Assembly (NCBI GenBank): GCA_963700145.1
Contig: OY969474.1
Location: 2,112,001 to 2,176,000, forward strand
Length of the DNA: 64,000 bases
Reading direction: 5' to 3'
Source: an uncultured Acidobacteriota bacterium
GTDB taxonomy: Bacteria > Acidobacteriota > Thermoanaerobaculia > Multivoradales > UBA5704
Below the pieces are notes generated by a model. That model ran no database searches. It was not told where the DNA came from and worked only from the letters and a program-made list of their open reading frames with translations. This document shows positions 1 to 64,000 of the stretch, piece after piece (position 1 is the stretch's first letter; each line of letters begins with the position of its first letter). Both the position numbers and the translations under genes were made by a program.

Positions 1-306
1 GGCGAGCGCCGGGGCGTCCACCTCACCGCGCACCAAAACCACCCGGCAGCCGAGGAAATGCTCCCGCAGCAGGTCGCGGAGGACCGGCGGGCCCGCGATC
101 GGCTTGACGGCGACCGCCCGCCCCTCCCCCACCGCCACGGCGCGCAGGCAGCCGAGGGCGGCGGCGGCTTCGAGCGTCGCGGGAGCCGGGCCGGCGGACG
201 CCAGCTCCAGCCACCCCACCCGGATTCCTTCGGCCCGGCAGGCCGCGACCAGCGCCGCGAAGCGCTCCGGCCCCTCCTCCACCCGCAGCAGGTGCGGCGT
301 CTTCAC
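1..306 (-). CDS. Partial CDS (runs off window), weakly MobB-like hypothetical protein
   Basis: GTG overlaps the namZ stop (GTGA). Open frame MKTPHLLRVEEGPERFAALVAACRAEGIRVGWLEL...LRDLLREHFLGCRVVLVRGE loosely resembles MobB but has no P-loop; moaC is nearby. Confidence 0.45.
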   Translation of the reverse strand, partial: MKTPHLLRVEEGPERFAALVAACRAEGIRVGWLELASAGPAPATLEAAAALGCLRAVAVGEGRAVAVKPIAGPPVLRDLLREHFLGCRVVLVRGEVDAPALA

Positions 307-1520
307 GCGCCGTCGTCCTCGGGGTAAAGCAGGATCTCCCGCCGCTCCTCGCGGAACGCCGCCTCGTCGGCGGGCCAGGTCGCGACCCAGTCGTCGAGGA
401 TGCGGGCGTCGCCATCGAGACCGCGGCGCAGGGCGTCGCTGCCGGCGAGGAGATCGATCGCCGGCTGGTCGCCGACGAACTCGTAGGGCGCCGCCCGCCA
501 GGCGAAGGCCTGCGGCGCCGCGTCGCGAAAGGCGGCCAGGAGCTCGACGCCCAGCCGGTAGGCCGCGAGCGCCGCGCGGTCGGTCGCGACCAGCTCGACG
601 CCGCCGCAGTTCTCCCCCTTGTGCTTCTGGAACTGCGGCCGGAAGTAGGTCGGGATCGCGGCGACGCCGCGCACGCCGGCCGCCGCCAGCCGTTCCTCCA
701 GCTGCACCGCGACCCGCGGCGGCTCGACCTCCGGCGCGCCGACGAGCAGGAACGGCCGCGTCGTGCCGCGCCCTTCCGACAGCGCGGTGCCTTCGACCAG
801 GCAGAGCCCGGGGTAGACGGCCGCCGTCGCCGGCGTCGGCACGTTGGGCGACGGCGCGATCCATGGCAGGCCGGTCTCCTCCCAGAGCATCGACCGCCGC
901 CACCCCTCCATCGGCCAGACCTCGAGGCCGGCGCCCCAACCGCGCCGCCGCGCCTCCAGCCGCACCAGCTCGGCCGCCGTCAGGCCGTGGCGCACCGGCA
1001 GGCGGAAGGCGCCGACGAAGGACTCGAACTCGTCCTCGCGCAGGTTGCCTTCGACGACCGCGCCGCCCAGCGGGTTCGGGCGGTCGAGCACCCAGACCGC
1101 GCAGCCGGCGGCGAGCGCCGCCTCGGCCGCCCAGACGGCGGTGGCGGCATAGGTGTAATACCGCGCGCCGACGTCCTGGACGTCGACGACCAGGAGGTCG
1201 AGGCCGGCGAAGGCGGACGGATCGGGCCGCAGGCTCGTCTCGGCGTCGCCGTAGAGCGAGTGCAGCGGCGCGCCGGTCCAGGGGTCGGCGCCGCCGGCCG
1301 CCGCCACCATGTCCTGCTCGACGCCGTAGAAGCCGTGCTCGGGGCCGAAGAGCGCGGCCGGCGGGCCGGCCGGCGACGCCGCGAGGGCGAGGTGGATGGG
1401 GCGGAGGTCGGCGGTGATCGAGGCGCCGTGGGCGAGGAGGCCGTAGCGCCGGCCGGCCAGGCGGCGCGGCTCGGCGAGCAGGCGGTCGAGGCCGGTGCGG
1501 ACGGCCGCCCGCGCGCTCAA
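303..1520 (-). CDS. namZ: Exo-beta-N-acetylmuramidase NamZ family (DUF1343)
   Basis: LFGPEHG, DVQDVGARYYTY, VLDRPNP, PSPN and LSEGRGTTRPF motifs. Confidence 0.9.
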   Translation of the reverse strand: MSARAAVRTGLDRLLAEPRRLAGRRYGLLAHGASITADLRPIHLALAASPAGPPAALFGPEHGFYGVEQDMVAAAGGADPWTGAPLHSLYGDAETSLRPDPSAFAGLDLLVVDVQDVGARYYTYAATAVWAAEAALAAGCAVWVLDRPNPLGGAVVEGNLREDEFESFVGAFRLPVRHGLTAAELVRLEARRRGWGAGLEVWPMEGWRRSMLWEETGLPWIAPSPNVPTPATAAVYPGLCLVEGTALSEGRGTTRPFLLVGAPEVEPPRVAVQLEERLAAAGVRGVAAIPTYFRPQFQKHKGENCGGVELVATDRAALAAYRLGVELLAAFRDAAPQAFAWRAAPYEFVGDQPAIDLLAGSDALRRGLDGDARILDDWVATWPADEAAFREERREILLYPEDDGA

Positions 1521-1996
1521 GGAGATTGCCGCCGGAAGTCGCCGCTGCGGCCGCCGCTCTTCGCCTCCAGCCGCAGGTCGGTGACGACGGCGCCGCGCTC
1601 GACCGCCTTGACCATGTCGTAGAGCGCGAGGGCGGCGGTGGCGCAGGCGACGAGCGCCTCCATCTCGGCGCCGGTGCGGGCGGTCGTGACGACGCGGCTG
1701 CGGATCTCGACGCCGCCGGCCGCGGGCACCACCTCGACCTCCACCTGGTCGAGCGGCAGCGGGTGCGCCAGCGGGATCAGCTCGGCGGTCCGCTTCGCCC
1801 CCTGGATGCCGGCCAGGCGCGCCACCGCGAAGGCGTCCCCCTTGGGCAGGGCGGCGAGGCGGATCACGGTTTGCGCGGAGAGCAGGACGCGGCAGGAAGC
1901 GACCGCCTCGCGCCGGGTGACCGGCTTGTCCGAGACGTCCACCATGTGCGCTGCGCCCTCGCCGTCGAGGTGAGAGAAGGACTTGGGAAAGGTCAT
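1517..1996 (-). CDS. moaC: Cyclic pyranopterin monophosphate synthase MoaC
   Basis: SHLD..G.AHMVDVSDK, LIPLAHP, TGAEMEAL, YDMVKAV, KSGGRSG; start reset to ATG at 1996. Confidence 0.95.
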   Translation of the reverse strand: MTFPKSFSHLDGEGAAHMVDVSDKPVTRREAVASCRVLLSAQTVIRLAALPKGDAFAVARLAGIQGAKRTAELIPLAHPLPLDQVEVEVVPAAGGVEIRSRVVTTARTGAEMEALVACATAALALYDMVKAVERGAVVTDLRLEAKSGGRSGDFRRQSP

Positions 1997-2063
1997 GCGT
2001 TCCGCGGCGCGATCGGAGCGCATGCTAGCATCCGCGCGCTCCCCGACTCCGTAGACGAGCAGC

Positions 2064-2735
2064 ATGCGAGCGGCCATCGTCGTGCCGACCCTGGACGAGG
2101 AGGAGGCGCTCGCGCGCCACCTGCCGGCGGCGCTCCTGGCGGCCGACGAGGTGGTGGTGTCCGACGGCGGCAGCCGCGACGGCACCGTCGAGCTGGCGCG
2201 GCGGCTCGGGGCGCGCGTCGTCGAAGGGCCGGCGTGCCGCGGCGGGCAGCTCAACCGCGGCGCCGCCGCCTGCTCGGCCGATCTCCTCCTCTTCCTCCAC
2301 GCCGACACGTCCCTGCCGCCCGGCGGGGTCGACTTGGCGCGCGCCGCCGTCGCGGCCGGCGCGGTCGGCGGCGGCTTCCGCGTCCGCTTCGACGTCGATC
2401 GCCCGGCGCAGCGGCTGGGCGCGCGCCTCATCAACCTGCGCACCCGGCTGACCCGCGTGCCGCTCGGCGACCAGGCGCAGTTCGCCACCGCCGAAGCCTT
2501 CCGCGCCCTCGGCGGCTACCGCGACTGGCCGATCCTCGAGGACCTCGACTTCGCGCGCCGCTTGAAGCGCCACGGGCGGGTGGCACTCGTCGAGCAGCCG
2601 GTCATCACCGCCGCCCGCCGCTTCGTCGAGCGCGGCGTGGTGGCGACCGTGGCCACCAACTGGCTGATCTGGGGGCTCTTCGTCGTCGGCGTCTCGCCCC
2701 ACCGGCTGGCCGGGCTCTACCGGCAGATCCGCTGA
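2064..2735 (+). CDS. GT2 glycosyltransferase (TIGR04283-like)
   Basis: VVPTLDEE, DGGSRDGT, LFLHAD, GDQAQF, ILED motifs. Confidence 0.85.
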   Translation: MRAAIVVPTLDEEEALARHLPAALLAADEVVVSDGGSRDGTVELARRLGARVVEGPACRGGQLNRGAAACSADLLLFLHADTSLPPGGVDLARAAVAAGAVGGGFRVRFDVDRPAQRLGARLINLRTRLTRVPLGDQAQFATAEAFRALGGYRDWPILEDLDFARRLKRHGRVALVEQPVITAARRFVERGVVATVATNWLIWGLFVVGVSPHRLAGLYRQIR

Positions 2736-2751
2736 GCGGGGTACTTGCGCG

Positions 2752-3054
2752 TTACTTGCGTTTGGCGGCGCGCTTGACGGCGTTGACCGCGTCGCGCAGC
2801 TCTTTGCCGACCTTGAAGCGGACGCTCTTGCTGGCCTTGATGTCGATCGCCGCGCCGGTCGAGGGGTTGCGCCCCTTGCGCGCCGAGCGCTGCGCGACGC
2901 TGAACGAGCCGAAGCCGGGAAGCTTCACCGTCTCTCCGCGGCGCAGGGCCTCGCTGAAGGAGTCCACCACCGCGTCGTAGGCGTCGGAGGCCTGCTTGCG
3001 CGAGAGCCCTGCGCTGTCCGCAATTTTCGCAACGATGTCTGCCTTCCCAGCCAT
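2752..3054 (-). CDS. hup: HU family DNA-binding protein
   Basis: GFGSF, RKGRNPSTG, VRFKVGK. Confidence 0.93.
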   Translation of the reverse strand: MAGKADIVAKIADSAGLSRKQASDAYDAVVDSFSEALRRGETVKLPGFGSFSVAQRSARKGRNPSTGAAIDIKASKSVRFKVGKELRDAVNAVKRAAKRK

Positions 3055-3131
3055 CTTTTTCTCCTCCGAGCTCAGGGGTAAAAGTTTTCAGAAGGGTGCG
3101 GCGCCCAAGATAAGGCTTGGTCCTGGGGCTG

Positions 3132-4514
3132 TCAATGGCGAGGCGAATCGCCGCGGCGCAGGACGTGGACGGTGAAGCCGTCGTGGTCGCCGCCGGTCAG
3201 GACGCGCCAGAGGCCGGGTGCCTCGACGCCGCGGTCGAGCGGCGGCGGCAGCGCGGCGGCGAGCGGCGCCGGCGCGAAGTCGGAGCGCGCGGCGAGGAAG
3301 CGGCCGACGACGTCCTCGTTCTCCTCCGCCTCCAGCGAGCAGGTGATGGCGACGAGGAGGCCGCCCGGCGCCACCAGCGGCGCGACGCCGTCGAGGAGGC
3401 GCAGCGCCTGCGCGCTGAGGCGCCCGATCTCGCCTTCGCTGATCCGCCACTTGAGCTCGGGGTGGCGGCGCAGCGTGCCGGTGCCGCTGCACGGCAGGTC
3501 GAGGACGACGCGGTCGAACGGGCCGGCGGCGGCCGGCGCCGCGGCGTCGGCGACGTGCAGCGGCAGCGGCCGGCCGAGGCGGCGGAGGTTGGCGCGCACG
3601 ATCGCGGCGCGCGCCGGGGCGACGTCGCCGAGGAGGAGCCGGACGCGCGGCTCCCAGGCCAGCAGCGCGAAAGCCTTGCCGCCCGGCGCCGCGGCGGCGT
3701 CGAGCACCCGCTCGCCGGGCTTCGGCGGCGGCAGCAGCGCCGCCGCCTGGCTCGCCGCGTCCTGGACGTAGAAGTCGCCGCGGCGGAAGGCGGCGGTCGC
3801 GAGCGGGTTGCCGCGCCGCACGGTGAGCCCGAGCGGCGAGAGCGCCGCCGGTTCCACCTCCAGCCCCTCGTCGATCAGCGCCTCGGCCAGCAGCTCGCGC
3901 CCGCCGCGGTCGCGGAAGGCGAGGAGCTGGAGCGGCTTCTGGCGGTTGTTGGCGTTGAGCAGGTCGAGCGTCCGCGCGGTCCCGAAGCGGGCGAGCCAGC
4001 GGGCGACGAGGAAGTCGGGGTGCGAGAGCTCGATCCCCAGCCGCCGCACCCGGTCGCTCTCGCGCACCGGCCAGGCGTCGAGGCGCGGCGCCCGCGCGAT
4101 GCGCCGCAGCACGCCGTTGACGAAGCTGGCGCCGCCGCGGTGGGTGACCTGGTGCGCCTGCTCGACCGCCTCGGAGACCGCGGCGTGCGCCGGCACGCGG
4201 TCGAGGAGGAGGAGCTGGTAGGTGGCGATGCGCAGCGGCGCGTGGAGCGCCGGCTCGATGTCCTCGAAGCGGCGGCTGCTGGCGGCGGAGATGACGTGGT
4301 CGAGCCGCCGCAGCCAGCGCAGGCTGCCGAGCACCAGCTCGCGCAGCAGCGCCTGGTCGCGCTCGTCGAAGCGCGCCAGGGCGCTGTCGAGGAAGGCGTC
4401 GGCGGGGGCGTGCGACAGCAGCGTCCGCTCGAGCACCCAGCCGGCCGCCACCCGCACGTCGTTCTGCGGCGTGCGGCGCGGGGTCGTGCGCCGGGGACGC
4501 GCCGGGGCGCGCAT
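3132..4514 (-). CDS. rsmB: 16S rRNA m5C967 methyltransferase RsmB/Sun
   Basis: NusB-like N-terminus, VQDAASQ, AAPGGK, DLPCSGTG, TCSLEAEENE; downstream of fmt. Confidence 0.92.
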   Translation of the reverse strand: MRAPARPRRTTPRRTPQNDVRVAAGWVLERTLLSHAPADAFLDSALARFDERDQALLRELVLGSLRWLRRLDHVISAASSRRFEDIEPALHAPLRIATYQLLLLDRVPAHAAVSEAVEQAHQVTHRGGASFVNGVLRRIARAPRLDAWPVRESDRVRRLGIELSHPDFLVARWLARFGTARTLDLLNANNRQKPLQLLAFRDRGGRELLAEALIDEGLEVEPAALSPLGLTVRRGNPLATAAFRRGDFYVQDAASQAAALLPPPKPGERVLDAAAAPGGKAFALLAWEPRVRLLLGDVAPARAAIVRANLRRLGRPLPLHVADAAAPAAAGPFDRVVLDLPCSGTGTLRRHPELKWRISEGEIGRLSAQALRLLDGVAPLVAPGGLLVAITCSLEAEENEDVVGRFLAARSDFAPAPLAAALPPPLDRGVEAPGLWRVLTGGDHDGFTVHVLRRGDSPRH

Positions 4515-5470
4515 CAGGAGAACCTCTCGCCGGGCTGGAGGCGCTCGCCGTTGGCGAAGGTGGCGGCGTCGAGCGCGCGGCGGCCGGGGCGCTGCAACGT
4601 TTCGATCCCGAGCGCCGTGCCGCCGCCGCAGGCGACCGCGAGACGGCCGCCGGCGAGGCCGAGGATGGTTCCCGGAGGGTCCTGCCGCGGCGTAGCCGCT
4701 TTCAAATCAACCGCGGCGACGAGCTTGACCGGCTCCTCGCGCAGCGTCGCCCAGAGGCCGGGCCAGGGGGTGTAGGCGCGCAGGCGGTCGAAGAGCGCCG
4801 GCCCCGGGAGCCTCCAGTCGGCGCGGCCGCTGGCGCGCGTCAGGCGCGGCGCGAAGGTGGCGTCCGCCTCGCGCTGCGGCGCCGGCGAGAGAGTCCCGGC
4901 TGCGAGCGCCGCGAGGGTGCGCACGACGAGGCCGGCGCCGCGCTCGGCCAGCCGGGCGCCGAGCTCCCCCGCCGTCTCCTCGGCGCCGATCGCCACCTCC
5001 TCCTGGAGGAGGATCGGGCCGGCGTCGAGCCCGGCCTCCATCTGCATCGTGGTGACGCCGGTCGTGCGGTCGCCGGCGGCGATCGCCGCCTGGATCGGCG
5101 CCGCGCCGCGCCAGCGCGGCAGGAGCGACGCGTGCAGGTTGATGCAGCCGTGGTCGGGGAGGTCGAGGAGGGCGCGCGGGAAGATCTGGCCGAAGGCGAC
5201 GACGACGGCGACCTCCGGCCGCAGGGCGGCGAGCTCGGCCAGGAAGGGCTCGGCGCGCACCTTCTCGGGCTGCAGCAGCGGCAACCCGAGCGCGCGGGCG
5301 CGGCGGGCGACCGGCGGCTCCTCGAGGCGCCGCCCGCGCCCCACCGGCCGCGCCGGCTGGCTCACCACCGCGACCGGCGCGCGCCCGGCGGCGACCAGCG
5401 CGTCGAGGGTCGGCAGCGCGAAGTCGGGCGTGCCGAAGAACACCACTCGCTCGAGCGCCTCCCCCGCCAT
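4514..5470 (-). CDS. fmt: Methionyl-tRNA formyltransferase
   Basis: FFGTPDFA, INLHASLLPRWRGAAPIQ, GLDAG. Confidence 0.97.
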   Translation of the reverse strand: MAGEALERVVFFGTPDFALPTLDALVAAGRAPVAVVSQPARPVGRGRRLEEPPVARRARALGLPLLQPEKVRAEPFLAELAALRPEVAVVVAFGQIFPRALLDLPDHGCINLHASLLPRWRGAAPIQAAIAAGDRTTGVTTMQMEAGLDAGPILLQEEVAIGAEETAGELGARLAERGAGLVVRTLAALAAGTLSPAPQREADATFAPRLTRASGRADWRLPGPALFDRLRAYTPWPGLWATLREEPVKLVAAVDLKAATPRQDPPGTILGLAGGRLAVACGGGTALGIETLQRPGRRALDAATFANGERLQPGERFS

Positions 5471-5508
5471 GCGGGGATGGTAACGGAAGGGGATTAACGG
5501 TGAGGACT

Positions 5509-5587
5509 TGTCATTCCGAGCGCAGCGAGGAATCTGGGGGCCGGGCTTCGTCCCCCGCCCAGATCCCTCGCTACGCTCGGGATGACA
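5509..5587. repeat. REP-like inverted pair (GTCATYCYGAGCG...GGATCT family)
   Basis: TGTCATTCCGAGCGCAGCGAGGAATCTGGG ... CCCAGATCCCTCGCTACGCTCGGGATGACA; related copies elsewhere in the window. Confidence 0.85.
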
Positions 5588-5593
5588 TAGCGA

Positions 5594-6802
5594 TCAGTTT
5601 CCTGGATTCACCACCACAAACCGCCGCTCGCCCAGCAGCGTCGTGCCGCCGACGTCGTCCACCACGATCACCTGCAGGAAGTGCTCGCCGTTGGCGATCT
5701 TGGTCGTGTCGACCGCGAACACCCAGCCCGGCACCGCACTGTCCGGGTAGCCGGGGTAGAGCGACGACACCGCAGGTCGCACCAGGCTGAGCGTCGTCGA
5801 GCCGACGAGCACGCCGTCGACGTAGAAGTCGAGCCGCGACACCCCGTTGATGTCGAGCGCCCAGCCGTGGGCGGTCATGATGCCGCTGTACTGCTGGCCG
5901 TTGAGCGGCCCGCCGATCAAGCCGAAGGCGTCCTCGTTGCCCAGGTCCTCGTCGCAGATGAAGGAGACCGGGATGCTGTCGATGTTCGCCACCTGGCCGT
6001 TGAAGTCGCCCGCCCGCACGGTCAGCAGGTGATGGCCGGGCGTGTAGCCGAAGGCCATCAGCAGGCCGATGTCGAGCACGAAGCGGAAGCCGCTCTGCGG
6101 GCTGTCCTTGAGGCTGGGGAAGAAGGGCTGGATGTCCACGCGCCGCAGCCCGTAGCAGTTCGAGAGGCCGCCCGTGAGGGTCGAGAAGAAGCAGTCGGTC
6201 TTGCTGTTGGCGAACTCGCCGCCGTCGATCAGCAGCTCGACGTAGCCGACGCCGTGGTCGTCGGCCTGGACGCCGGCGTCGAGCGCGTAGCCGGAGATGA
6301 CCGAGTAACGGCGCGCCGCGGTGGCCAGGTTGCAGTGGCCGCGCAGCTCGGCGTTCTCGTTGGGGAACTCGATCCTGCCGAAGGGGGCGAGGTTGTGGGT
6401 GACGTTGCTGAACTGGAAGGTGCGCGAGCCCACGAACGCGAACTCGCCGGTCTTGCTCTTGACCCGCACGCTCACCGTGTGCAGGCCGTTGAGGTAGTGG
6501 GTGGTGTCGAGGCCGTAGGAGAAGCCGGCGGCCTTGGCGTCCGGGAAGGTCGGGAAGCGCGCCGCCACCCCCGGCCGGGCGCGGCCGTAGGCGGCGCGGC
6601 CGGCGATCACGCCGTCGACGAAGACGTCCACGGAGTCGACGCCGTTGTCGTCCAGAGCCCAGCCGAAGAGGGGGATGACCCCGGCGCCGGCGTTGCCGCC
6701 GCCCACGATGCCGCCGAAGGAGCCGAAGGGCGGGGCGGCGGCGGCCGGCAGCGCCGCCAGCAGGACAGCCCCGATCGTCGTCAGGAGGATCTTGCGCCGC
6801 AT
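5594..6802 (-). CDS. Secreted protein with three repeated Ig-like (Big-type) domains
   Basis: Signal peptide MRRKILLTTIGAVLLAALPAAA; three repeats of G[WY]ALD..GV..V...[VI]DG...GxH.L.V. Confidence 0.75.
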   Translation of the reverse strand: MRRKILLTTIGAVLLAALPAAAAPPFGSFGGIVGGGNAGAGVIPLFGWALDDNGVDSVDVFVDGVIAGRAAYGRARPGVAARFPTFPDAKAAGFSYGLDTTHYLNGLHTVSVRVKSKTGEFAFVGSRTFQFSNVTHNLAPFGRIEFPNENAELRGHCNLATAARRYSVISGYALDAGVQADDHGVGYVELLIDGGEFANSKTDCFFSTLTGGLSNCYGLRRVDIQPFFPSLKDSPQSGFRFVLDIGLLMAFGYTPGHHLLTVRAGDFNGQVANIDSIPVSFICDEDLGNEDAFGLIGGPLNGQQYSGIMTAHGWALDINGVSRLDFYVDGVLVGSTTLSLVRPAVSSLYPGYPDSAVPGWVFAVDTTKIANGEHFLQVIVVDDVGGTTLLGERRFVVVNPGN

Positions 6803-6928
6803 CGCTTGCCTCCGCCTCACACCGCGCCCGGGCCCTGCTGCGCCCCGCGCATAGAAGGCCTTGAATTTGTGAAGCTTTACTCGAAACAGTGGGCGGGATG
6901 TTAGCGACGCCAATAGCAGAAAGTCAAT

Positions 6929-7894
6929 TTAAGCTTGCTTTAAGCCCCCTAACCCCTGCAGATGGGCCTCGACGAGGAGCGGCAGGTGGGCCAGGTCGTA
7001 GCCTCCTTCGAGCACCGCCAGCACCCGTCCTTCGGCTACCTCTTCGGCCAGCTCCCCCAGCCAGGTTCCCCAGTCGGCGAAGCCGCGCTCGGTGACCGCG
7101 AGCCCGCCGAGCGGGTCGCCCTGCCAGGCGTCGAAGCCGGCCGAAAGCAGCAGGACCTCGGGGGCGAAGCGGCGGAGGGCCGGGAGCACGCGGCCGCGGA
7201 TCGCCTCCTCCAGCTCCTGGTCGCCGGCGCCGGCCGGCAGCGGCACGTTGAGGGTGAAGCCGGCGCCCGGGCCGGTGCCGGTCTCGGAGGCGGCGCCGGT
7301 GCCGGGGTAGAAGGGGTACTGGTGGGTGCTGGCGTAGAAGACGTCGGCGCGGGCCTCGAAGAGGTGCTGGGTGCCGTTGCCGTGGTGGACGTCGAAGTCG
7401 AAGATCGCCACCCGCCCGACGCCGTGCCGCGCCCGCAGGTGCTCGGCCGCCACCGCCACGTTGTTGAAGAAGCAGAAGCCCATGGCGGTGGCGCGCTCGG
7501 CGTGGTGCCCGGGCGGGCGGACGGCGGCGAAGGCGCGGCGGCCGGGGGCGGCGGCCACCCAGTCGGCCGCCGCGAGCGTCGCCTCGACCGCCCCCCAGGC
7601 GCCGCGCCAGGTGCCGGTCGAGAGCGGGTTGTCGGCCGAGTCGAGGAGGCCGTCGCCCCGCTCGACGGCGCGCCGGAAGCGGTCGACGTACTCCGGGGCG
7701 TGCAGGCGGACGACCGCCTCGCGGCTGGCCGGCGCCGGCTCGTCCGTAGCAGCACCGGCGGGGGCCGCCGGCTCGACGATCGGATAGCCCCGCTGCCGCA
7801 GGTGCGCGACGACGGAGGCCAGCCGCTCCGGTCGCTCCGGGTAGCCACGCGGCGCCGTGTGCTCCAGGCACCGGCTGTCGGTGAAGACCTGCAC
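6929..7894 (-). CDS. Histone deacetylase family protein
   Basis: PERPERL, RPPGHHA, GFCFFNN, DFDVHHGNGTQ, SAGFDA, LEGGY; GTG start at 7894. Confidence 0.93.
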   Translation of the reverse strand: MQVFTDSRCLEHTAPRGYPERPERLASVVAHLRQRGYPIVEPAAPAGAATDEPAPASREAVVRLHAPEYVDRFRRAVERGDGLLDSADNPLSTGTWRGAWGAVEATLAAADWVAAAPGRRAFAAVRPPGHHAERATAMGFCFFNNVAVAAEHLRARHGVGRVAIFDFDVHHGNGTQHLFEARADVFYASTHQYPFYPGTGAASETGTGPGAGFTLNVPLPAGAGDQELEEAIRGRVLPALRRFAPEVLLLSAGFDAWQGDPLGGLAVTERGFADWGTWLGELAEEVAEGRVLAVLEGGYDLAHLPLLVEAHLQGLGGLKQA

Positions 7895-7905
7895 GGCGCG
7901 CGATC

Positions 7906-8514
7906 CTAGCCGGGCGCCGCGATTTCCGCTTCCTGCGCCGCCAGCCGCCGCTTCATGCGGTGGAGGATCGAGGCGACGCTGCCGGGCGCCAGCCGGCCCC
8001 CCGCCGCGCGCGAGATCTCGCGGCAGGTCCAGCCTTCGAGGACGGCGAGCTCCAGGATGAAGGCGTCGCGCCCCGCCCGCGCTCCCGGCCGGGCGGCGGC
8101 GCGGCAGCGGGCCCGCGCCTCCAGCCGCCGCTCGACGGCGAGGAGGCGGTCCTCCGGCGTGCCCGCGGGATCGGCCGCCCGCTCCGCCAGCTCGTCGGGG
8201 CAGAGCTCGACGATCCGGCCGCCGCCGCGCTTGCCGGCGCCGGCGGTGCGCAGCTGGTCGAGCACCACCCGCTCGGCGACCCGCCCGAGGTAGGCGGCGA
8301 GCGTCCGCTCCCCCGCCGCCGCGCGGCAGGCCGCGAGCCGCCGGCCGCCCGCGGCGAGGAGGCGACAGTAGACCTCCTGCACCATCTCCTCGACCTGCTC
8401 CGCCCGCACCCGCGCGCCGGCCCCGGCGAGCGTCTGCCGCACGCGCCGCCGCAGCCCGGCGCCGTGGCGCTCGACGAGCGCCGTCCAACCCAGTTCACCA
8501 AGCGTCGTGTCCAT
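7906..8514 (-). CDS. ECF-type sigma-70 factor-like protein
   Basis: Region-2-like VEEMVQEVYCRLL and AYLGRVA; C-terminal HTH EGWTCREIS...SILHR. Confidence 0.7.
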   Translation of the reverse strand: MDTTLGELGWTALVERHGAGLRRRVRQTLAGAGARVRAEQVEEMVQEVYCRLLAAGGRRLAACRAAAGERTLAAYLGRVAERVVLDQLRTAGAGKRGGGRIVELCPDELAERAADPAGTPEDRLLAVERRLEARARCRAAARPGARAGRDAFILELAVLEGWTCREISRAAGGRLAPGSVASILHRMKRRLAAQEAEIAAPG

Positions 8515-8616
8515 CTCCGCTCCTTTCTGGAGCGGAGGCGGGAAACCTGTGGATGGAGCGCGCGGGCGGGCGCCCGCGGACAGGAGAGATCGCTAGTGTA
8601 CCATCCGCCCTCCCGC

Positions 8617-10011
8617 ATGCGCCGTCCGCGTCTCGCCCTCGCCTTTCTCCTTCTCCTGTTCTCCCTCGTCGCCTGCCGCGGCCGCGGCGCCGAAAAGGAC
8701 GCCGTGCCTCCCCTCGCCGGCGCGGCGCGGGGGTGGAACGTCCTGCTGCTCTCGATCGACACCCTGCGCGCCGACCGCCTCGGCGCCTACGGCTACGCCG
8801 CGCGGCCGAACAGCCCGCGGCTCGACGCCCTCCTCGGCTCGGGGGTGCGCTTCGCGGCGGCGATGGCGCCGCGCGCCAGCACCTGGCCGGCGCTGGCCTC
8901 GACCCTGACCGGCCTCTACCCGGTGGCGCACGGCGTGCTCGAGAACGGCTACGCCTTCCCGGAGGCGCTCCCCACCCTCCCCAAGCGCCTGCACGGCGCG
9001 GGCTACGAGACCGGCGCCTTCCTCTCCAACATGTGCCGCGCCGGGCACCGCGGCTGGGACGCCTTCGCGTGCAGCGGCGGCGAGGACGGCAAGACGGTGC
9101 GGCGGGCGGTCGAGTGGGCGCGGGGGCGGGGGGGCGAGCGGCCGTTCCTGCTCTGGGTCCACCTCTTCGGCGCCCACTCCCCCTACTACAACGGCGGCGA
9201 CGGCGCGGCGCGGCTCGACCCCGGCTACCGCGGGCCCGTCGGCCCCAAGAAGTGGCAGCTCGACCGCATCATGCGCGAGCGGCTGCCGCTCGGCCCGCGC
9301 GACGTCGCCCACCTCGACGCGCTCTACGACGCGGCGGTGGCGGGGAGCGATCGGCTGGCCGGGAACCTCCTCGACGGCCTGCGCGAGGCCGGAAAGCTGG
9401 AGCGGACGGTCGTCGTCTTCCTCTCCGACCACGGCGAGGAGCTCTACGACCACCACGGCTACCTCTACCACGCCTGCTCGGTCTACCAGGCGGGCCTCCA
9501 CGTGCCGCTCGGGATCGCCGCGCCGGGCCTGCTGCCGGCGGGCGGGGTGGCGCGCGACACCGTCGAGCTGGTGGACGTGGCGCCGACGCTCCTCGCCCTC
9601 CTCGGCCTGCCGCCGTTCGGCGAGACGCAGGGACGGTCGCTCCTGCCGCTCCTCGAGCGGCCGGCGGCGGAGCGGGAGGAGCGGCCGGCCTTCTCGCAGT
9701 ACGGCGCCGAGCCGCTCCACACCGTGCTGGCCGGCGGCTGGAAGCTGGTCTACAACCCGCGCGGCTTCTCCCCGGTCTGCATCCCCGGCGCGCCGCCCGA
9801 CCACTTCCCCATCGCCCGCGCCGAGCTCTACGACCTGGCGCGCGACCCCGGCGAGACCGCGAACCTCGCCGAGCGCGAGCCGGCGCGGGTGACGCGCCTG
9901 GCGCGGCTCATCCGCCAGCGCTTCGCCGGCGTGCGCAACCGCGCCGTGCGCCAGGAGCTGCCCGAGCAGCTTGAGGAGGAACTCAAGAGCCTCGGGTACG
10001 CGGTGCCGTGA
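8617..10011 (+). CDS. Sulfatase-like lipoprotein (alkaline phosphatase superfamily)
   Basis: Lipobox LVAC, NVLLLSIDTLRAD, LTGLYP, SDHGE, ELYDL..DPGE. Confidence 0.88.
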   Translation: MRRPRLALAFLLLLFSLVACRGRGAEKDAVPPLAGAARGWNVLLLSIDTLRADRLGAYGYAARPNSPRLDALLGSGVRFAAAMAPRASTWPALASTLTGLYPVAHGVLENGYAFPEALPTLPKRLHGAGYETGAFLSNMCRAGHRGWDAFACSGGEDGKTVRRAVEWARGRGGERPFLLWVHLFGAHSPYYNGGDGAARLDPGYRGPVGPKKWQLDRIMRERLPLGPRDVAHLDALYDAAVAGSDRLAGNLLDGLREAGKLERTVVVFLSDHGEELYDHHGYLYHACSVYQAGLHVPLGIAAPGLLPAGGVARDTVELVDVAPTLLALLGLPPFGETQGRSLLPLLERPAAEREERPAFSQYGAEPLHTVLAGGWKLVYNPRGFSPVCIPGAPPDHFPIARAELYDLARDPGETANLAEREPARVTRLARLIRQRFAGVRNRAVRQELPEQLEEELKSLGYAVP

Positions 10012-10097
10012 AAAAACGCCCGGCACGTAGGCCGGGCGCTACGGGAACGTTGACTTGCTACCGTCGGTTCAATAGGATGGACTGCCTTGGAGGCGAG

Positions 10098-10173
10098 GGG
10101 AGGTTAGCTCAGCGGTCAGAGCACCTGCCTTACACGCAGGGGGTCGCGGGTTCGATTCCCTCACCTCCCACCA
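10098..10173 (+). tRNA. tRNA-Val(TAC)
   Basis: Cloverleaf with GGGAGGT/ACCTCCC acceptor, anticodon arm CCTGC-CTTACAC-GCAGG, TTCGA loop, encoded CCA. Confidence 0.97.
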
Positions 10174-10206
10174 GCACGGCGGCTGGCGCCGCCAAACCCA
10201 GAACGC

Positions 10207-10283
<77 letters not shown>

Positions 10284-10308
10284 TTTACCACCCGCTGGAG
10301 AGACGACG

Positions 10309-10464
10309 ATGCGCGACAAGATCAAGCTGGTTTCGAGCGCCGGGACCGGCTACTACTACACGACGAGCAAGAACAAGAAGGCTTCGACCGAGAAGCTGCG
10401 CCTGAAGAAGTACGACCCCAAGGTGCGCAAGCACGTCGAGTTCGTCGAAGAGAAGCTGCGCTAG
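10309..10464 (+). CDS. rpmG: 50S ribosomal protein L33 (Cys-less, Zn-independent type)
   Basis: [23 protein letters not shown]...KKYDP. Confidence 0.96.
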
Positions 10465-10474
10465 GAGGCCCCCC

Positions 10475-11081
10475 ATGCACGAGCTCCCCCCTGCCCTACG
10501 CCTTCGACGCGCTCGAGCCGCACATCGACGCGCAGACGATGCAGATCCACCACGACAAGCACCACGCCACCTACGTCACCAAGCTCAACGAGGCGCTGCA
10601 GGCGCACGCGGACCTCCAGGCGAAGAGCGTCGAGGACCTCCTCCGCGGCTTCGACGCCGTCCCGCAGGCGATCCAGACCGCGGTCAAGAACCACGGCGGC
10701 GGCCACGCCAACCACTCCCTCTTCTGGCAGGTGATGGGCCCCGGCGGCGGCGGCGAGCCGGACGGGGACCTGGCCACGGCCCTCACCGAGCAGTTCGGGG
10801 GCTTCCAGCCGTTCAAGGAGAAGCTGACCAACGCCGCCGCCAACCAGTTCGGCTCCGGCTGGGGGTGGCTGGTCTTCTCGAACGGCAACCTGGAGGTCGT
10901 CGCCAAGCCCAACCAGGACAGCCCGCTGATGGAGGGGAAGACCCCGCTCCTCGGCGTCGACGTCTGGGAGCACGCCTACTACCTCAAGTACCAGAACCGC
11001 CGCCCGGACTACCTCGCCGCCTGGTGGAACACGGTGCGCTGGTCCGAGGTCGCCGACCGCCTCCGCCGCGCCCGCGGCTGA
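10475..11081 (+). CDS. sodA: Mn-type superoxide dismutase; apparent frameshift in C-run at 10486-10491
   Basis: [23 protein letters not shown]; GGAGG RBS before ATG 10475, which is out of frame with [13 protein letters not shown]. Confidence 0.9.
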
Positions 11082-11111
11082 CGCCGGTCCCCCAAACCCC
11101 CCGTTTCGCCC

Positions 11112-11143
11112 CCGACGGCCGGCCCAGAGCCGGCCGTTTCGTT
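11112..11143 (+). terminator. Probable intrinsic terminator hairpin after sodA
   Basis: ACGGCCGGC-CCAGA-GCCGGCCGT followed by TTCGTTT. Confidence 0.5.
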
Positions 11144-11327
11144 TCCCGCCCGAAAACGGCTAACTCTTCGTTATAGAGAAGTTTGCACATCTCTGCCCTG
11201 GCTGTGAGCGGCAAAAGTCGCGCACGTGCGCGTGTTGCCAATTCCTTTTCAACTCGGGTCGGGGTACGATGGACCGCAGCATCACGAGACGGCGCAGCGC
11301 CTCTCGAATCTGGGGGGAAACAGCCCG

Positions 11328-11651
11328 ATGGCCAGCATCGACCGCAGTCACGGCTTCGGACGCGAGGAGAGGCACCTCACGAAGGTCTTCAAGGCCCTCT
11401 CCGACGGCACGCGCCAGGAGATCCTGCGGCTCCTCGAGACGCAGCAGCGCACCGTGGGCGAGATCGTGGGCAACTTCAACCTCTCCCAGCCGACCATCTC
11501 CCGGCACCTCTCGGTGCTCAAGGAGGCGGATCTGGTCCTCGACCAGCGGCACGGCCAGAACGTCATCTACCGCCTCAACAACGAGGCCCTCTCCGGCTCG
11601 ATGCAGGAGTTCTTCGGGCAGTTCCGCAGCTGTCAGGAAGTCCTCCGCTAA
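11328..11651 (+). CDS. ArsR/SmtB family transcriptional regulator
   Basis: VFKALSDGTRQEIL, LSQPTISRHLSVL. Confidence 0.9.
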   Translation: MASIDRSHGFGREERHLTKVFKALSDGTRQEILRLLETQQRTVGEIVGNFNLSQPTISRHLSVLKEADLVLDQRHGQNVIYRLNNEALSGSMQEFFGQFRSCQEVLR

Positions 11652-11719
11652 GCGGCGGGTTGGTATAATCCCGCGCCCGACCGCCCGGCACCCGCCGGGC
11701 GGTCCGTCGTTGTCTCCGT

Positions 11720-11795
11720 GGCGGTGTAGCTCAGTTGGTAGAGCAAGCGGCTCATATCCGCTGCGTCAGGGGTTCGAGTCCCTTCACCGCCACCA
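11720..11795 (+). tRNA. tRNA with CAT anticodon, most likely elongator tRNA-Met
   Basis: GGCGGTG/CACCGCC acceptor, AGCGG-CTCATAT-CCGCT anticodon arm, CCA; paired position 1:72 excludes initiator tRNA. Confidence 0.93.
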
Positions 11796-11896
11796 TCCCT
11801 CGCTTTGCTCGGTCTGTTGGCAGTGAAGGGACTCGGTGGCCCACCGCTCGCTGCGCTCGCGGAGGGCGGAGCGAGTCCCGGCCATGACCCCTCGCA

Positions 11897-11930
11897 TGTC
11901 ATCCTGAGCGAGAGCGAAGGATCTGGGCGG
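11897..11930 (+). repeat. Single REP-like unit
   Basis: TGTCATCCTGAGCGAGAGCGAAGGATCTGGGCGG. Confidence 0.8.
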
Positions 11931-11959
11931 GCGGGTGGCGCGGCAACCTCTGACTACCT

Positions 11960-13024
11960 GTGACTCTGGAAGCCACACTGGAGCGCTTTTTCGGCGAGAA
12001 GGCACCGCTCGCCGCGGAGGAGGGCGTGCTGGTGGCCTTCTCCGGGGGCACGGATTCGACGGCTCTGCTTTGGGGGATGACGCGGCTGACGGCACGCCGG
12101 GACTGCCGGCTCTACGCCGCTCACCTGGACCATGGGATGGATCCTGAGTCCGCCGTGCGTGCCGCGGCAGCGGCGCGGACGGCGGAGAGGCTCGGCGTGC
12201 CGTTCCGCCAGGAACGGCGCGACGTGACCCGGCGACGCGGGGAGAGCCGTGAGGAGGCCGCACGCCGCGTCCGCTACGCCTTTCTAGAGGAGATGCGGGC
12301 GGCGGTGGGGGCGCGGTGGGTGGCTACGGCGCATCATCGGGACGATCAGGCGGAGACGGTGCTCGTGCGGATGCGGCAGGGGAGCGGGGTGACGGGGCTG
12401 GGGGGGATCCGGGCGGTGCAGGGGCGGGTGGTGCGGCCGTTGTTGGAGGTGCCGCGGGCGGTGTTGGTGGAGGCGGTGCGGGGGGCGGGGATCGCGGCGC
12501 TCGACGATCCGACGAACCGCGACCTGGCGGCGGCGCGGAACCTCGTGCGGCATCGGCTGCTGCCCGCGCTCTCTGCAGAGGACCCCGATGTCGCCGCGCG
12601 GCTGGCGCGGCTGGCCGCGGCGGCGCAACGGGCCGAGGGAGTCATTGCGCGGCGGCTGGCGCCGCTGCTCGATGGCACGGCGGCCGTGCCCGGCGGGGTG
12701 GCGGTGCGCGCCGGGGAGCTGTTCGCGCTGCCGGAGGCGCTCCTGCCGTTTGCGCTCGCCGCGCTGCATCGGCGCGCCGGCGCGCCGTACCCGGCCGGCG
12801 GGGCGGCGCGGCGCGAGCTGCTGCGGCAGCTCGCGCGCGGCGCGCGCGTCGGCTGCGACTGCGGCCGCGGCTGGCGCTGGGAGCGGCGGCGCGAGCTGCT
12901 GGTGCTGCGCCGCGCGGCGCCCGCCGCGCCGCCGCGGACGCCGTCGGCCTTCGCTTATACTCTCGACGCCCCTGCCCATCCCGAGCGCCGACCGCCGGGG
13001 TCGTCGGGACCCGCGAGCCGATGA
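11960..13024 (+). CDS. tilS: tRNA(Ile)-lysidine synthetase
   Basis: VAFSGGTDS, AHLDHG, EEAARRVRY, TAHHRDDQAET, RPLL, DDPTN. Confidence 0.93.
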   Translation: MTLEATLERFFGEKAPLAAEEGVLVAFSGGTDSTALLWGMTRLTARRDCRLYAAHLDHGMDPESAVRAAAAARTAERLGVPFRQERRDVTRRRGESREEAARRVRYAFLEEMRAAVGARWVATAHHRDDQAETVLVRMRQGSGVTGLGGIRAVQGRVVRPLLEVPRAVLVEAVRGAGIAALDDPTNRDLAAARNLVRHRLLPALSAEDPDVAARLARLAAAAQRAEGVIARRLAPLLDGTAAVPGGVAVRAGELFALPEALLPFALAALHRRAGAPYPAGGAARRELLRQLARGARVGCDCGRGWRWERRRELLVLRRAAPAAPPRTPSAFAYTLDAPAHPERRPPGSSGPASR

Positions 13025-13572
13025 GCGCCGACGCCAACCAGTCTCTGCCGAGCCCCCCTGTCGAGCCGCTCTTCGACGCCCCCGCCCTGGCGGCGCGCGT
13101 CGCCGAGCTGGGGCGGGAGATCGAGCGCGACCTGGCGCCCGAGGACCCGCTCCTCCTCGCCCTCCTCGGCGGCTCGGTCGTCTTCCTGGCCGACCTCGTG
13201 CGCGCGATCGAGCGGCCGCTGCGCTTCGAGTTCGTCTCGGTCGGCGCCTCCGACGCCCCCGACGCCGAGATCACCGACCTCCTCTACCCCATCCCCGTCG
13301 AGCTCGCCGGGCAGAGCGTGCTGCTGATCAAGGACGTGGTGGCCTCCGGCATCGTCGAGAGCTATCTGCAGCAGCAGATCCGCAGCCGCGGCGCCGCCTC
13401 GGTGCGCTTCGCCGTCTTGATCGACCTGCCTGAGGAGCGGAAGACCGAGCTGCACGTCGACTACCGCGCCTTCAGCGCCCGCCGCGTCGGGACGCTGGTC
13501 GGCTACGGCCTCAAATACCAGGGGCGCTGGGGCAACCTGCCGTTCGTCGGCCGGCTGGCGCCGGGGGCCTGA
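13021..13572 (+). CDS. hpt: Hypoxanthine phosphoribosyltransferase homolog with degenerate PRPP motif
   Basis: Position between tilS and ftsH; LGGSVVFLADLVR, VLLIKDVVASG, LVGYGL...NLPFV. Confidence 0.8.
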   Translation: MSADANQSLPSPPVEPLFDAPALAARVAELGREIERDLAPEDPLLLALLGGSVVFLADLVRAIERPLRFEFVSVGASDAPDAEITDLLYPIPVELAGQSVLLIKDVVASGIVESYLQQQIRSRGAASVRFAVLIDLPEERKTELHVDYRAFSARRVGTLVGYGLKYQGRWGNLPFVGRLAPGA

Positions 13573-13629
13573 GGTCCCGCGAGTGGAATCCTTGCCACGG
13601 ATCGATCGTTACTCTGGCGGGAGAGCACG

Positions 13630-15627
<1,998 letters not shown>

Positions 15628-15650
15628 CCCGGCCGCGTCCAGCGGCGCGG

Positions 15651-15684
15651 GTCATCCTGAGCGAGCGCAGCGAGCGAAGGATCT
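15651..15684 (+). repeat. Single REP-like unit
   Basis: GTCATCCTGAGCGAGCGCAGCGAGCGAAGGATCT. Confidence 0.75.
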
Positions 15685-15726
15685 CAGCAGGGTACACTTG
15701 GGGGCCGGCGCGAACGCCGCCCGTGC

Positions 15727-16641
15727 ATGGAGACCGCCACCCTACCCGCAACATCCCGCTCCTGGACCCTCGCCCTCCCCGGCGGCCGCGCGCTCCTGCT
15801 CGGCGGCAGGCCGCGGGTCATGGGCGTCTTGAACCTCACCCCCGACTCCTTCAGCGACGGCGGCCTGTTCGCCGAGCCCGCGCGGGCCGTCGAGCGCGGC
15901 CTGGCGATGCTCGCCGAGGGCGCCGTCCTCCTCGACCTCGGCGCCGAGTCGACCCGCCCCGGCGGCGGCGTCTACGGCGCCGGCGCGCGGGAGGTGCCGG
16001 CCGACGAGGAGTGGTCGCGCCTCCAGCCGGTGCTCGCCGGCCTGCGGCGGGCGACGGGGGCGCCGCTCTCGGTCGACACCCGCAAGGGGGAGGTGGCGCG
16101 GCGCGCCCTCGCCGCGGGGGCCGACCTGGTCAACGACGTCGCCGCCGGGGCCGACCCGGCGCTGCTCGCCGCCGTCGCGGAGGCCGGCTGCCCGCTCGTC
16201 CTCATGCACAGCCGCGGCGAGCTGGCCACCATGCAGCGCGGCATCCACTTCGCCGACCCGGTGGGCGAGGTGCGCGCCGAGCTGGCGGCCGCCGTCGCCC
16301 GCGCCCGCGCCGCCGGCGTCGCGGAGGAGCAGCTCCTCGTCGATCCCGGCATCGGCTTCGGCAAGACAGCGGCGCAGAACCTCCTGCTGCTGCGGCGGCT
16401 GGACGACTTGGCCGAGCTGGGCCGCCCCGTCCTCGTCGGGGCCAGCCGGAAGAGCTTCTTGGGCACGGTGACCGGCGCCCCGCCGGCGGAGCGGCTGGCG
16501 GAGAGCCTCGCCGCCGCGGCCTGGGGGGCGGCAGGGGGAGCGGCGGTGCTGCGCGTCCACGACGTCGCCGCGACGGCGCGCTTCCTCGCCGTCTGGGCGG
16601 CGATCGGCGAGGCGGCGGACCCCGAGGAGACGGCGCCTTGA
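15727..16641 (+). CDS. folP: Dihydropteroate synthase
   Basis: VMGVLNLTPDSFSDGG, GAESTRPG, DPGIGFGK, GASRKSF, LRVHDV. Confidence 0.96.
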   Translation: METATLPATSRSWTLALPGGRALLLGGRPRVMGVLNLTPDSFSDGGLFAEPARAVERGLAMLAEGAVLLDLGAESTRPGGGVYGAGAREVPADEEWSRLQPVLAGLRRATGAPLSVDTRKGEVARRALAAGADLVNDVAAGADPALLAAVAEAGCPLVLMHSRGELATMQRGIHFADPVGEVRAELAAAVARARAAGVAEEQLLVDPGIGFGKTAAQNLLLLRRLDDLAELGRPVLVGASRKSFLGTVTGAPPAERLAESLAAAAWGAAGGAAVLRVHDVAATARFLAVWAAIGEAADPEETAP

Positions 16642-17426
16642 GCTTCGCGCGCCTCGCCGAGCTGCTGACCTGGCGCGACCTGATCGACGTCCTCGCCGTC
16701 GCCTTCATCATCTACCGGCTGCTGCTGCTGATCCGCGGCACGCGCGCGGCGCAGATCGCCGTCGGTCTGGTGTCGCTGGCCGCGGTCTACCAGCTCGCGC
16801 GCCTGCTCGAGCTGCCGACCCTCGAGGCGATCCTCGAGAGCCTGCTCATCGTCCTCCCCTTCGCCGTCATCATCCTCTTCCAGCAGGAGATCCGCCGCGC
16901 TCTCGCCAACGTCGGCCGCAACCCGCTGGCGCTGACCGAGAAGAAGCCGGTCGAGACCTTTGCCGAGATCGTCCTCGCCGCCACCGCGCTCTCGACGCAG
17001 AAGGTCGGCGCGCTGATCGTCGTCGAGCGCCAGCAGGGGCTGCGCGACTACGTCGAGAACGGCGTCCGGCTCGACGCCCTCCTCTCCTACGACCTGCTGA
17101 TCAGCATCTTCAGCCCCGACTCGCCGCTCCACGACGGCGCCGTCATCATCCAGGAGGACCGGGTGGCGGCGGCGGCCTGCTTCCTGCCGCTGACCTCCAA
17201 CCCCGCGCTGTCGAGCGAGTACGGCACCCGCCACTCGGCGGCGCTGGGGATCAGCGAGGAGACCGACGCCGTGGCGGTCGTCGTCTCCGAGGAGACCGGC
17301 GCGATCTCGGTCGCCTTCGACGGCCGGATGGAGAGCGACCTCGACGGCAAGGACCTGCGCAACGCGCTCTACAAGTACCTGATCACCGACCTCTACCCGC
17401 AGCGGGCGCGGGGGCGAGCGGCATGA
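16638..17426 (+). CDS. cdaA: Diadenylate cyclase CdaA/DacA
   Basis: Three N-terminal TM helices, FQQEIRRAL, PLHDGA, GTRHSAALG, VSEETG; upstream of cdaR-glmM. Confidence 0.92.
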   Translation: MSFARLAELLTWRDLIDVLAVAFIIYRLLLLIRGTRAAQIAVGLVSLAAVYQLARLLELPTLEAILESLLIVLPFAVIILFQQEIRRALANVGRNPLALTEKKPVETFAEIVLAATALSTQKVGALIVVERQQGLRDYVENGVRLDALLSYDLLISIFSPDSPLHDGAVIIQEDRVAAAACFLPLTSNPALSSEYGTRHSAALGISEETDAVAVVVSEETGAISVAFDGRMESDLDGKDLRNALYKYLITDLYPQRARGRAA

Positions 17427-17443
17427 CCGAAGTTGATCTCCAC

Positions 17444-17482
17444 ACCCCCCCTCCTGGCCTCCCCCCGCAAGGGGGGGAGGGA
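17444..17482. repeat. Second REP-like hairpin family (CCTCCCCC...GGGGGAGG)
   Basis: CCCCCTCCTGGCCTCCCCCCGCAAGGGGGGGAGGGA; related copy at 56713-56750. Confidence 0.7.
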
Positions 17483-17511
17483 CGCGGCCGCACCCGAGAG
17501 AGCGCAAGCCG

Positions 17512-18198
17512 ATGACGGAGGTAACCCGCCTCTGGGGCATCCGCCTGCTGGCGCTCGCCATCGCCGTGGCGATCTGGTTCAGCGTCTCGCTCGACGAGCG
17601 GCGGAAGCTGTCGGAGAAGGTCGTCGAGGCGAGCGTCAGCTACAACCGGCCGCGCGGCATGATCATCCTCGACCCGGTGGGGACCGTCGAGGTGCGGCTG
17701 CGCGGCACCGAGCGGGCGATCCGCCAGCTCAACCCCGACCTGGTGGACGTGGAGATCAACCTGGCGCGCACTCCCGAAGGCCAGGTCACCGTGCCGCTGG
17801 GCCCGGACGACGTGCTGACGCCCGACGGCCTGGAGGTCGTCTCCATCCGTCCCAACGCCATCCGCGTCGAGCTCGACCGCGAGATCACGCGGCGCGTGCC
17901 GGTCGAGCCGGTGCTGGTCGGCGAGCCGGCCGCGGGCGCGACGGTCGGCCCGCCGGAGGTCCTCCCCAACCAGGTGCAGGTGACCGGGCCCGAGTCGCTG
18001 CTCAGCCGCCTGCGCTCGCTGCCGACGGCGCCGATCGGCCTCGACGGCCACGCCGTCCCCTTCGACGTGCTGGTGGCGGTCGAGGCGCCCGACCCGCTGA
18101 TCCAGATCGTGCCGCCGTCGCGGGTCAGCGTGCACGTGCCGATGACCCCGCCCGAGATCCGCCCCGACGCCCTGCGCAGCGAGCCGGACGAGCGGTGA
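17512..18198 (+). CDS. cdaR: CdaR/YbbR-domain protein
   Basis: N-terminal TM helix, two YbbR-like domains (VEVRLRG, VQVTGPES); between cdaA and glmM. Confidence 0.85.
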   Translation: MTEVTRLWGIRLLALAIAVAIWFSVSLDERRKLSEKVVEASVSYNRPRGMIILDPVGTVEVRLRGTERAIRQLNPDLVDVEINLARTPEGQVTVPLGPDDVLTPDGLEVVSIRPNAIRVELDREITRRVPVEPVLVGEPAAGATVGPPEVLPNQVQVTGPESLLSRLRSLPTAPIGLDGHAVPFDVLVAVEAPDPLIQIVPPSRVSVHVPMTPPEIRPDALRSEPDER

Positions 18199-19541
18199 GC
18201 GGCCGCCTCTTCGGCACCGACGGCATCCGCGCCCCCTTCGGCGAGCCACCGCTCGACCGCGCGACCGTCACGGCGGTGGGGCGGGCGCTCGCCGCGACGC
18301 TGCACGACGAAGGGCGGGAGACGACGGTCGTCCTCGGCGGCGACACGCGCGAGAGCACGCCGGCGCTGTGCCGCTGGCTGGCCTCCGGGCTCGCTGCCGG
18401 CGGCGTCGCCACGCTCTACGGCGGCGTCGTCCCGACGCCCGGCGTCGCGTACCTCACGCGGCGGCGGGGCGCCGGGGCGGGCGTCGTCGTCTCGGCGAGC
18501 CACAACCCCTACCCCGACAACGGCATCAAGCTGATCGACGGCGACGGCTTCAAGTGGAGCGAGGCGGCGGAGGCGGCGCTGGAGGAGCGGATCGAAGACC
18601 GGATGGGTGAGAAGGACGGGGCGGCGGAATCGCCGCTCGCCGAGGACCCCTCACTCCGCGAGGAGTACCTGGCGCACCTCGCGGACAGCGTCCCCGGCGA
18701 TCGGCCGCTGGCCGGCCTGGCGGTCGTGCTCGACGCCGGCAACGGCGCCACCTCGGCCTACGCCGAGGAGGCGTTCGCGCGCCTCGGGGCGCGCACCACC
18801 CTCCTCCACGCCGCCCCCGACGGCCGCAACGTCAACGCGAGGTGCGGCTCGACGGTGCCGGACGAGATGGCGGCGGCGGTGCCGGCCGCCGGCGCCGACC
18901 TCGGCGCCGCCTTCGACGGCGACGGCGACCGCTGCATCCTGGCCGACGAGACCGGTGCGGTGCGCGACGGCGACGCCATCCTCTACCTCTGGGGCACCGC
19001 CCTCGCCGCCCGCGGCGAGCTCGAGCCGCGCAAGGTGGTGGCCACCTCGATGAGCAACCTCGGTCTCGAGCGGGCGCTCGCCCGCGAGGGGATCGAGCTG
19101 CTGCGCACCGGCGTCGGCGACCGGCTGGTCGTCGAGGCAATGCGGCGGGAGGGGGTCCGGCTCGGCGGCGAGCAGTCCGGGCACGTCGTCGAGACGTCGC
19201 TCGCCACGACCGGCGACGGGCTGCTGACGGCGCTGCAGATCGCGCGGCTGGTGCGCGAGTCCGGGCAGCCCCTGTCGCGGCTCCTGGCCGGCTTCCGCCG
19301 CTACCCGCAGGTGCTGCTCAACGTCCGCGTGGCGCGCAAGCCGGACCTCGCGACCGTGCCCCGCGTCGCCGCCGCCGTCCGCGCCGCCGAGGAGACCCTC
19401 GGCGCCGACGGCCGCCTAGTCCTCCGCTACAGCGGCACCGAGCCCCTAGCCCGCGTCATGATCGAAGGCCCCGAACAGGCCGAGATCGACGCCTTGGCCG
19501 GCACGATCGCCGGCGCCATCCGCGACGAGCTGGGAGCCTGA
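18195..19541 (+). CDS. glmM: Phosphoglucosamine mutase
   Basis: LFGTDGIR, SASHNP, FDGDGDR, GGEQSGH, RYSGTEP. Confidence 0.96.
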   Translation: MSGRLFGTDGIRAPFGEPPLDRATVTAVGRALAATLHDEGRETTVVLGGDTRESTPALCRWLASGLAAGGVATLYGGVVPTPGVAYLTRRRGAGAGVVVSASHNPYPDNGIKLIDGDGFKWSEAAEAALEERIEDRMGEKDGAAESPLAEDPSLREEYLAHLADSVPGDRPLAGLAVVLDAGNGATSAYAEEAFARLGARTTLLHAAPDGRNVNARCGSTVPDEMAAAVPAAGADLGAAFDGDGDRCILADETGAVRDGDAILYLWGTALAARGELEPRKVVATSMSNLGLERALAREGIELLRTGVGDRLVVEAMRREGVRLGGEQSGHVVETSLATTGDGLLTALQIARLVRESGQPLSRLLAGFRRYPQVLLNVRVARKPDLATVPRVAAAVRAAEETLGADGRLVLRYSGTEPLARVMIEGPEQAEIDALAGTIAGAIRDELGA

Positions 19542-19549
19542 CGGCGCCG

Positions 19550-19737
19550 CCGGGACCGTCGCCTGCGGCAGGCGACGGTCGTTTGCGGCAGATGACCGTC
19601 GTTTACTCTAGACGACCGTCGTGTGTAGTAGACTACCGTCGCTCAGTACAGATGATAGTCGTCTGGAGTAAACTACCGTCGTTTAGGCCAAACGACGGTC
19701 GCCCGGCTCAAACGACCGTCGTCCGGAGCAGACGACC
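19550..19737. repeat. 20-bp-period palindromic tandem array A (9.5 units; ARACGAC-N-GTCGTYT + 5-nt spacer)
   Basis: Units start at 19550, 19570 ... 19730 with no indels; the last half-unit runs into the ATG at 19738. Confidence 0.92.
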
Positions 19738-20130
19738 ATGACCATGCGCGGAATCAACTCCTTGGCCGACAAGCTCAAGCTCTGGCAGCAGCTCCGCGCC
19801 GGCACCGGCCGCCTTCTCGACGACCTCCCCCACCTGCGCCCGGAGGTCACGACGTTCGAGACGGAGCTGCGGGACCTCGTGGCGATCGACGAGGAGCACG
19901 CCGCGACGACCGCCCGCCTGCGCGAGCTGACCCGCCGCCGCGCCGAGGCCCAGGTCCGCGTTCGTGGCCTGCGAAACCGCATCGCCGCGACGCTCCAAGG
20001 CCACTACGGCCCAGAGAGCGACACCCTGATCGAATACGGTATAGCCCCCCGCCGCCGCCGCCCGCGCCGCAAACCGGAGCCGGAGACCCCCACTATCTCC
20101 GAAGTACCTACCGAGCCGGTCGAGGAGTAG
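19738..20130 (+). CDS. Uncharacterised ~130-aa helical/coiled-coil protein with Arg-rich tail (paralog A)
   Basis: Host-like codon usage; clear homology to 60205-60597 (SLAD.LK.W.QLR, PHLR, TARLRE, H[YF]GPES..LIE..I.PRRRR). Confidence 0.85.
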   Translation: MTMRGINSLADKLKLWQQLRAGTGRLLDDLPHLRPEVTTFETELRDLVAIDEEHAATTARLRELTRRRAEAQVRVRGLRNRIAATLQGHYGPESDTLIEYGIAPRRRRPRRKPEPETPTISEVPTEPVEE

Positions 20131-20208
20131 GCCTCTACCCACCCGAGTATCTAGGATATCTTCGACGCCTGAATTGGATATCCGGCCCCTGCCGGAAGGA
20201 GCGCGGCG

Positions 20209-20424
20209 ATGAGCGTGCGCAAAACCAGCGTCGAGATCAACGAGGACCTCCTGCAGGAGGCCCAACGGGTGCTTTCGACGACGACCATCAAGGACACTAT
20301 CGAGGAAGCCCTCCGCGAGGTCCTGCGCGTGGAAGCTCGGCGTGAGGAGATCGAAGCGCTCTCGGCGATGCGCGGAATGGACCTCGCCGATCCGGAGGTG
20401 ATGTCCGGGGCCTGGCGCCCGTGA
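20209..20424 (+). CDS. VapB-type antitoxin
   Basis: KTSVEINEDLL...TTIKDTIEEALRE RHH-like; overlaps the PIN gene. Confidence 0.85.
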   Translation: MSVRKTSVEINEDLLQEAQRVLSTTTIKDTIEEALREVLRVEARREEIEALSAMRGMDLADPEVMSGAWRP

Positions 20425-20834
20425 GGGCGCGGTACCTCGTAGACAAGAGCGCGCTGGCGCGGATGCCGCTCGAGCCGGTGCGCGAGGTGCTGGCGCCGAT
20501 CATCGACGCCGGCGAGGCCGCCACCTGCGCCATCATCGATTTGGAAGTTCTCTTCAGTGCCAGGAACCGCGAGGACCACGATCGCATCCGCGAGCGCCGC
20601 GCCCTCGCCTACCACTCGGTGCCGATTACCGAGGAGATTTTCCAGCGAGCGATCGCGATCCAGTCCGCGCTCGCCCGCAGCGGCCGCCACCGGGTGCCGA
20701 TCCCGGACCTGATCATCGCCGCCACCGCGGAAGCCGCCGAGCTGGTGTTACTGCACTACGACCACGACTATGACGTTATCGCCGAGGTAACCGGGCAGCG
20801 CGCGGAGTGGGTCGTCGAGCGCGGCGTGCTCTAG
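20421..20834 (+). CDS. VapC PIN-domain toxin
   Basis: YLVDKSA, LEV, DLIIAATAE, HYDHDY. Confidence 0.9.
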   Translation: MRARYLVDKSALARMPLEPVREVLAPIIDAGEAATCAIIDLEVLFSARNREDHDRIRERRALAYHSVPITEEIFQRAIAIQSALARSGRHRVPIPDLIIAATAEAAELVLLHYDHDYDVIAEVTGQRAEWVVERGVL

Positions 20835-20847
20835 CGCCGGCCTTGCT

Positions 20848-21063
20848 TCACCGCTCGATCTCCAAGTCCGCCGAGTGCGGCTGCTCCGGCTCGCGCTGGA
20901 TGAGGACCGTGGCGGCGATCGGGAAGAAGGCGCGGTGGAGGCGCTCGCCGAACTGGCAGTTGACTTCGTAGTAGCCGTCGCCGCTGACCTGGAGCAGGGT
21001 CGCCCTGCCTCCCTTGATCCCCAGCAGCTCGTTATGGATCAGCACCTCGGCCGGTAGCTCCAT
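20848..21063 (-). CDS. Small hypothetical protein
   Basis: 71-aa ORF with GGAG RBS directly after the NtrC-family gene; host codon usage. Confidence 0.7.
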   Translation of the reverse strand: MELPAEVLIHNELLGIKGGRATLLQVSGDGYYEVNCQFGERLHRAFFPIAATVLIQREPEQPHSADLEIER

Positions 21064-21072
21064 CGCACTCTC

Positions 21073-22461
21073 CTAATCCGTGTAAAAACCCGCGTCCTTG
21101 TACTCCTTGAGCTTCCGCTGCAGGGTACGCAGGCCGATCCCCAAGAGGTCGGCGGCCTTGGCGCGGTGGCCGGCGGTGCGGGCGAGGGTCTCGAGGATCG
21201 CCTGGCGCTCGATCTCCTCCATCGTGCGCGTGCCGCCGACCGCCGACTGTACCCGCCCGCCCGCCGCCGAGACGGTGGCCGCGTCGCGCACCTCGGCGGG
21301 CAGGTCCACCGGCTCCACCACGTCCCCCTGGTGGAAGACGACCACCGACTCGATCACGTTCTTGAGCTGGCGCACGTTGCCCGGCCAGGGGAAGCGGGCG
21401 AGAAGCTCCAGCGCCTCGGGGGCGAGGCGCTTGGGGGGCTTCCCGTGCTCCTCGGTGAAGAGCGCCAGGAAGTGCTCGGCCAGGAGCGGCACGTCCTCCG
21501 GCCGCTCGCGCAGCGGCGGGATGCGCAGCGTCACCACCTTGAGCCGGTAGTAGAGGTCCTCGCGGAACTTCCCCTCCGCCACCACCCGCTCGAGGTCGCG
21601 GTTGGTGGCGGCGAGGAGGCGAAAGTCGACCGGGATCACCTCGCCACCGCCGACGCGCATGATCTGCCGCTCCTCGAGGACGCGCAGGAGCTTGACCTGG
21701 AGCTCGGGGTAGAGCTCGCTGATCTCGTCGAGGAAGAGGGTGCCGCGGTGGGCGAGCTCGAACTTGCCGATCTTGCGCGCGATGGCGCCGGTGAAGGAGC
21801 CGCGCTCGTGGCCGAAGAGCTCGCTCTCCAGGATGTCCGGGGGGATGGCGCCGCAGTTGATGGCCAAGAAGCGCTCGTTGCGCCGCGGGCTGGCGCGGTG
21901 GATCGCCGCCGCGACCAGTTCCTTGCCGGTGCCGCTCTCGCCGACGACCAGCACCGTCGACCGCGTCGGGGCGACGAGCTGCATCTGCTCGAAGAGGCGC
22001 TCCATCGGCGCCGAGTGGCCGATGATGCTCTCGAAACCGTAGCGCTTGTCGAGCTGCTGGCGCAGGCTGGTGACCTCCTCGCGCAGCTGCTGCTTCTCGA
22101 TCAGGTTCATCACCCGCTGCCGCAGCTCGTAGAGGTCGACCGGCTTGGTCAGGTAGTCGTCGGCGCCGACGCGCATCGCCTCGACCGCCGACTCGATCGA
22201 GCCGTAGCCGGTCACCAGGACGACCGCCAGCTCGTCGCCGCGCTCGCGCACTTCCTGGAGGAAAGCGAGGCCGTCCGTGCCCGGCATCCGCAGGTCGCAG
22301 ACCGCCAGCCGCGCGCCTTCGTTCTCCGCCAGGTAGTCGAGCGCCTTGCGCGCGTCGTCGAAGGTGCGCACCGCGAGCCCCGCCTTCTCGAGGGCGATCG
22401 CCATCGACTCGCGCGAGCCGCTCTCGTCGTCGATGACGAGAACGAGGGGTTTCTCGGCCAT
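21073..22461 (-). CDS. Sigma-54-dependent (NtrC-family) response regulator
   Basis: REC domain (IDD, DLRMP, KP), GESGTGKE, GSFTGA, FLDEI, WPGNVRQL, Fis-type HTH. Confidence 0.95.
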   Translation of the reverse strand: MAEKPLVLVIDDESGSRESMAIALEKAGLAVRTFDDARKALDYLAENEGARLAVCDLRMPGTDGLAFLQEVRERGDELAVVLVTGYGSIESAVEAMRVGADDYLTKPVDLYELRQRVMNLIEKQQLREEVTSLRQQLDKRYGFESIIGHSAPMERLFEQMQLVAPTRSTVLVVGESGTGKELVAAAIHRASPRRNERFLAINCGAIPPDILESELFGHERGSFTGAIARKIGKFELAHRGTLFLDEISELYPELQVKLLRVLEERQIMRVGGGEVIPVDFRLLAATNRDLERVVAEGKFREDLYYRLKVVTLRIPPLRERPEDVPLLAEHFLALFTEEHGKPPKRLAPEALELLARFPWPGNVRQLKNVIESVVVFHQGDVVEPVDLPAEVRDAATVSAAGGRVQSAVGGTRTMEEIERQAILETLARTAGHRAKAADLLGIGLRTLQRKLKEYKDAGFYTD

Positions 22462-22495
22462 GCCGAGCCATTTTGGCACAAGGAGAGGGGAAGGC

Positions 22496-23746
22496 TCAGC
22501 CCGGGTAGCGGACGACCATGACCGTGCGGTCGTCTTCCTGCGGCGTCTCGCCGTCGAACTCCTGGACGCTCCGGAAGATGGCGTCGACGATCGCCTCGGC
22601 GGACTCGGCGCGCCGCTCGGTGGCGACGCGCAAGAGGCGCGCGACGCCGAACTCCTCCATCTTGCCGTCCTCGCCCCGGCCGCGCGCCTCGACGATGCCG
22701 TCGGTGTAGAAGACCAGCGTGTCCCCGGGCTTCATGATGACGAAGCCGCGCTCGTAGCTGGCGTGGGCGAGCGGCCCGAGCACCGGGCCCCCCTCCTCGA
22801 GGAAGCGCACGGCGCCGTCGCGCGCCAGGTGGAACGGCGGCGGGTGGCCGGCGTTGACGTAGATGAAGACGCCGTTCGGCTCCAGCTCGCCGTAGAACAT
22901 CGAGACGAAGCGGCTGGTCAGGGTGCTCTGGTGGATGATCTTGTTCATCCGCTCGACGGTGCGCACGATCTTGAAGTCGCGCGCCAGCCCCATCCGCAGC
23001 CCCATGTAGACGTCGCGCACCTGCAGCGCCGCCGGCAGGCCGTGCCCCGAGACGTCGGCGATGGTCAGGCCCAGGATCTTCTCGGTCACCGGGATGTAGT
23101 CGTAGTAGTCGCCCCCCACCTCCTCCATCGACTCCGAGCGGCCGCAGAGGTCGAAGTCGCCGTACTCCGGCACCCGCCGCGGCAGGATCGAGGCCTGGAT
23201 CTTCCGCGCCTCCTCGAAGATCCCCTGCATGCGGTCGCGGCGAATCTTCTGGTTGATCGAGTGGCGGAGGATGCCGAGCGAGAACAGGACGTCGTCGGGG
23301 TGGTGGCCGGGGCGGACGTCGAAGGCGAGGATGTACTCCTCGTCGCCGACTTCGATGGCGGCGAAGTCGCCGGCGCCGAGCTGCTCCTCGAGGCTGCGGT
23401 CGACGTGCGGGTCGTCGGGGCCCATGTAGACGGCGCCCTGCTCGAGGAGGAGCTTGATCGGCCGGTAGCTGACCGGGATCTTGAGTCCCGCCGGCACCTC
23501 CTTGGCGTCGCCGAAGGTGCCCTGCAGCACGTAGGAGCGGCCGCTCCGCCGGTAGAGCCGCCCGCCGTAGATCCCCAGCTCGTCGCGGAATTTCTGGACG
23601 ATCGTGGCGACGATCGACTGGATGGTCGCACCGGTGTCCTCGCCGCGGTCCATGACCGCGACCACCTGCTCGACCTTCTTCATCAGCCCCCGATAGTCGA
23701 CCGGGGGGGCGTCGGTGGTAATCAAATGCGCTCTCCTGGCGTTCAA
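22496..23746 (-). CDS. PP2C/SpoIIE (RsbU-like) phosphatase with N-terminal GAF-like region; start uncertain
   Basis: VGGDYYD, ADVSGHG, NAGHPPP, YTDGIVEA, DDRT. Confidence 0.9.
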   Translation of the reverse strand: MNARRAHLITTDAPPVDYRGLMKKVEQVVAVMDRGEDTGATIQSIVATIVQKFRDELGIYGGRLYRRSGRSYVLQGTFGDAKEVPAGLKIPVSYRPIKLLLEQGAVYMGPDDPHVDRSLEEQLGAGDFAAIEVGDEEYILAFDVRPGHHPDDVLFSLGILRHSINQKIRRDRMQGIFEEARKIQASILPRRVPEYGDFDLCGRSESMEEVGGDYYDYIPVTEKILGLTIADVSGHGLPAALQVRDVYMGLRMGLARDFKIVRTVERMNKIIHQSTLTSRFVSMFYGELEPNGVFIYVNAGHPPPFHLARDGAVRFLEEGGPVLGPLAHASYERGFVIMKPGDTLVFYTDGIVEARGRGEDGKMEEFGVARLLRVATERRAESAEAIVDAIFRSVQEFDGETPQEDDRTVMVVRYPG

Positions 23747-23777
23747 GGATAGCGGAGGGAGCCCTGGTGTAGCATCA

Positions 23778-23997
23778 GTGCAACCAGCGGAAACAGAAAC
23801 AGGGGCCGCGAAGGCGGCGAAGACCTACCGCCAGGGAGCCAAGCTCCGCCAGAAGGGAGAAGACCACCGACGCGGCGGAGCGCGAGGCGCTCTACAAGCA
23901 CGAGGCGCTCAAGGCCTGCAGCATGGCCAAGGCCCTGAAGCCGCGCAACGAGAAGGCCAAGAAGTGCTTCACCGACGCCGGGGGCGTGGAGGGCTAA
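23778..23997 (+). pseudogene. Frameshifted small ORF remnant
   Basis: Coding-like codons AAKTYRQGAKLRQK, then a shift to EKTTDAAEREALYKHEALKACSMAKALKPRNEKAKKCFTDAGGVEG*. Confidence 0.4.
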
Positions 23998-24099
23998 CCG
24001 CCGTAGCGGCCCGTCCGCCGATTCGGGCGGCCGGTTCGCCGATCCGATCTCTCCTCGGCCGCTGGCGTGGGGTACCAATGCGGCGAGGAGGAGACCGAG

Positions 24100-25296
24100 A
24101 TGAAACGAACCCGAGTCTGGCTGTGCGCGGCGGTCTTGCTGGTGGGCTGGACGATCACGCTGCCGGGAGCCGCGCGGGGGGACGGCGCGCTCCTGATCGA
24201 CGACTTCGAGGACCGCGACCTGGAGGCGGCGCCGGGCGTGTCGTGGATCGTCATCGGCGACGAGCTGATGGGCGGCGAGAGCACCGGCCGGCTCGAGATC
24301 GTCGCCGGCGGCGGCAGCCGCGGCGCGCTCGCCTTCGCCGGCGAGCTGGTGCCGGGCGCGCGCGGCGCCTTCACCGGCGCCTGGACGGCGATCGGGGCGG
24401 CGGGGGCGCCGCGCGACCTCACCGGGTACACCGGCCTGCGCTTCCGGACGCGCGGCACTCCCGGCCGCTACACGGCCGGCGTGCGCGGCGCGGGCAGTCT
24501 GGGCAACTTCATGGCACCGTTCGAGGTCGGCGCCGAGTGGCGGGAGGTCGAGCTGCCGTTCGCCGACCTGCGGCCCCTGCCGCCGCCGCCGCAGGAGGTC
24601 GCGTGGAGTGCCGCCGCCCTCGCCTGGATCGGCGTCTCGGCGGCCGCCGCGCCGGGCGCCCCGAGCGGCTTCCGGATCGAGCTTGACGACGTCGCCTTCG
24701 TGCCGGCCGCGGTGCCCACCCCCATGGTCGCGAAGACCGCGCTCGCGGACGCCGGGCCGCTCGCGGCCCTCGCCTGGCGCCCGCTGGTCTCCGATCCGGC
24801 CGGCGACGGCACCGCGCCGCGCCTGCCCGACGCGGCGGCGCTCGCCTGGGCGGCCGACGCCGAGGGCCGGGTGTGGTTCCGCCTCGGCCTCCACGGCCCG
24901 CCGCCGGAGAAGTGGCTGGGCCTCAACGTGGCCCTCGACGTGGACGGCGATCCCACGAACGGCACCGCCTGGTGGGGCGCCAACAAGGCCTTCCACTTCG
25001 ATCGGCTGGTCACCGCCTACCTCTGGCCCGGCGCCGGCTACTGGCAGGGCATGCTGGGCGTGGCGGACGCCGAGGCCGTCGGGCGCATGGTCATGGACGA
25101 CGTCAGCCGGGACGTGCGGGTGGCGGTCGACCGCGACGGGCAGGCCCTCTTGGTGGGCGTGCCGGCCGCCGCCCTCGCCGGCGGCCGCACGACGCGGCTG
25201 ATCGCCACCGTCGGCTCGCCGATGACCTGGAACGACGACCTGCCGGACAGCGGCGCGGCCGAAGCGGATCTGCCGGCCGGCCCCGGCGGCCGCTGA
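24100..25296 (+). CDS. Secreted protein with CIA30/carbohydrate-binding-like domain
   Basis: Signal peptide; LIDDFED, DELMGGES, DLTGYTGLRFR, WREVELPFADL. Confidence 0.7.
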   Translation: MKRTRVWLCAAVLLVGWTITLPGAARGDGALLIDDFEDRDLEAAPGVSWIVIGDELMGGESTGRLEIVAGGGSRGALAFAGELVPGARGAFTGAWTAIGAAGAPRDLTGYTGLRFRTRGTPGRYTAGVRGAGSLGNFMAPFEVGAEWREVELPFADLRPLPPPPQEVAWSAAALAWIGVSAAAAPGAPSGFRIELDDVAFVPAAVPTPMVAKTALADAGPLAALAWRPLVSDPAGDGTAPRLPDAAALAWAADAEGRVWFRLGLHGPPPEKWLGLNVALDVDGDPTNGTAWWGANKAFHFDRLVTAYLWPGAGYWQGMLGVADAEAVGRMVMDDVSRDVRVAVDRDGQALLVGVPAAALAGGRTTRLIATVGSPMTWNDDLPDSGAAEADLPAGPGGR

Positions 25297-25347
25297 CGGC
25301 AAGCGGCGCGGCCGCCGGCGGATCGGCGGGATATCGTCGCCACGACG

Positions 25348-26517
25348 ATGGAGCGGCCCGCCGGCGGCCCGACCCCGCGCCTGGATCAGAGCCCGGCGCG
25401 AAAGCACCTTGCCTGGCTCTATCCCCTGGCCTGGCTGCCGTACCTGGCGCTCTACTGCGTGGCGCTGGGCTACGGCCTGGCGCTCGATCCCGCCCTCGCC
25501 CTCCTCGCCGCCGCCGCCAACGTGCTGCCGCCGGCCCTGCTCGGGGTGGCGGTCCTGCGGCTCTGCGCGCGGCTGCCGTGGGACCCGCGCCCGAGGCGCG
25601 AAGGCTTTCGCGCCGGGCTCGGTCGGCGGCGCTTCTTCGCCGTCCACGCCGGGCTCGCCCTCCTCTACGCCGGCCTCTCGGTGGCCGGCACGTGGGGCCT
25701 CTTCCAGATCGCCGACCGGGTGCGCAAGGGCACTTGGTCGGGCGGTTCCTACGACGTGCGGGTGGCCGCCTGGCAGTTCTTCATCGGCCTCCTCCTCTAC
25801 GCGCTCCTCGCCAGCCTGGCCTACGCCGCCGCGCTGGTCGTCCGCCTGCGCGACGAGGAGGCGCGGCTGGCGCGGCTCGCCGAGCTCCAGACCCGCGCCG
25901 AGCTCAAGGCGCTGCGCGCCCGGCTCGACCCGCACTTCCTGTTCAATACGCTGCACAGCCTGCTCGCCCTGGTGCGCCGCGACCCGCGCGCCGCCGAGGA
26001 GGCGCTGGAGCGCTTCGGCAGTCTCCTGCACTACGTGCTGCGCGGGCAGGAGGAGGGCGAGGAGGTCCGCCTGGTGGAGGAGTGGAGCTTCGTGCGCGAC
26101 TACCTGGAGATCGAGGCCCTGCGGCTGGGCGAGCGGCTGCGTGTCGAGGCGGCGGTCGACGCCGACGCCGGCGCCTGCCTGGTGCCGGCCTTCACGCTCC
26201 AGCCGCTGGTCGAGAACGCGATCCGCCACGGCATCGCCACCCGCGCCGGCGGCGGGCGCCTCTCGGTGCGCGCTTCGGTCGCCGGCGGGCTCCTGCACGT
26301 CGAGGTGGCCGACGACGGCCCCGGCGCCGAGCCGGACGAGGTGAGCGACGGCGGCCACGGCCTCGCCCTGGTCCGCGACCGCCTGCGCGCCGCCCACGGG
26401 GCGCGCGGCGAGCTGGCGGTGGAGACCGCGCCGGGGGCGGGCTTCGTCGTGCGGCTGCGGCTGCCGGCCGTGCCGTCTACGGCACTGGAGCTACCGGCGC
26501 CGGAGGCCGAGGCGTGA
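25348..26517 (+). CDS. LytS/YehU-type sensor histidine kinase
   Basis: TM helices, DPHFLFNTL, LQPLVENAIRHG, DDGPG. Confidence 0.92.
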   Translation: MERPAGGPTPRLDQSPARKHLAWLYPLAWLPYLALYCVALGYGLALDPALALLAAAANVLPPALLGVAVLRLCARLPWDPRPRREGFRAGLGRRRFFAVHAGLALLYAGLSVAGTWGLFQIADRVRKGTWSGGSYDVRVAAWQFFIGLLLYALLASLAYAAALVVRLRDEEARLARLAELQTRAELKALRARLDPHFLFNTLHSLLALVRRDPRAAEEALERFGSLLHYVLRGQEEGEEVRLVEEWSFVRDYLEIEALRLGERLRVEAAVDADAGACLVPAFTLQPLVENAIRHGIATRAGGGRLSVRASVAGGLLHVEVADDGPGAEPDEVSDGGHGLALVRDRLRAAHGARGELAVETAPGAGFVVRLRLPAVPSTALELPAPEAEA

Positions 26518-27248
26518 GGGTGCTGGTCGTCGAAGACGAGGTGCTCGCGCGCCGCGAGCTGCGGCGGCTGCTCGAGGAGGCGGGCGGCCTGGAAGTGGTG
26601 GGCGAGGCGGCCGACGGCCGCAGCGCGGTCGAGCAGATCGACGCGCTGCGCCCCGAGGTCGTCTTCCTCGACGTCCGCCTGCCGGAGCTCTCGGGCCTGG
26701 AAGTGCTGGAGCGCGTCACGCATCGCCCGGCGGTCGTCTTCACCACCGCCTACGACCGCTACGCCGCGGCCGCCTTCGAGGTCGAGGCGGTGGACTACCT
26801 GGTCAAGCCGTTCGGCCGCGCGCGCCTGGAGGCGACGCTGGAGCGGGTGCGCCGCCGCCTCGCCAGCGGCGCCCCGGCGGCGCCGAGCGCCGCCCTGCGC
26901 GAGGGCATGGGCGCCTGGCCGCTGCGCCGCCTCTTCGCGCGGCGCGGGGACCGCATCGTGCCCCTGCCGGTCGAGCGCATCGACCGCATCGAGGGGGCCG
27001 ACGACTACGCCGTCGTCTGCTGCGCCGGCGAGCGCCACTTGGTGGCGCTGCGCATCCGCGACCTCGAAGAGCGCCTGGACCCCGAGCGCTTCGTGCGCAT
27101 CCACCGCTCGCACATCGTCAACCTCGACCGCGTCGCGGCGCTGCAGCCCTTCGACGAGCACCGCCTGGCGGTGCGCCTGACCAGCGGCGAGACCCTCGTC
27201 GCCAGCCGCGCCGGCTCGGCCCGCCTGCGCCGGCGGATGAGCGGGTGA
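26514..27248 (+). CDS. LytTR family response regulator
   Basis: REC domain (VEDE, FLDV, TTAYD, KPF); LytTR motif FVRIHRSHIVN. Confidence 0.93.
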   Translation: MRVLVVEDEVLARRELRRLLEEAGGLEVVGEAADGRSAVEQIDALRPEVVFLDVRLPELSGLEVLERVTHRPAVVFTTAYDRYAAAAFEVEAVDYLVKPFGRARLEATLERVRRRLASGAPAAPSAALREGMGAWPLRRLFARRGDRIVPLPVERIDRIEGADDYAVVCCAGERHLVALRIRDLEERLDPERFVRIHRSHIVNLDRVAALQPFDEHRLAVRLTSGETLVASRAGSARLRRRMSG

Positions 27249-27287
27249 GCACGCGCACCGACGTCTCCGTGCTAGCATTCTGCAGTC

Positions 27288-27515
27288 ATGGCGACTCTCA
27301 CGATCCGCAACCTCCCGTCTGAGACCGTCAGCTCGCTCAAGGAGCTCGCCCGCCGTAACCATCGCTCGATGGAGCAGGAGGTCCGCGAGATCCTCGAGCT
27401 CCACGTCGGCGACCGCCTATCGGCGATCGAGCAGATCGAGCGGGCCTGGGCGGAGCAGAGTCGGACACCCTCGGCCGAGGAGATCGAGTCCTGGATCCAG
27501 GAAGGGCGCCGCTGA
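27288..27515 (+). CDS. FitA-like RHH antitoxin
   Basis: MATLTIRNL...RNHRSMEQEVREIL. Confidence 0.88.
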   Translation: MATLTIRNLPSETVSSLKELARRNHRSMEQEVREILELHVGDRLSAIEQIERAWAEQSRTPSAEEIESWIQEGRR

Positions 27516-27928
27516 GAGCGGTCGTCGACACGAACGTCGTCGCCTACTTCCTGCTCGGCACGGAGCCCTTCAAGGAGGAATGCGACGCCTTCTGGCGCGC
27601 TGTCGAGGAGCCGCTGGCCCCGGCTTCCTGGGAGGCCGAGCTGACGAACGTGCTCTGGATGGCGGCGAAAGCCCGGGTCGTCGATCTCCCGGGAGCGGTC
27701 AGGCGCCTCGACCTCGCCCGGTCGCTCGGCGTCTTGTCCGTCCCGGTCCCGAGCCTCTGGCACGGTGCCCTCCTGCGCGCGCACGGTTCCGGTATCGCGG
27801 CCTACGACACTCTCTTCGTCGAGCTCGCGGAGCGCGAAGCCCTACCGCTAGCGACGTTCGACGACGCGGTTCTGCGCGCTTTTCCTGCGGTTGCGAATCG
27901 TCCCCGGAGCCTCCTGCAGACCGGCTAG
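27512..27928 (+). CDS. VapC/FitB PIN-domain toxin (apparent CTG start)
   Basis: LRAVVDTNVV, EAELTN, AYDTLFVELA, LATFD; frame begins at CTG overlapping the antitoxin stop. Confidence 0.8.
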   Translation: MRAVVDTNVVAYFLLGTEPFKEECDAFWRAVEEPLAPASWEAELTNVLWMAAKARVVDLPGAVRRLDLARSLGVLSVPVPSLWHGALLRAHGSGIAAYDTLFVELAEREALPLATFDDAVLRAFPAVANRPRSLLQTG

Positions 27929-27941
27929 GGACACCTGGCCT

Positions 27942-28057
27942 GCTCAGCCGTTGTCCACCAGCCATGACGATGCGGTCCTGGGCTTGGCGGGCGTCGGCGG
28001 CGCTGCGGGCCTGGTTACAGAGGATCGAGAAGGTCGAGACCTTGCCGGAGATGGCCT
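27942..28057 (-). repeat. Diverged duplicate of dacB 3' end (direct repeat of 29565-29682)
   Basis: GCTCAGCCGTTGTCCACCAG...AGACCTTGCCGGAGA matches 29565-29682 with a 2-bp deletion and several substitutions. Confidence 0.92.
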
Positions 28058-28128
28058 CCAGACGGACGGCGTCGAACATCACTCGACGAAGCGAAGCTCT
28101 CCACCGCGAGGAGCGGCTGGCATCCTCT

Positions 28129-28770
28129 TCAGTTGCTAGCCTCCGCAGTCGCCGCAACCTTATTCCTGTGGATGGCATGAAGCAGCGCAGAAAGACCCCC
28201 TGTATAATCTGAGCGGAAGTCTGCGTACACGCGATCCGATAGCTCCGCTGGAGGATGATCACCTTTGTAGAGAGCGGGGAGGATAAGCGGGCGGCCGCGG
28301 CGCTTTTCCTCTAGGAGCGCCATCTTCAACTCCGTCTGAAACCACTTTGATCCGATAGCTTCTGGTGACAGGACAGCCACAATCCACTGGCTCGCGTCCA
28401 TTGCCTCCTCGAGTTTAGCAGAGAGTCTATCGCCTACGGTAATCTCACGCTCGTCAAACCAGACTGGGATATCACGTCTCTCTAGATCTGTTACGAGCTG
28501 CCGAGCGAACTCTCGATCAGCCGCTCCGTAGGTCAAAAACACTCTAGGATGTTTCTGGAGTTGACGAGTAATCATTTCCAGGCGATTCAAACTCTTGTCT
28601 ATGTTATTCGGACTGAGTTCCACCTTCATCGGGCCAATTTCAACTGTGTACTTTCCTCTTCGCAATTTGAACCAGTAATCTAGAGCGGACATGAGTATGC
28701 CTGCGAGAGCCGCTCCCGCAAGAGCAAGGGCAACTGCTGTGAATATTTCCGCCATGTATTTAGCCTTCAA
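28129..28770 (-). CDS. Membrane-anchored TIR-domain protein (low GC)
   Basis: N-terminal TM helix; RVFLTY, VWFDEREI..GD, VLSPEAIGSKWFQTEL, YADF. Confidence 0.9.
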   Translation of the reverse strand: MKAKYMAEIFTAVALALAGAALAGILMSALDYWFKLRRGKYTVEIGPMKVELSPNNIDKSLNRLEMITRQLQKHPRVFLTYGAADREFARQLVTDLERRDIPVWFDEREITVGDRLSAKLEEAMDASQWIVAVLSPEAIGSKWFQTELKMALLEEKRRGRPLILPALYKGDHPPAELSDRVYADFRSDYTGGLSALLHAIHRNKVAATAEASN

Positions 28771-29336
28771 AGGACGTTGGCAACTACAAGGAAGCTCGAA
28801 AGCAAGACCAAGAAGCCCAGGCTATTACCGAGTACCATCCACATGTTCTGACCTAGCCATCCTCTCTGGAACAAGTCGGCCAGCTTAGACGCCTCTACAC
28901 TTTCAATCCGGTCCCCATGGAAGTGCTTGAGAATGATTGAGAGGAAAAGCAGGACGAGATGTACGAATAGCAGCGCCAGCCAAATACCAATGGCCCGATC
29001 TGTAGCTTGTGTATTCCAGCGCTGGAAAAACGGAAAGAGTGAGTGGTTTGCCATCCACAGCCCAAGTATCGCAAGGTCGAGACCTATCGCTACAGCCGCC
29101 AGATCAGCGCCCCATGCCAAGCTCGCCACTTGACGTGCGCGAATCCGAAGCAGTTCGTCTTTCACGCGTCCCATTGGATCGCCTGTCGCTGCTGCTGTTT
29201 CGACCGCTCTCCGAATGCTGGCGACTCCTCGCGTCAGCAAGATAAGCCTACCTGCGATCCAATCTGCAAGGATTGTCGCCAGGGTTATCAGGAGTGTCCA
29301 GAGGATGCTGATCCAGAAGTCAAACATGGTATTCAC
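28767..29336 (-). CDS. Hypothetical multi-pass membrane protein (low GC), coupled to the TIR gene
   Basis: About 4 hydrophobic helices; 4-bp overlap with the TIR gene. Confidence 0.7.
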   Translation of the reverse strand: MNTMFDFWISILWTLLITLATILADWIAGRLILLTRGVASIRRAVETAAATGDPMGRVKDELLRIRARQVASLAWGADLAAVAIGLDLAILGLWMANHSLFPFFQRWNTQATDRAIGIWLALLFVHLVLLFLSIILKHFHGDRIESVEASKLADLFQRGWLGQNMWMVLGNSLGFLVLLSSFLVVANVL

Positions 29337-29566
29337 AAATGCCAGAGTAACGCAGGTAGCAGCTGTCGGTAGGCCGGCTGGAGCCTCTCTACGCCAGGGA
29401 ACTTCCTAGGCCTGTTCGATGCGCGGCACTTTGTCGAGGAGTTCGCCCGCATGGCAAGCGTTGGAGAAGGCATTGGTCTGACTCTTAAGCCAGAGTCAAA
29501 GTATACACCGAGATCTCCTCAAGAGGCTATTAGAGCTTCGGCGATAGGCCGACGTTTTTGCGCCGC

Positions 29567-31033
29567 TCAGCCGTTGTCCACCAGCGCCATGACGATGCGG
29601 TCCTGGGACTGGCGGGCGTCGGCGGCGCTGCGGGCCTGGTTGCAGAGGATCGAGAAGGCGTAGACCTTGCCGGAGACCGCCTTGGCGTAGCCGGAGAGGG
29701 TGGAGACTCCGTCGAGGGTGCCGGTCTTGGCGTAGACGTTGCCGGCGTAGGGCGCCTCGGCGAGGCGCTTCTTCCACGAGCCGTTGTCCTCGCCGCCGTA
29801 GGGCATGGACTGGACGAACTCCGTCCCCGCCGGGTGGAAGTACATATGGCGCAGCAGCGTCGTGAGCTGGCGCGGGCTGAAGCGGTTCTCGCGGCTCATG
29901 CCCGAGCCGTCGCTCATCACGAAGCCGGCGCCCGGCGCCACGCCGATCGACGCCAGCCACTCCTCCACCGCCTTGACCCCGGCCTGCCAGCTCCCCTCGC
30001 CGCAGCGCTCGGCGGCGAGCAGCTTGAGCAGGCTCTCGGCGTAGAAGTTCTGGCTCCGCTTGTTGGTGACGCGGATCGCCTCGACGAGGTCGCTGCGGTG
30101 GACCGCCACCCGCTCCCAGAGCGGCCCCGGCAGGCGCTCGACCGGCACCAGTCGCCCGCGCAGCTCCACCCCCTCGCGCGACAGCGCGTCGCGCAGCCCG
30201 GCGCCGAACCAGGCCACCGGGTCCGGCACCGTCACCCAGGTCTCGACCGGCCCCGAGCCGTACCAGATCCGCCCGCCGACCTCGATGACGCCGCCCTGGC
30301 GGTCGATGTGCACGAACTGGCCGCGCGCCGAGGGCGTCGTGCGCGCCGTGTTCTCGATCGGCAGGAGCGGCGCGGGCGGCACCAGCTCGACGCGCGGCGG
30401 CCCGCCCAGCGTCCCCGGCCAGACCCGCACCAGGACGCAGTTGTCGCTGAACGAGAGCCCGTCGACCGGCGCCTCGTACCAGCGGGTGAGCTGGTCGCGC
30501 GGCCAGTCGGGGTGGACGGCGAGGCCGTCGAAGAGGCCGTGGTCGAGGAGCAGGTCGCCCTCGACCCGCGCCACGCCGCGCTCGCGCAGCGCCGCCGCCC
30601 ACTGGCGGAAGACGGCGTAGGGGTCGCCCTCGAAGCTGCGCCCCGAGATCTGCGGGTCGCCGCCGCCGACGACGCCGAGGTCGCCGCGCAGCACGCCGTC
30701 GGCGACCGTGCCGCGCAGCAGCAGGCGGGTCTCGAAGAGGTAGCCGGGGCCGAGGGCGTCGAGGACGGCGGCGGTGGTGAGGAGCTTGGTGTTGGAGGCC
30801 AGGATGCGCGGCTCGTCGGCGGCCCAGGCGTAGACGGTCTCGCCGCTGTCGAGCTCGACGACGTGGACGCCCAGGGCTGGTGCGGTGCCGCGGGCGGCGC
30901 GGACCTGGCCGTCGAGAGCGGCGGTGAGGCGGGGGGCGAGAGGGGTATCGGATGTCGGAGCCGCCGCGGCCGCGGCCACGGCGAGCAGAGGCGGCAGGAG
31001 CGCCAGCCGCCAGCTTTTCCTCCGGTGCGTCAC
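29567..31033 (-). CDS. dacB: D-Ala-D-Ala carboxypeptidase/endopeptidase (PBP4, S13)
   Basis: ASNTK (SxxK), GGGDP, SQN (SxN), DGSGMSR, KTG. Confidence 0.93.
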   Translation of the reverse strand: MTHRRKSWRLALLPPLLAVAAAAAAPTSDTPLAPRLTAALDGQVRAARGTAPALGVHVVELDSGETVYAWAADEPRILASNTKLLTTAAVLDALGPGYLFETRLLLRGTVADGVLRGDLGVVGGGDPQISGRSFEGDPYAVFRQWAAALRERGVARVEGDLLLDHGLFDGLAVHPDWPRDQLTRWYEAPVDGLSFSDNCVLVRVWPGTLGGPPRVELVPPAPLLPIENTARTTPSARGQFVHIDRQGGVIEVGGRIWYGSGPVETWVTVPDPVAWFGAGLRDALSREGVELRGRLVPVERLPGPLWERVAVHRSDLVEAIRVTNKRSQNFYAESLLKLLAAERCGEGSWQAGVKAVEEWLASIGVAPGAGFVMSDGSGMSRENRFSPRQLTTLLRHMYFHPAGTEFVQSMPYGGEDNGSWKKRLAEAPYAGNVYAKTGTLDGVSTLSGYAKAVSGKVYAFSILCNQARSAADARQSQDRIVMALVDNG

Positions 31034-32907
31034 TTCGTCAGGTGCTCCTCGAACCAGCGCACGATCGCAACGTTGGCGCGCATCCGGTTCGGGAGCTTGC
31101 GAAACCCGTGCCCCTCGTCGGGGAAGAGGACGTACTCGACCGGCACCCCGCGGCCCTTCAGGCTCGCCACCACCTGCTCGGCCTCGACCACCGGGACGTT
31201 GGTGTCGTTGGCGCCGTGGAGGACGATCGTCGGCGCCTTCACCCGGTCCACCTGGTGGATCGGCGAGAGGTCGCGCAGCATGGCGCGCTGCGTCGCGGGG
31301 TCGCCGTACTCGACGGTCGAGATCGCCGCCATCCACCCCTCGGTGTGCTGGAAGAAGGTCTCGAAGTTGACCACCCCGAAGAGGTTGGCGCCGGCGGCGA
31401 AGAGGTCGGGGTAGGCGGTCAGGCCGGCCATCGTCATGTAGCCGCCGTAAGAGCCGCCCATGATGCCGAGCTTGCCGGGCGCCGCCGCGCCGCTCCCGAC
31501 CAGCCAGTCGGCGGCGGCCCGGATGTCCTCGACCGCCCCCGTCCGCAGCGGCCCATTGTCCAGGTTGACGAAGCGCTTGCCGAAGCCGAAGGAGCCGCGC
31601 ACGTTGGGCGCGAAGACGCCGATGCCGCGCGCCAGCAGGGCCTGGTAGTCGGCGCGGAACGACGGGCGCTCCTGCGCCTCGGGGCCGCCGTGGAAGGAGA
31701 GGACGTAGGGGCGCGGGCCGGCGGCGCCGGGCGGGCGGTAGAGCCAGCCCGAGAGCTCGAGGCCGTCCTTGGCCGGGAACCGCACCAGCTCCGGGCGCAC
31801 CAGGGCGTCGAGGTCGACACCAGCGTGCGGGCTGAAGGTGACCTGGGTCAGGCGGCCGCTGACGCGCTCCAGCACCCAGACGTCGGACGGGCGGGTCGAG
31901 CCCGAGAGGTTGAAGGCGAGGAGCTTGCCGTCGCGCGAGAAGGTGAGGCCGCCGGCGATGTCGGCCGGCAGCGCCGGGCCGGGGGTGACGCGGCCGCTCG
32001 CCAGGTCGAGGAAGGCCAGCTCGTTGCGCCCGCCGACGTTCCAGAGGAGCGCCGCGGTCGTGCCGTCGCGGCTGACCGCGAGGCCGCCGAGCGGGGCGTC
32101 GTCGCGCGCCGCCAGCACCTCCAGCGGACTCGCCGCGCCGTCCGGCCCGAGGCGCACGCGGGCGAAGGCGACGAGGTCGAGGTCGAGGTCGGCGCCCAGG
32201 TAGACCGCGCCGCCGTCCGGCGCGAAGATGCCGCCGAAGAAGTTGCCCGGGGGCTGATGCGGGGTGAGGAGCGTCTCGGCGCCGGTCGCGAGGTCGAGCA
32301 GCACGAGGTCGCTGTCGCTGCGGCTGACGACGCGGCCGACGACGGCACGGCGGCCGTCGCGGCTCAGGTCGGAGAAGGTGCCGACCCCGGGGTTCCTGGC
32401 CGCCAGCCGCGCCTCGCGGCGCTCGAGGTCGTAGAGGTAGCTGTCCATCGACGCCGCGCCGCCGCGGTTCGAGGAGAAGCCGAGCCGGCGGCCGTCGTCG
32501 CTCCAGGGGCCGAGCCAGTTGTTCTCCTTGCCGCCGTCGGTCAGGCGCACCGCGTCGCGGCCGTCGGGGCGCACCAGGTAGATCTGCGTGTTGAGGCCGC
32601 CCCCCGGCGCCACGGTGAGCGCCAGCCAGGCGCCGTCGGGCGACCACGCGACCTCCCCCACCGGGTCGTCGAAGGCGGTCACCTGCCGCGGCCAGCCGCC
32701 GGCGGCCGGCACCACCCAGACCTGCGGCAGCCCGGAGAGGGTCGAGACGAAGGCGATCTCCGTGCCGTCCGGCGAGAAGCTGGGGGAGAAGCAGGAGCCG
32801 ATCTTGGTCATCCGCGCCACCGCGGCTTCGAGGTCGTCGGCCGCCGCCGCGCCCGCCGGCGGCGCGGCGAGCAGGAGACCCAGGGCGAGGAGGAGGAGCC
32901 TCCTCAC
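31030..32907 (-). CDS. S9 family peptidase with beta-propeller
   Basis: Signal peptide, SPDG repeats, HGGPE, GGSYGG, HGAND, DEGHG. Confidence 0.93.
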   Translation of the reverse strand: MRRLLLLALGLLLAAPPAGAAAADDLEAAVARMTKIGSCFSPSFSPDGTEIAFVSTLSGLPQVWVVPAAGGWPRQVTAFDDPVGEVAWSPDGAWLALTVAPGGGLNTQIYLVRPDGRDAVRLTDGGKENNWLGPWSDDGRRLGFSSNRGGAASMDSYLYDLERREARLAARNPGVGTFSDLSRDGRRAVVGRVVSRSDSDLVLLDLATGAETLLTPHQPPGNFFGGIFAPDGGAVYLGADLDLDLVAFARVRLGPDGAASPLEVLAARDDAPLGGLAVSRDGTTAALLWNVGGRNELAFLDLASGRVTPGPALPADIAGGLTFSRDGKLLAFNLSGSTRPSDVWVLERVSGRLTQVTFSPHAGVDLDALVRPELVRFPAKDGLELSGWLYRPPGAAGPRPYVLSFHGGPEAQERPSFRADYQALLARGIGVFAPNVRGSFGFGKRFVNLDNGPLRTGAVEDIRAAADWLVGSGAAAPGKLGIMGGSYGGYMTMAGLTAYPDLFAAGANLFGVVNFETFFQHTEGWMAAISTVEYGDPATQRAMLRDLSPIHQVDRVKAPTIVLHGANDTNVPVVEAEQVVASLKGRGVPVEYVLFPDEGHGFRKLPNRMRANVAIVRWFEEHLTK

Positions 32908-34109
32908 AGCAGCATCCCGGCGATCGTGGCGGTCTGGAAGGTGGCGAGGGAGCCGGCGATCATGGCGCGCAGCCCGAGGCGGGCGAGGTCCGACTTCCGC
33001 TCCGGGGCGAGGGCGCCGATGCCGCCGATCTGGATGGCGATCGAGGAGAAGTTGGAGAAGCCGCAGAGGGCGTAGGTGGCGATGATGCGCGAGCGGTCGG
33101 AGAGCTCGCCGGCGCCGACCATCTCCTGCAGCCGGATGTAGCCCACGAACTCGTTGACCACGGTCTTGATGCCGAGCAGTGACCCGACGTCCGCGGCCTC
33201 CCGCCACGGCACCCCCATCACCCAGGCGAGCGGCTGGAAAAGAACGCCCAGGATCAGCTCGATGGTCAGCTCGGGGTAGCCGAAGAGCCCGCCGAACCAC
33301 ACCAGCAGGGCGTTGGCCAGCGCCACCAGGCCGATGAAGGCGATGAGCATCGCGGCGACGTTGAGGGCCAGCTTCATGCCGTCCGTGGCGCCGTCGGCGG
33401 CGGCGTCGAGGACGTTCGACCACGGGCGCTCGGGCTCCAGCGTGACCTGCCCCTTGGTGCGGCTCTCCTCGATCTCGGGGAAGGCGAGCTTCGCCATCAG
33501 CAGGCTGGCCGGCGCGGACATGACGCTGGAGGCGATGAGGTGCCCGGCGTCCACCCCCATGCCGACGTAGGCGGCGAGGACACCGCCGGCGAGGTTGGAG
33601 AAGCCGCCGGTCATCACCGCCATCAGCTCGGACTTGGTGAGGAACGGGACGTACGGCTTGATCAGCAGCGGCGCCTCCGTCTGGCCGACGAAGACGTTGA
33701 CCGCCGAGGCCAGCGACTCGGCCCCGGACGTGCCCATCACCCGCACCATGATCCAGGCGAAAACGCGGACGATGAACTGGATGACGCCGACGTAGTAGAG
33801 GACGGTGATGACGCTGGAGAAGAAGATGATCGTCGGCAGCACCTTGAAGGCGAAGAAGTGCTCGCCGAAGCCGTCGCCGAACATGAAGCGGGCGCCGGCG
33901 TCGGAGAAGTCGAGGAAGACCGTCACCGCGTCGGAGAGCCAGGCGAAGAAGGCCTCGCCGGCCGGGGTCTTCAGGATGATGACGGCGAAGAGGAGCTGGA
34001 GGAGGGTGCCGGTGATCACCGTCCGCCAGGGGATGATGCGCTTGTTGTTCGACATCGACCAGGCGAGCAGGAGCATGACCAGCATCCCGAAGAGGGAGAT
34101 GAATCGCAA
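32904..34109 (-). CDS. CNT-family nucleoside transporter (NupC-like)
   Basis: VLPTIIFFS, FVGQTEAPL, NEFVGY, YALCGFSNFSSIAIQIGG. Confidence 0.93.
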   Translation of the reverse strand: MRFISLFGMLVMLLLAWSMSNNKRIIPWRTVITGTLLQLLFAVIILKTPAGEAFFAWLSDAVTVFLDFSDAGARFMFGDGFGEHFFAFKVLPTIIFFSSVITVLYYVGVIQFIVRVFAWIMVRVMGTSGAESLASAVNVFVGQTEAPLLIKPYVPFLTKSELMAVMTGGFSNLAGGVLAAYVGMGVDAGHLIASSVMSAPASLLMAKLAFPEIEESRTKGQVTLEPERPWSNVLDAAADGATDGMKLALNVAAMLIAFIGLVALANALLVWFGGLFGYPELTIELILGVLFQPLAWVMGVPWREAADVGSLLGIKTVVNEFVGYIRLQEMVGAGELSDRSRIIATYALCGFSNFSSIAIQIGGIGALAPERKSDLARLGLRAMIAGSLATFQTATIAGMLL

Positions 34110-34170
34110 GGCCGCCTCCGTGCGCCGGAAGTGTCGGGGCTGAGCGCGGGCGCGAGGCTATACTTCGGGA

Positions 34171-34503
34171 GTGACAGACTTCAACACCGCCCTCGGCCTC
34201 GCGCCCGGCGAGGACGGGAGCGTCGTCCTCGACGCCGGCGCCGCGCACGAGGTGGCGCCGGACACCGTGCACTTCGCCGTCCTCGCCACCCTCGCCGAGG
34301 TCGCCGCCGCGCGCGCCGTCGGCGCCCCGGTCGTCCCCGCCGCGGTCAGCGTGCAACTCCTATCCCGCGCCCGCCCCGGCCGCCTCGTCGGCCGCGGCCG
34401 GGTCCTGAAGCGCGGCCGCCGCCTGGCCTTCGCTGAAGGCGAGGTCACGCAGGACGGCGAGCTGGTGGCGAAGGCAACGATCACCTTCGCGCTACTGGGC
34501 TAG
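34171..34503 (+). CDS. PaaI/hotdog-fold thioesterase
   Basis: VHFAVLATLAE, VQLLSRA, VLKRGRRLAFAEGEV...VAKA. Confidence 0.8.
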   Translation: MTDFNTALGLAPGEDGSVVLDAGAAHEVAPDTVHFAVLATLAEVAAARAVGAPVVPAAVSVQLLSRARPGRLVGRGRVLKRGRRLAFAEGEVTQDGELVAKATITFALLG

Positions 34504-34530
34504 CTGGTCCGCTGTGCTAGCGTTTCCGCG

Positions 34531-34680
34531 ATGAAATTTCTCACCCTCGCGGCCCTTCGCCGGGCACGGGCCCTCGCGGCCGTCACGGAGCTGCAGCGCC
34601 TCTCTTCCGAGCGGGGCCTCGCAGTGATCTCCCCTGAGGAGATCGACGAGGAGATCCAAGCCGCGCGCCGCGCGCGCTGA
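34531..34680 (+). pseudogene. Internally shortened antitoxin (49 aa)
   Basis: MKFLT joined to ALRRARALAAVTELQ...EEIDEEIQAARR; upstream of a PIN fragment. Confidence 0.55.
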
Positions 34681-34694
34681 CGCCCCAGGCCGGC

Positions 34695-34835
34695 ATGCGG
34701 ATCGTCCTGGACACGAACGTGGTCGTGTCCGGGCTGCTCAACGCCTTCGGTCCCTCTGCCCAGATCGTTCGCCTCGTCGCCGCCGGCAACCTGGACCTGT
34801 GCTACGACGCCCGGATCCTGACCGAATACCGCTGC
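34695..34835 (+). pseudogene. Truncated PIN-domain toxin
   Basis: MRIVLDTNVVVSGLL...ILTEYR, after which similarity is lost. Confidence 0.7.
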
Positions 34836-34880
34836 TCCAGCCAAGGGCCACGGCCGCTTCCGGCCTCCGCAGGCGGCGCG

Positions 34881-35240
34881 TCAAGGGATCAGAGCGAGAG
34901 TGTGGCAGAGCGCTGCATCTACGGCGCTCATCGGCAGGCGGCCTATCCTTCGGTCCAGCTCGGAGACACCGACTGTCGCTAGGTTGTCCGTCATCACGAG
35001 GGAGTCGGCCAGCAACCCGGATTCACTTCCTCCAGGGTCTGAAAGCCGGATGAGCACCCGGCTCGGGTGCCCGCTGCGAAAGAGGCGGCTGGTGATCAAC
35101 GCGATGACGACTTGATCGAGGCCCGTGTCGAGGTCGTCGGCTTGCACCACAAGGGCCGGCCGGAGCCTCGCCGTACGGAGGTCCGAGTTTGGGAAGAGCA
35201 CCAGAACGACGTCACCGCGCCGGAAGTCTGGCGTCGTCAT
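34881..35240 (-). CDS. PemK/MazF family toxin
   Basis: RGDVVLVLFP, RPALVVQ, ITS, GL..DS. Confidence 0.9.
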   Translation of the reverse strand: MTTPDFRRGDVVLVLFPNSDLRTARLRPALVVQADDLDTGLDQVVIALITSRLFRSGHPSRVLIRLSDPGGSESGLLADSLVMTDNLATVGVSELDRRIGRLPMSAVDAALCHTLALIP

Positions 35241-35466
35241 AGTGGTCGTACGCCGCCATCTCGGGGCTCTCCCAATCCTCGGCGAAGCGGGCAAGGCGCC
35301 CCCGTAGATCAGCCGCCCCGCGTTCGTCGATTCCCCGAGTGGCGAGAGGGATGCCGTCGCCCTGGAGGAACGTCACCAGCACCCGCGTCTCCTCGGCCAC
35401 CTGGGCGGGTTCCTCGGCCAGCTCCACCCGACCTGCCCGGTAGATTCCTTCGACCGTCTTGAGCAT
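35212..35466 (-). CDS. Putative antitoxin
   Basis: MLKTVEGIY..GRVEL.E; C-terminal FAEDWESPEMAAYD; overlaps the MazF gene. Confidence 0.75.
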   Translation of the reverse strand: MLKTVEGIYRAGRVELAEEPAQVAEETRVLVTFLQGDGIPLATRGIDERGAADLRGRLARFAEDWESPEMAAYDHYDDARLPAR

Positions 35467-35533
35467 GGGTCCACCCTTTCGAGCAAGCGCCATTCTACCT
35501 GCTCACCCGCGTTGCGCCGCTTCTACTGCGGGG

Positions 35534-35864
35534 ATGCAAGGCTTCAACGACGCTCCTCGGGTCGCGCCCGGCGATGACAGCACGATGCTGCTCGACGCCG
35601 GCGCCGCGCACGAGGTGGCGCCGGACACCGTGCACTTCGCAGTCCTCGCCACCCTCGCCGAGGTCGCCGCCGCGCGCCGTAGGCGCCCTGGTCGTCCCCC
35701 CGCAATCGGTCAACGTGCAGCTCCTCTCCCGCGCTCGCCCCGGCAGCCTCTTCGGCGGCGGCCGGCTCCTCCGCCGCGGCCGCCACCTCGCCTTCGCCGA
35801 AGGCGAGGTCATGCAGGACGGCGAGCTGGTGCCGAAAGCCACCAGTACCTTTGCGATACTCTGA
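35534..35864 (+). pseudogene. Frameshifted duplicate of thioesterase 34171-34503
   Basis: Long near-identical stretch CTCGACGCCGGCGCCGCGCACGAGGTGGCGCCGGACACCGTGCACTTCGC with indels. Confidence 0.9.
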
Positions 35865-36006
35865 GAAACGATCCGGAACGATCTAGCGCCTAACTTCACG
35901 TTTGAGAGGGTGCGGCGGTCTTACCCTCGCGGTGGGGATCCTGCGGCCGCACCGCTGACCTGGGAGAGCTCTGAGGCACCCCGTGTAGCCGACGAAAGAG
36001 TTGGAT

Positions 36007-36504
36007 ATGACGTATCCAGAGGAAGTGCAAGAGGCGTTCGGGTGGTATGGCGCAGCGATGCACAACAGCCAATTCCTCGAGGGTGACCTCATAACTCTCC
36101 AGCTTGTGGCATCTGCACTTGCTGGCGAAGCTGCTACAGAGGTCGAGTTGCGAGGCCTTGAATTTGCTCTCACTGGGCGGACACTCGGCCAGCTGCTAAC
36201 CCACCTTCAAGCCGCGATCACAGTGCCAGCGCGTGACCGCGAGCTATGGCAACAGGTCCTGGACCTGCGCAACCGCTTAGCCCACGGCTTCTTCTGGAAG
36301 AACCAGCAACGGCTGACCAGCGTTCAGGGCTGCAGAACCGTTGCCGAGGAACTTCGGCAGGCGGCTCTTGCGTTTGATGAGGCGTCTCAGCGAGCCCGTG
36401 CCCTTCTTGAACAGTGCATTACGAAGCTTGGTATTGACGGCGCCGTGTGGAAAGCACAGGTCAATGCCGAGTTTGCGCGACTCCTCAGAGTCGATCCAAC
36501 GTAG
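36007..36504 (+). CDS. Hypothetical protein with HEPN-like RxxxxH motif (low GC)
   Basis: Helical; TLGQLL ... LRNRLAHGFF. Confidence 0.65.
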   Translation: MTYPEEVQEAFGWYGAAMHNSQFLEGDLITLQLVASALAGEAATEVELRGLEFALTGRTLGQLLTHLQAAITVPARDRELWQQVLDLRNRLAHGFFWKNQQRLTSVQGCRTVAEELRQAALAFDEASQRARALLEQCITKLGIDGAVWKAQVNAEFARLLRVDPT

Positions 36505-36929
36505 TGGTGGTGGCGCGGACGCCTAAGACCTGTGAGACGACGATTGCGCCGCGCATGGCACAGTGAAATTCTAGCGCTGTCCGCTCGTCGCTCCGCAGAC
36601 CCTGATGTTGGAGGAAATCCGAAACCACGTGACCGCCGCCCCAGGGCCGAGTGCCAGGTAATTACCGGATCCCAAAAGTAGGTACAAAATGATTAGTGTT
36701 TACGGCTGGAGAGAGAGTCAGCCGATCACATGGTTCAGCAGGAACCTTACAAACTCAAATCAAGTATGCCTCTATTGTGGCGCTGTTGTCGGTGGAGGTT
36801 CCAAAATCCTCTCTGGCAAGGAACACCTAATCGGGCGGAATTTTGTACCCAAGGGATCCTTGGACAAGAGCTTCAACAGGTTGACACTTCGGTTGGGGGA
36901 AAATCCCCTCGACGTGGAGAGACGACTCG

Positions 36930-37355
36930 ATGTCATCACAGGGTAGGAAGGACGAGGGACGGGCGGTGGGGGTGGGCGGGGCTGCGGGGTCCGGAGCGGA
37001 GCGCAGCGTAGAGCAGGACCCCGCAGCCCTCGAGACACGAGGCAGACCGGGGCGCCGGAGTGTCGAGGATCGCGTCGAGGCGGTGCTCGAGCTGCTGTCG
37101 GGCAAAGGCAGCGTGGAGCAGATCGCGCGGCGCTACGGGGTGCAAGCCGAGACGGTCGAGCGCTGGCGGGAGGTGGCGCTGGAAGGTCTGGCCACCTCGT
37201 TGCGGCAGGGCTCGGGCAAGAGCGGGCGGGAGCTGGCGCTGGAGCGCGAGCTGCGCGACCTCGAGCAAGTCTTTACCCGCGTGGCCATGCAGAAGGAGCT
37301 GCTCGAGAGGGCCTTAAGCGAGCGCCCTTCTCAGCCCAGGAGGTCCGGGCGATGA
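36930..37355 (+). CDS. IS3 transposase OrfA (HTH)
   Basis: SVEQIARRYGV....VERWR; leucine-zipper-like C-terminus. Confidence 0.85.
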   Translation: MSSQGRKDEGRAVGVGGAAGSGAERSVEQDPAALETRGRPGRRSVEDRVEAVLELLSGKGSVEQIARRYGVQAETVERWREVALEGLATSLRQGSGKSGRELALERELRDLEQVFTRVAMQKELLERALSERPSQPRRSGR

Positions 37356-38233
37356 GCCGCACCACCTCGCTGGGCGCAGCACCCGTGCGACTCGTCTGTG
37401 CGACCTTCGGCATCTCGCCTCAGGCCTACTACGCCGCCGGCCATAGGCGGCTGCAGCCAGCGGCGCCTGCGCCGCGCGCCGGGGCCTGGGCTACCGCCGA
37501 GCAGCTCACCGTCGCGATCCCACCCATCGTCCAGGCGCATCCCGGCTGGGGGGTGCGCAAGGTCTGGGCGGTGCTGCGCCGGCAGGGCCTGGTGGCTTCC
37601 CACAAGCGCGTCTGGGCGCTGATGCGTCATTTGGGATTGACGCTGCCGCCGGTGGTCGAGCGCCGCGAGGAGGCCGCCCGTGGTCACGTCACGGTGGCCG
37701 ACTCCAACCGCCGCTGGGCCACCGACCTGACCACCATCTGGACCCGCCAGGACGGCGTCGTGGCGCTGGTGCCGGTCATCGACTGCGGCGACCGTTTCGC
37801 CCTCGCCTGCGCCGTCACCAAGTCCCAAGAGGCGCCGTGCGTTCTGGCGCCCGTGGGCACCTCGCTCTGGAGCGAATTCCACCGTCCCGAAGAAGTGCCC
37901 GACAGCTTGGAGCTACGCTCCGACCACGGCCCGCAATACACCGGCGCCGACTGCGCCGCGCTGTGTGCGCGCTGGCGACTCGACCACACCCTGGCGCCCG
38001 TCGGACGACCCACCGGCAACGCCGTGGCCGAGCGTTTCATCCTGACTCTGAAGTCCGAGCTCATCTGGACCCGCGACTGGGACTCCGCAGCCGAGCTCGA
38101 TCAGGCCCTCCGCCACTGGCTCGACGACTACAACCATCAGCGGCCTCACCAGGCTCTCGGCTGGCAGACACCGGCCGAGCGCCGAGCCGCCAACCTCAAC
38201 CACCGCACCGCCGCGGCACGCGCCGCGCGCTGA
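37352..38233 (+). CDS. IS3 transposase OrfB (DDE/rve)
   Basis: WATDLT, SDHGPQY, GNAVAERF, YNHQRPHQALG..TP. Confidence 0.92.
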   Translation: MSRTTSLGAAPVRLVCATFGISPQAYYAAGHRRLQPAAPAPRAGAWATAEQLTVAIPPIVQAHPGWGVRKVWAVLRRQGLVASHKRVWALMRHLGLTLPPVVERREEAARGHVTVADSNRRWATDLTTIWTRQDGVVALVPVIDCGDRFALACAVTKSQEAPCVLAPVGTSLWSEFHRPEEVPDSLELRSDHGPQYTGADCAALCARWRLDHTLAPVGRPTGNAVAERFILTLKSELIWTRDWDSAAELDQALRHWLDDYNHQRPHQALGWQTPAERRAANLNHRTAAARAAR

Positions 38234-39003
38234 TCATGAACCCAGGGTTTCTCCTCTACCCGAGTGTCTTGACTGGATGGGAACACCACACACCGCTGAG
38301 CGTCACGTCTCGTCCGTTACCCTCTTCAACAGCCCCGCCCGTGCAGTAGATCAGGACGTCGGCGCAATAGCATTGCACAAAGCATCAGCTGACTACCACC
38401 CCGACAAGGGCGGCGTGTTGGTCAAGGATGCGAGTGAGCATCTCGCGATCGAGTTCGGCTGGGCCGGCGGTCGGATGAAGCTCAGCGGTATTGCTCCCCC
38501 TCAACTGAGCCCGCATGCTGTTGGACGTCTCTCGTACCATCACATACAAGCCCTGTTCACCCTCGTCACCACCGAGGACCCTCGCATTGCGGAGAAGATC
38601 AGCCTGTTGCCTATCGAGCATTTCGGCTTGTTTTCCTACTACAGTCATTGGGACTGGGGCAATCCGCGGCTTGTGGAGCTCTCGAAGCGAGCTGCCGGAT
38701 GGGCTTGTCGGGCGCATGTTGCTGCAGCGGGAGGATACTACAAGGCGATACTCAGGCGGTCCGACAACGGATCGGACGGATGGTTCTGGGCGCTCGAATG
38801 GAACTGTTTTCTTAGACTTGTCGGCTGGATTTACTATCCTTCGCAGCAACCGCAGTTGTTCAGCGATCTTCCAAAGCGCGAAGGGTTGTCGTTGCCGGGT
38901 GAACACGGGCGACTCGGACGAGAAATCCCCTTGTCAGAGGCCGACGACAACCTGTTTGCCGTCCTCCCATAGTCCGCATCCTCCGGACTTGCAGCGATAA
39001 AGA

Positions 39004-40185
39004 CTAGAAGTCGAAGTAGCCGTCGCGCACTCGCACCGACACGCCCGACCGCCGCACCCGGACCGCCACCTTGTGCCAGCGGCCGTCGTTCTTGGCGTCG
39101 GAGGCGTAGTAGCCGAGGACGTACTGCTCGCGCAGCTCGGCGAGGATGGCGCCGAAGGCGGCCGGCAGCTCCTCGATCGTGTCGATCGTCACGATCCGCC
39201 CGCCGCTCTCGCGCACCGTCCGCTCGAGCAGGTCGAACTCGGCGGCGTTGGCCTCGGCGTTGCGCCAGGCCGAGGAGAAGGACTTCCGCTTGACCTTGGC
39301 GCCGAACTGGATCCAGTAGACCAGGGTCTGGCTGGTCCCCGCCTTCCACAGCGCGTCCTGCATCGACAGCGCGCTGTGCACCTCGGCGCCGTCGGAGAGG
39401 AGCACCACGACCCGCCGCCCCTGCTGCGACTCGAGGAGCTTCAGGGCCATGTACATGTGGTCGGCCACCGCCGAGCCGCCGCCGGCCGTGACCTGCGCCA
39501 GCGCCTGCCGCAGCACCTGCGGGTCCTGGGTGAAGGGGGTGGTGGCGAGCAGGCGGTCGGAGAAGAGGGCGAGCATCGCCTCGTCGAGCGGCTTCATGCC
39601 GGCGACGAAGGCGGCCGCGCCGTCCACCGCGGCGCGCAGCCGCTCCCCCTGCATGCTCTCGCTGCTGTCGACCAGCAGGACGGCGGTGAACGGCAGCTCG
39701 CCGCGCCCGAAGGTGATGAGCTTCTGCTCCTTGCCGTTGTCCTGGATCGTGAAGTCGTCGCCGTCGAGGTCGAGCGCCCGCTCGCCGCCGCGCTGGACGG
39801 TGACGAAGAGCTGCTGCAGCTCGAGGGTCATCTCGTCGTCGATCTGCACCGCCACGGTGCGCACCACGTCGCTGGCGGTGGCGCCGGAGGCGCCGACGGC
39901 GACTACCTTGAACTCGCGCTCGGCGTTGTCGTCCCCGGCCTCGACGACCATGCGGTAGGGGGGCGCGTTGAAGGTCGCCACCCGCTTGCCGTTCAAGAAG
40001 AACTCGACCTTCTGCACCGCCTCGTTGGCCTGCACCGTGGCCTCGAACCCGGTCGGGCCGAAGACCGCCTGCCCCGCGGTCGGCGTCACGATGCGCGGCT
40101 GCACGGCCGCCCGCAGCGGGGCGCCGGCGGCGGCGAGGATGGGGGCGAGTGCGAGGAGGAGGACGAGGGTGCTGCGGCGCTTCAC
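39004..40185 (-). CDS. VWA-domain protein with N-terminal Ig-like domain (acidobacterial VWFA-related)
   Basis: Signal peptide, DSSES MIDAS motif, LSDG, ELREQYVLGY, RDGY. Confidence 0.85.
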   Translation of the reverse strand: MKRRSTLVLLLALAPILAAAGAPLRAAVQPRIVTPTAGQAVFGPTGFEATVQANEAVQKVEFFLNGKRVATFNAPPYRMVVEAGDDNAEREFKVVAVGASGATASDVVRTVAVQIDDEMTLELQQLFVTVQRGGERALDLDGDDFTIQDNGKEQKLITFGRGELPFTAVLLVDSSESMQGERLRAAVDGAAAFVAGMKPLDEAMLALFSDRLLATTPFTQDPQVLRQALAQVTAGGGSAVADHMYMALKLLESQQGRRVVVLLSDGAEVHSALSMQDALWKAGTSQTLVYWIQFGAKVKRKSFSSAWRNAEANAAEFDLLERTVRESGGRIVTIDTIEELPAAFGAILAELREQYVLGYYASDAKNDGRWHKVAVRVRRSGVSVRVRDGYFDF

Positions 40186-41360
40186 GGTCCGGTGTCTCCT
40201 ACCGCCGCCGGCACCGCCGGCTGGCCGAGCGCCTGCGCCAGCAGCGGCAGGCTGGAGCGCGCGCTCTCGACGAGCTGCCGGCGCACCGCCTCCCAGAGCT
40301 GCGCGGGGTCCTGGTTGTAGCGCAGCCGGGCGTCGCCGCGCTCGGCCGCCGGCAGGGCGAGGAAGCGGCCCATCAGCTCGCGCCCTTCGACCACCTTCCC
40401 CTGCCGGTCGAGCAGCGCGGCGAGCTGCAGGTAGATCGCGCCCTCGTTCGGGAAGCGCTCGAGCCCGGCGCGCAGCACCGACTCGGCGGCGGCGAGGTCC
40501 TTTTCGTCGGTGTGGACCCGCGCCAGCTCCTCGACGGCGAGGGCGCCGATCCAGCCCGGCATCCCGGTGAGCGGCCGCAGCGCCCGCACCGCATTGTCGC
40601 TCTGCCCGGTACGGTGGAGGTTGATGCCCAGGCGGAGGAGCGCCTGGGGCTGCATCGGATCGACGCCGAGGGCGCCGCGCAGGCTGCCGATCGCGCTCTC
40701 GTACTGGCCGCTCTTCTCGTAGATGACGGCCAGCCCCATGTACGCCGGGACGCTGCGCGGGTCGTAGCTCGTGGCGAGGGTGAACATCTGCCCGGCCAGG
40801 AGCTGCTGCGAGGCGTCGAGGAGGTAGCCGGCCAGGCTGTTGAGCAGCAGGGCGGCGGTCGCCCGCGCCCGGTCGTTGCCGGCGTGCCGCTCGTAGAGCA
40901 CCGCCAGGTCGCGCGCCATGCCGCGGGCGTGGGCGGTGAGCACCCTGTGGCGCCGCTCTCCCTGGTCGAGGTGGCGGCGATAGACCTCGTGGTGGAGGAC
41001 GGCCATCGGCACCAGCACCTCGAGGCTCGAGGCGGCCAGCTCTTGGACGACCTTCTCCTCCGCCTTGAGGAGGACCCTGCGGGCGTCGATGTCCCCCTCG
41101 CGCACGACCGCGGCCTCCACCGCCATGAGCCGCTGGGCGGCCGCGTCGTCCTGACCGCCGGCCCACAGCGCCAGGGCGCTGCGGTAGAAGTCCTGGATCC
41201 GGTCTTCGTTGAGCCGCTCGCCGGGGCGCAGCCCGAGCTCGGCGGCGCTCGTCTTGTCGGCGCGCGGGATGGAGTCCGCCGCCGCTCCCGGCACGGCAAC
41301 GGCCGCGGCGAGGACGAGGAGCGGCAGACCCCGCACCAACTTGGAGACGACCCCTGTCAC
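40182..41360 (-). CDS. Secreted TPR-repeat protein
   Basis: Signal peptide; AYMGLAVIYEKSGQYESAI, ALLRLG repeats. Confidence 0.78.
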   Translation of the reverse strand: MTGVVSKLVRGLPLLVLAAAVAVPGAAADSIPRADKTSAAELGLRPGERLNEDRIQDFYRSALALWAGGQDDAAAQRLMAVEAAVVREGDIDARRVLLKAEEKVVQELAASSLEVLVPMAVLHHEVYRRHLDQGERRHRVLTAHARGMARDLAVLYERHAGNDRARATAALLLNSLAGYLLDASQQLLAGQMFTLATSYDPRSVPAYMGLAVIYEKSGQYESAIGSLRGALGVDPMQPQALLRLGINLHRTGQSDNAVRALRPLTGMPGWIGALAVEELARVHTDEKDLAAAESVLRAGLERFPNEGAIYLQLAALLDRQGKVVEGRELMGRFLALPAAERGDARLRYNQDPAQLWEAVRRQLVESARSSLPLLAQALGQPAVPAAVGDTGP

Positions 41361-41435
41361 GGTCGCGCTAACTTAGCGCACCGCGCGCGCACGAGCAAGG
41401 CTTCGCTTGCGCAATTGCTTGGCACCGTATGCGCG

Positions 41436-42812
41436 CTACTCGCGCCCTCCCTTCGCCTTGCCGCGCGGCTTGGGCGTCACCTTCGGCGCCGGCGGCGTCG
41501 GCCCGCCCCCCTTGGAAGGGGCCAGCTTCGGCACGTCGAGCGACCAGAAGAGCATGTCGAGCGCCAGCGGCGAGAGCTGACCGGACGTCGCGGTCGAGGG
41601 CACGAACCCGGCAGTCGCCTCCGGCCCGAACATGAACGGGAAGAGATCGACCGGCGGGATGTCGCCGCCGAACTGCGCGTTGATCGCGTCGATGAAGAGG
41701 TTGGCGATGAAGGCGTAGCCGAACGGGGTCGGATGGACGCCGTCGTAGGAGAAAAAGCCGCCGGTCAGGAAGGCCGTGGTGTAGGTCACGCCGCCGATCG
41801 TGATCCCGCGTTGGGCGACCTGGGTGAACTCGGTGTTGATGTCCATGACCGCCGCGTTCACCTGGTTGGCCACGGTCTGGATGATGCCGTTGAGGGCCGC
41901 AGTGCGCGCCCGGATCGTCGCCACCTCGGCGGCGGAGAGCACCACCTCGTCGGGAAGCGGCGTTCCGCGGCCGCCGAGCGCGGCCGGGATGCCGATCCCC
42001 TGGCCGAGCAGGCCGGCGGCCGAGAGCAGCACGAAGTCCTGCCCCGGGGTCACGCCGACGAGCGGCACCAAGTTGCCGCCGATCCGCACCGGCACGTTGG
42101 TCCGCGGGTCGACCACGACCGGCGGGATCGTGGTGACGAAGGGGATCGAGGTGACGTCGGGGATGTTGCCGATCGCCATCCGCGCGCCGGCGGCGTTGAG
42201 CGAGGTGACGATCTGCCGGAAGTAGAGCTCGAAGCGGGGCACGGTGGTCAGGGTGACGTCGTCGATCACCCGGCCGGAGGTCGCCGCCCCCAGCACGTCG
42301 TTGTTGCCCACCCAGACGGTGACGAAGGTCGGCCGCAGCGCCAGCGCCTGCTGGAGCTGGGTCCCCTGGCCGCGCAGCACGAGGTCGTGCAGGCCGCCGG
42401 TGACCGTGGCCACCACGTCCTGGGCGTCGGCGCCCGGGACCCCGAGGTTGTTGTAGGGGCGCGGCAGGTTCAAGTTGAGCGGGTTGCCCGGCGTGTTCGA
42501 CTTGGGGGTGATGATGGTCGGGAAGAGGCCGCGCAGCGTCAGCAGCGGCGGGATGCCCGGCTGCGAGACGACCGGCTGCTCGAAGCCGGTGGCGGTGCCG
42601 CTCGCCTGCCGCCAGATGAGCGCCGGGTAGCTGTTGAGCTGGACGTCGCGCACCAGGCCGCTCGACATGAAGCCGGCGGTCAGGCTGTCGCCGATCGCCA
42701 CGTAGCGGCTGAAGTTGGCGCTGCCGGTGTTGACCTGCGCGGCGGCGGAAGCCGCGCCCGAGAGCAGGAGCAGGAGGGCCGAGACGGCCGCCTTGAGCGA
42801 GGGTCGGTGCAT
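41436..42812 (-). CDS. SGNH/GDSL lipase/hydrolase
   Basis: GDSL, NLGVPGA, GNNDVL, DGVHP. Confidence 0.9.
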   Translation of the reverse strand: MHRPSLKAAVSALLLLLSGAASAAAQVNTGSANFSRYVAIGDSLTAGFMSSGLVRDVQLNSYPALIWRQASGTATGFEQPVVSQPGIPPLLTLRGLFPTIITPKSNTPGNPLNLNLPRPYNNLGVPGADAQDVVATVTGGLHDLVLRGQGTQLQQALALRPTFVTVWVGNNDVLGAATSGRVIDDVTLTTVPRFELYFRQIVTSLNAAGARMAIGNIPDVTSIPFVTTIPPVVVDPRTNVPVRIGGNLVPLVGVTPGQDFVLLSAAGLLGQGIGIPAALGGRGTPLPDEVVLSAAEVATIRARTAALNGIIQTVANQVNAAVMDINTEFTQVAQRGITIGGVTYTTAFLTGGFFSYDGVHPTPFGYAFIANLFIDAINAQFGGDIPPVDLFPFMFGPEATAGFVPSTATSGQLSPLALDMLFWSLDVPKLAPSKGGGPTPPAPKVTPKPRGKAKGGRE

Positions 42813-42843
42813 GCCGCGTTCTCCTTGCATGGCCGCTGGCGGC

Positions 42844-44142
42844 CTACCAGTTGAGGGTGAAGGCCAGGAGGACGGCCTCGGTGTTGTAGGTGCCGAAGAA
42901 GTCGTTGCCCTCATCGGCGAAGCTCTCGTCGCGCTCGCGCTCGTCGAACTTGACGTACATCAGCGCCAGGTCCCAGGTGTGCTTGCCGGTGTGGCCCCAG
43001 CCGATGGTGAAGTCGTTGCGGTCGGCGTCGGGCAAGAGCGGCGAGATCGCCGCCTCCGGCTGCGGCGTCTCGTCGAAGATGTAGCCCAGCCGCAGCTGCG
43101 ACTTCGGCGAGATCGTCCAGCGGAAGCCGGCGCGGTAGTTGTAGACGTCCTCCCAGTGCTCTGGGATCGTGGCGTTCGGCAGGTCGCCGTCGGTGAAGGT
43201 GATCGGCACCTCCTCGAAGCTGCTCCAGCCGGTCCAGTTGACGTCGGTCTCGACGACGATGTTCGGCGACAGTGCGAAGGCGAGCCCGAGGCTCGCCATG
43301 TCGGGGAACTGGATCTCGGTGGCCACCGGCAGGTCGCGGCCGAAGGGGATGCGGGCGGCGATGATCGGATCGAGCGGCGTGCCGGTCAGGACCTGGGTGA
43401 CGCGCGCGTCGCCCTCGTAGTCGACGTCCACCTTGCTGCGGTAGGAGAGCCCCCAGGAGAAGCTGTTGTTGTACTTGTGCAGCACCCCGAAGTTCCAGCC
43501 GTACCCCTCGCTGGGGTCGGACTCCAGCTCCAGCCGGCCGACGTCCGAGACCCGCTGGGTGAAGGGGTTGATCGCCGGGACGCCGCGCTTGAGCTCGACG
43601 TCCGAGAGGCGGGCGACGGCGCCGAAGCCGACGCCGAAGTTGTCGCTCACCCGCCAGCCGAGCGTCGGGTTGAAGTCGAAGACGCGCAGTGCGGCCTTGG
43701 TGCTCAGGAAGCGGCCGGAGAACTCGTTGGGGTCCTTCCACTCGGTGATCAGGCCGAAGGGGTTGGTGACGCCGAGCCCCCAGGTCCAGCGGCTCCCCGC
43801 GGACACCGGGCGGCCGTAATAGAGATGGAGGAGCGGCTGGGAGAGGAGCTCCTGCTCGCCGCGGGCGTTGGGGCCCGGGAACGGGGCCGCGCCCTGGAAC
43901 TCGGCCTCGGTGCCCTGGAACCAGGTGATCCCGCCCATCCAGTCGGCCTTCTCGACGAAGGCGAGGCCGCCGGCGTTGTGGAACATCGCCGAGAGGTCGT
44001 CGGCCTGCGCCGTGAAGGCGCCGCCCATGCCCATCGCCTTGGTCCCCTGCTCGAAAATCGCGAACCCGGCCGCCTGGCCGGGCGCCGCGGCGGCCAGCCA
44101 GAGAGCGGCCACGGCCAGCCCCTTCAAGAACGCACCTCGCAT
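42844..44142 (-). CDS. FadL/OmpP1/TodX outer-membrane transporter
   Basis: AGFAIFEQG, AMGMGGA, FHNAGGL, PFGL, LPD; terminal aromatic residue. Confidence 0.9.
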   Translation of the reverse strand: MRGAFLKGLAVAALWLAAAAPGQAAGFAIFEQGTKAMGMGGAFTAQADDLSAMFHNAGGLAFVEKADWMGGITWFQGTEAEFQGAAPFPGPNARGEQELLSQPLLHLYYGRPVSAGSRWTWGLGVTNPFGLITEWKDPNEFSGRFLSTKAALRVFDFNPTLGWRVSDNFGVGFGAVARLSDVELKRGVPAINPFTQRVSDVGRLELESDPSEGYGWNFGVLHKYNNSFSWGLSYRSKVDVDYEGDARVTQVLTGTPLDPIIAARIPFGRDLPVATEIQFPDMASLGLAFALSPNIVVETDVNWTGWSSFEEVPITFTDGDLPNATIPEHWEDVYNYRAGFRWTISPKSQLRLGYIFDETPQPEAAISPLLPDADRNDFTIGWGHTGKHTWDLALMYVKFDERERDESFADEGNDFFGTYNTEAVLLAFTLNW

Positions 44143-44268
44143 GCTCGATCTCCTCTCGGGATCCCGGCGGTCAAGAGAACGCGGGCACACTAACCCGCAC
44201 CCTGGGGGGTGTCAACGCGAAGCTGGCGGTCGCGGCGGGAGTAGAGTAAGGACGGAGGAGCGACGGCG

Positions 44269-44769
44269 ATGCGTTTCGAGCACGAGGTCCAGGAGCAGAC
44301 GTTCTACCGCGTGGAGGAGTACCTGCGCGAGCTGTTCGACGAGCCGTACCACGAGCCGGAGACCGATCACTTCTACGTCCGCTACGGCACCACGGTGCTG
44401 GAGATCTCGGTCGAGCCGTACGGGCCGGAGGAGGCGGTGGTGACGGTGATGTCTTACTGCGTGCAGGACGTGGAGGTGAGCGAGGAGCTCCTGCTCGGTC
44501 TGCTCGAGCTCAACCACACGCTCCTCTTCGGCTCGTTCTCGCTGGTCGGCAGCGACATCTTCTTGGCCTACTCGCTCTTCGGCCACTCGCTGCAGCGCCG
44601 CAACCTGCTCGGCGCGATCGCCGCCGTGGCTACGTTGGCCGACGACTACGACGACCGCATCGTCGAAAAGTACGGCGGCCAGACGGCGCTCGAGAAGATC
44701 CAAGACACCGGCGGGCGGCGGCGGCGGACCGAGACCGGGGCGGAGACGGGGACCGAGGTCGAGGCCTAA
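44269..44769 (+). CDS. YbjN/T3SS-chaperone-fold protein
   Basis: YG.T, LLELN...FGSF, LADDYDD. Confidence 0.7.
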   Translation: MRFEHEVQEQTFYRVEEYLRELFDEPYHEPETDHFYVRYGTTVLEISVEPYGPEEAVVTVMSYCVQDVEVSEELLLGLLELNHTLLFGSFSLVGSDIFLAYSLFGHSLQRRNLLGAIAAVATLADDYDDRIVEKYGGQTALEKIQDTGGRRRRTETGAETGTEVEA

Positions 44770-44784
44770 TTCCCCGGGTCTCCT

Positions 44785-45445
44785 CCGCGCGGGGCGGATA
44801 GTGCCGCGTGAGATGCCGGGCCACCCGGCCCGCGAAAGAGTCGCGCCGCTTCGCGGTTCCCGGTCAGAAGGGGTGGCGGCCGCAGAGCCAGGTCGGCTCC
44901 GTTCGCGGACGTCGGTGGTGACTTCACCCGAACGCGACGCTTTCGCGGACCTCTGGCCCGGCACATCACGCGGCGCCATGACTCGGGGCTCTGAAGTGAC
45001 GTCCAGCAAAAAAAGGGGCAACCCCCTCCTTGTCATCCCGAGCGAGAGCGAGGGATCTGGGCGGGGGGCGGCGCGATGCCGGTGAGTCTTCGCGCCACCC
45101 CTACCCCCAGATCCCTCGCTCACGCTCGGGATGACATGGGCCACCATCTGAGCAGGGGCTCCACCACCGGTTCTAGGGCCCGCAGGTCTCTGGAGCGCCG
45201 GGCGCTCCGTCCGCTCCCCCTCGCAAGCCACCGTGCGAGGCGCCGGAGCCATCGCCGTGTTTGCCGGCAACACCTCCTGTACCAGCACGCGCAGCGCGGA
45301 CACAAAGGAGCGCCCGGCGCGGAGGAGAGCCTGCGGGCCCCCACACCGGAACGGCCGCAGCGCGCTTTTCCAGGCTTTATCAGTGCCGCACGCGCTCGCG
45401 CGCCGCTTCTTCCATCGCGCGGTCCAGCACGCGCCGGTGCTCCTC
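44785..45445 (-). repeat. ~660-bp inverted repeat, copy 1 (of 49185-49842)
   Basis: Reverse complement matches the smpB 3' end plus downstream region with scattered substitutions. Confidence 0.93.
45031..45136. repeat. REP-like inverted pair
   Basis: TGTCATCCCGAGCGAGAGCGAGGGATCTGGG...CCCAGATCCCTCGCTCACGCTCGGGATGACA. Confidence 0.85.
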
Positions 45446-45609
45446 TAGAGCCTCCTCGATGAGCCAGTCGAGCTTGCCGGCCGCGGAATCGGCCTCGATC
45501 TGCCGGTCCCAGCGCGCGTGCTCGTACTCGATGAACCAGCGCGCAGCTCGGCGAACGACGCGTCGTCCAGCTCCTCGATCTGCTTCTCGATCGGTGCGAC
45601 CTTGCTCAT
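45380..45609 (-). pseudogene. Frameshifted antitoxin-like gene fused to an smpB-like tail
   Basis: MSKVAPIEKQIEEL...ELR / WFIEYEHARWDRQIEADSAAGKLDWLIEEALEEH + RRVLDRAMEEAARERVRH*. Confidence 0.6.
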
Positions 45610-45678
45610 GCTGTCGATCCTATGGCAGCGGGTTGGACAAGAAAGCAGCATAAGATAGACAAGTTAGGAGAGGCGCTC

Positions 45679-45969
45679 GTGAACTGGAAGATCGGTGAAG
45701 CCAAGCAACGGTTTTCGGAGGTCGTGCGGGCGGCCGAGGACGAGCCGCAGCGGATCTACCACCGGGAGCGCCTGGTCGCAGCTGTCGTGGACGCAGAGAC
45801 GCTGGAGGACTATCTCGCCTGGTGCGAGCGCCGCGGTCGCCGGACGCTGGCGGACACCTTCGCCGAGCTGCGCGACCTCTTGCACGATGAGCCGGACGGT
45901 CTGACAGTCCCCGAGCGCGAGGATCGCGAGAACGCGTTCGCCGAGGTCCTCGACCGTGTACCTGGTTGA
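45679..45969 (+). CDS. Phd/YefM antitoxin
   Basis: WKIGEAKQRFSEVV...PQRI...VAAVV. Confidence 0.88.
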   Translation: MNWKIGEAKQRFSEVVRAAEDEPQRIYHRERLVAAVVDAETLEDYLAWCERRGRRTLADTFAELRDLLHDEPDGLTVPEREDRENAFAEVLDRVPG

Positions 45970-46351
45970 CACCAACATCCTCTCGGAGCTGGCGCGCCCG
46001 GAACCCGATCCAGGCGTCCTGGCCTGGGCCAGTGAGATCTCGCGCGTGGCGGTGAGCGTGGTCACCGCGGAGGAGCTCTATTTCGGCCTGGCTTGGAAGC
46101 CGCGGCCGAAAGTGCGTGCCTGGGTCGAGGCGTTCCTCGACGAGCACTGCGACCTCTTACCCATCACTCCCGAGATCGCGCGAGGTGCCGGTGAGCTCCG
46201 CGGCCGACTACGCGCCCAAGGTGTGAACCGCTCTCAAGCCGACATGCTGATCGCCGCCACCGCGCAGGCGCACGACTTGATCCTCGTCACCCACAACGTC
46301 CGCGACTTCGAAGGCTGCCCGGTCAGGCTCCTAGACCCCATGCAGCGGTAG
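45956..46351 (+). CDS. VapC PIN-domain toxin
   Basis: YLVDTNILSE, EEL, ADMLIAATA, VTHNVRDF. Confidence 0.92.
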   Translation: MYLVDTNILSELARPEPDPGVLAWASEISRVAVSVVTAEELYFGLAWKPRPKVRAWVEAFLDEHCDLLPITPEIARGAGELRGRLRAQGVNRSQADMLIAATAQAHDLILVTHNVRDFEGCPVRLLDPMQR

Positions 46352-48166
46352 CTCGATCGTGAACACCGCCCCCCGCGGCTGGTTGTCTTCCACCCGGATC
46401 GTCCCCTGGTGGTCAGTGACGATGCGGTGGACGATCGAGAGGCCCAGGCCGGTGCCGCGGCCTTTGGTGGAGTAGTAGGGGAGGAAGAGTTTCTCCTTCG
46501 CCTCGGGAGGGATGCCGGGGCCGGTGTCGGCGACGCGGATCTCGAGGTGGCCGTCGGCGGCGGCGGCGCGCAGCTCGACGCGCCCGGGGGGCGGCGTCGC
46601 CTCGACGGCGTTGTCGAGGAGATTGATGAGGGCGCGCTTGATCTGCTCGGGGTCGAGCCAGACCTCGCCGAGCTCCGGCGCCACCGCGCCTTCGACCGCC
46701 ACGCCGGGCTTGACGCCGCGGTAGAGGTGGAGCGTCTCGTCGACCAGCTTCCCCAAATCCACCCGCACCGGCCGCGGCCGCGGCATCCGCGCGTAGCGCG
46801 AGAACTCGTCGACCATCGCCTGCATCGCCCCGACCTCGCGGACGATGACCTCCACCCCCTCCTCGATCGCCGCGCCGAGCCCCGGGTCCGCCGCGCGCTG
46901 CTTCCGGAGCACGCGCTCGGCGGCCAGCCGGATCGGCGTCAGCGGGTTCTTGATCTCGTGCGCCAGGCGCCGCGCCGCCTCGTTCCAGGCGGCGAGCTGC
47001 CGCGCTTCGAGCAGCTCCTCGGTCCGCCGCTCGAGCAGCGCCCGGCTGGCCTCGAGCTCCGCGGTCATGCGGTTGAACGAAGAGACGAGCACCCCCAGCT
47101 CGTCGTCGGCCTCGACGTCGACGCGGTGGGAGAGCTCGCCGCCGCTGATCCGCCGGGTGCCTTCGGCGAGCGCCAGGATCGGCACCGTCACCCGCCGTGC
47201 CAGGTAGAGCCCGACCCAGGAGGAGGCGAGGAGGATGAGCAGCGTCATCATGAGAAAGATCAGGAAGTGGCTGGCGCGCAGGTCGTCCTTCTGCACTTCG
47301 AGCTGGCGGAAGCTCTGCTCGCCCTGCATCAGCGCCTCGGCGCGGCCGGCGAGCGCCGGCTCGAGGACGTCCCCGGCCACCACCACCGTCGTCAGCTCCA
47401 GCCGCTCCCCCGGCTCGGCGGCGGCGGCGAGGAGGAGGCGCCCGCGCCCGCCCGGCGGCGCCTGCCGCCGCAGCGCCCGCCCCTCCCGCACCGCCTCCTC
47501 CAGCAGGTCGCGGCCGGGCTCCGGCAGGTCGGGGAGACCGGCGCGCGGATCGACCACCGCCTGCACGAACTCGGTCCCCTCGTAGACGGCGAGGAGGTCC
47601 ACGCCGTGCTCCGCCACGAGCGCCCGCAGCCGGCGCGCCAGCGCGGTGCGCTCCGCCGGGCTCTCGAGGTCCAGCTCCGCGACCTCGGCGAGCACCCGCC
47701 CGGCGGCGCGCAGGCTGTCCTCCTCGACGCGGCGGTAGAGCGCCTGCGCCACGGCGCTCCCTTGCTCGAGCACCGGCCGGGCCGGGGCGTTGAACCAGCG
47801 ATCGATGGAGCCCTGGAGGAGCTCGGCGGCGAGGAGGAAGAGCAGCAGCACCGGGATCAGCGACAGGCCGATGTAGGAGGCCACGAGCTTGGTCTTGAAC
47901 TTCGAGCCCAGGACGCGGTGCCGCCGCTCGACCGCCAGCTTGAAGAGGTTGCGCAGCAGGACGAAGAGGACGGTGAGGATGAGGACGACGTTGGCGTACC
48001 AGAGGACGAAGAGGAGGAGGCGGTTGGCGACCAAGACCGCCGGCAGGTCGCGCCCGCGCTGGAGGAGATAGAAGGCCGCCGCCAGGACGAGCAGGAGCAG
48101 GGCCAGCCCGCCGACGATCAGGCGGGTGTCCTTGCGGTGGCGGAGGAGGCGGTCGCGGAGGTCCAT
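46331..48166 (-). CDS. NtrY-like sensor histidine kinase (HAMP, no PAS)
   Basis: Three N-terminal TM helices, SIDRWF, HAMP, AWNEAARRLAHEIKNPLTPI, DTGPG, GTGLGL. Confidence 0.9.
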   Translation of the reverse strand: MDLRDRLLRHRKDTRLIVGGLALLLLVLAAAFYLLQRGRDLPAVLVANRLLLFVLWYANVVLILTVLFVLLRNLFKLAVERRHRVLGSKFKTKLVASYIGLSLIPVLLLFLLAAELLQGSIDRWFNAPARPVLEQGSAVAQALYRRVEEDSLRAAGRVLAEVAELDLESPAERTALARRLRALVAEHGVDLLAVYEGTEFVQAVVDPRAGLPDLPEPGRDLLEEAVREGRALRRQAPPGGRGRLLLAAAAEPGERLELTTVVVAGDVLEPALAGRAEALMQGEQSFRQLEVQKDDLRASHFLIFLMMTLLILLASSWVGLYLARRVTVPILALAEGTRRISGGELSHRVDVEADDELGVLVSSFNRMTAELEASRALLERRTEELLEARQLAAWNEAARRLAHEIKNPLTPIRLAAERVLRKQRAADPGLGAAIEEGVEVIVREVGAMQAMVDEFSRYARMPRPRPVRVDLGKLVDETLHLYRGVKPGVAVEGAVAPELGEVWLDPEQIKRALINLLDNAVEATPPPGRVELRAAAADGHLEIRVADTGPGIPPEAKEKLFLPYYSTKGRGTGLGLSIVHRIVTDHQGTIRVEDNQPRGAVFTIELPLHGV

Positions 48167-48175
48167 CGCCGCGGC

Positions 48176-48727
48176 TCAGGGGCTCGGCGCCGGCGCCGCC
48201 GGGTGGAACTTGCGCGACTCCGCCCAGGCGGTCGCCACGCGCGCCGGGAGGAGCCCGAGGACCATCCGCGTCCCGAACTCGGCGCGCGCCCGCACCAGCA
48301 GGCGCTGGCGGCGCGGCAGGCCCTCGAGGCTGAAGACGGGCACCCGCTCGAGGCGGGTCATCGCCCGCTCGATCGCCGGCCGCTCGCGCACCGTGCGCGT
48401 GTCGATCAGCTTGCCGTCGAGGCGGTAGTTGACGGTCGTCTCCTGGGTCACCGCGTCGTGCACCGCCGCCACCTCCAGCGTGTTCTCGGCGACGCCGCGG
48501 TCGAACCAGCGCTTGCGGTCGCGCAGTAGCTCGAAGCGGTAGACGATCTCGGTCGGCAAGCCACTCTGGAGGCGGGCGAGGAGGGCACCGTCGAAGGCGT
48601 TGCGCAGCACCAGCGAGACGAGGGCCCGCTCGCCGTCCACCGCCACCTGCAGGTTCGAGACGCTCGCCTCCGGCCCGCCCTCGGCCAGGAGCAGGAGGAG
48701 CCAGAGAAGCGCCGCGCCGCGAGTCAT
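48176..48727 (-). CDS. DUF4390-like exported protein
   Basis: Signal peptide; AF...L.SG.P..I.Y.FEL.R.R..WFD; upstream of the NtrY-like kinase. Confidence 0.7.
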   Translation of the reverse strand: MTRGAALLWLLLLLAEGGPEASVSNLQVAVDGERALVSLVLRNAFDGALLARLQSGLPTEIVYRFELLRDRKRWFDRGVAENTLEVAAVHDAVTQETTVNYRLDGKLIDTRTVRERPAIERAMTRLERVPVFSLEGLPRRQRLLVRARAEFGTRMVLGLLPARVATAWAESRKFHPAAPAPSP

Positions 48728-48769
48728 CCCTGGCCGGAGTGTAGCGCGCGGGCGGTTACACTTGCCGGT

Positions 48770-49246
48770 ATGGCGAAGCCCGGCAAGGAGGGGGTGCGCA
48801 GCCTGGCGCAGAACCGCCGCGCGCTCCACGACTACCACGTCCTCGAGCGGCTGGAGGCGGGGATCGCGCTCACCGGCACCGAGGTCAAGGCGGCGCGCGC
48901 CGGCAAGGTGCAGCTCAAGGACAGCTACGTCGCCTTCGACGGCGACCAGGCCTGGCTGATCGGCGCGCACATCAGCCCCTACAGCCACGGCAACCGGCAG
49001 AACCACGACCCCGAGCGCAAGCGCCGGCTGCTGCTCAAGCGGCGCGAGATCGAGCGTCTGTTTGGCCGGACGCAGATCAAGGGGCAGACAGTCATCCCGC
49101 TCGCCGTCTACCTCAAAGGCAACTGGATCAAGCTGGAGCTGGGGCTAGCCCAGGGCAAGAAGCTTTATGACAAGCGCGAGGCCGAGAAGCGGCGGGTGTT
49201 GGACCGTGAGATGGAAGAGGCGGTGCGGGAGCGGGCGCGGCGCTGA
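48770..49246 (+). CDS. smpB: SsrA-binding protein SmpB
   Basis: NRRALHDY, EAGIALTGTEVK, HISPY, GKKLYDKRE. Confidence 0.97.
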   Translation: MAKPGKEGVRSLAQNRRALHDYHVLERLEAGIALTGTEVKAARAGKVQLKDSYVAFDGDQAWLIGAHISPYSHGNRQNHDPERKRRLLLKRREIERLFGRTQIKGQTVIPLAVYLKGNWIKLELGLAQGKKLYDKREAEKRRVLDREMEEAVRERARR

Positions 49247-49842
49247 TAAGCCTGAAAAGCAGCTTGCTGCGGCCGTTCCGGTGTGGGGTCCCGCAGGCTC
49301 TCCTCCGCGCCGGACGCTCCTTTGTGTCCGCGCTGCGCGTGCTGGTACAGGAAGTGTTGCCGGCAAACACGGGGGTGGCTCCGGCGCCTCGCACTGTGGC
49401 CTGCTGAGGTGAGCAGACGGAGCGCCCGGCGCTCCAGAGACCTGCGGGCCCTAGAACCGGTGGTGGAGCCCCTGCTCAGATGGTGGCCCCTGTCATCCCG
49501 AGCGTGAGCGAGGGATCTGGGGGTAGGGGTGGCGCGAAGACTCACCGGCATCGCGCCGCCCCCCGCCCAGATCCCTCGCTCCCGCTCGGGATGACAAGGA
49601 GGGGGTTGCCCCTTTTTTTGCTGGACGTCACTTCAGAGTTCCGAGTCATGGCGCCGCGTGATGTGCCGGGCCAGAGGCCTGCGAAAGCGTCGCGTTCGGG
49701 TGAAGTCACCACCGCCGTCCGCGAACGGAGCCGACCTGGCTCTGCGGCCTCTACCGGCCCTGACCGGGAACCGCGAAGCGGCGCGACTCTTTCGCGGGCC
49801 GGGTGGCCCGGCATCTCACGCGGCACTATCCGCCCCGCGCGG
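49185..49842 (+). repeat. ~660-bp inverted repeat, copy 2
   Basis: See 44785-45445; contains a REP pair at 49491-49596 and two long-range hairpin modules. Confidence 0.93.
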
Positions 49843-49850
49843 GAGAGCCA

Positions 49851-50430
49851 GGAAACTCTTTTGACCGGCAACGGAACACGGGGGAGAAGACCCGGAAAGC
49901 TCCCCGCGCCGTCCGGAAAGCGAACGCAGACGGCGGGAAGCGTCTCGAAGGCCGGGGAAATTCGGCGGCGGCGCGGGGAAAGGCTCTGCGGACGCGTCGA
50001 AACTCTCCCCGCTCGACTCAGACCGCTCTGCACTGCGAACGGAGCGCTCCGGCGCTCCGCGGGAGTCCGTCGGCGCTTGCGCGGAGCGCTCCCGCGGTGT
50101 GCGGATCTCTGGAACGGCTATCGCGGACCTCGCAGCGAGCCAGTCGGAGGCAGCGCCGGCTCGGCCGGCCGGCTCGTGCGGGTCGCCGGAGGCCGCGCCG
50201 GCTCGCTTGGAATTGCGCCGCAGACCGCTGGAGCGCTCCCGCCGACGCCGGGAGCATTTCCTCGTCGCGCGGGAGCCTTCCCGGTCGTCCTGGGAATGCT
50301 CCCGGTCTCGCTGGGAGAATTTCGCTCTCGCCGGAAACGCTCTGGCAAGGCGCGGGAGTCATTCGCCGTGCGCGCAGAGCGTTCCCGATGTCGTCGGGAG
50401 TCTTTCCAGCCGCTCCGGAAGTCTTCCGCG
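49851..50430. repeat. Degenerate 21-bp-period array (core ~GGGAGCGYTCCC + 9 variable nt)
   Basis: Cores at 49977, 49998, 50019, 50040, 50061, 50082 ... 50229, 50250, 50271, 50292, 50313, 50333, 50354, 50375, 50396, 50417. Confidence 0.75.
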
Positions 50431-50444
50431 CTATCCTCCTGACG

Positions 50445-52280
50445 ATGATCGGCAGGGTGGTCGGCAGCTACGAGATCCTCGAGCGGATCGGCGAGGGCGG
50501 GATGGGGACCGTCTACCGGGCGGTGGACCGGATGCTCGAGCGGGAGGTGGCGCTCAAGGCGATCCGGCCGGATCTCATGGCGCAGTCGCAGATCCTCGAG
50601 CGCTTCCGCTCCGAGGCGCGCGCGCTGGCGCGGCTCTCCCACCCCAACGTCGCCACCATCTACAGCTTCTTCCGCGAGGGCGAGGAGTACTTCCTGGCGA
50701 TGGAGTTCGTGCGCGGCCGCACCCTCGGCGAGCGGCTGCGCACCGAGGGCCCGCTGCCGCCCGAGACCGCGGTGCCGCTCTTCCTCTCGGCCCTCGCCGG
50801 GGTCGAGCACGCGCACGCCGCCGGCATCCTCCACCGCGACTTGAAGCCCGACAACCTGATGCTCGCCGAGAGCGGCGCGGTCAAGGTCATGGACTTCGGC
50901 CTGGCGCGGGCGGCGGGGAGCGGGCGGCTGACGACCTACGGCGTCCTCGTCGGCACGCTGCGCTACATGTCTCCCGAGCAGGTGCGCGGCGAGGACGCCG
51001 ACCGGCGCTCCGACGTCTACGCCCTCGGCGTCGTGCTCTTCGAGATGCTCACCGGCGGCCAGCCCTTCACCGGCAGCAGTGACTACGAGATCCTGCGCCT
51101 CAAGTGCGAGTCGGAGCCGAAGGCACCGCGCGCGCTCGCGCCGCACCTGCCGGAGTGGGTGGACGCGGTCGTGCTGCGGGCGCTGGCGCGGGAGCCGGAG
51201 GAGCGCTACCAGTCAGTGGCGGAGCTGGCCTCGACGCTGGCCGAGCACCAGCCGCTCCCGGCCTCCTACCGCCGGCCGAGCGCGCCGCCGCCCGCGGCCC
51301 TCTCGCCGGTCCCGGCGTCCGCCGCGCCGACGGTGGCGCCCACGCGCGTCCTGCCGGTCACGCAGCAGACCGCCATCCTGCCGCCCGCCGACACGCGGGT
51401 CGCGGCCCCGCCGGCGCCCGGCGGGGCCGCCGCGCCCGCGCGGCGCCGCGTCCCGCTCTGGCCGGTCGCCGCGGCGGCCGTCCTCGTCCTGGCGCTCGGC
51501 GGCGCGGCCTGGTGGGCGTTCGCCTTCGCACGGCGCGGCGAGCCCGACGCCGCGGCGGCGCCGGCGGAGCAGACCGCGGTGCCCGGCGCAAACGTGCCGC
51601 TCCTCCCGGCGCCCGACGAGACGGCCGGCACGCAGCCGGCCACCACGGGGCCGCCGATCGGCCAGGTCGTGGTCCAGCCACCGCCGGGCGACACGCCGGC
51701 CTATCCCGTCGCGGTCCCGCCCTCCTCTCCCCGCACGCCGGGGCGCCGGGAGATCCCGCCCCCCGCCGCACCGCCGGCTCCATCCGCCGCCGCGGACCCT
51801 CAGCCCGCCCCGCCGGCCCCTGCCGCCGCCGACGCCGCTCCGCAGCCTGCCGAGGAGCCCGCCGCGGGCGACGCCGCCGCCACGCCGCGGGTCGAGGGGC
51901 TACGGCAGCTCGAGCAGGCGGCGGCCGACCTCTACGCCGCCTACGACAACTACCTGGACTCCGACCGGCCCGAGCCGGCGAACGAGGACCTGGAGGACGA
52001 GCTGCTGGAGACGATGGAGCTCTTCGGGGAGGGCGTCACCGAGCTCCGGCAGGCGGTCGCCGCCTCGCAGCAGCAGGGCGGCCTGCGCCGCCTACGCGGC
52101 CGCTTCCCGGGCGCCCGCGACGAGCGGGTGCGCCTGCGCAACAAGGCCTGCGAGGCGGCGCGGCCGGCGCGGCGGATCGAAACGCTTCTGCCTCGGGTCG
52201 AGGCCCCGGCCAACGTCCGCCAGCAGTGGCAGGAAATCCGCCTCCACCTGCGCCCGGTGATGGGGCTCTGTCCCGGCTAG
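50445..52280 (+). CDS. Hanks-type Ser/Thr protein kinase with TM and Pro-rich region
   Basis: IGEGGMGTVY, VALK, HRDLKPDN, DFG, YMSPEQ. Confidence 0.95.
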   Translation: MIGRVVGSYEILERIGEGGMGTVYRAVDRMLEREVALKAIRPDLMAQSQILERFRSEARALARLSHPNVATIYSFFREGEEYFLAMEFVRGRTLGERLRTEGPLPPETAVPLFLSALAGVEHAHAAGILHRDLKPDNLMLAESGAVKVMDFGLARAAGSGRLTTYGVLVGTLRYMSPEQVRGEDADRRSDVYALGVVLFEMLTGGQPFTGSSDYEILRLKCESEPKAPRALAPHLPEWVDAVVLRALAREPEERYQSVAELASTLAEHQPLPASYRRPSAPPPAALSPVPASAAPTVAPTRVLPVTQQTAILPPADTRVAAPPAPGGAAAPARRRVPLWPVAAAAVLVLALGGAAWWAFAFARRGEPDAAAAPAEQTAVPGANVPLLPAPDETAGTQPATTGPPIGQVVVQPPPGDTPAYPVAVPPSSPRTPGRREIPPPAAPPAPSAAADPQPAPPAPAAADAAPQPAEEPAAGDAAATPRVEGLRQLEQAAADLYAAYDNYLDSDRPEPANEDLEDELLETMELFGEGVTELRQAVAASQQQGGLRRLRGRFPGARDERVRLRNKACEAARPARRIETLLPRVEAPANVRQQWQEIRLHLRPVMGLCPG

Positions 52281-52293
52281 ACCGCTCCTCCCG

Positions 52294-53502
52294 CTACCAC
52301 CTGAAGATCGCCGCCAGCGGCGCGCCCTCCGCCGGCACCTCCTCCGCCGGCACGGCGAAGACCTCGCCGCCGTGGAGGAAGGTCTGGATCGCCGCCAGGT
52401 CGCAGAGATCCTCGCTCCCCGGGCTCGGCGCGTCGCCGTGGCCGTCGAGCTCGACCTTGCGCTCCTCCGGGTCCCAGCTCCCCCAGCAGCGCGCGCCGAC
52501 CGAGGTGAAGAGCGTGTCCACCCGCCCGTCGTGGGCGGCCGCGACCACTTCGTCGAGGTCGCCGGTGGCGCGGCCGGTGCCGCTCAGCTCGCCGTAGCGC
52601 TCCGCAAGGCGCCGGCGCCGCTCGAGGAAGAGCGGCTCGACCAGCTTCCAGGCGGCGGCGTGCAGCTCCTCCGGCCGTAGCACCTCGGGGTTGCCGAGCA
52701 CCCCCTCTTGCATCAGGTGTGGGTGCTGCGTCGCCTCGCGGTAGATCGGCAGCAGGTAGTCGACGCCGGCCAGCACCAGCGGCGCGTTGCGGTCGATCGG
52801 CAGCTCCTGGATGCCGTTGTCCACCCGCTTGAAGAAGTTGAACAGAGCGGTCTTGGTGTCGTCCTCGCTGGCACCGTGGCTGTGGAAGCCGGGCGCGCCG
52901 TGGCTCACCCGCGCGCCCGGGCCGCTCTGGGCGAAGGCCAGCGGCCTCTGCCCCAGCTCCTCCCCCACCGCCTCCTCGATGCTGCGCGGCACGTCCTTGA
53001 GGTCCACCTCCTCGACGCTCCAGCGGCTGCCTTCGAAGAGCCGGATGTCGTGCATCGCGATCGCCAGGACGAAGAAGCGGCCGTCGCCGTCGAAGAGCGA
53101 GAAGACGGGCTTCAGGTGGAAGCGGTCCTCGACCGCCGCCAGCTCGTCGAAGCGCAGCGGCAGGCGGTAGACGCGGACCAGGTCGGGGGCGCGGAAGGCC
53201 GCCAGCCCTTCGCTCTGGTGCTGCCAGAAATCGGTGTCGTCCTGGAAGGCGCGCAGCGGCTCGAGCAACTCTTCGATCTCGGGCCGGCGCAGGCCGCGCT
53301 CGGCGAGCTGCTCCTCGGCGGCGCGCAGCAGGTTCTTCCAGCGGATCGGGTTCTGCTGCGTCTCCGCCCCGGCGCGCGCCGTGGGCAGGAAGATCGAGAT
53401 ACAGGGCCCGGGACGGGGCTCCAGCAGGCCGCGGACCTCCTCGCGGGTCAGCGGGCCGGGCAGGGCGGTCTCGACAGGGAGGGGGGTCTCGACTCTCGTC
53501 AT
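52294..53502 (-). CDS. Bacterial archaeo-eukaryotic release factor (baeRF)-like protein
   Basis: PCISIFLPT, NPIRWKNLL, FHLKP, PLVLAG, GNPE, GRVDTLF, GGEVF, AAIFRW. Confidence 0.75.
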   Translation of the reverse strand: MTRVETPLPVETALPGPLTREEVRGLLEPRPGPCISIFLPTARAGAETQQNPIRWKNLLRAAEEQLAERGLRRPEIEELLEPLRAFQDDTDFWQHQSEGLAAFRAPDLVRVYRLPLRFDELAAVEDRFHLKPVFSLFDGDGRFFVLAIAMHDIRLFEGSRWSVEEVDLKDVPRSIEEAVGEELGQRPLAFAQSGPGARVSHGAPGFHSHGASEDDTKTALFNFFKRVDNGIQELPIDRNAPLVLAGVDYLLPIYREATQHPHLMQEGVLGNPEVLRPEELHAAAWKLVEPLFLERRRRLAERYGELSGTGRATGDLDEVVAAAHDGRVDTLFTSVGARCWGSWDPEERKVELDGHGDAPSPGSEDLCDLAAIQTFLHGGEVFAVPAEEVPAEGAPLAAIFRW

Positions 53503-53539
53503 CGTGGGCACCTCCTTCGCGCGTGCGCCGAAGAGACGG

Positions 53540-53555
53540 TGCAACCGACATGCCT
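53540..53555 (-). promoter_or_regulatory. Sigma-54 -24/-12 promoter for the baeRF-like gene
   Basis: AGGCATGTCGGTTGCA (GG-N10-GC). Confidence 0.55.
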
Positions 53556-53569
53556 CCTATAATCGTCGT

Positions 53570-54037
53570 ATGGCCACATCACCCCAGCAGCGCATCGAGT
53601 CCGACCTCAAGGAAGCGCTCAAGGCCGGGCAGAAGGAGCGGCTCTCGACCCTGCGTCTCCTGCTGACCGAGATCAAGAACGAGCGCATCCGCCGCGGCGG
53701 CGAGGTGGACGAGCCGGCCTTCGTCGCCCTCGTGCGCAAGGCGGTGAAGCAGCGGGAAGAGGCCGCGACGCAGTACCGCCAGGGGGCGCGCCCCGAGCTG
53801 GCCGAGAAGGAGGAGCGGGAGGCGGTCGTCCTCACCGCCTACCTGCCCGCCCAGGCCGACGAGGCGCAGATCCGTGCCGCGATCGAGGAGCTGGTGGCCG
53901 CCCGCGGCCTTGCCGGCCCCGCCGGCATCGGCCCGGTGATGAAGGAGATGCTCGCCCGCTTCGGCTCCGCCGCCGACGGCGCGACGATCAACCGCCTGGC
54001 GCGCGAGATCCTCACTCGGGCGAACTCTGGGACCTAA
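53570..54037 (+). CDS. GatB/YqeY domain protein
   Basis: DLKEALKA, KQREEA...Y, YLPAQ, GPVMK; TATAAT 6 nt before ATG. Confidence 0.92.
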   Translation: MATSPQQRIESDLKEALKAGQKERLSTLRLLLTEIKNERIRRGGEVDEPAFVALVRKAVKQREEAATQYRQGARPELAEKEEREAVVLTAYLPAQADEAQIRAAIEELVAARGLAGPAGIGPVMKEMLARFGSAADGATINRLAREILTRANSGT

Positions 54038-54069
54038 GGCGCGAAAGCTTTCGCGCCGTGTGAAATCAA

Positions 54070-55968
54070 TTGCGCCGCGTCGTCGTCGGCACCGCCGGCC
54101 ACATCGACCACGGCAAGACCCGCCTCGTCCAGGCCCTCACCGGCATCGACTGCGATCGCTGGGCCGAGGAGAAGGCCCGCGGCATCACCATCGACCTCGG
54201 CTTCGCCTACCTCTTCGACGGCGACCTGCAGGTCGGCTTCGTGGACGTCCCCGGCCACGAGCGCTTCCTGCACAACGCGCTGGCCGGCTTGGGCGGCATC
54301 CGCATCATGCTGCTCGTCGTCGCCGCCGACGAGGGGGTGAAGCCGCAGACCCGCGAGCACCTGGCGGTCTGCTCGCTCCTCGGCATCCCGGCGGGGCTCG
54401 TCGCCCTGACCAAGACCGACCTCGTCTCCGCCGACCTCCAGGAGCTGGCACAGCTCGAGGTCGAGGAGCTGCTGGCCGCAACCCCGTTCGCCGGCGCGCC
54501 GGTCTTGCCGGTGTCGAGCGAGACCGGCGCCGGGATCGCGGAGCTCAAGGCCGCGATCCTCGACCTCGCCGCCCGCCACGCCGCGCCGCACGACGCAGCG
54601 CTTCCCGCCCGCCTCCCGGTCGATCGCGCCTTCCACCTCAAAGGGCTCGGCGTCGTCGTCACCGGCACGCTGGCGAGCGGCGAGGTGCGGCCGGGGGACG
54701 CGCTGGAGCTGCTGCCGCGCGGCGAGCGGCTGCGGGTGCGGAGCGTCCAGGTGCACGGCCGGCCGCGCGAGGCGGCGGTGGCCGGGGAGCGCACCTCGCT
54801 CCAGCTCACCGGCGTGGAGCTCGACGCCCTGGCCCGCGGCATGACCCTCGCCGCCCTCGGCGCCTTCGCCGCCACCACCCGCCTCCTCGCCGACTTCCAT
54901 CTTCTGCCCGACGCGCCGGCGCCCTTGCACGGCTGGACGCCCGTACGCCTCCACCTCTACGCCAGCGAGGTGCTGGGGCGGCTGCGGCCGCTCGGGGCCG
55001 GCGGGATCGCGCCGGGCGGCAGCGGCCCGGTCGAGGTCCGCCTGGAGGCGCCGGTCGTGGCGGTGCGCGGCGACCGCTACGTCGTCCGCCGTCCCTCTCC
55101 CGCCGCCACTCTCGGCGGCGGTCGCGTGCTCGATCCCCGCTGGCGCCGCCACCGCGCGCGCGACCTGCCGGGAACTCTGGCCGCCCTCGCCGGCGACCTC
55201 CGCGCCGCGCTCCTCGCCTGGGGCGAGGAGGCGGGCGAGCGCGGGCTGGAGGCGGCGGAAGCGGCGCGGCGTCTCGGCGTGCCGGCGGAGCGGGCCGCGG
55301 CGGAGCTGGCCGCGCTTGCCGGCGCGCAGAAGCTCCTCGAGGTGCCGGAGGGGCCGGGGTACGCCCGCCGCTGGATCGCCCCCGCGGCGGTGCGCCGGGT
55401 CTCCGAGCGCGCCCGGCGGGTGCTCGCCGAGCACTTCCGGCGCGACCGCCTCGCCGAGGCGATGCCGCGGGCCGAGGCGGTGCGCCGCATCCTGCGCGGC
55501 GCCGCCGACCTCGCGCCGGTCTACCTCCCCTGGCTGGAGGCCGAGCGGGTGCTGGCGGTGCGCGGCGACCTCGTGACCCTCCCCGGCCGCACCGCCGAGC
55601 TGACCGGCGAGGAGTCGCGTCTGGCCGCCGCGGTGCAGGAGCGCTTCGACCGCGGCGGGCTCACCCCGCCCTCGCCCGCCGAGATGGCGCGCGAGCTGGG
55701 AGCCAAGCCGCAGATCGTCGACGGCGTCGTCCGCCACCTCGTCGAGCGCGCGCGCCTGGTCAAGCTCCCCGCCGGCCTGGTGCTCTCGGCCGCCGTGCTC
55801 GCCGAGCTGCGCGACCGCCTCCTCGCCAGCGACTGGGAGCGCTTCTCGGTGGCCGACTTCAAGGACCGCTTCGGCCTCTCGCGGAAATGGGCGATCCCGC
55901 TCCTCGAGCACCTCGACTCGACCGGCGCCACCCGGCGGGTCGGCGACGAGCGGCAGGTCGTGCGCTAG
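54070..55968 (+). CDS. selB: Selenocysteine-specific elongation factor
   Basis: [33 protein letters not shown]-terminal winged helix [15 protein letters not shown]. Confidence 0.96.
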
Positions 55969-56058
55969 CCCTTCGACCGTCCTCTCAGGAGGACGAGCGC
56001 GCCTCTCCGCCGCGCCGCCCGTTCCGTCCGAAGCCCTTTCGTTTCAGTCGCTTCGCGG

Positions 56059-56074
56059 TGGCATATCGCTTGCT
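56059..56074 (+). promoter_or_regulatory. Sigma-54 -24/-12 promoter
   Basis: TGGCATATCGCTTGCT, ~32 nt upstream of ATG 56107. Confidence 0.65.
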
Positions 56075-56106
56075 CTCTATGGACCGCGAAGACAGGAGGA
56101 CCGACA

Positions 56107-56619
56107 ATGAGAACCGCGCTCCGAAAGACCCTGCTCGCCCTCGCCGCCGTCGCCATGCTGGTGCCGGCGACGGCCGACGCGCAGGTCCAGCGTCGCAACC
56201 GTGACCGTGCCTACGATCGCTACAACCAGCGCTACCAGGGCGACTGGGCGGCGGCCGAGCTCGAGAAGATGGCCCGCCAGGTCCACCGCCAGGCCCTCGA
56301 CTACCAGCGCGGCGGCGGCCGCGGCGAGCGCGAGGTGATCAACCGCCTGCGGGCCCTGGAGGAGGCCGCCCGCGCCTTCAACCGCAGCGGCGGCGACGAG
56401 CGGGCCTTCGAGCGGCTCGCCGACACCTACTTCGCGGCCGGCGACGCCCTCTCGCGCATCCGCTACCGCGCCCACGTCTACGGCGGTTTCAACCGGATCG
56501 ACCAGCTCATGGACGAGATGTTCAACCGCTACGGCTACCGCGACCGGCGCTTCAGCAACGATCGCCTCCGTGACCAGGATCGCTTCCGCGACCGGCCGCG
56601 CGACCGCTGGCGCTACTAG
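56107..56619 (+). CDS. Secreted hypothetical protein, Arg/Asp/Tyr-rich termini
   Basis: AGGAGG RBS; signal peptide ending ADA; host codon usage. Confidence 0.8.
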   Translation: MRTALRKTLLALAAVAMLVPATADAQVQRRNRDRAYDRYNQRYQGDWAAAELEKMARQVHRQALDYQRGGGRGEREVINRLRALEEAARAFNRSGGDERAFERLADTYFAAGDALSRIRYRAHVYGGFNRIDQLMDEMFNRYGYRDRRFSNDRLRDQDRFRDRPRDRWRY

Positions 56620-56712
56620 CGGTCTGGAGAGCGCTCCGTCTTGCAGCGGCTCAGCGTTGGGGGCGCTGCAGCCGCCCAGCGCTCGCCCGGCCTTACTGCA
56701 TTGACTTCGATA

Positions 56713-56750
56713 CCCCCTCCCTGGCCCTCCCCCGCTGCGCGGGGGAGGGA
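56713..56750. repeat. REP-like hairpin (family of 17444-17482)
   Basis: CCCCCTCCCTGG-CCCTCCCCCGC-TGC-GCGGGGGAGGGA. Confidence 0.7.
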
Positions 56751-56782
56751 GCTTCGTCTCTCCGGCTAAACTACCCGCTCAC

Positions 56783-57166
56783 ATGAGCTCCTCTCGCACC
56801 ATCGCGGTGCTCGGCGCCTCCGGCAACCGGCGGAAGTACGGCAACAAGTCGGTGCGCGCCTACCAGGCCGCGGGCTACAAGGTCTACCCGGTCAACCCGC
56901 ACGAGACCGAGGTCGAGGGGCTGCCCGCGCTGGCGCGGCTCGCCGACGTGCCGGAGCCGCTGGAGCGGATCAGCGTCTACCTCCAGCCGGAGGTCACGCT
57001 CCAGGTGCTGCCGGAGATCGAGGCGGCCGGCGCGCGCGAGGTCTGGTTCAACCCCGGCTCGGCCGACGCCCAGGTCGTCGAGGAGGCCCGCCGGCTCGGC
57101 CTCCCCGTCCGCCACGGCTGCAGCATCGTGGACATCGGCTTCAGCCCGGCCCAGTTCCCCGCCTGA
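56783..57166 (+). CDS. CoA-binding protein (YccU-like)
   Basis: IAVLGAS, YPVNP, VWFNPG, GCS. Confidence 0.88.
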   Translation: MSSSRTIAVLGASGNRRKYGNKSVRAYQAAGYKVYPVNPHETEVEGLPALARLADVPEPLERISVYLQPEVTLQVLPEIEAAGAREVWFNPGSADAQVVEEARRLGLPVRHGCSIVDIGFSPAQFPA

Positions 57167-57310
57167 ATCTTCCGTATCGTTGTCCCCTTTTTTCCTCTTC
57201 AAGCAACTTAAGGAGGCAGAGGAGGGTCCGCCACGGCGACCGATCTGTTCTCCCGAATCCAGGCTCACCTCGTCGTCCTCGCCGAGGAGCGGGAGGCGGC
57301 ATGCGGGCAC

Positions 57311-57847
57311 TTGGCCGACCTCCTCGCCCTGCCGGCGGCGCAGCGCGAGGGCGCCACCCGCGTCCGCCCCGCCTGGCAGACGTTCGGCCTCGCCGAGCTG
57401 CTGGTCGAGCGGAGCGCCGAGGCGGCGCCGCGCGCGGCGCTCGAGCTGGCGCGCCTCGCCGTGGCGGTCGCCGCCTGCCTCGAGCCGGCGCGCTACACCG
57501 CTTCCCTGGTGTGCGACCTGCGGGCCCGCGCCTGGGCGCAGCTAGCCGAGGCGCGGCGGCTCGACGGCGACCTCGCCGGCGCCGCCAAGGCGCTGGACGT
57601 CGCCGAGGAGCTGTGCGAAGAGGGGTCGGCGGACCCGCTGTTGGAGGCCCACCTCCTGGAGCGGCGCGCAGCGCTCCGCGCCGGCCGGGGGGACGCCGAG
57701 GACGCGGCCGCGATGCTGGAGCGGGCGGCGAAGATCTACGAGAGCGTGGCCGACGCGCCGCGCGCGGTCAGCGCCCGGCTCGCAGCCTCCGCGCTGGGCG
57801 CCTCCGAGCTGGGCGCGCCGCCTCGCGCCGCCCGGGCCGCGGGCTAG
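57311..57847 (+). CDS. TPR-like helical hypothetical protein; true start probably upstream
   Basis: DLRARAWAQLAEARRL.GD..GA; frame is open back to 57212. Confidence 0.65.
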   Translation: MADLLALPAAQREGATRVRPAWQTFGLAELLVERSAEAAPRAALELARLAVAVAACLEPARYTASLVCDLRARAWAQLAEARRLDGDLAGAAKALDVAEELCEEGSADPLLEAHLLERRAALRAGRGDAEDAAAMLERAAKIYESVADAPRAVSARLAASALGASELGAPPRAARAAG

Positions 57848-58833
57848 CGCGCGGCGCGCAGCGTCGCGGCGCGGCCGAGCCAGCGACCCGCCCGCCGCAG
57901 CGGCAGCGGCAGGCACCGCGCTCCTCTTCCCTCGACGCGCGCCGGGATGGTCTCGAAGAGCAGCTCCGCCCACTGCGGCAGGATCGCCGCCGCCGTGTAG
58001 TCGGCGGCGCGGGCGCGACCGTTCTCGACCATCGCGGCGTAGAGCCCGGGCTCGGCGAGCAGGCGCTCGACCGCCCGCTCCGCCTCCGCGCGCGTGCCGG
58101 CCTCCAGGTAATCGAGGGGCGAGCGGCGGAGCTCGCGGTAGGCGACCTCCGGCCCGAGCAGCGCCGGCACCCCGGCCAGCCAGGCGTTGACCAGCTTGCT
58201 CGCCGGTTTCCAGCGCCAGAGCGTGCGCTGCGGCGGGCGCACCGCGACGATCAGGTCGAGGTCCCGGTGGTCGGGCCAGTCGAGCGGCAGCCTGTCGGTG
58301 GCCGCCCGGGGGAACTCGACCGAGTCCACCACCCACTCGATGCCGCACGCGGCCAGGAAGTCGCGCCAGGCCGGGGCGCGGAGGTCGAGGTGGAGGTTGG
58401 CGTCGAAGCCCTTGTAGGCGGCGCGCTCGAGGCGGCTGCCGCGCGCCGGGTCGCGCGGCACGAGCGCCGGCTGCGGCCAGTGCGGCAGGTGGAAGCGGCG
58501 GCGGCCGTCGGCGAACCAGCCGTTCTGGAGGATCTCGAAGTCGGCGGCGAGCGGCTCGCGGTTGTCGGCGCGAACGCCGACCAGGACCGCGTCGCCGAGC
58601 GCGCCCCCGGCGGCGCAGAGCGCCCGCTCGTGCTTGGCGTGGAAGACGACGAGCCCGCCCGCCGGCGGGGTGCCGGCGAGCTTGACCGGCCAGCCGGCGC
58701 GGGCGAGGCGCAGGTAGGCCTGGAGCACCCAGATCCGCTCGCCGCGCTGGAACTCCCGCCATTCGCGGTCGGGGTCGATCCCCGCCAGGCGCTCGAGGTC
58801 CGGCTCGCCGGCGAGGAAGAAAGTGACCTCCAC
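57844..58833 (-). CDS. Putative glycosyltransferase (GT-B-like)
   Basis: WVLQAYLRL, HWPQPAL, KPASKLVNAWLAGVPALLG. Confidence 0.65.
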   Translation of the reverse strand: MEVTFFLAGEPDLERLAGIDPDREWREFQRGERIWVLQAYLRLARAGWPVKLAGTPPAGGLVVFHAKHERALCAAGGALGDAVLVGVRADNREPLAADFEILQNGWFADGRRRFHLPHWPQPALVPRDPARGSRLERAAYKGFDANLHLDLRAPAWRDFLAACGIEWVVDSVEFPRAATDRLPLDWPDHRDLDLIVAVRPPQRTLWRWKPASKLVNAWLAGVPALLGPEVAYRELRRSPLDYLEAGTRAEAERAVERLLAEPGLYAAMVENGRARAADYTAAAILPQWAELLFETIPARVEGRGARCLPLPLRRAGRWLGRAATLRAAR

Positions 58834-58886
58834 GGGCGCGCCAGCCTAGCAGCGCGCGCCCGCCGGACCGCGACATAATCGCCGCC

Positions 58887-59297
58887 ATGTCCGTCGAGAT
58901 CACCGGCCGCTACGTCGGCCACCTGAAAGTGGAGCTGACGCACGAGCCCTCCGGTACCGTGCTCACCACGGCCGCGCCCAAGGACAACCAGGGGGACGGC
59001 AGCTCCTTCTCCCCCACCGACCTCCTCGCCACCTCCCTCGGCGCCTGCATGATGACGCTGATCGCCATCGTCGGCACGCGCGAGGGAGTGGACCTCGACG
59101 GCCTCCGCTTCCGCCTGGAGAAGCACATGAAGAGCGACCCGCGGCGCGTGGGCTCGGTGCCGGTGACGATCTGGATGCCGGCGGGCCTCACCCCGGACCA
59201 GCGGCGGAAGCTCGAGAACGCCGCCCTCACCTGCCCGGTCCACAAGAGCCTGCCGCCCGAGCTCGAGCGGGAGGTGCGGTTCGTCTACCCGGACTGA
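58887..59297 (+). CDS. OsmC family protein
   Basis: FSPTDLLATSLGAC, CPVHKSL. Confidence 0.92.
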   Translation: MSVEITGRYVGHLKVELTHEPSGTVLTTAAPKDNQGDGSSFSPTDLLATSLGACMMTLIAIVGTREGVDLDGLRFRLEKHMKSDPRRVGSVPVTIWMPAGLTPDQRRKLENAALTCPVHKSLPPELEREVRFVYPD

Positions 59298-59722
59298 GCC
59301 GGGTCCAGCGTCTGTAGGAGGCGCTGGGCCTCTTCCGGGGTGAACACCCCGTCGTCCTTGCACTTCCAGATCATCATGCGCAGGGTCGCGCGCTGGAGAA
59401 CGCCGACGGCCGTCGCGGCAGGATCGCCTTCCGGCGGCGCCTCGGGAGCGGCGGACGTTGGAGGGGGCGTGGATGGGCCGAGCGCCCCTTGGAAGAAGTC
59501 GCCGGGCGGCAGATCGATGGCCCGCAGCACGGCGAGGACGTGCGCCACCTTGAGCTGCACCGAGCCGCGCAGCACCTGGCGTAGGTAGTCCTGCCCGATC
59601 TGGGCGCCCTTCTCGACATCGCGGTAGCTCTTTCCCGACTCGCGGATCCTCTCCTTCAGCGCCTCCAAGATCCTCCGGGTCTCCGGGTCCGTGGTGCCCA
59701 AATAAGCTGTCTTGTCCCGCAC
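59285..59722 (-). CDS. XRE/Cro-like HTH protein
   Basis: KSYRDVEK...IGQDYLRQVLRGSVQLKV; divergent from array B. Confidence 0.75.
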   Translation of the reverse strand: MRDKTAYLGTTDPETRRILEALKERIRESGKSYRDVEKGAQIGQDYLRQVLRGSVQLKVAHVLAVLRAIDLPPGDFFQGALGPSTPPPTSAAPEAPPEGDPAATAVGVLQRATLRMMIWKCKDDGVFTPEEAQRLLQTLDPAQSG

Positions 59723-59737
59723 GGCGGAGAGCCTATC

Positions 59738-59813
59738 TCAACGGCTTGACGGAGGGTTGTCAACGGTTCTTGGCTTATAACCGTTGACTTCACTCCGCTA
59801 GGCATCGTAAGAT
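59738..59813. promoter_or_regulatory. Operator-like inverted repeat overlapping a sigma-70 promoter
   Basis: GTCAACGGTT-N10-AACCGTTGAC (59759-59788), extra half-site TCAACGG at 59738; TTGACT-N18-TAAGAT (59784-59813). Confidence 0.65.
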
Positions 59814-59895
59814 GCTCCATGCCGTTCATTTCTCTCCATCCGCTGGAAGCTCGGCCCGGCACCGTTGCGGGCGCTCGCTTTCCATTCCGGACGCT

Positions 59896-60118
59896 CCGGT
59901 ACCGTGCCGGCCGCGCCGTTACGGTGACGGCGCGCCCGTTACGGAGATGGTCGTCCCGTTACCGTAACGGAGCGGCAGTCACGGTAACGGCGCGCCCGTT
60001 ATCGAGACGGGGCGCCCGTTATGGAGATGGAGCGCCCGTTACGGTAACGAGGCGCCCGTCATGGAGACGGAGCTTCCGTCACCGTAACGGAGCGCCCGTC
60101 ATCGTGACGGAGCTTCCG
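59896..60118. repeat. 20-bp-period palindromic tandem array B (11 units; CCGTYAY-N-GWRACGG + 5-nt spacer)
   Basis: Units start at 59896, 59916 ... 60096 with no indels. Confidence 0.92.
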
Positions 60119-60204
60119 GCGGCGATCCGGGGCCCTCCGACCCGCCGTGGCGCCACGCGCGGCGACTTCATCCCCCCTGAACAGCTCAAGAAAGGAGGCA
60201 CATC

Positions 60205-60597
60205 ATGCCCGACGTTCCGATTCCCCGTTCCCTCGCGGACCGGCTCAAGAAGTGGGAGCAGCTCCGCGACAAGATCCCGACCGTCCTCGAGCAGACGCCG
60301 CACCTGCGCGAGGAGCACGCCAACTTCGACCAGGCGCTCAAGCAGCTCGTCCTCTTCGAGCACGAGCAGGAAGCCGCGACCGCCCGTCTGCGGGAGGCCA
60401 CGCGCCTGCGCGACGAGCAGGACAACCGTGTCCGCCTGCTCAACAACCGCCTGGTCGCCGGCCTCCAGGCCCACTTCGGCCCCGAGAGCGAGCGCCTGAT
60501 CGAGTTCGCGATCCCGCCCCGGCGGCGGCGCCGCCGCCGCAAGAGCGAGCTCCTCAAGGCCCCGACCGGCGTGAAGGCCCAGGAGCCGGCCAACTAG
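60205..60597 (+). CDS. Uncharacterised ~130-aa helical/coiled-coil protein with Arg-rich tail (paralog B)
   Basis: AAGGAGG RBS; homolog of 19738-20130. Confidence 0.88.
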   Translation: MPDVPIPRSLADRLKKWEQLRDKIPTVLEQTPHLREEHANFDQALKQLVLFEHEQEAATARLREATRLRDEQDNRVRLLNNRLVAGLQAHFGPESERLIEFAIPPRRRRRRRKSELLKAPTGVKAQEPAN

Positions 60598-60645
60598 ATA
60601 GCACTGCCGGCGGAGAGCGCCCTGCCCTCCGCCGGCCCCTTCGTC

Positions 60646-60753
60646 CGTCATCCTGAGCGCAGCGAACCCGCAATCCAAGATCAATCGCCTGCTCCGGCAG
60701 GCGGCCTCTCGGGTAGCGGAGCCCATCACTGGGCTCCGCAAGGATCTGGGCGG
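60646..60753 (+). repeat. REP-like unit split by an insertion containing two hairpins
   Basis: CGTCATCCTGAGCGCAGCGAA [~74 nt] AGGATCTGGGCGG. Confidence 0.7.
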
Positions 60754-60796
60754 TGGACTGCAAAGATCGGCTGTCCACTTCCGTCTTATCCGGAGG

Positions 60797-61075
60797 ATGC
60801 CTTCCCACGTCTACATTCTGAGCAACGCCTCTCGCGTCCTCTACATCGGCGTCACCGCAGATCTGAGAAAGCGGCTGGAGCGGCACAAGCAGCGGCAGGG
60901 CTGTACCTTCACCAGCAAGTATCGGCTCGATCGACTGGTCTATTGCGAAGCCTTCTCGCGCATTGTCGACGCCATCGTCAGGGAGAAGCAGCTCAAAGGC
61001 TGGCTGCGAAGCCGAAAAATCGCGCTGATCGAGACGCAGAACCCAGATTGGAAAGACCTGAGCGATGAAGCGTGA
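60797..61075 (+). CDS. Stand-alone GIY-YIG nuclease
   Basis: VYIL, LYIGVT.DL..R...H, AI.REKQLKGW.R..K..LIE..NP.W.DL. Confidence 0.92.
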   Translation: MPSHVYILSNASRVLYIGVTADLRKRLERHKQRQGCTFTSKYRLDRLVYCEAFSRIVDAIVREKQLKGWLRSRKIALIETQNPDWKDLSDEA

Positions 61076-61090
61076 TGTCGGCGCATCCCC

Positions 61091-61123
61091 CCGCCCAGAT
61101 CCTTCGCTGCGCTCAGGATGACG
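61091..61123 (-). repeat. REP-like unit, inverted relative to 60646
   Basis: CCGCCCAGATCCTTCGCTGCGCTCAGGATGACG. Confidence 0.85.
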
Positions 61124-61198
61124 GGCTGCTTCTCCTCTGGGGCCTCCTCACCCTGCTCTTCATTTTCCACGGGTGCAGGGTGACAGCGGCGCCGCTCC

Positions 61199-63838
61199 CT
61201 ACCCCTTCGCGTCGTACCAGCTCTGCCCCCAGCCGGCGTCGACGACGAGGGGGACGCTCAGGGAGGCGACGCTTTCCATCTCCTCGCGCACGGCGGCGGC
61301 GACCGTTTCGACGTCCGCTTCCGGCACCTCGAAGACCAGCTCGTCGTGGACGGTCAGGAGGAGGCGCGCTGCGGGCCAGGCGTCGCGCAGGCGGCAGTCG
61401 ACGGCGATCATCGCCTTCTTGAGCAGGTCGGCCGCCGTCCCTTGCACGCGGGCGTTGATCGCCATCCGCCGCCCGCTCTCGCGCAGCGTGCGGTTGGCGC
61501 TCTGGGCCTCCGGCAGGAAGCGCACCCGGCCGTAGAGCGTCTCCACCCGGCCCTCGCGCTCGGCGTAGGCCAGCGTCTCGTCGAGGTACTTCCGCACGCC
61601 CGGGTACTGCGCCAGGTACTCCTTGATGAAGCGGTCGGCCTCCTTCTGCGGGATGCCCAGGTTCTGCGACAGGCCGAAGGCGCTCATGCCGTAGAGGATG
61701 CCGAAGTTGATCGTCTTGGCGGCGCGCCGCTGCTCCGGCGTCACCAGCTCCGGCGAGATGCCGAAGACGGTGCCGGCGGTGGCGCGGTGGATGTCGGTGC
61801 CGGCGGCGAAGGCGCTGATCAGCGCCTCCTCCTCGGCGATGTGGGCGAGGACGCGCAGCTCGATCTGGCTGTAGTCGGCAACCAGCAGGAGGTTGTCGGG
61901 CCCGGCGATGAACGCCTTGCGGATGCGCTGCCCCAGCTCGGTGCGGATCGGAATGTTCTGCAGGTTGGGATTGGCCGACGACAGCCGGCCGGTCGACGCC
62001 ACCGCCTGGTAGTAGCGGGTGTGGAGGCGCCGGTCGCCGTCCACCAGCACCGGGAAGGCGTCGATGTAGGTGCCCTTGAGCTTGGCGATCTCGCGATGGC
62101 GCAGCAGCAGCTCCGGCAGCGGATAGCCGCGCGCCGCCAGCTCCTCCAGCGTCTCGGCGCCGGTCGAGTAGCTCCGCGTCTTCTGCGTCCGCTTGAGCAC
62201 CGGGTAGCCCAGCTTCTCGAAGAGGATCACCCCGAGCTGCTGCGGCGAGTTCAAGTTGAAGGGCTCGCCGGCCAGCCGGTGGGCCTCGCCTTCGAGGGCC
62301 TGCAGCTCCTTGCCCAGCTCGGCCGACATCTCGGCCAGGAGATCGATGTCGAGGAGGATGCCGCGCTCCTCCATGCCGAGGAGGACGGGCAGGAGCGGCG
62401 CCTCGATCTCGCGGTAGATCGCCTCCAGCGGCGCCGCGGCGGCCAGCTCGGCGCGCATCGCCGGCACGAGCCGCCGCGAGAGGTCGATCCGCTCGCCGGC
62501 GTAGGCCGCCAGGCGCGAGTCGCCGAGCGGCGGCTCCTGTCCCTTGTCCCAGCCGATGTCCTTAGGCGAGAGGGGCTTGCGGTTGAGCCGCTCGAGCGCC
62601 AGCTCGTCGAGGGCATGGCCCTTCACCGACGGCTTGAGCAGGTAGGAGGCGAGCATCGCGTCGAAGAGCGAGGCATGGCAGAAGCGGCCGTCGGCGCAGA
62701 GGCGGAGCACTTCCTTCAGGTTGTGGCCGACGAGCGTCGTCGCGTGGTCCTCCGCCCAGCCCGCCAAGCTCTCGACCGCCGCCTCGCGCACGCCGTCGCG
62801 CCGGAAGTCGACGAAGAAGCCGCCCTCCCCGGGCCCGCCCACCGCCAGCCCCAGCGGCCGCTCCTCGCCGAGCAGCGCTACGTGCACCTCGCCGCCGGCG
62901 AGCGGCGCCGCCGCGGCGCGCCAGGCCTCGGGCGTCTCCAGCTCGGCCGCCGGCGTCAGCTCCTCGCCGGCGGCGGCGCGCGTCGGCTCGAGCTCGTCGG
63001 CGAGGGAGAAGAACTCCAGCTCGGTGAAGAGGCGGCGGAGCGCGACCGGGTCCGGCGTGGTGTGGCGGAGCTTCTCGGGCTCGAAGGGGATGGGCAGGTC
63101 GCAGTGCAGCGTCGTGAGCTTTTTCGAGAGCTGGAGGCTGTCGGCGTGGGCGCGCAAGGTCTCGCGCACCTTGGCGGGCGCCTCGTCGACGCGCGCCACC
63201 AGCTCCTCGATCGACCCGAACTGCTGGATCAGCTTCTTGGCGCCCACCTTGCCGATCCCCGGCACGCCCGGGATGTTGTCGACGGTGTCGCCGAGGAGGG
63301 CGAGGTAGTCGGCGACCTTCTCTGGCGGCACGCCGTAGTCCTGCTCCACGTCCTCGCGGCGGTACAGCTTCTCCTTGATGACGTGGAAGAAGGAGACCCC
63401 TGGCCGCACGAGCTGCATGAGGTCCTTGTCGGCCGAGACGACGATGACGTCGTAGCCCGCCTCGGCCCCCTTGCACGCCAGAGTGCCGAGGACGTCGTCG
63501 GCCTCGTAGCGCCGCTCCTCGACGATGGGGATGCGGTAGGCGTCGATGATCTGGCGGATCCAGGGCACCTGCCCGCGCAGCTCGTCGGGCATGGGGGCGC
63601 GGTTGGCCTTGTACTCTTCGAAGAGCTCGCCGCGCTCGGTGGGGCCACCGACGTCGAGGGCCACGGCCATCAGCTCGGGCTGCTGCTCGCGCAGGAGCTT
63701 GCGCAAGGTCTGGACGAAAATGTATACAGCGTTGGTGGGTTGGCCGCGGGAGGTGGAGAGGCGGGTGGGGGCGAAGAACGAGCGGTAGATGATGTAGTAG
63801 CCGTCGATGAGGACGAGGGTGGGGCGCGCGGGGGTCAT
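61199..63838 (-). CDS. polA: DNA polymerase I
   Basis: 5'-3' exonuclease (LIDG, EADD, GDTVDNIPGVPGIG), TGRLSS, DYSQIELR, KTINFG, VHDEL. Confidence 0.98.
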   Translation of the reverse strand: MTPARPTLVLIDGYYIIYRSFFAPTRLSTSRGQPTNAVYIFVQTLRKLLREQQPELMAVALDVGGPTERGELFEEYKANRAPMPDELRGQVPWIRQIIDAYRIPIVEERRYEADDVLGTLACKGAEAGYDVIVVSADKDLMQLVRPGVSFFHVIKEKLYRREDVEQDYGVPPEKVADYLALLGDTVDNIPGVPGIGKVGAKKLIQQFGSIEELVARVDEAPAKVRETLRAHADSLQLSKKLTTLHCDLPIPFEPEKLRHTTPDPVALRRLFTELEFFSLADELEPTRAAAGEELTPAAELETPEAWRAAAAPLAGGEVHVALLGEERPLGLAVGGPGEGGFFVDFRRDGVREAAVESLAGWAEDHATTLVGHNLKEVLRLCADGRFCHASLFDAMLASYLLKPSVKGHALDELALERLNRKPLSPKDIGWDKGQEPPLGDSRLAAYAGERIDLSRRLVPAMRAELAAAAPLEAIYREIEAPLLPVLLGMEERGILLDIDLLAEMSAELGKELQALEGEAHRLAGEPFNLNSPQQLGVILFEKLGYPVLKRTQKTRSYSTGAETLEELAARGYPLPELLLRHREIAKLKGTYIDAFPVLVDGDRRLHTRYYQAVASTGRLSSANPNLQNIPIRTELGQRIRKAFIAGPDNLLLVADYSQIELRVLAHIAEEEALISAFAAGTDIHRATAGTVFGISPELVTPEQRRAAKTINFGILYGMSAFGLSQNLGIPQKEADRFIKEYLAQYPGVRKYLDETLAYAEREGRVETLYGRVRFLPEAQSANRTLRESGRRMAINARVQGTAADLLKKAMIAVDCRLRDAWPAARLLLTVHDELVFEVPEADVETVAAAVREEMESVASLSVPLVVDAGWGQSWYDAKG

Positions 63839-63862
63839 GGGCCGGCCATTGTATTCACCTCA

Positions 63863-63878
63863 TGGCATGGCTCTAGCA
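63863..63878 (+). promoter_or_regulatory. Possible sigma-54 promoter
   Basis: TGGCATGGCTCTAGCA (GG-N10-GC). Confidence 0.45.
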
Positions 63879-63930
63879 TTTTGGCGGGTCATCGGACAGG
63901 GCCACGAAAGGAGGGACTCACGTGGAAGCG

Positions 63931-64000
63931 ATGGGACTCATCTCCTGGATCGTGTTCGGCCTGATCGCCGGGCTGATCGCGAAGTTGATCATGCCGGGGC
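63931..64000 (+). CDS. GlsB/YeaQ/YmgE family stress membrane protein (partial)
   Basis: MGLISWIVFGLIAGLIAKLIMPG. Confidence 0.85.
   Translation, partial: MGLISWIVFGLIAGLIAKLIMPG

Follow-up and report, generated by a model that had tools for sequence, protein, structure and literature searches.

Phased palindromic arrays linked to genes of a small helical protein family in Acidobacteriota: a candidate two-part DNA-level element

Two paralogous genes in the window (the whole 64,000-nt stretch of DNA analysed here, from an uncultured Acidobacteriota bacterium) each lie downstream of an array of short palindromic units repeated every 20 bp, and an array with a 20- or 21-bp period was found upstream of all 16 genes of this uncharacterised helical protein family, here given the working name A1, in the genome. 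This pairing of array and gene seems to be previously undescribed, in line with a sequence-only reading of the window which had not recognised it as a known system: A1 matched no described protein family and no RNA family was matched either, while the searches with ORF A, one of the two window proteins, gave no Pfam, NCBIfam, PHROGs or PADLOC family. We read array and gene as a two-part element that may act at the level of DNA. Our leading interpretation, to which we give a probability of about 45%, is that A1 dimers assemble into chains on the phased sites, that these chains repress the A1 gene concerned, and that orphan arrays belonging to the same sequence class are occupied as well.

The two window proteins are both 130 residues long and encoded on the forward strand, ORF A (module M01) at 19738-20130 and ORF B (module M02) at 60205-60597. 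Their paralogy had been proposed with these coordinates and a hand count of 58/105 identities, and BLASTP gave 51/97 identities (53%) without gaps (E 3e-32). The H[YF]GPES..LIE[YF] motif is indeed present in both, followed by a run of 5-7 arginines, but the Arg-rich tail described earlier is typical of the ORF A/B clade alone, other paralogs having a Pro/Lys/Glu-rich tail instead. The ribosome-binding site of ORF A (GGAG, 19725..19728, forward strand) lies within the spacer of the last full array unit, 9 nt before the ATG, and that of ORF B (AGGAGG, 60193..60198, forward strand) 6 nt before the ATG.

Array A (19550..19737) begins 9 nt past the stop codon of glmM and extends to the start codon of ORF A. 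It was found as first described, with 9.5 units of an imperfect 7-1-7 palindrome (consensus core AGACGAC-N-GTCGTCT) and a 5-nt variable spacer; read by eye, the units begin every 20 bp from 19550 to 19730, with 20-bp spacing in 9/9 intervals, and Tandem Repeats Finder reported 19554-19737 with a period of 20 (and 40) and 0% indels. Array B (59896..60135) comprises ten well-formed 20-bp units (59916-60115), flanked on either side by a degenerate one, and was reported by the same program at 59916-60113 (period 20, 9.9 copies, 2% indels, score 156). Its 20-bp period was thus as claimed, but its palindromes are not uniform, since CCGTYAC-N-GTRACGG cores and weaker CCGTYAYGGAGAYGG units take turns, which results in a super-period of 40 bp. 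A sigma-70-like promoter (TTGACT, 18 nt, TAAGAT; 59784..59813, forward strand) reads into array B, the consensus promoter scan before this array having returned one site where 0.1 were expected in shuffles.

Arrays of this kind are numerous in the genome. When the whole genome was scanned for stretches of 126 nt that match themselves at 68% or more under a given shift, 13 places were found at period 20 and 72 at period 21, as against 3, 0, 1, 0 and 1 at periods 18, 19, 22, 23 and 24, and the 20/21-bp arrays are not due to chance. The genome total is about 106 arrays, some six per A1 gene, most of them orphans beside unrelated genes (about 90 lie away from A1 genes). Intervals within arrays are 20 or 21 bp nearly without exception; the 20-bp period is limited to the ORF A/B clade and one other locus, and all other clades have 21 bp. 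The arrays fall into 22 multi-member sequence classes, and an A1-linked array is present in 10 of the 11 classes having at least three members (P = 0.0008, random draws). One gene per class is no rule, as three A1 genes share the same array class in another genome.

Array and gene form a co-occurring module, as had been proposed. Beyond the 16/16 genes of this genome, upstream arrays were found at 61/64 homolog loci of the same genus and at 17/38 in other genera, against a background of 2.2% of 3000 random 560-nt windows scoring as array-bearing. Homologs lacking an array number 3/64 inside the genus and 21/38 outside it; at the ORF A ortholog of one relative the array is reduced to a single unit, which could reflect assembly collapse. 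A1 is restricted to one taxonomic family of Acidobacteriota, soil bacteria, with 4-50 copies per genome, and the arrays share this taxonomic range. Four further genomes were sampled, with counts given as matches by period, one place possibly scoring at a period and at its double. Two had no A1 match, and in these no array was seen in 336 kb of a member of the same family and no real array in 400 kb of a member of another family. Two members of the same family, with 7 and 50 A1 matches, gave in 400 kb each, respectively, one match at period 21 with 3, 1 and 1 at periods 40, 41 and 42, and five at period 21 with seven at period 42.

The structure prediction and Foldseek comparison suggested earlier were carried out with ORF B. 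The model is entirely helical, a helical hairpin with a 60-residue helix (mean pLDDT 87.6); Foldseek and VIA-align returned only generic helical matches with no recognisable DNA-binding domain, and a PDB profile search with A1 gave coiled-coil noise only. Homodimer prediction gave an ipSAE of 0.70 (0.71, 0.70 and 0.70 in three runs; best of three controls 0.00), a mark reached by 20/30 proteins solved as one-chain pairs and by 1/23 solved as single chains. At least 96% of contacts agreed between runs, the partner pLDDT was 86, and contacts 62:62, 58:58, 76:44 and 83:41 describe an antiparallel arrangement. A1 is therefore predicted to be an antiparallel coiled-coil dimer. As regards specificity, 115 non-independent protein pairs (55-85% identity, 16 sharing an array class) were compared, and a shared class was best predicted by identity in residues 1-31 (AUC 0.74), with the coiled coil at 0.43 and the C-terminal motif at 0.65; specificity might thus reside in residues 1-31. 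The L006, L011, L013 and L021 proteins are 74-80% identical and have the unrelated cores GGTATC..GATACC, GGATGTATCC, GGAACCTGTTCC and GGAATCGATCCC, so that any base-specific readout would have to rest on very few residues, which counts against a simple sequence readout. The leading interpretation is further weakened by the similar core, GAAGCTTC, of the distant proteins L009 and L010, by the homologs lacking an array and by the excess of arrays over A1 genes.

From a mechanistic point of view, the array may be regarded as a series of 7 to 20 short palindromic putative protein-binding sites which, with a spacing of 20 or 21 bp (exactly two helical turns), all lie on one face of the duplex. We infer that A1 may bind these sites as a dimeric rod of about 9 nm, each end of which would combine the variable N-terminal helix of one subunit with the conserved G-x-[YF]-G...L-x-E-F-G-x-x-P motif of the other and the basic tail of that same other subunit. 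If a rod end contacts a palindrome half-site, the dimer would bridge the spacer between adjacent cores, and neighbouring dimers would abut head to head on each core, forming a cooperative chain along the array. As the gene's own array lies between promoter and start codon, such a chain would act as a roadblock setting the A1 level (autoregulation). Orphan arrays of the same sequence class, dispersed over the genome, might be occupied by this protein too; they are gained, lost and resized in the manner of a satellite repeat.

The divergence of orthologous arrays (eight pairs, out of 12 examined) bears on whether the repeats act as DNA at all. Palindrome cores differed at 98/1199 positions (8.2%) and spacers at 199/884 (22.5%), a 2.7-fold slower divergence of the cores, while the four-fold sites of A1 genes differed at 30/242 (12.4%); gapped positions were absent in 7/8 pairs. 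The cores are under sequence constraint. Of the two mechanisms offered by the sequence-only reading, phased DNA sites therefore fit better, because the slower divergence of the cores relative to the spacers, the fixed spacing and the missing G·U signature all point to DNA sites and not to RNA hairpins or peptide repeats. The other mechanism, in which the basic tail of A1 would bind a 200-300-nt hairpin leader or process it into units of 20-21 nt, as in type III toxin-antitoxin repeat RNAs or arginine-rich peptides on RNA hairpins, may draw on the arginine runs of both window proteins and on the position of promoters. A promoter-like motif was indeed found before the linked array at 13/53 loci, in trailers at 0/53 and in array bodies at 1/53 (random 0.46%); recognisable promoters lying upstream of the array and never between array and gene, linked arrays are probably transcribed. 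We nevertheless consider a function as RNA very unlikely. Sense-strand mismatches showed no excess of G·T (G·U in RNA) over A·C (227 vs 194, p = 0.12), 22% of the 4080 palindrome pairs are unpaired, and the core sequence itself is conserved beyond pairing. In addition, most paralogs are without the Arg-rich tail, a promoter-like motif reads into 1/92 orphans, whose orientation is random, no Rfam family was matched at threshold, and neither a ToxN-like nor another nuclease family was found. It is hardly credible, finally, that the arrays encode heptad repeats translated in fusion with A1, or that they represent a degenerate CRISPR-like array. The earlier argument that a period of 20, not being a multiple of 3, speaks against a peptide repeat stands for the 20-bp arrays, which cannot stay in frame, but fails for the commoner 21-bp arrays, as 21 bp make seven codons, and an open frame extends upstream in 9/16 A1 genes (233-384 aa). 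Nevertheless, the three frames through 58 arrays are about equally free of stops (42, 41 and 43), GC is flat across codon positions, without a rise at the third, and each gene starts at the conserved N-terminus behind a ribosome-binding site of its own. As to CRISPR, the units were rightly judged too short (20-21 bp in total, of which merely 5-9 bases are variable), and the absence of cas genes was borne out among the ORFs around both window loci (glmM, vapBC, HTH gene, OsmC, GIY-YIG, polA), the sole PADLOC match for 16 proteins being a stray Csm3 (1/16, E 0.006).

Two further explanations accept DNA repeats and separate them from A1. In one, a satellite-like repeat, selfish or neutral, makes up the arrays; it is spread and resized by recombination or replication slippage and merely persists in A1 leaders or was carried along in A1 island duplication; A1 would then be non-binding, with an unrelated function, for example as partner of a DCoH-like protein. 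Several properties of the orphans are in keeping with this. The array that separates a gene stop from the rpsF promoter counts 15 units in this genome and about 5 in a relative, and two further relatives are without it, their flanks being 11 and 33 nt apart; orphans of one class have only the repeat units in common, with unrelated flanks; neither strand bias (29 co-oriented vs 30 anti-oriented) nor promoter-region bias (43/20/19 in tandem/convergent/divergent intergenic regions) was seen in their even spread over the genome. IS3-type elements lie at the ends of two arrays, some orphans are what is left of decayed modules, still with the ribosome-binding site or about the first 18 A1 codons, and array-less A1 subfamilies exist. 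A mere satellite is, however, unlikely, given the slow divergence of the cores with their spacing kept, the array at every A1 gene of this genome, the A1-linked array in nearly all larger classes, the absence of arrays from the sampled DNA of the two A1-less genomes, and the lack of any target-site duplication or element end at the arrays examined. In the other explanation, the phased sites serve another factor, either a DCoH-like protein or an unlinked regulator, and A1 is its regulated product or a bridging or stabilising accessory. The genes around the modules are relevant here. The vapBC and GIY-YIG neighbours, which had been pointed out earlier, turned out to be incidental, and the genes that do recur near modules encode a DCoH-like protein and an Xre-type HTH protein. 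Five of the six Pterin_4a-like matches in the genome, one of them scoring below Pfam's cut-off, are separated from an A1 gene by 0.4-0.7 kb and mostly adjoin the array on its upstream side; truncated copies were recognised by eye ahead of the array at four more modules, and a DCoH-like gene lies directly upstream of two array-less homologs in other genera (by eye). The saddle-shaped sheet of a DCoH-like protein could face nucleic acid, and A1 is without a known DNA-binding fold. Even so, another reader appears distinctly unlikely: the ORF lists show no DCoH-like gene at M01 or M02, a separate reader would be needed for each class, and only the A1 gene is found beside all 16 arrays. The Xre-type HTH gene at array B (59285..59722, reverse strand), divergent from the array B promoter, has HTH_3/HTH_31 matches below the Pfam cut-off, and its paralogs lie beside at least five other modules, M03, M06, M09, M11 and M13, the M13 copy scoring above it. 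The M03 and M06 copies are one residue apart in 60 compared, yet their arrays differ, and from these sequences the Xre-type protein probably regulates the divergent promoter rather than reading the array.

With A1 dimers on phased DNA sites as the preferred interpretation, comparison with known systems showed that the element fits none of CRISPR, type III toxin-antitoxin, ParR/parC, iteron/Rep and REP/RAYT. CRISPR repeats are about 23-50 bp long and separated by unique spacers of similar length. Type III toxin-antitoxin systems (ToxIN) have the same order of promoter, tandem repeat array and protein gene, but with repeats of about 36 nt and a ToxN/AbiQ-type endoribonuclease; the A1 repeats are of 20-21 nt, without an RNA-structure signature and with about 90 arrays lacking an adjacent gene, and no Pfam, NCBIfam or PADLOC family of such a nuclease and no nuclease fold in the A1 model were found. 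In type II partition, the gene for the small dimeric ParR lies downstream of the parC repeats (20-bp tandem repeats in pSK41), and parC is both operator and assembly site, which ParR is thought to coat cooperatively. A1 resembles it in having a gene for a small, predicted dimeric protein just 3' of an indel-free array of ~20-bp repeats, but differs in having no ParM/ParA NTPase neighbour: none of the ORFs listed within 4 kb to either side of the 16 modules was an actin-like or Walker-type partition NTPase, Pfam searches covering selected neighbours. The A1 dimer is, moreover, predicted to be an antiparallel coiled coil lacking the N-terminal ribbon seen in ribbon-helix-helix proteins, its antiparallel long helices placing the N-termini at opposite ends; no ribbon-helix-helix family appeared in Pfam or PDB profile searches, although a fold of this kind may escape such predictions. 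The 16-50 A1 copies and about 100 arrays per chromosome also differ from ParR-parC, and tblastn of ORF B against plasmid and phage collections gave no match.

Iterons of theta plasmids with their Rep proteins, and the palindromic iterons of lambdoid phage origins, are 17-22-bp sites phased by two helical turns beside the gene of their binder, and related iteron systems differ in site sequence while keeping the same geometry. The A1 arrays are likewise 20-21-bp repeats phased by about two helical turns beside a protein gene, but are dispersed along the chromosome, and A1 (about 125-130 aa, all helical) has no Rep winged-helix domain according to Pfam and NCBIfam. DCoH serves as dimerisation cofactor of the transcription factor HNF1, to whose helical dimerisation domain it binds; the likeness here is one of gene adjacency, a Pterin_4a/DCoH-like gene adjoining that of the helical, predicted dimer-former A1 at five modules (Pfam) and four with truncated copies, but at neither window module. 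Two papers (PMC3337134, PMC2817692) describe REP/BIME sequences and RAYT genes as dispersed intergenic palindromes in regularly spaced clusters, of several classes each tied to an adjacent gene, and REPIN-RAYT systems as lineage-restricted and vertically inherited, with paired inverted REPs of 20-40 bp. The A1 arrays are similarly dispersed, intergenic, palindromic, multi-class, gene-linked, lineage-restricted and vertically inherited. By contrast, A1 has no catalytic domain, and the genome (completeness 95%) gave no match to the Y1 (HUH) transposase family PF01797, which was matched in 6/14 control genomes; the A1 units, moreover, are of 20-21 bp and follow one another head to tail in long arrays with strict helical phasing.

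ORF A (19738-20130) and ORF B (60205-60597), which encode proteins of 130 aa each, are paralogs, as the sequence-only reading had proposed, with 51 identities over 97 ungapped positions (E 3e-32). Array A (19550-19737) comprises 9.5 units of exactly 20 bp; it starts 9 nt past the stop codon of a phosphoglucosamine-mutase-like gene, which we take to be glmM from reading its translation, and its last base adjoins the ATG of ORF A, whose ribosome-binding site sits within the final spacer. In array B, ten good 20-bp units (59916-60115) are flanked by one degenerate unit on either side. The impression that both arrays are free of indels was largely borne out by Tandem Repeats Finder (0-2% indels). 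A sigma-70-like promoter (59784-59813) lies about 80 nt 5' of array B when the degenerate first unit, at 59896, is counted, with an Xre-type HTH gene divergent from it, and a scan of the stretch between array B and ORF B found no promoter. Just 3' of ORF A there is a vapBC pair (20209-20834; VapB of 71 aa and PIN-domain VapC of 137 aa) with coding regions overlapping by 4 nt. Downstream of ORF B come a stand-alone GIY-YIG domain protein of 92 aa (60797-61075) and, beyond it on the minus strand, an 879-aa ORF (61199-63838), presumably like DNA polymerase I to judge from its translation.

Array and gene form a real and recurrent module, restricted to one lineage. The window's genome (5.46 Mb, one contig, 71.5% GC) encodes 16 paralogs of this helical protein family, hereafter A1, at 24-48% identity to ORF A, and all 16 have an upstream array, with a period of 20 bp in two cases and of 21 bp in 14, the 21-bp arrays often showing a 42-bp super-period of alternating units. 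The palindromic core differs from array to array (e.g. CCGGAAGCTTCCGG, GAGATCTATCTC, GGATGTATCC, GGTATC..GATACC, GTACGCATGTAC). In a set of 102 homolog loci from 24 genomes (16 from this genome and 86 from 23 relatives), arrays lie upstream at 61 of 64 same-genus loci, against 2.2% of 3000 random windows, which upholds the earlier proposal of a co-occurring module; the share is 17 of 38 in other genera, and homologs without an array belong mostly to one subfamily, about 150 aa long, from a few genera.

As regards taxonomic range, 22 of the 24 further genomes examined from the same family have A1 matches (4-50 per genome) and the 16 genomes taken from the order's other families have none, while a wider sample of the phylum gave matches in two of 300 other genomes, one a member of the same family and the other weak and broken by stop codons. 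The source names among the A1 matches listed are all "hypothetical protein", one homolog being assigned to a "Thermoanaerobaculia bacterium", and metagenome relatives form 1451 clusters at 50% identity, nearly all of 110-165 aa among the best 150. Arrays track the presence of A1 in DNA sampled from four other genomes and from the window's own (336-400 kb each; hits are counted per period, so one place can score at a period and at its double). Neither genome without A1 matches yielded real arrays (336 kb of one in the same family, with none at all; 400 kb of one in another family), and the remaining samples, of 400 kb each, gave one array at period 21 and three, one and one at periods 40, 41 and 42 in a same-family genome with 7 matches, five at period 21 and seven at period 42 in a same-family genome with 50, and four at each of these two periods in the window's genome with its 16. 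The 40-41-bp arrays of the genome with 7 matches have longer palindromes. In genome G006 (loci L065, L066 and L073), from a genus whose A1 homologs are without upstream arrays, there are still dispersed arrays, with a 40-41-bp period and longer palindromes of the form GAGGAAGA...TCTTCCTC.

Within the window's genome, a scan for 126-nt stretches of at least 68% self-identity at a given shift found 13 places at period 20 and 72 at period 21, compared with 0-3 at each of the control periods 18, 19, 22, 23 and 24. Merging periods 20, 21, 40 and 42 gave 106 places, a few of them coding or simple repeats, and arrays make up about 0.5% of the genome. Fourteen of these places are A1-linked arrays, two more linked arrays being too degenerate for the threshold, and about 92 are orphans, beside unrelated genes. 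The arrays fall into 22 multi-member sequence classes, and 10 of the 11 classes with at least three members include an A1-linked array (P = 0.0008 for random draws). One gene per class was rejected as a strict rule, same-class pairs being not rarer than chance (P = 0.29) and one relative having three genes of one array class. Orphans within a class have only repeat units in common, with unrelated flanks; in another class leader, array and trailer are common to the orphans and one of them retains about 18 first A1 codons, so that some orphans are decayed modules. One orphan, 49 nt 5' of an unrelated gene, copies an entire linked array at 92% identity. Three orphans of this contig, A005 (257826-258130), A056 (2593336-2593664) and A058 (2660818-2661095), each consist of two inverted sub-arrays of the same unit and are thus large imperfect palindromes. 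The same IS3-family element (98% identity over 421 nt) abuts the end of two orphans of different classes, at about 2945954-2946172 (A062) and 5033266-5033496 (A097), so arrays may be preferred insertion targets. The periodicity scan also caught a G-rich stretch of about 160 nt (2348034-2348197), almost pure G on the plus strand.

The orphans turn over between relatives. Orphan A010 (654812-655133), flanked by the stop of one gene and by the rpsF promoter, was compared with loci L190, L192 and L193 of relatives: it has 15 units here versus about 5 in one relative and is absent from two other species of the genus, where the same flanks are joined by 11 and 33 nt, with no visible target-site duplication at the site. 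Two further orphans are located at synteny breaks. Orphans are evenly spread over the genome and occupy tandem, convergent and divergent intergenic regions in 43, 20 and 19 cases, to be set against genome-wide shares of 65%, 17% and 18%, all rough counts since the crude gene finder called only 2843 genes. Replication-terminus or orientation-dependent sites were dropped as a candidate for want of strand bias (29 vs 30), a count made unreliable by a GC-skew curve that failed to place origin or terminus and hence to assign replichores.

The A1 protein itself is modelled with a mean pLDDT of 87.6 as a coil (residues 1-9), a helix (10-28), a 60-residue helix (32-91) and a short helix (96-101), followed by a disordered basic or Pro-rich tail. 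Conservation is seen at a Trp of helix 1, at A-R-L-R-E halfway along the long helix and at the end motif G-x-[YF]-G...S..L.E-F-G..P. Searches of Pfam, NCBIfam, PHROGs and PADLOC returned only coiled-coil noise, a PDB profile search coiled coils only, VIA-align wide only generic helical rows (Z <= 6.5), Foldseek against PDB no match at E <= 0.001, the ESM Atlas only unnamed Acidobacteriota clusters, and tblastn no match in the phage and plasmid collections. Structure prediction supports a homodimer, with an ipSAE of 0.70 (best of three controls, 0.00). Among solved structures, 20 of 30 homo-pairs and 1 of 23 single chains reach the mark used, and at least 96% of contacts recur between runs (pLDDT 86). 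Predicted contacts (62:62, 58:58, 76:44, 83:41) place the long helices antiparallel, so that at either end of the rod one chain's variable N-terminal helix would come together with its partner's conserved C-terminal motif and tail.

The leading reading, at a probability of about 0.45, is that the arrays are phased DNA sites and that the coiled-coil A1 protein encoded next to them reads them. When orthologous arrays are compared, 8.2% of positions differ in the twelve best-conserved phases of the unit and 22.5% in its remainder, with 12.4% at four-fold sites of the gene in the same comparison (8 of 12 pairs, four being left out for low protein identity or many gaps). Seven of the eight pairs have no gapped position, and almost all intervals within arrays measure 20 or 21 bp. 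A core that is conserved, a spacer that varies freely and a constant two-turn spacing are together what one would expect of protein-binding sites lined up along the same face of the DNA. The linkage, class pairing and shared range of A1 and arrays count for reading by A1. The 20-bp period occurs only in the clade to which both window proteins belong and at one other locus, many 21-bp cores have an outer GG[AG]...[CT]CC frame around a variable centre, and a shared array class was best predicted by identity in residues 1-31 (AUC 0.74, against 0.43 for the coiled coil, over 115 non-independent protein pairs of 55-85% identity). Counting against it are four paralogs that are 74-80% identical with unrelated cores, a GAAGCTTC core common to two distant paralogs, and the lack of an array at about half of the homologs outside the genus. 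A further point against it is a relative's ORF A ortholog (locus L140, about 95% identical protein), with one unit versus 9.5 at the same glmM-A1 junction, which could be a natural array deletion or a short-read assembly collapse.

Other accounts of the arrays were weighed. That they code for a peptide was already doubted from their period, and this reading is rejected, since the three frames through the 21-bp arrays lack stops in 42, 41 and 43 of 58 cases and their GC is flat over codon positions (0.64-0.69); CRISPR arrays have nothing in common with them and the unit lengths misfit, so that a coding or CRISPR-like nature is barely credible. Linked arrays are probably transcribed, promoter-like motifs lying 29-129 nt 5' of the array in 13 of 53 loci (random rate 0.46%) and in none of the 53 trailers between array and gene; such a motif reads into 1 of 92 orphans. 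An RNA function is nonetheless improbable: the sense strand has no excess of G·T over A·C (227 vs 194, p = 0.12), and 889 of 4080 palindrome pairs (22%) are non-complementary. Of the two mechanisms offered by the sequence-only reading, phased DNA sites thus fit better than the hairpin RNA. Rfam gave no family at threshold; its sub-threshold plant miRNA-precursor rows, on both strands, reflect the self-complementarity of the arrays.

A selfish satellite, whose copies would come and go as the orphans do, is an unlikely account, and even then the strict two-turn phasing and the core conservation would still want explanation. It is quite unlikely that the arrays are read by another factor, for which a DCoH-like protein is the example at hand. 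Five of six genome matches to Pterin_4a lie 0.4-0.7 kb from A1 genes outside the window (2032319-2032588, 332764-333030, 3395785-3396048, 3203498-3203758 and 4271223-4271360 of the same contig), directly 5' of the array or divergent from it, truncated copies (71 aa) precede four more arrays, and by eye such a gene is directly 5' of two array-less homologs in other genera. This clustering suggests that the DCoH-like gene is a third part of the module and its product a possible partner of A1, for which DCoH-HNF1 provides a comparison. What probability remains is left for explanations that we have not thought of.

From a mechanistic point of view, reading by A1 would take a particular form, which we infer from the modelled geometry. 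In the predicted dimer the heads lie too widely separated for both to occupy a single 12-14-bp palindrome, one on each half; the dimer would rather span the spacer and place each head on the nearer half of the core at that side, and two dimers would meet on every core in a head-to-head chain. Such an arrangement would account for the two dyads per period, the conserved core, the free spacer and the fixed period, and at its own gene a chain between promoter and start codon would block transcription, giving autoregulation. It is a doubtful further step that each paralog is the specific keeper of one array class, with chains that may bridge distant arrays of that class and 16-50 orthogonal "addresses" serving chromosome folding, silencing or insulation, new classes arising as array core and protein head diverge rapidly together. 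By analogy, this would be a new kind of protein-satellite partnership, with the logic of RAYT/REPIN and a non-enzymatic coiled-coil binder, an equally doubtful proposition.

The literature, at the level of listings and abstracts, gave no account of such arrays or of the A1 protein, in line with the earlier view that no described system was recognisable. ParR-parC of pSK41 and iteron-Rep resemble the A1 modules in array geometry and gene position, but against the first, the ORFs listed within 4 kb on each side of the 16 modules include no partition NTPase gene and the Pfam and PDB profile searches gave no ribbon-helix-helix signal, and against the second, no Rep initiator was found. Type III toxin-antitoxin systems such as ToxIN share the order of promoter, repeats and gene, whereas their unit length misfits, and the searches of the modules gave no nuclease family and no RNA-structure signature. 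REPIN-RAYT populations are described as repeat classes each tied to its own gene (PMC3337134, PMC2817692). REP/BIME with RAYT are alike in these dispersed, gene-tied classes, but identity was rejected since a search for the Y1 transposase (PF01797) found none in the window's genome (completeness 95%), with matches in 6 of 14 control genomes, and A1 is no enzyme. Should A1 read the arrays, it would represent an undescribed way of binding DNA, by an antiparallel coiled-coil rod whose heads are composite, and would offer dozens of orthogonal protein-site pairs as a natural library for studies of specificity evolution, perhaps usable as synthetic-biology parts. It would also be a second case, by a mechanism unrelated to REPIN-RAYT, in which a host gene present in single copy has a repeat population tied to it over long times, and would explain a conspicuous feature of these soil Acidobacteriota genomes.

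Genes for an Xre HTH, a TPR protein whose N-terminus is Cys-rich and several unnamed proteins are found repeatedly near some of the modules. The Xre HTH was rejected as the array reader: the copies at modules M03 and M06 differ by 1 residue in 60 printed, and those at M02 (ORF B) and M09 share the HTH-region DYLRQVLRGSV, while the arrays differ in both pairs. A repeated island surrounds modules M03, M06, M08, M11 and M13 (loci L003, L006, L008, L011 and L013). On its 3' side are four unnamed proteins (137, 315, 247 and 204 aa) without a Pfam match that reaches the cut-off, and on its 5' side the Xre HTH gene, the TPR protein with its Cys-rich N-terminus and a 260-aa protein.
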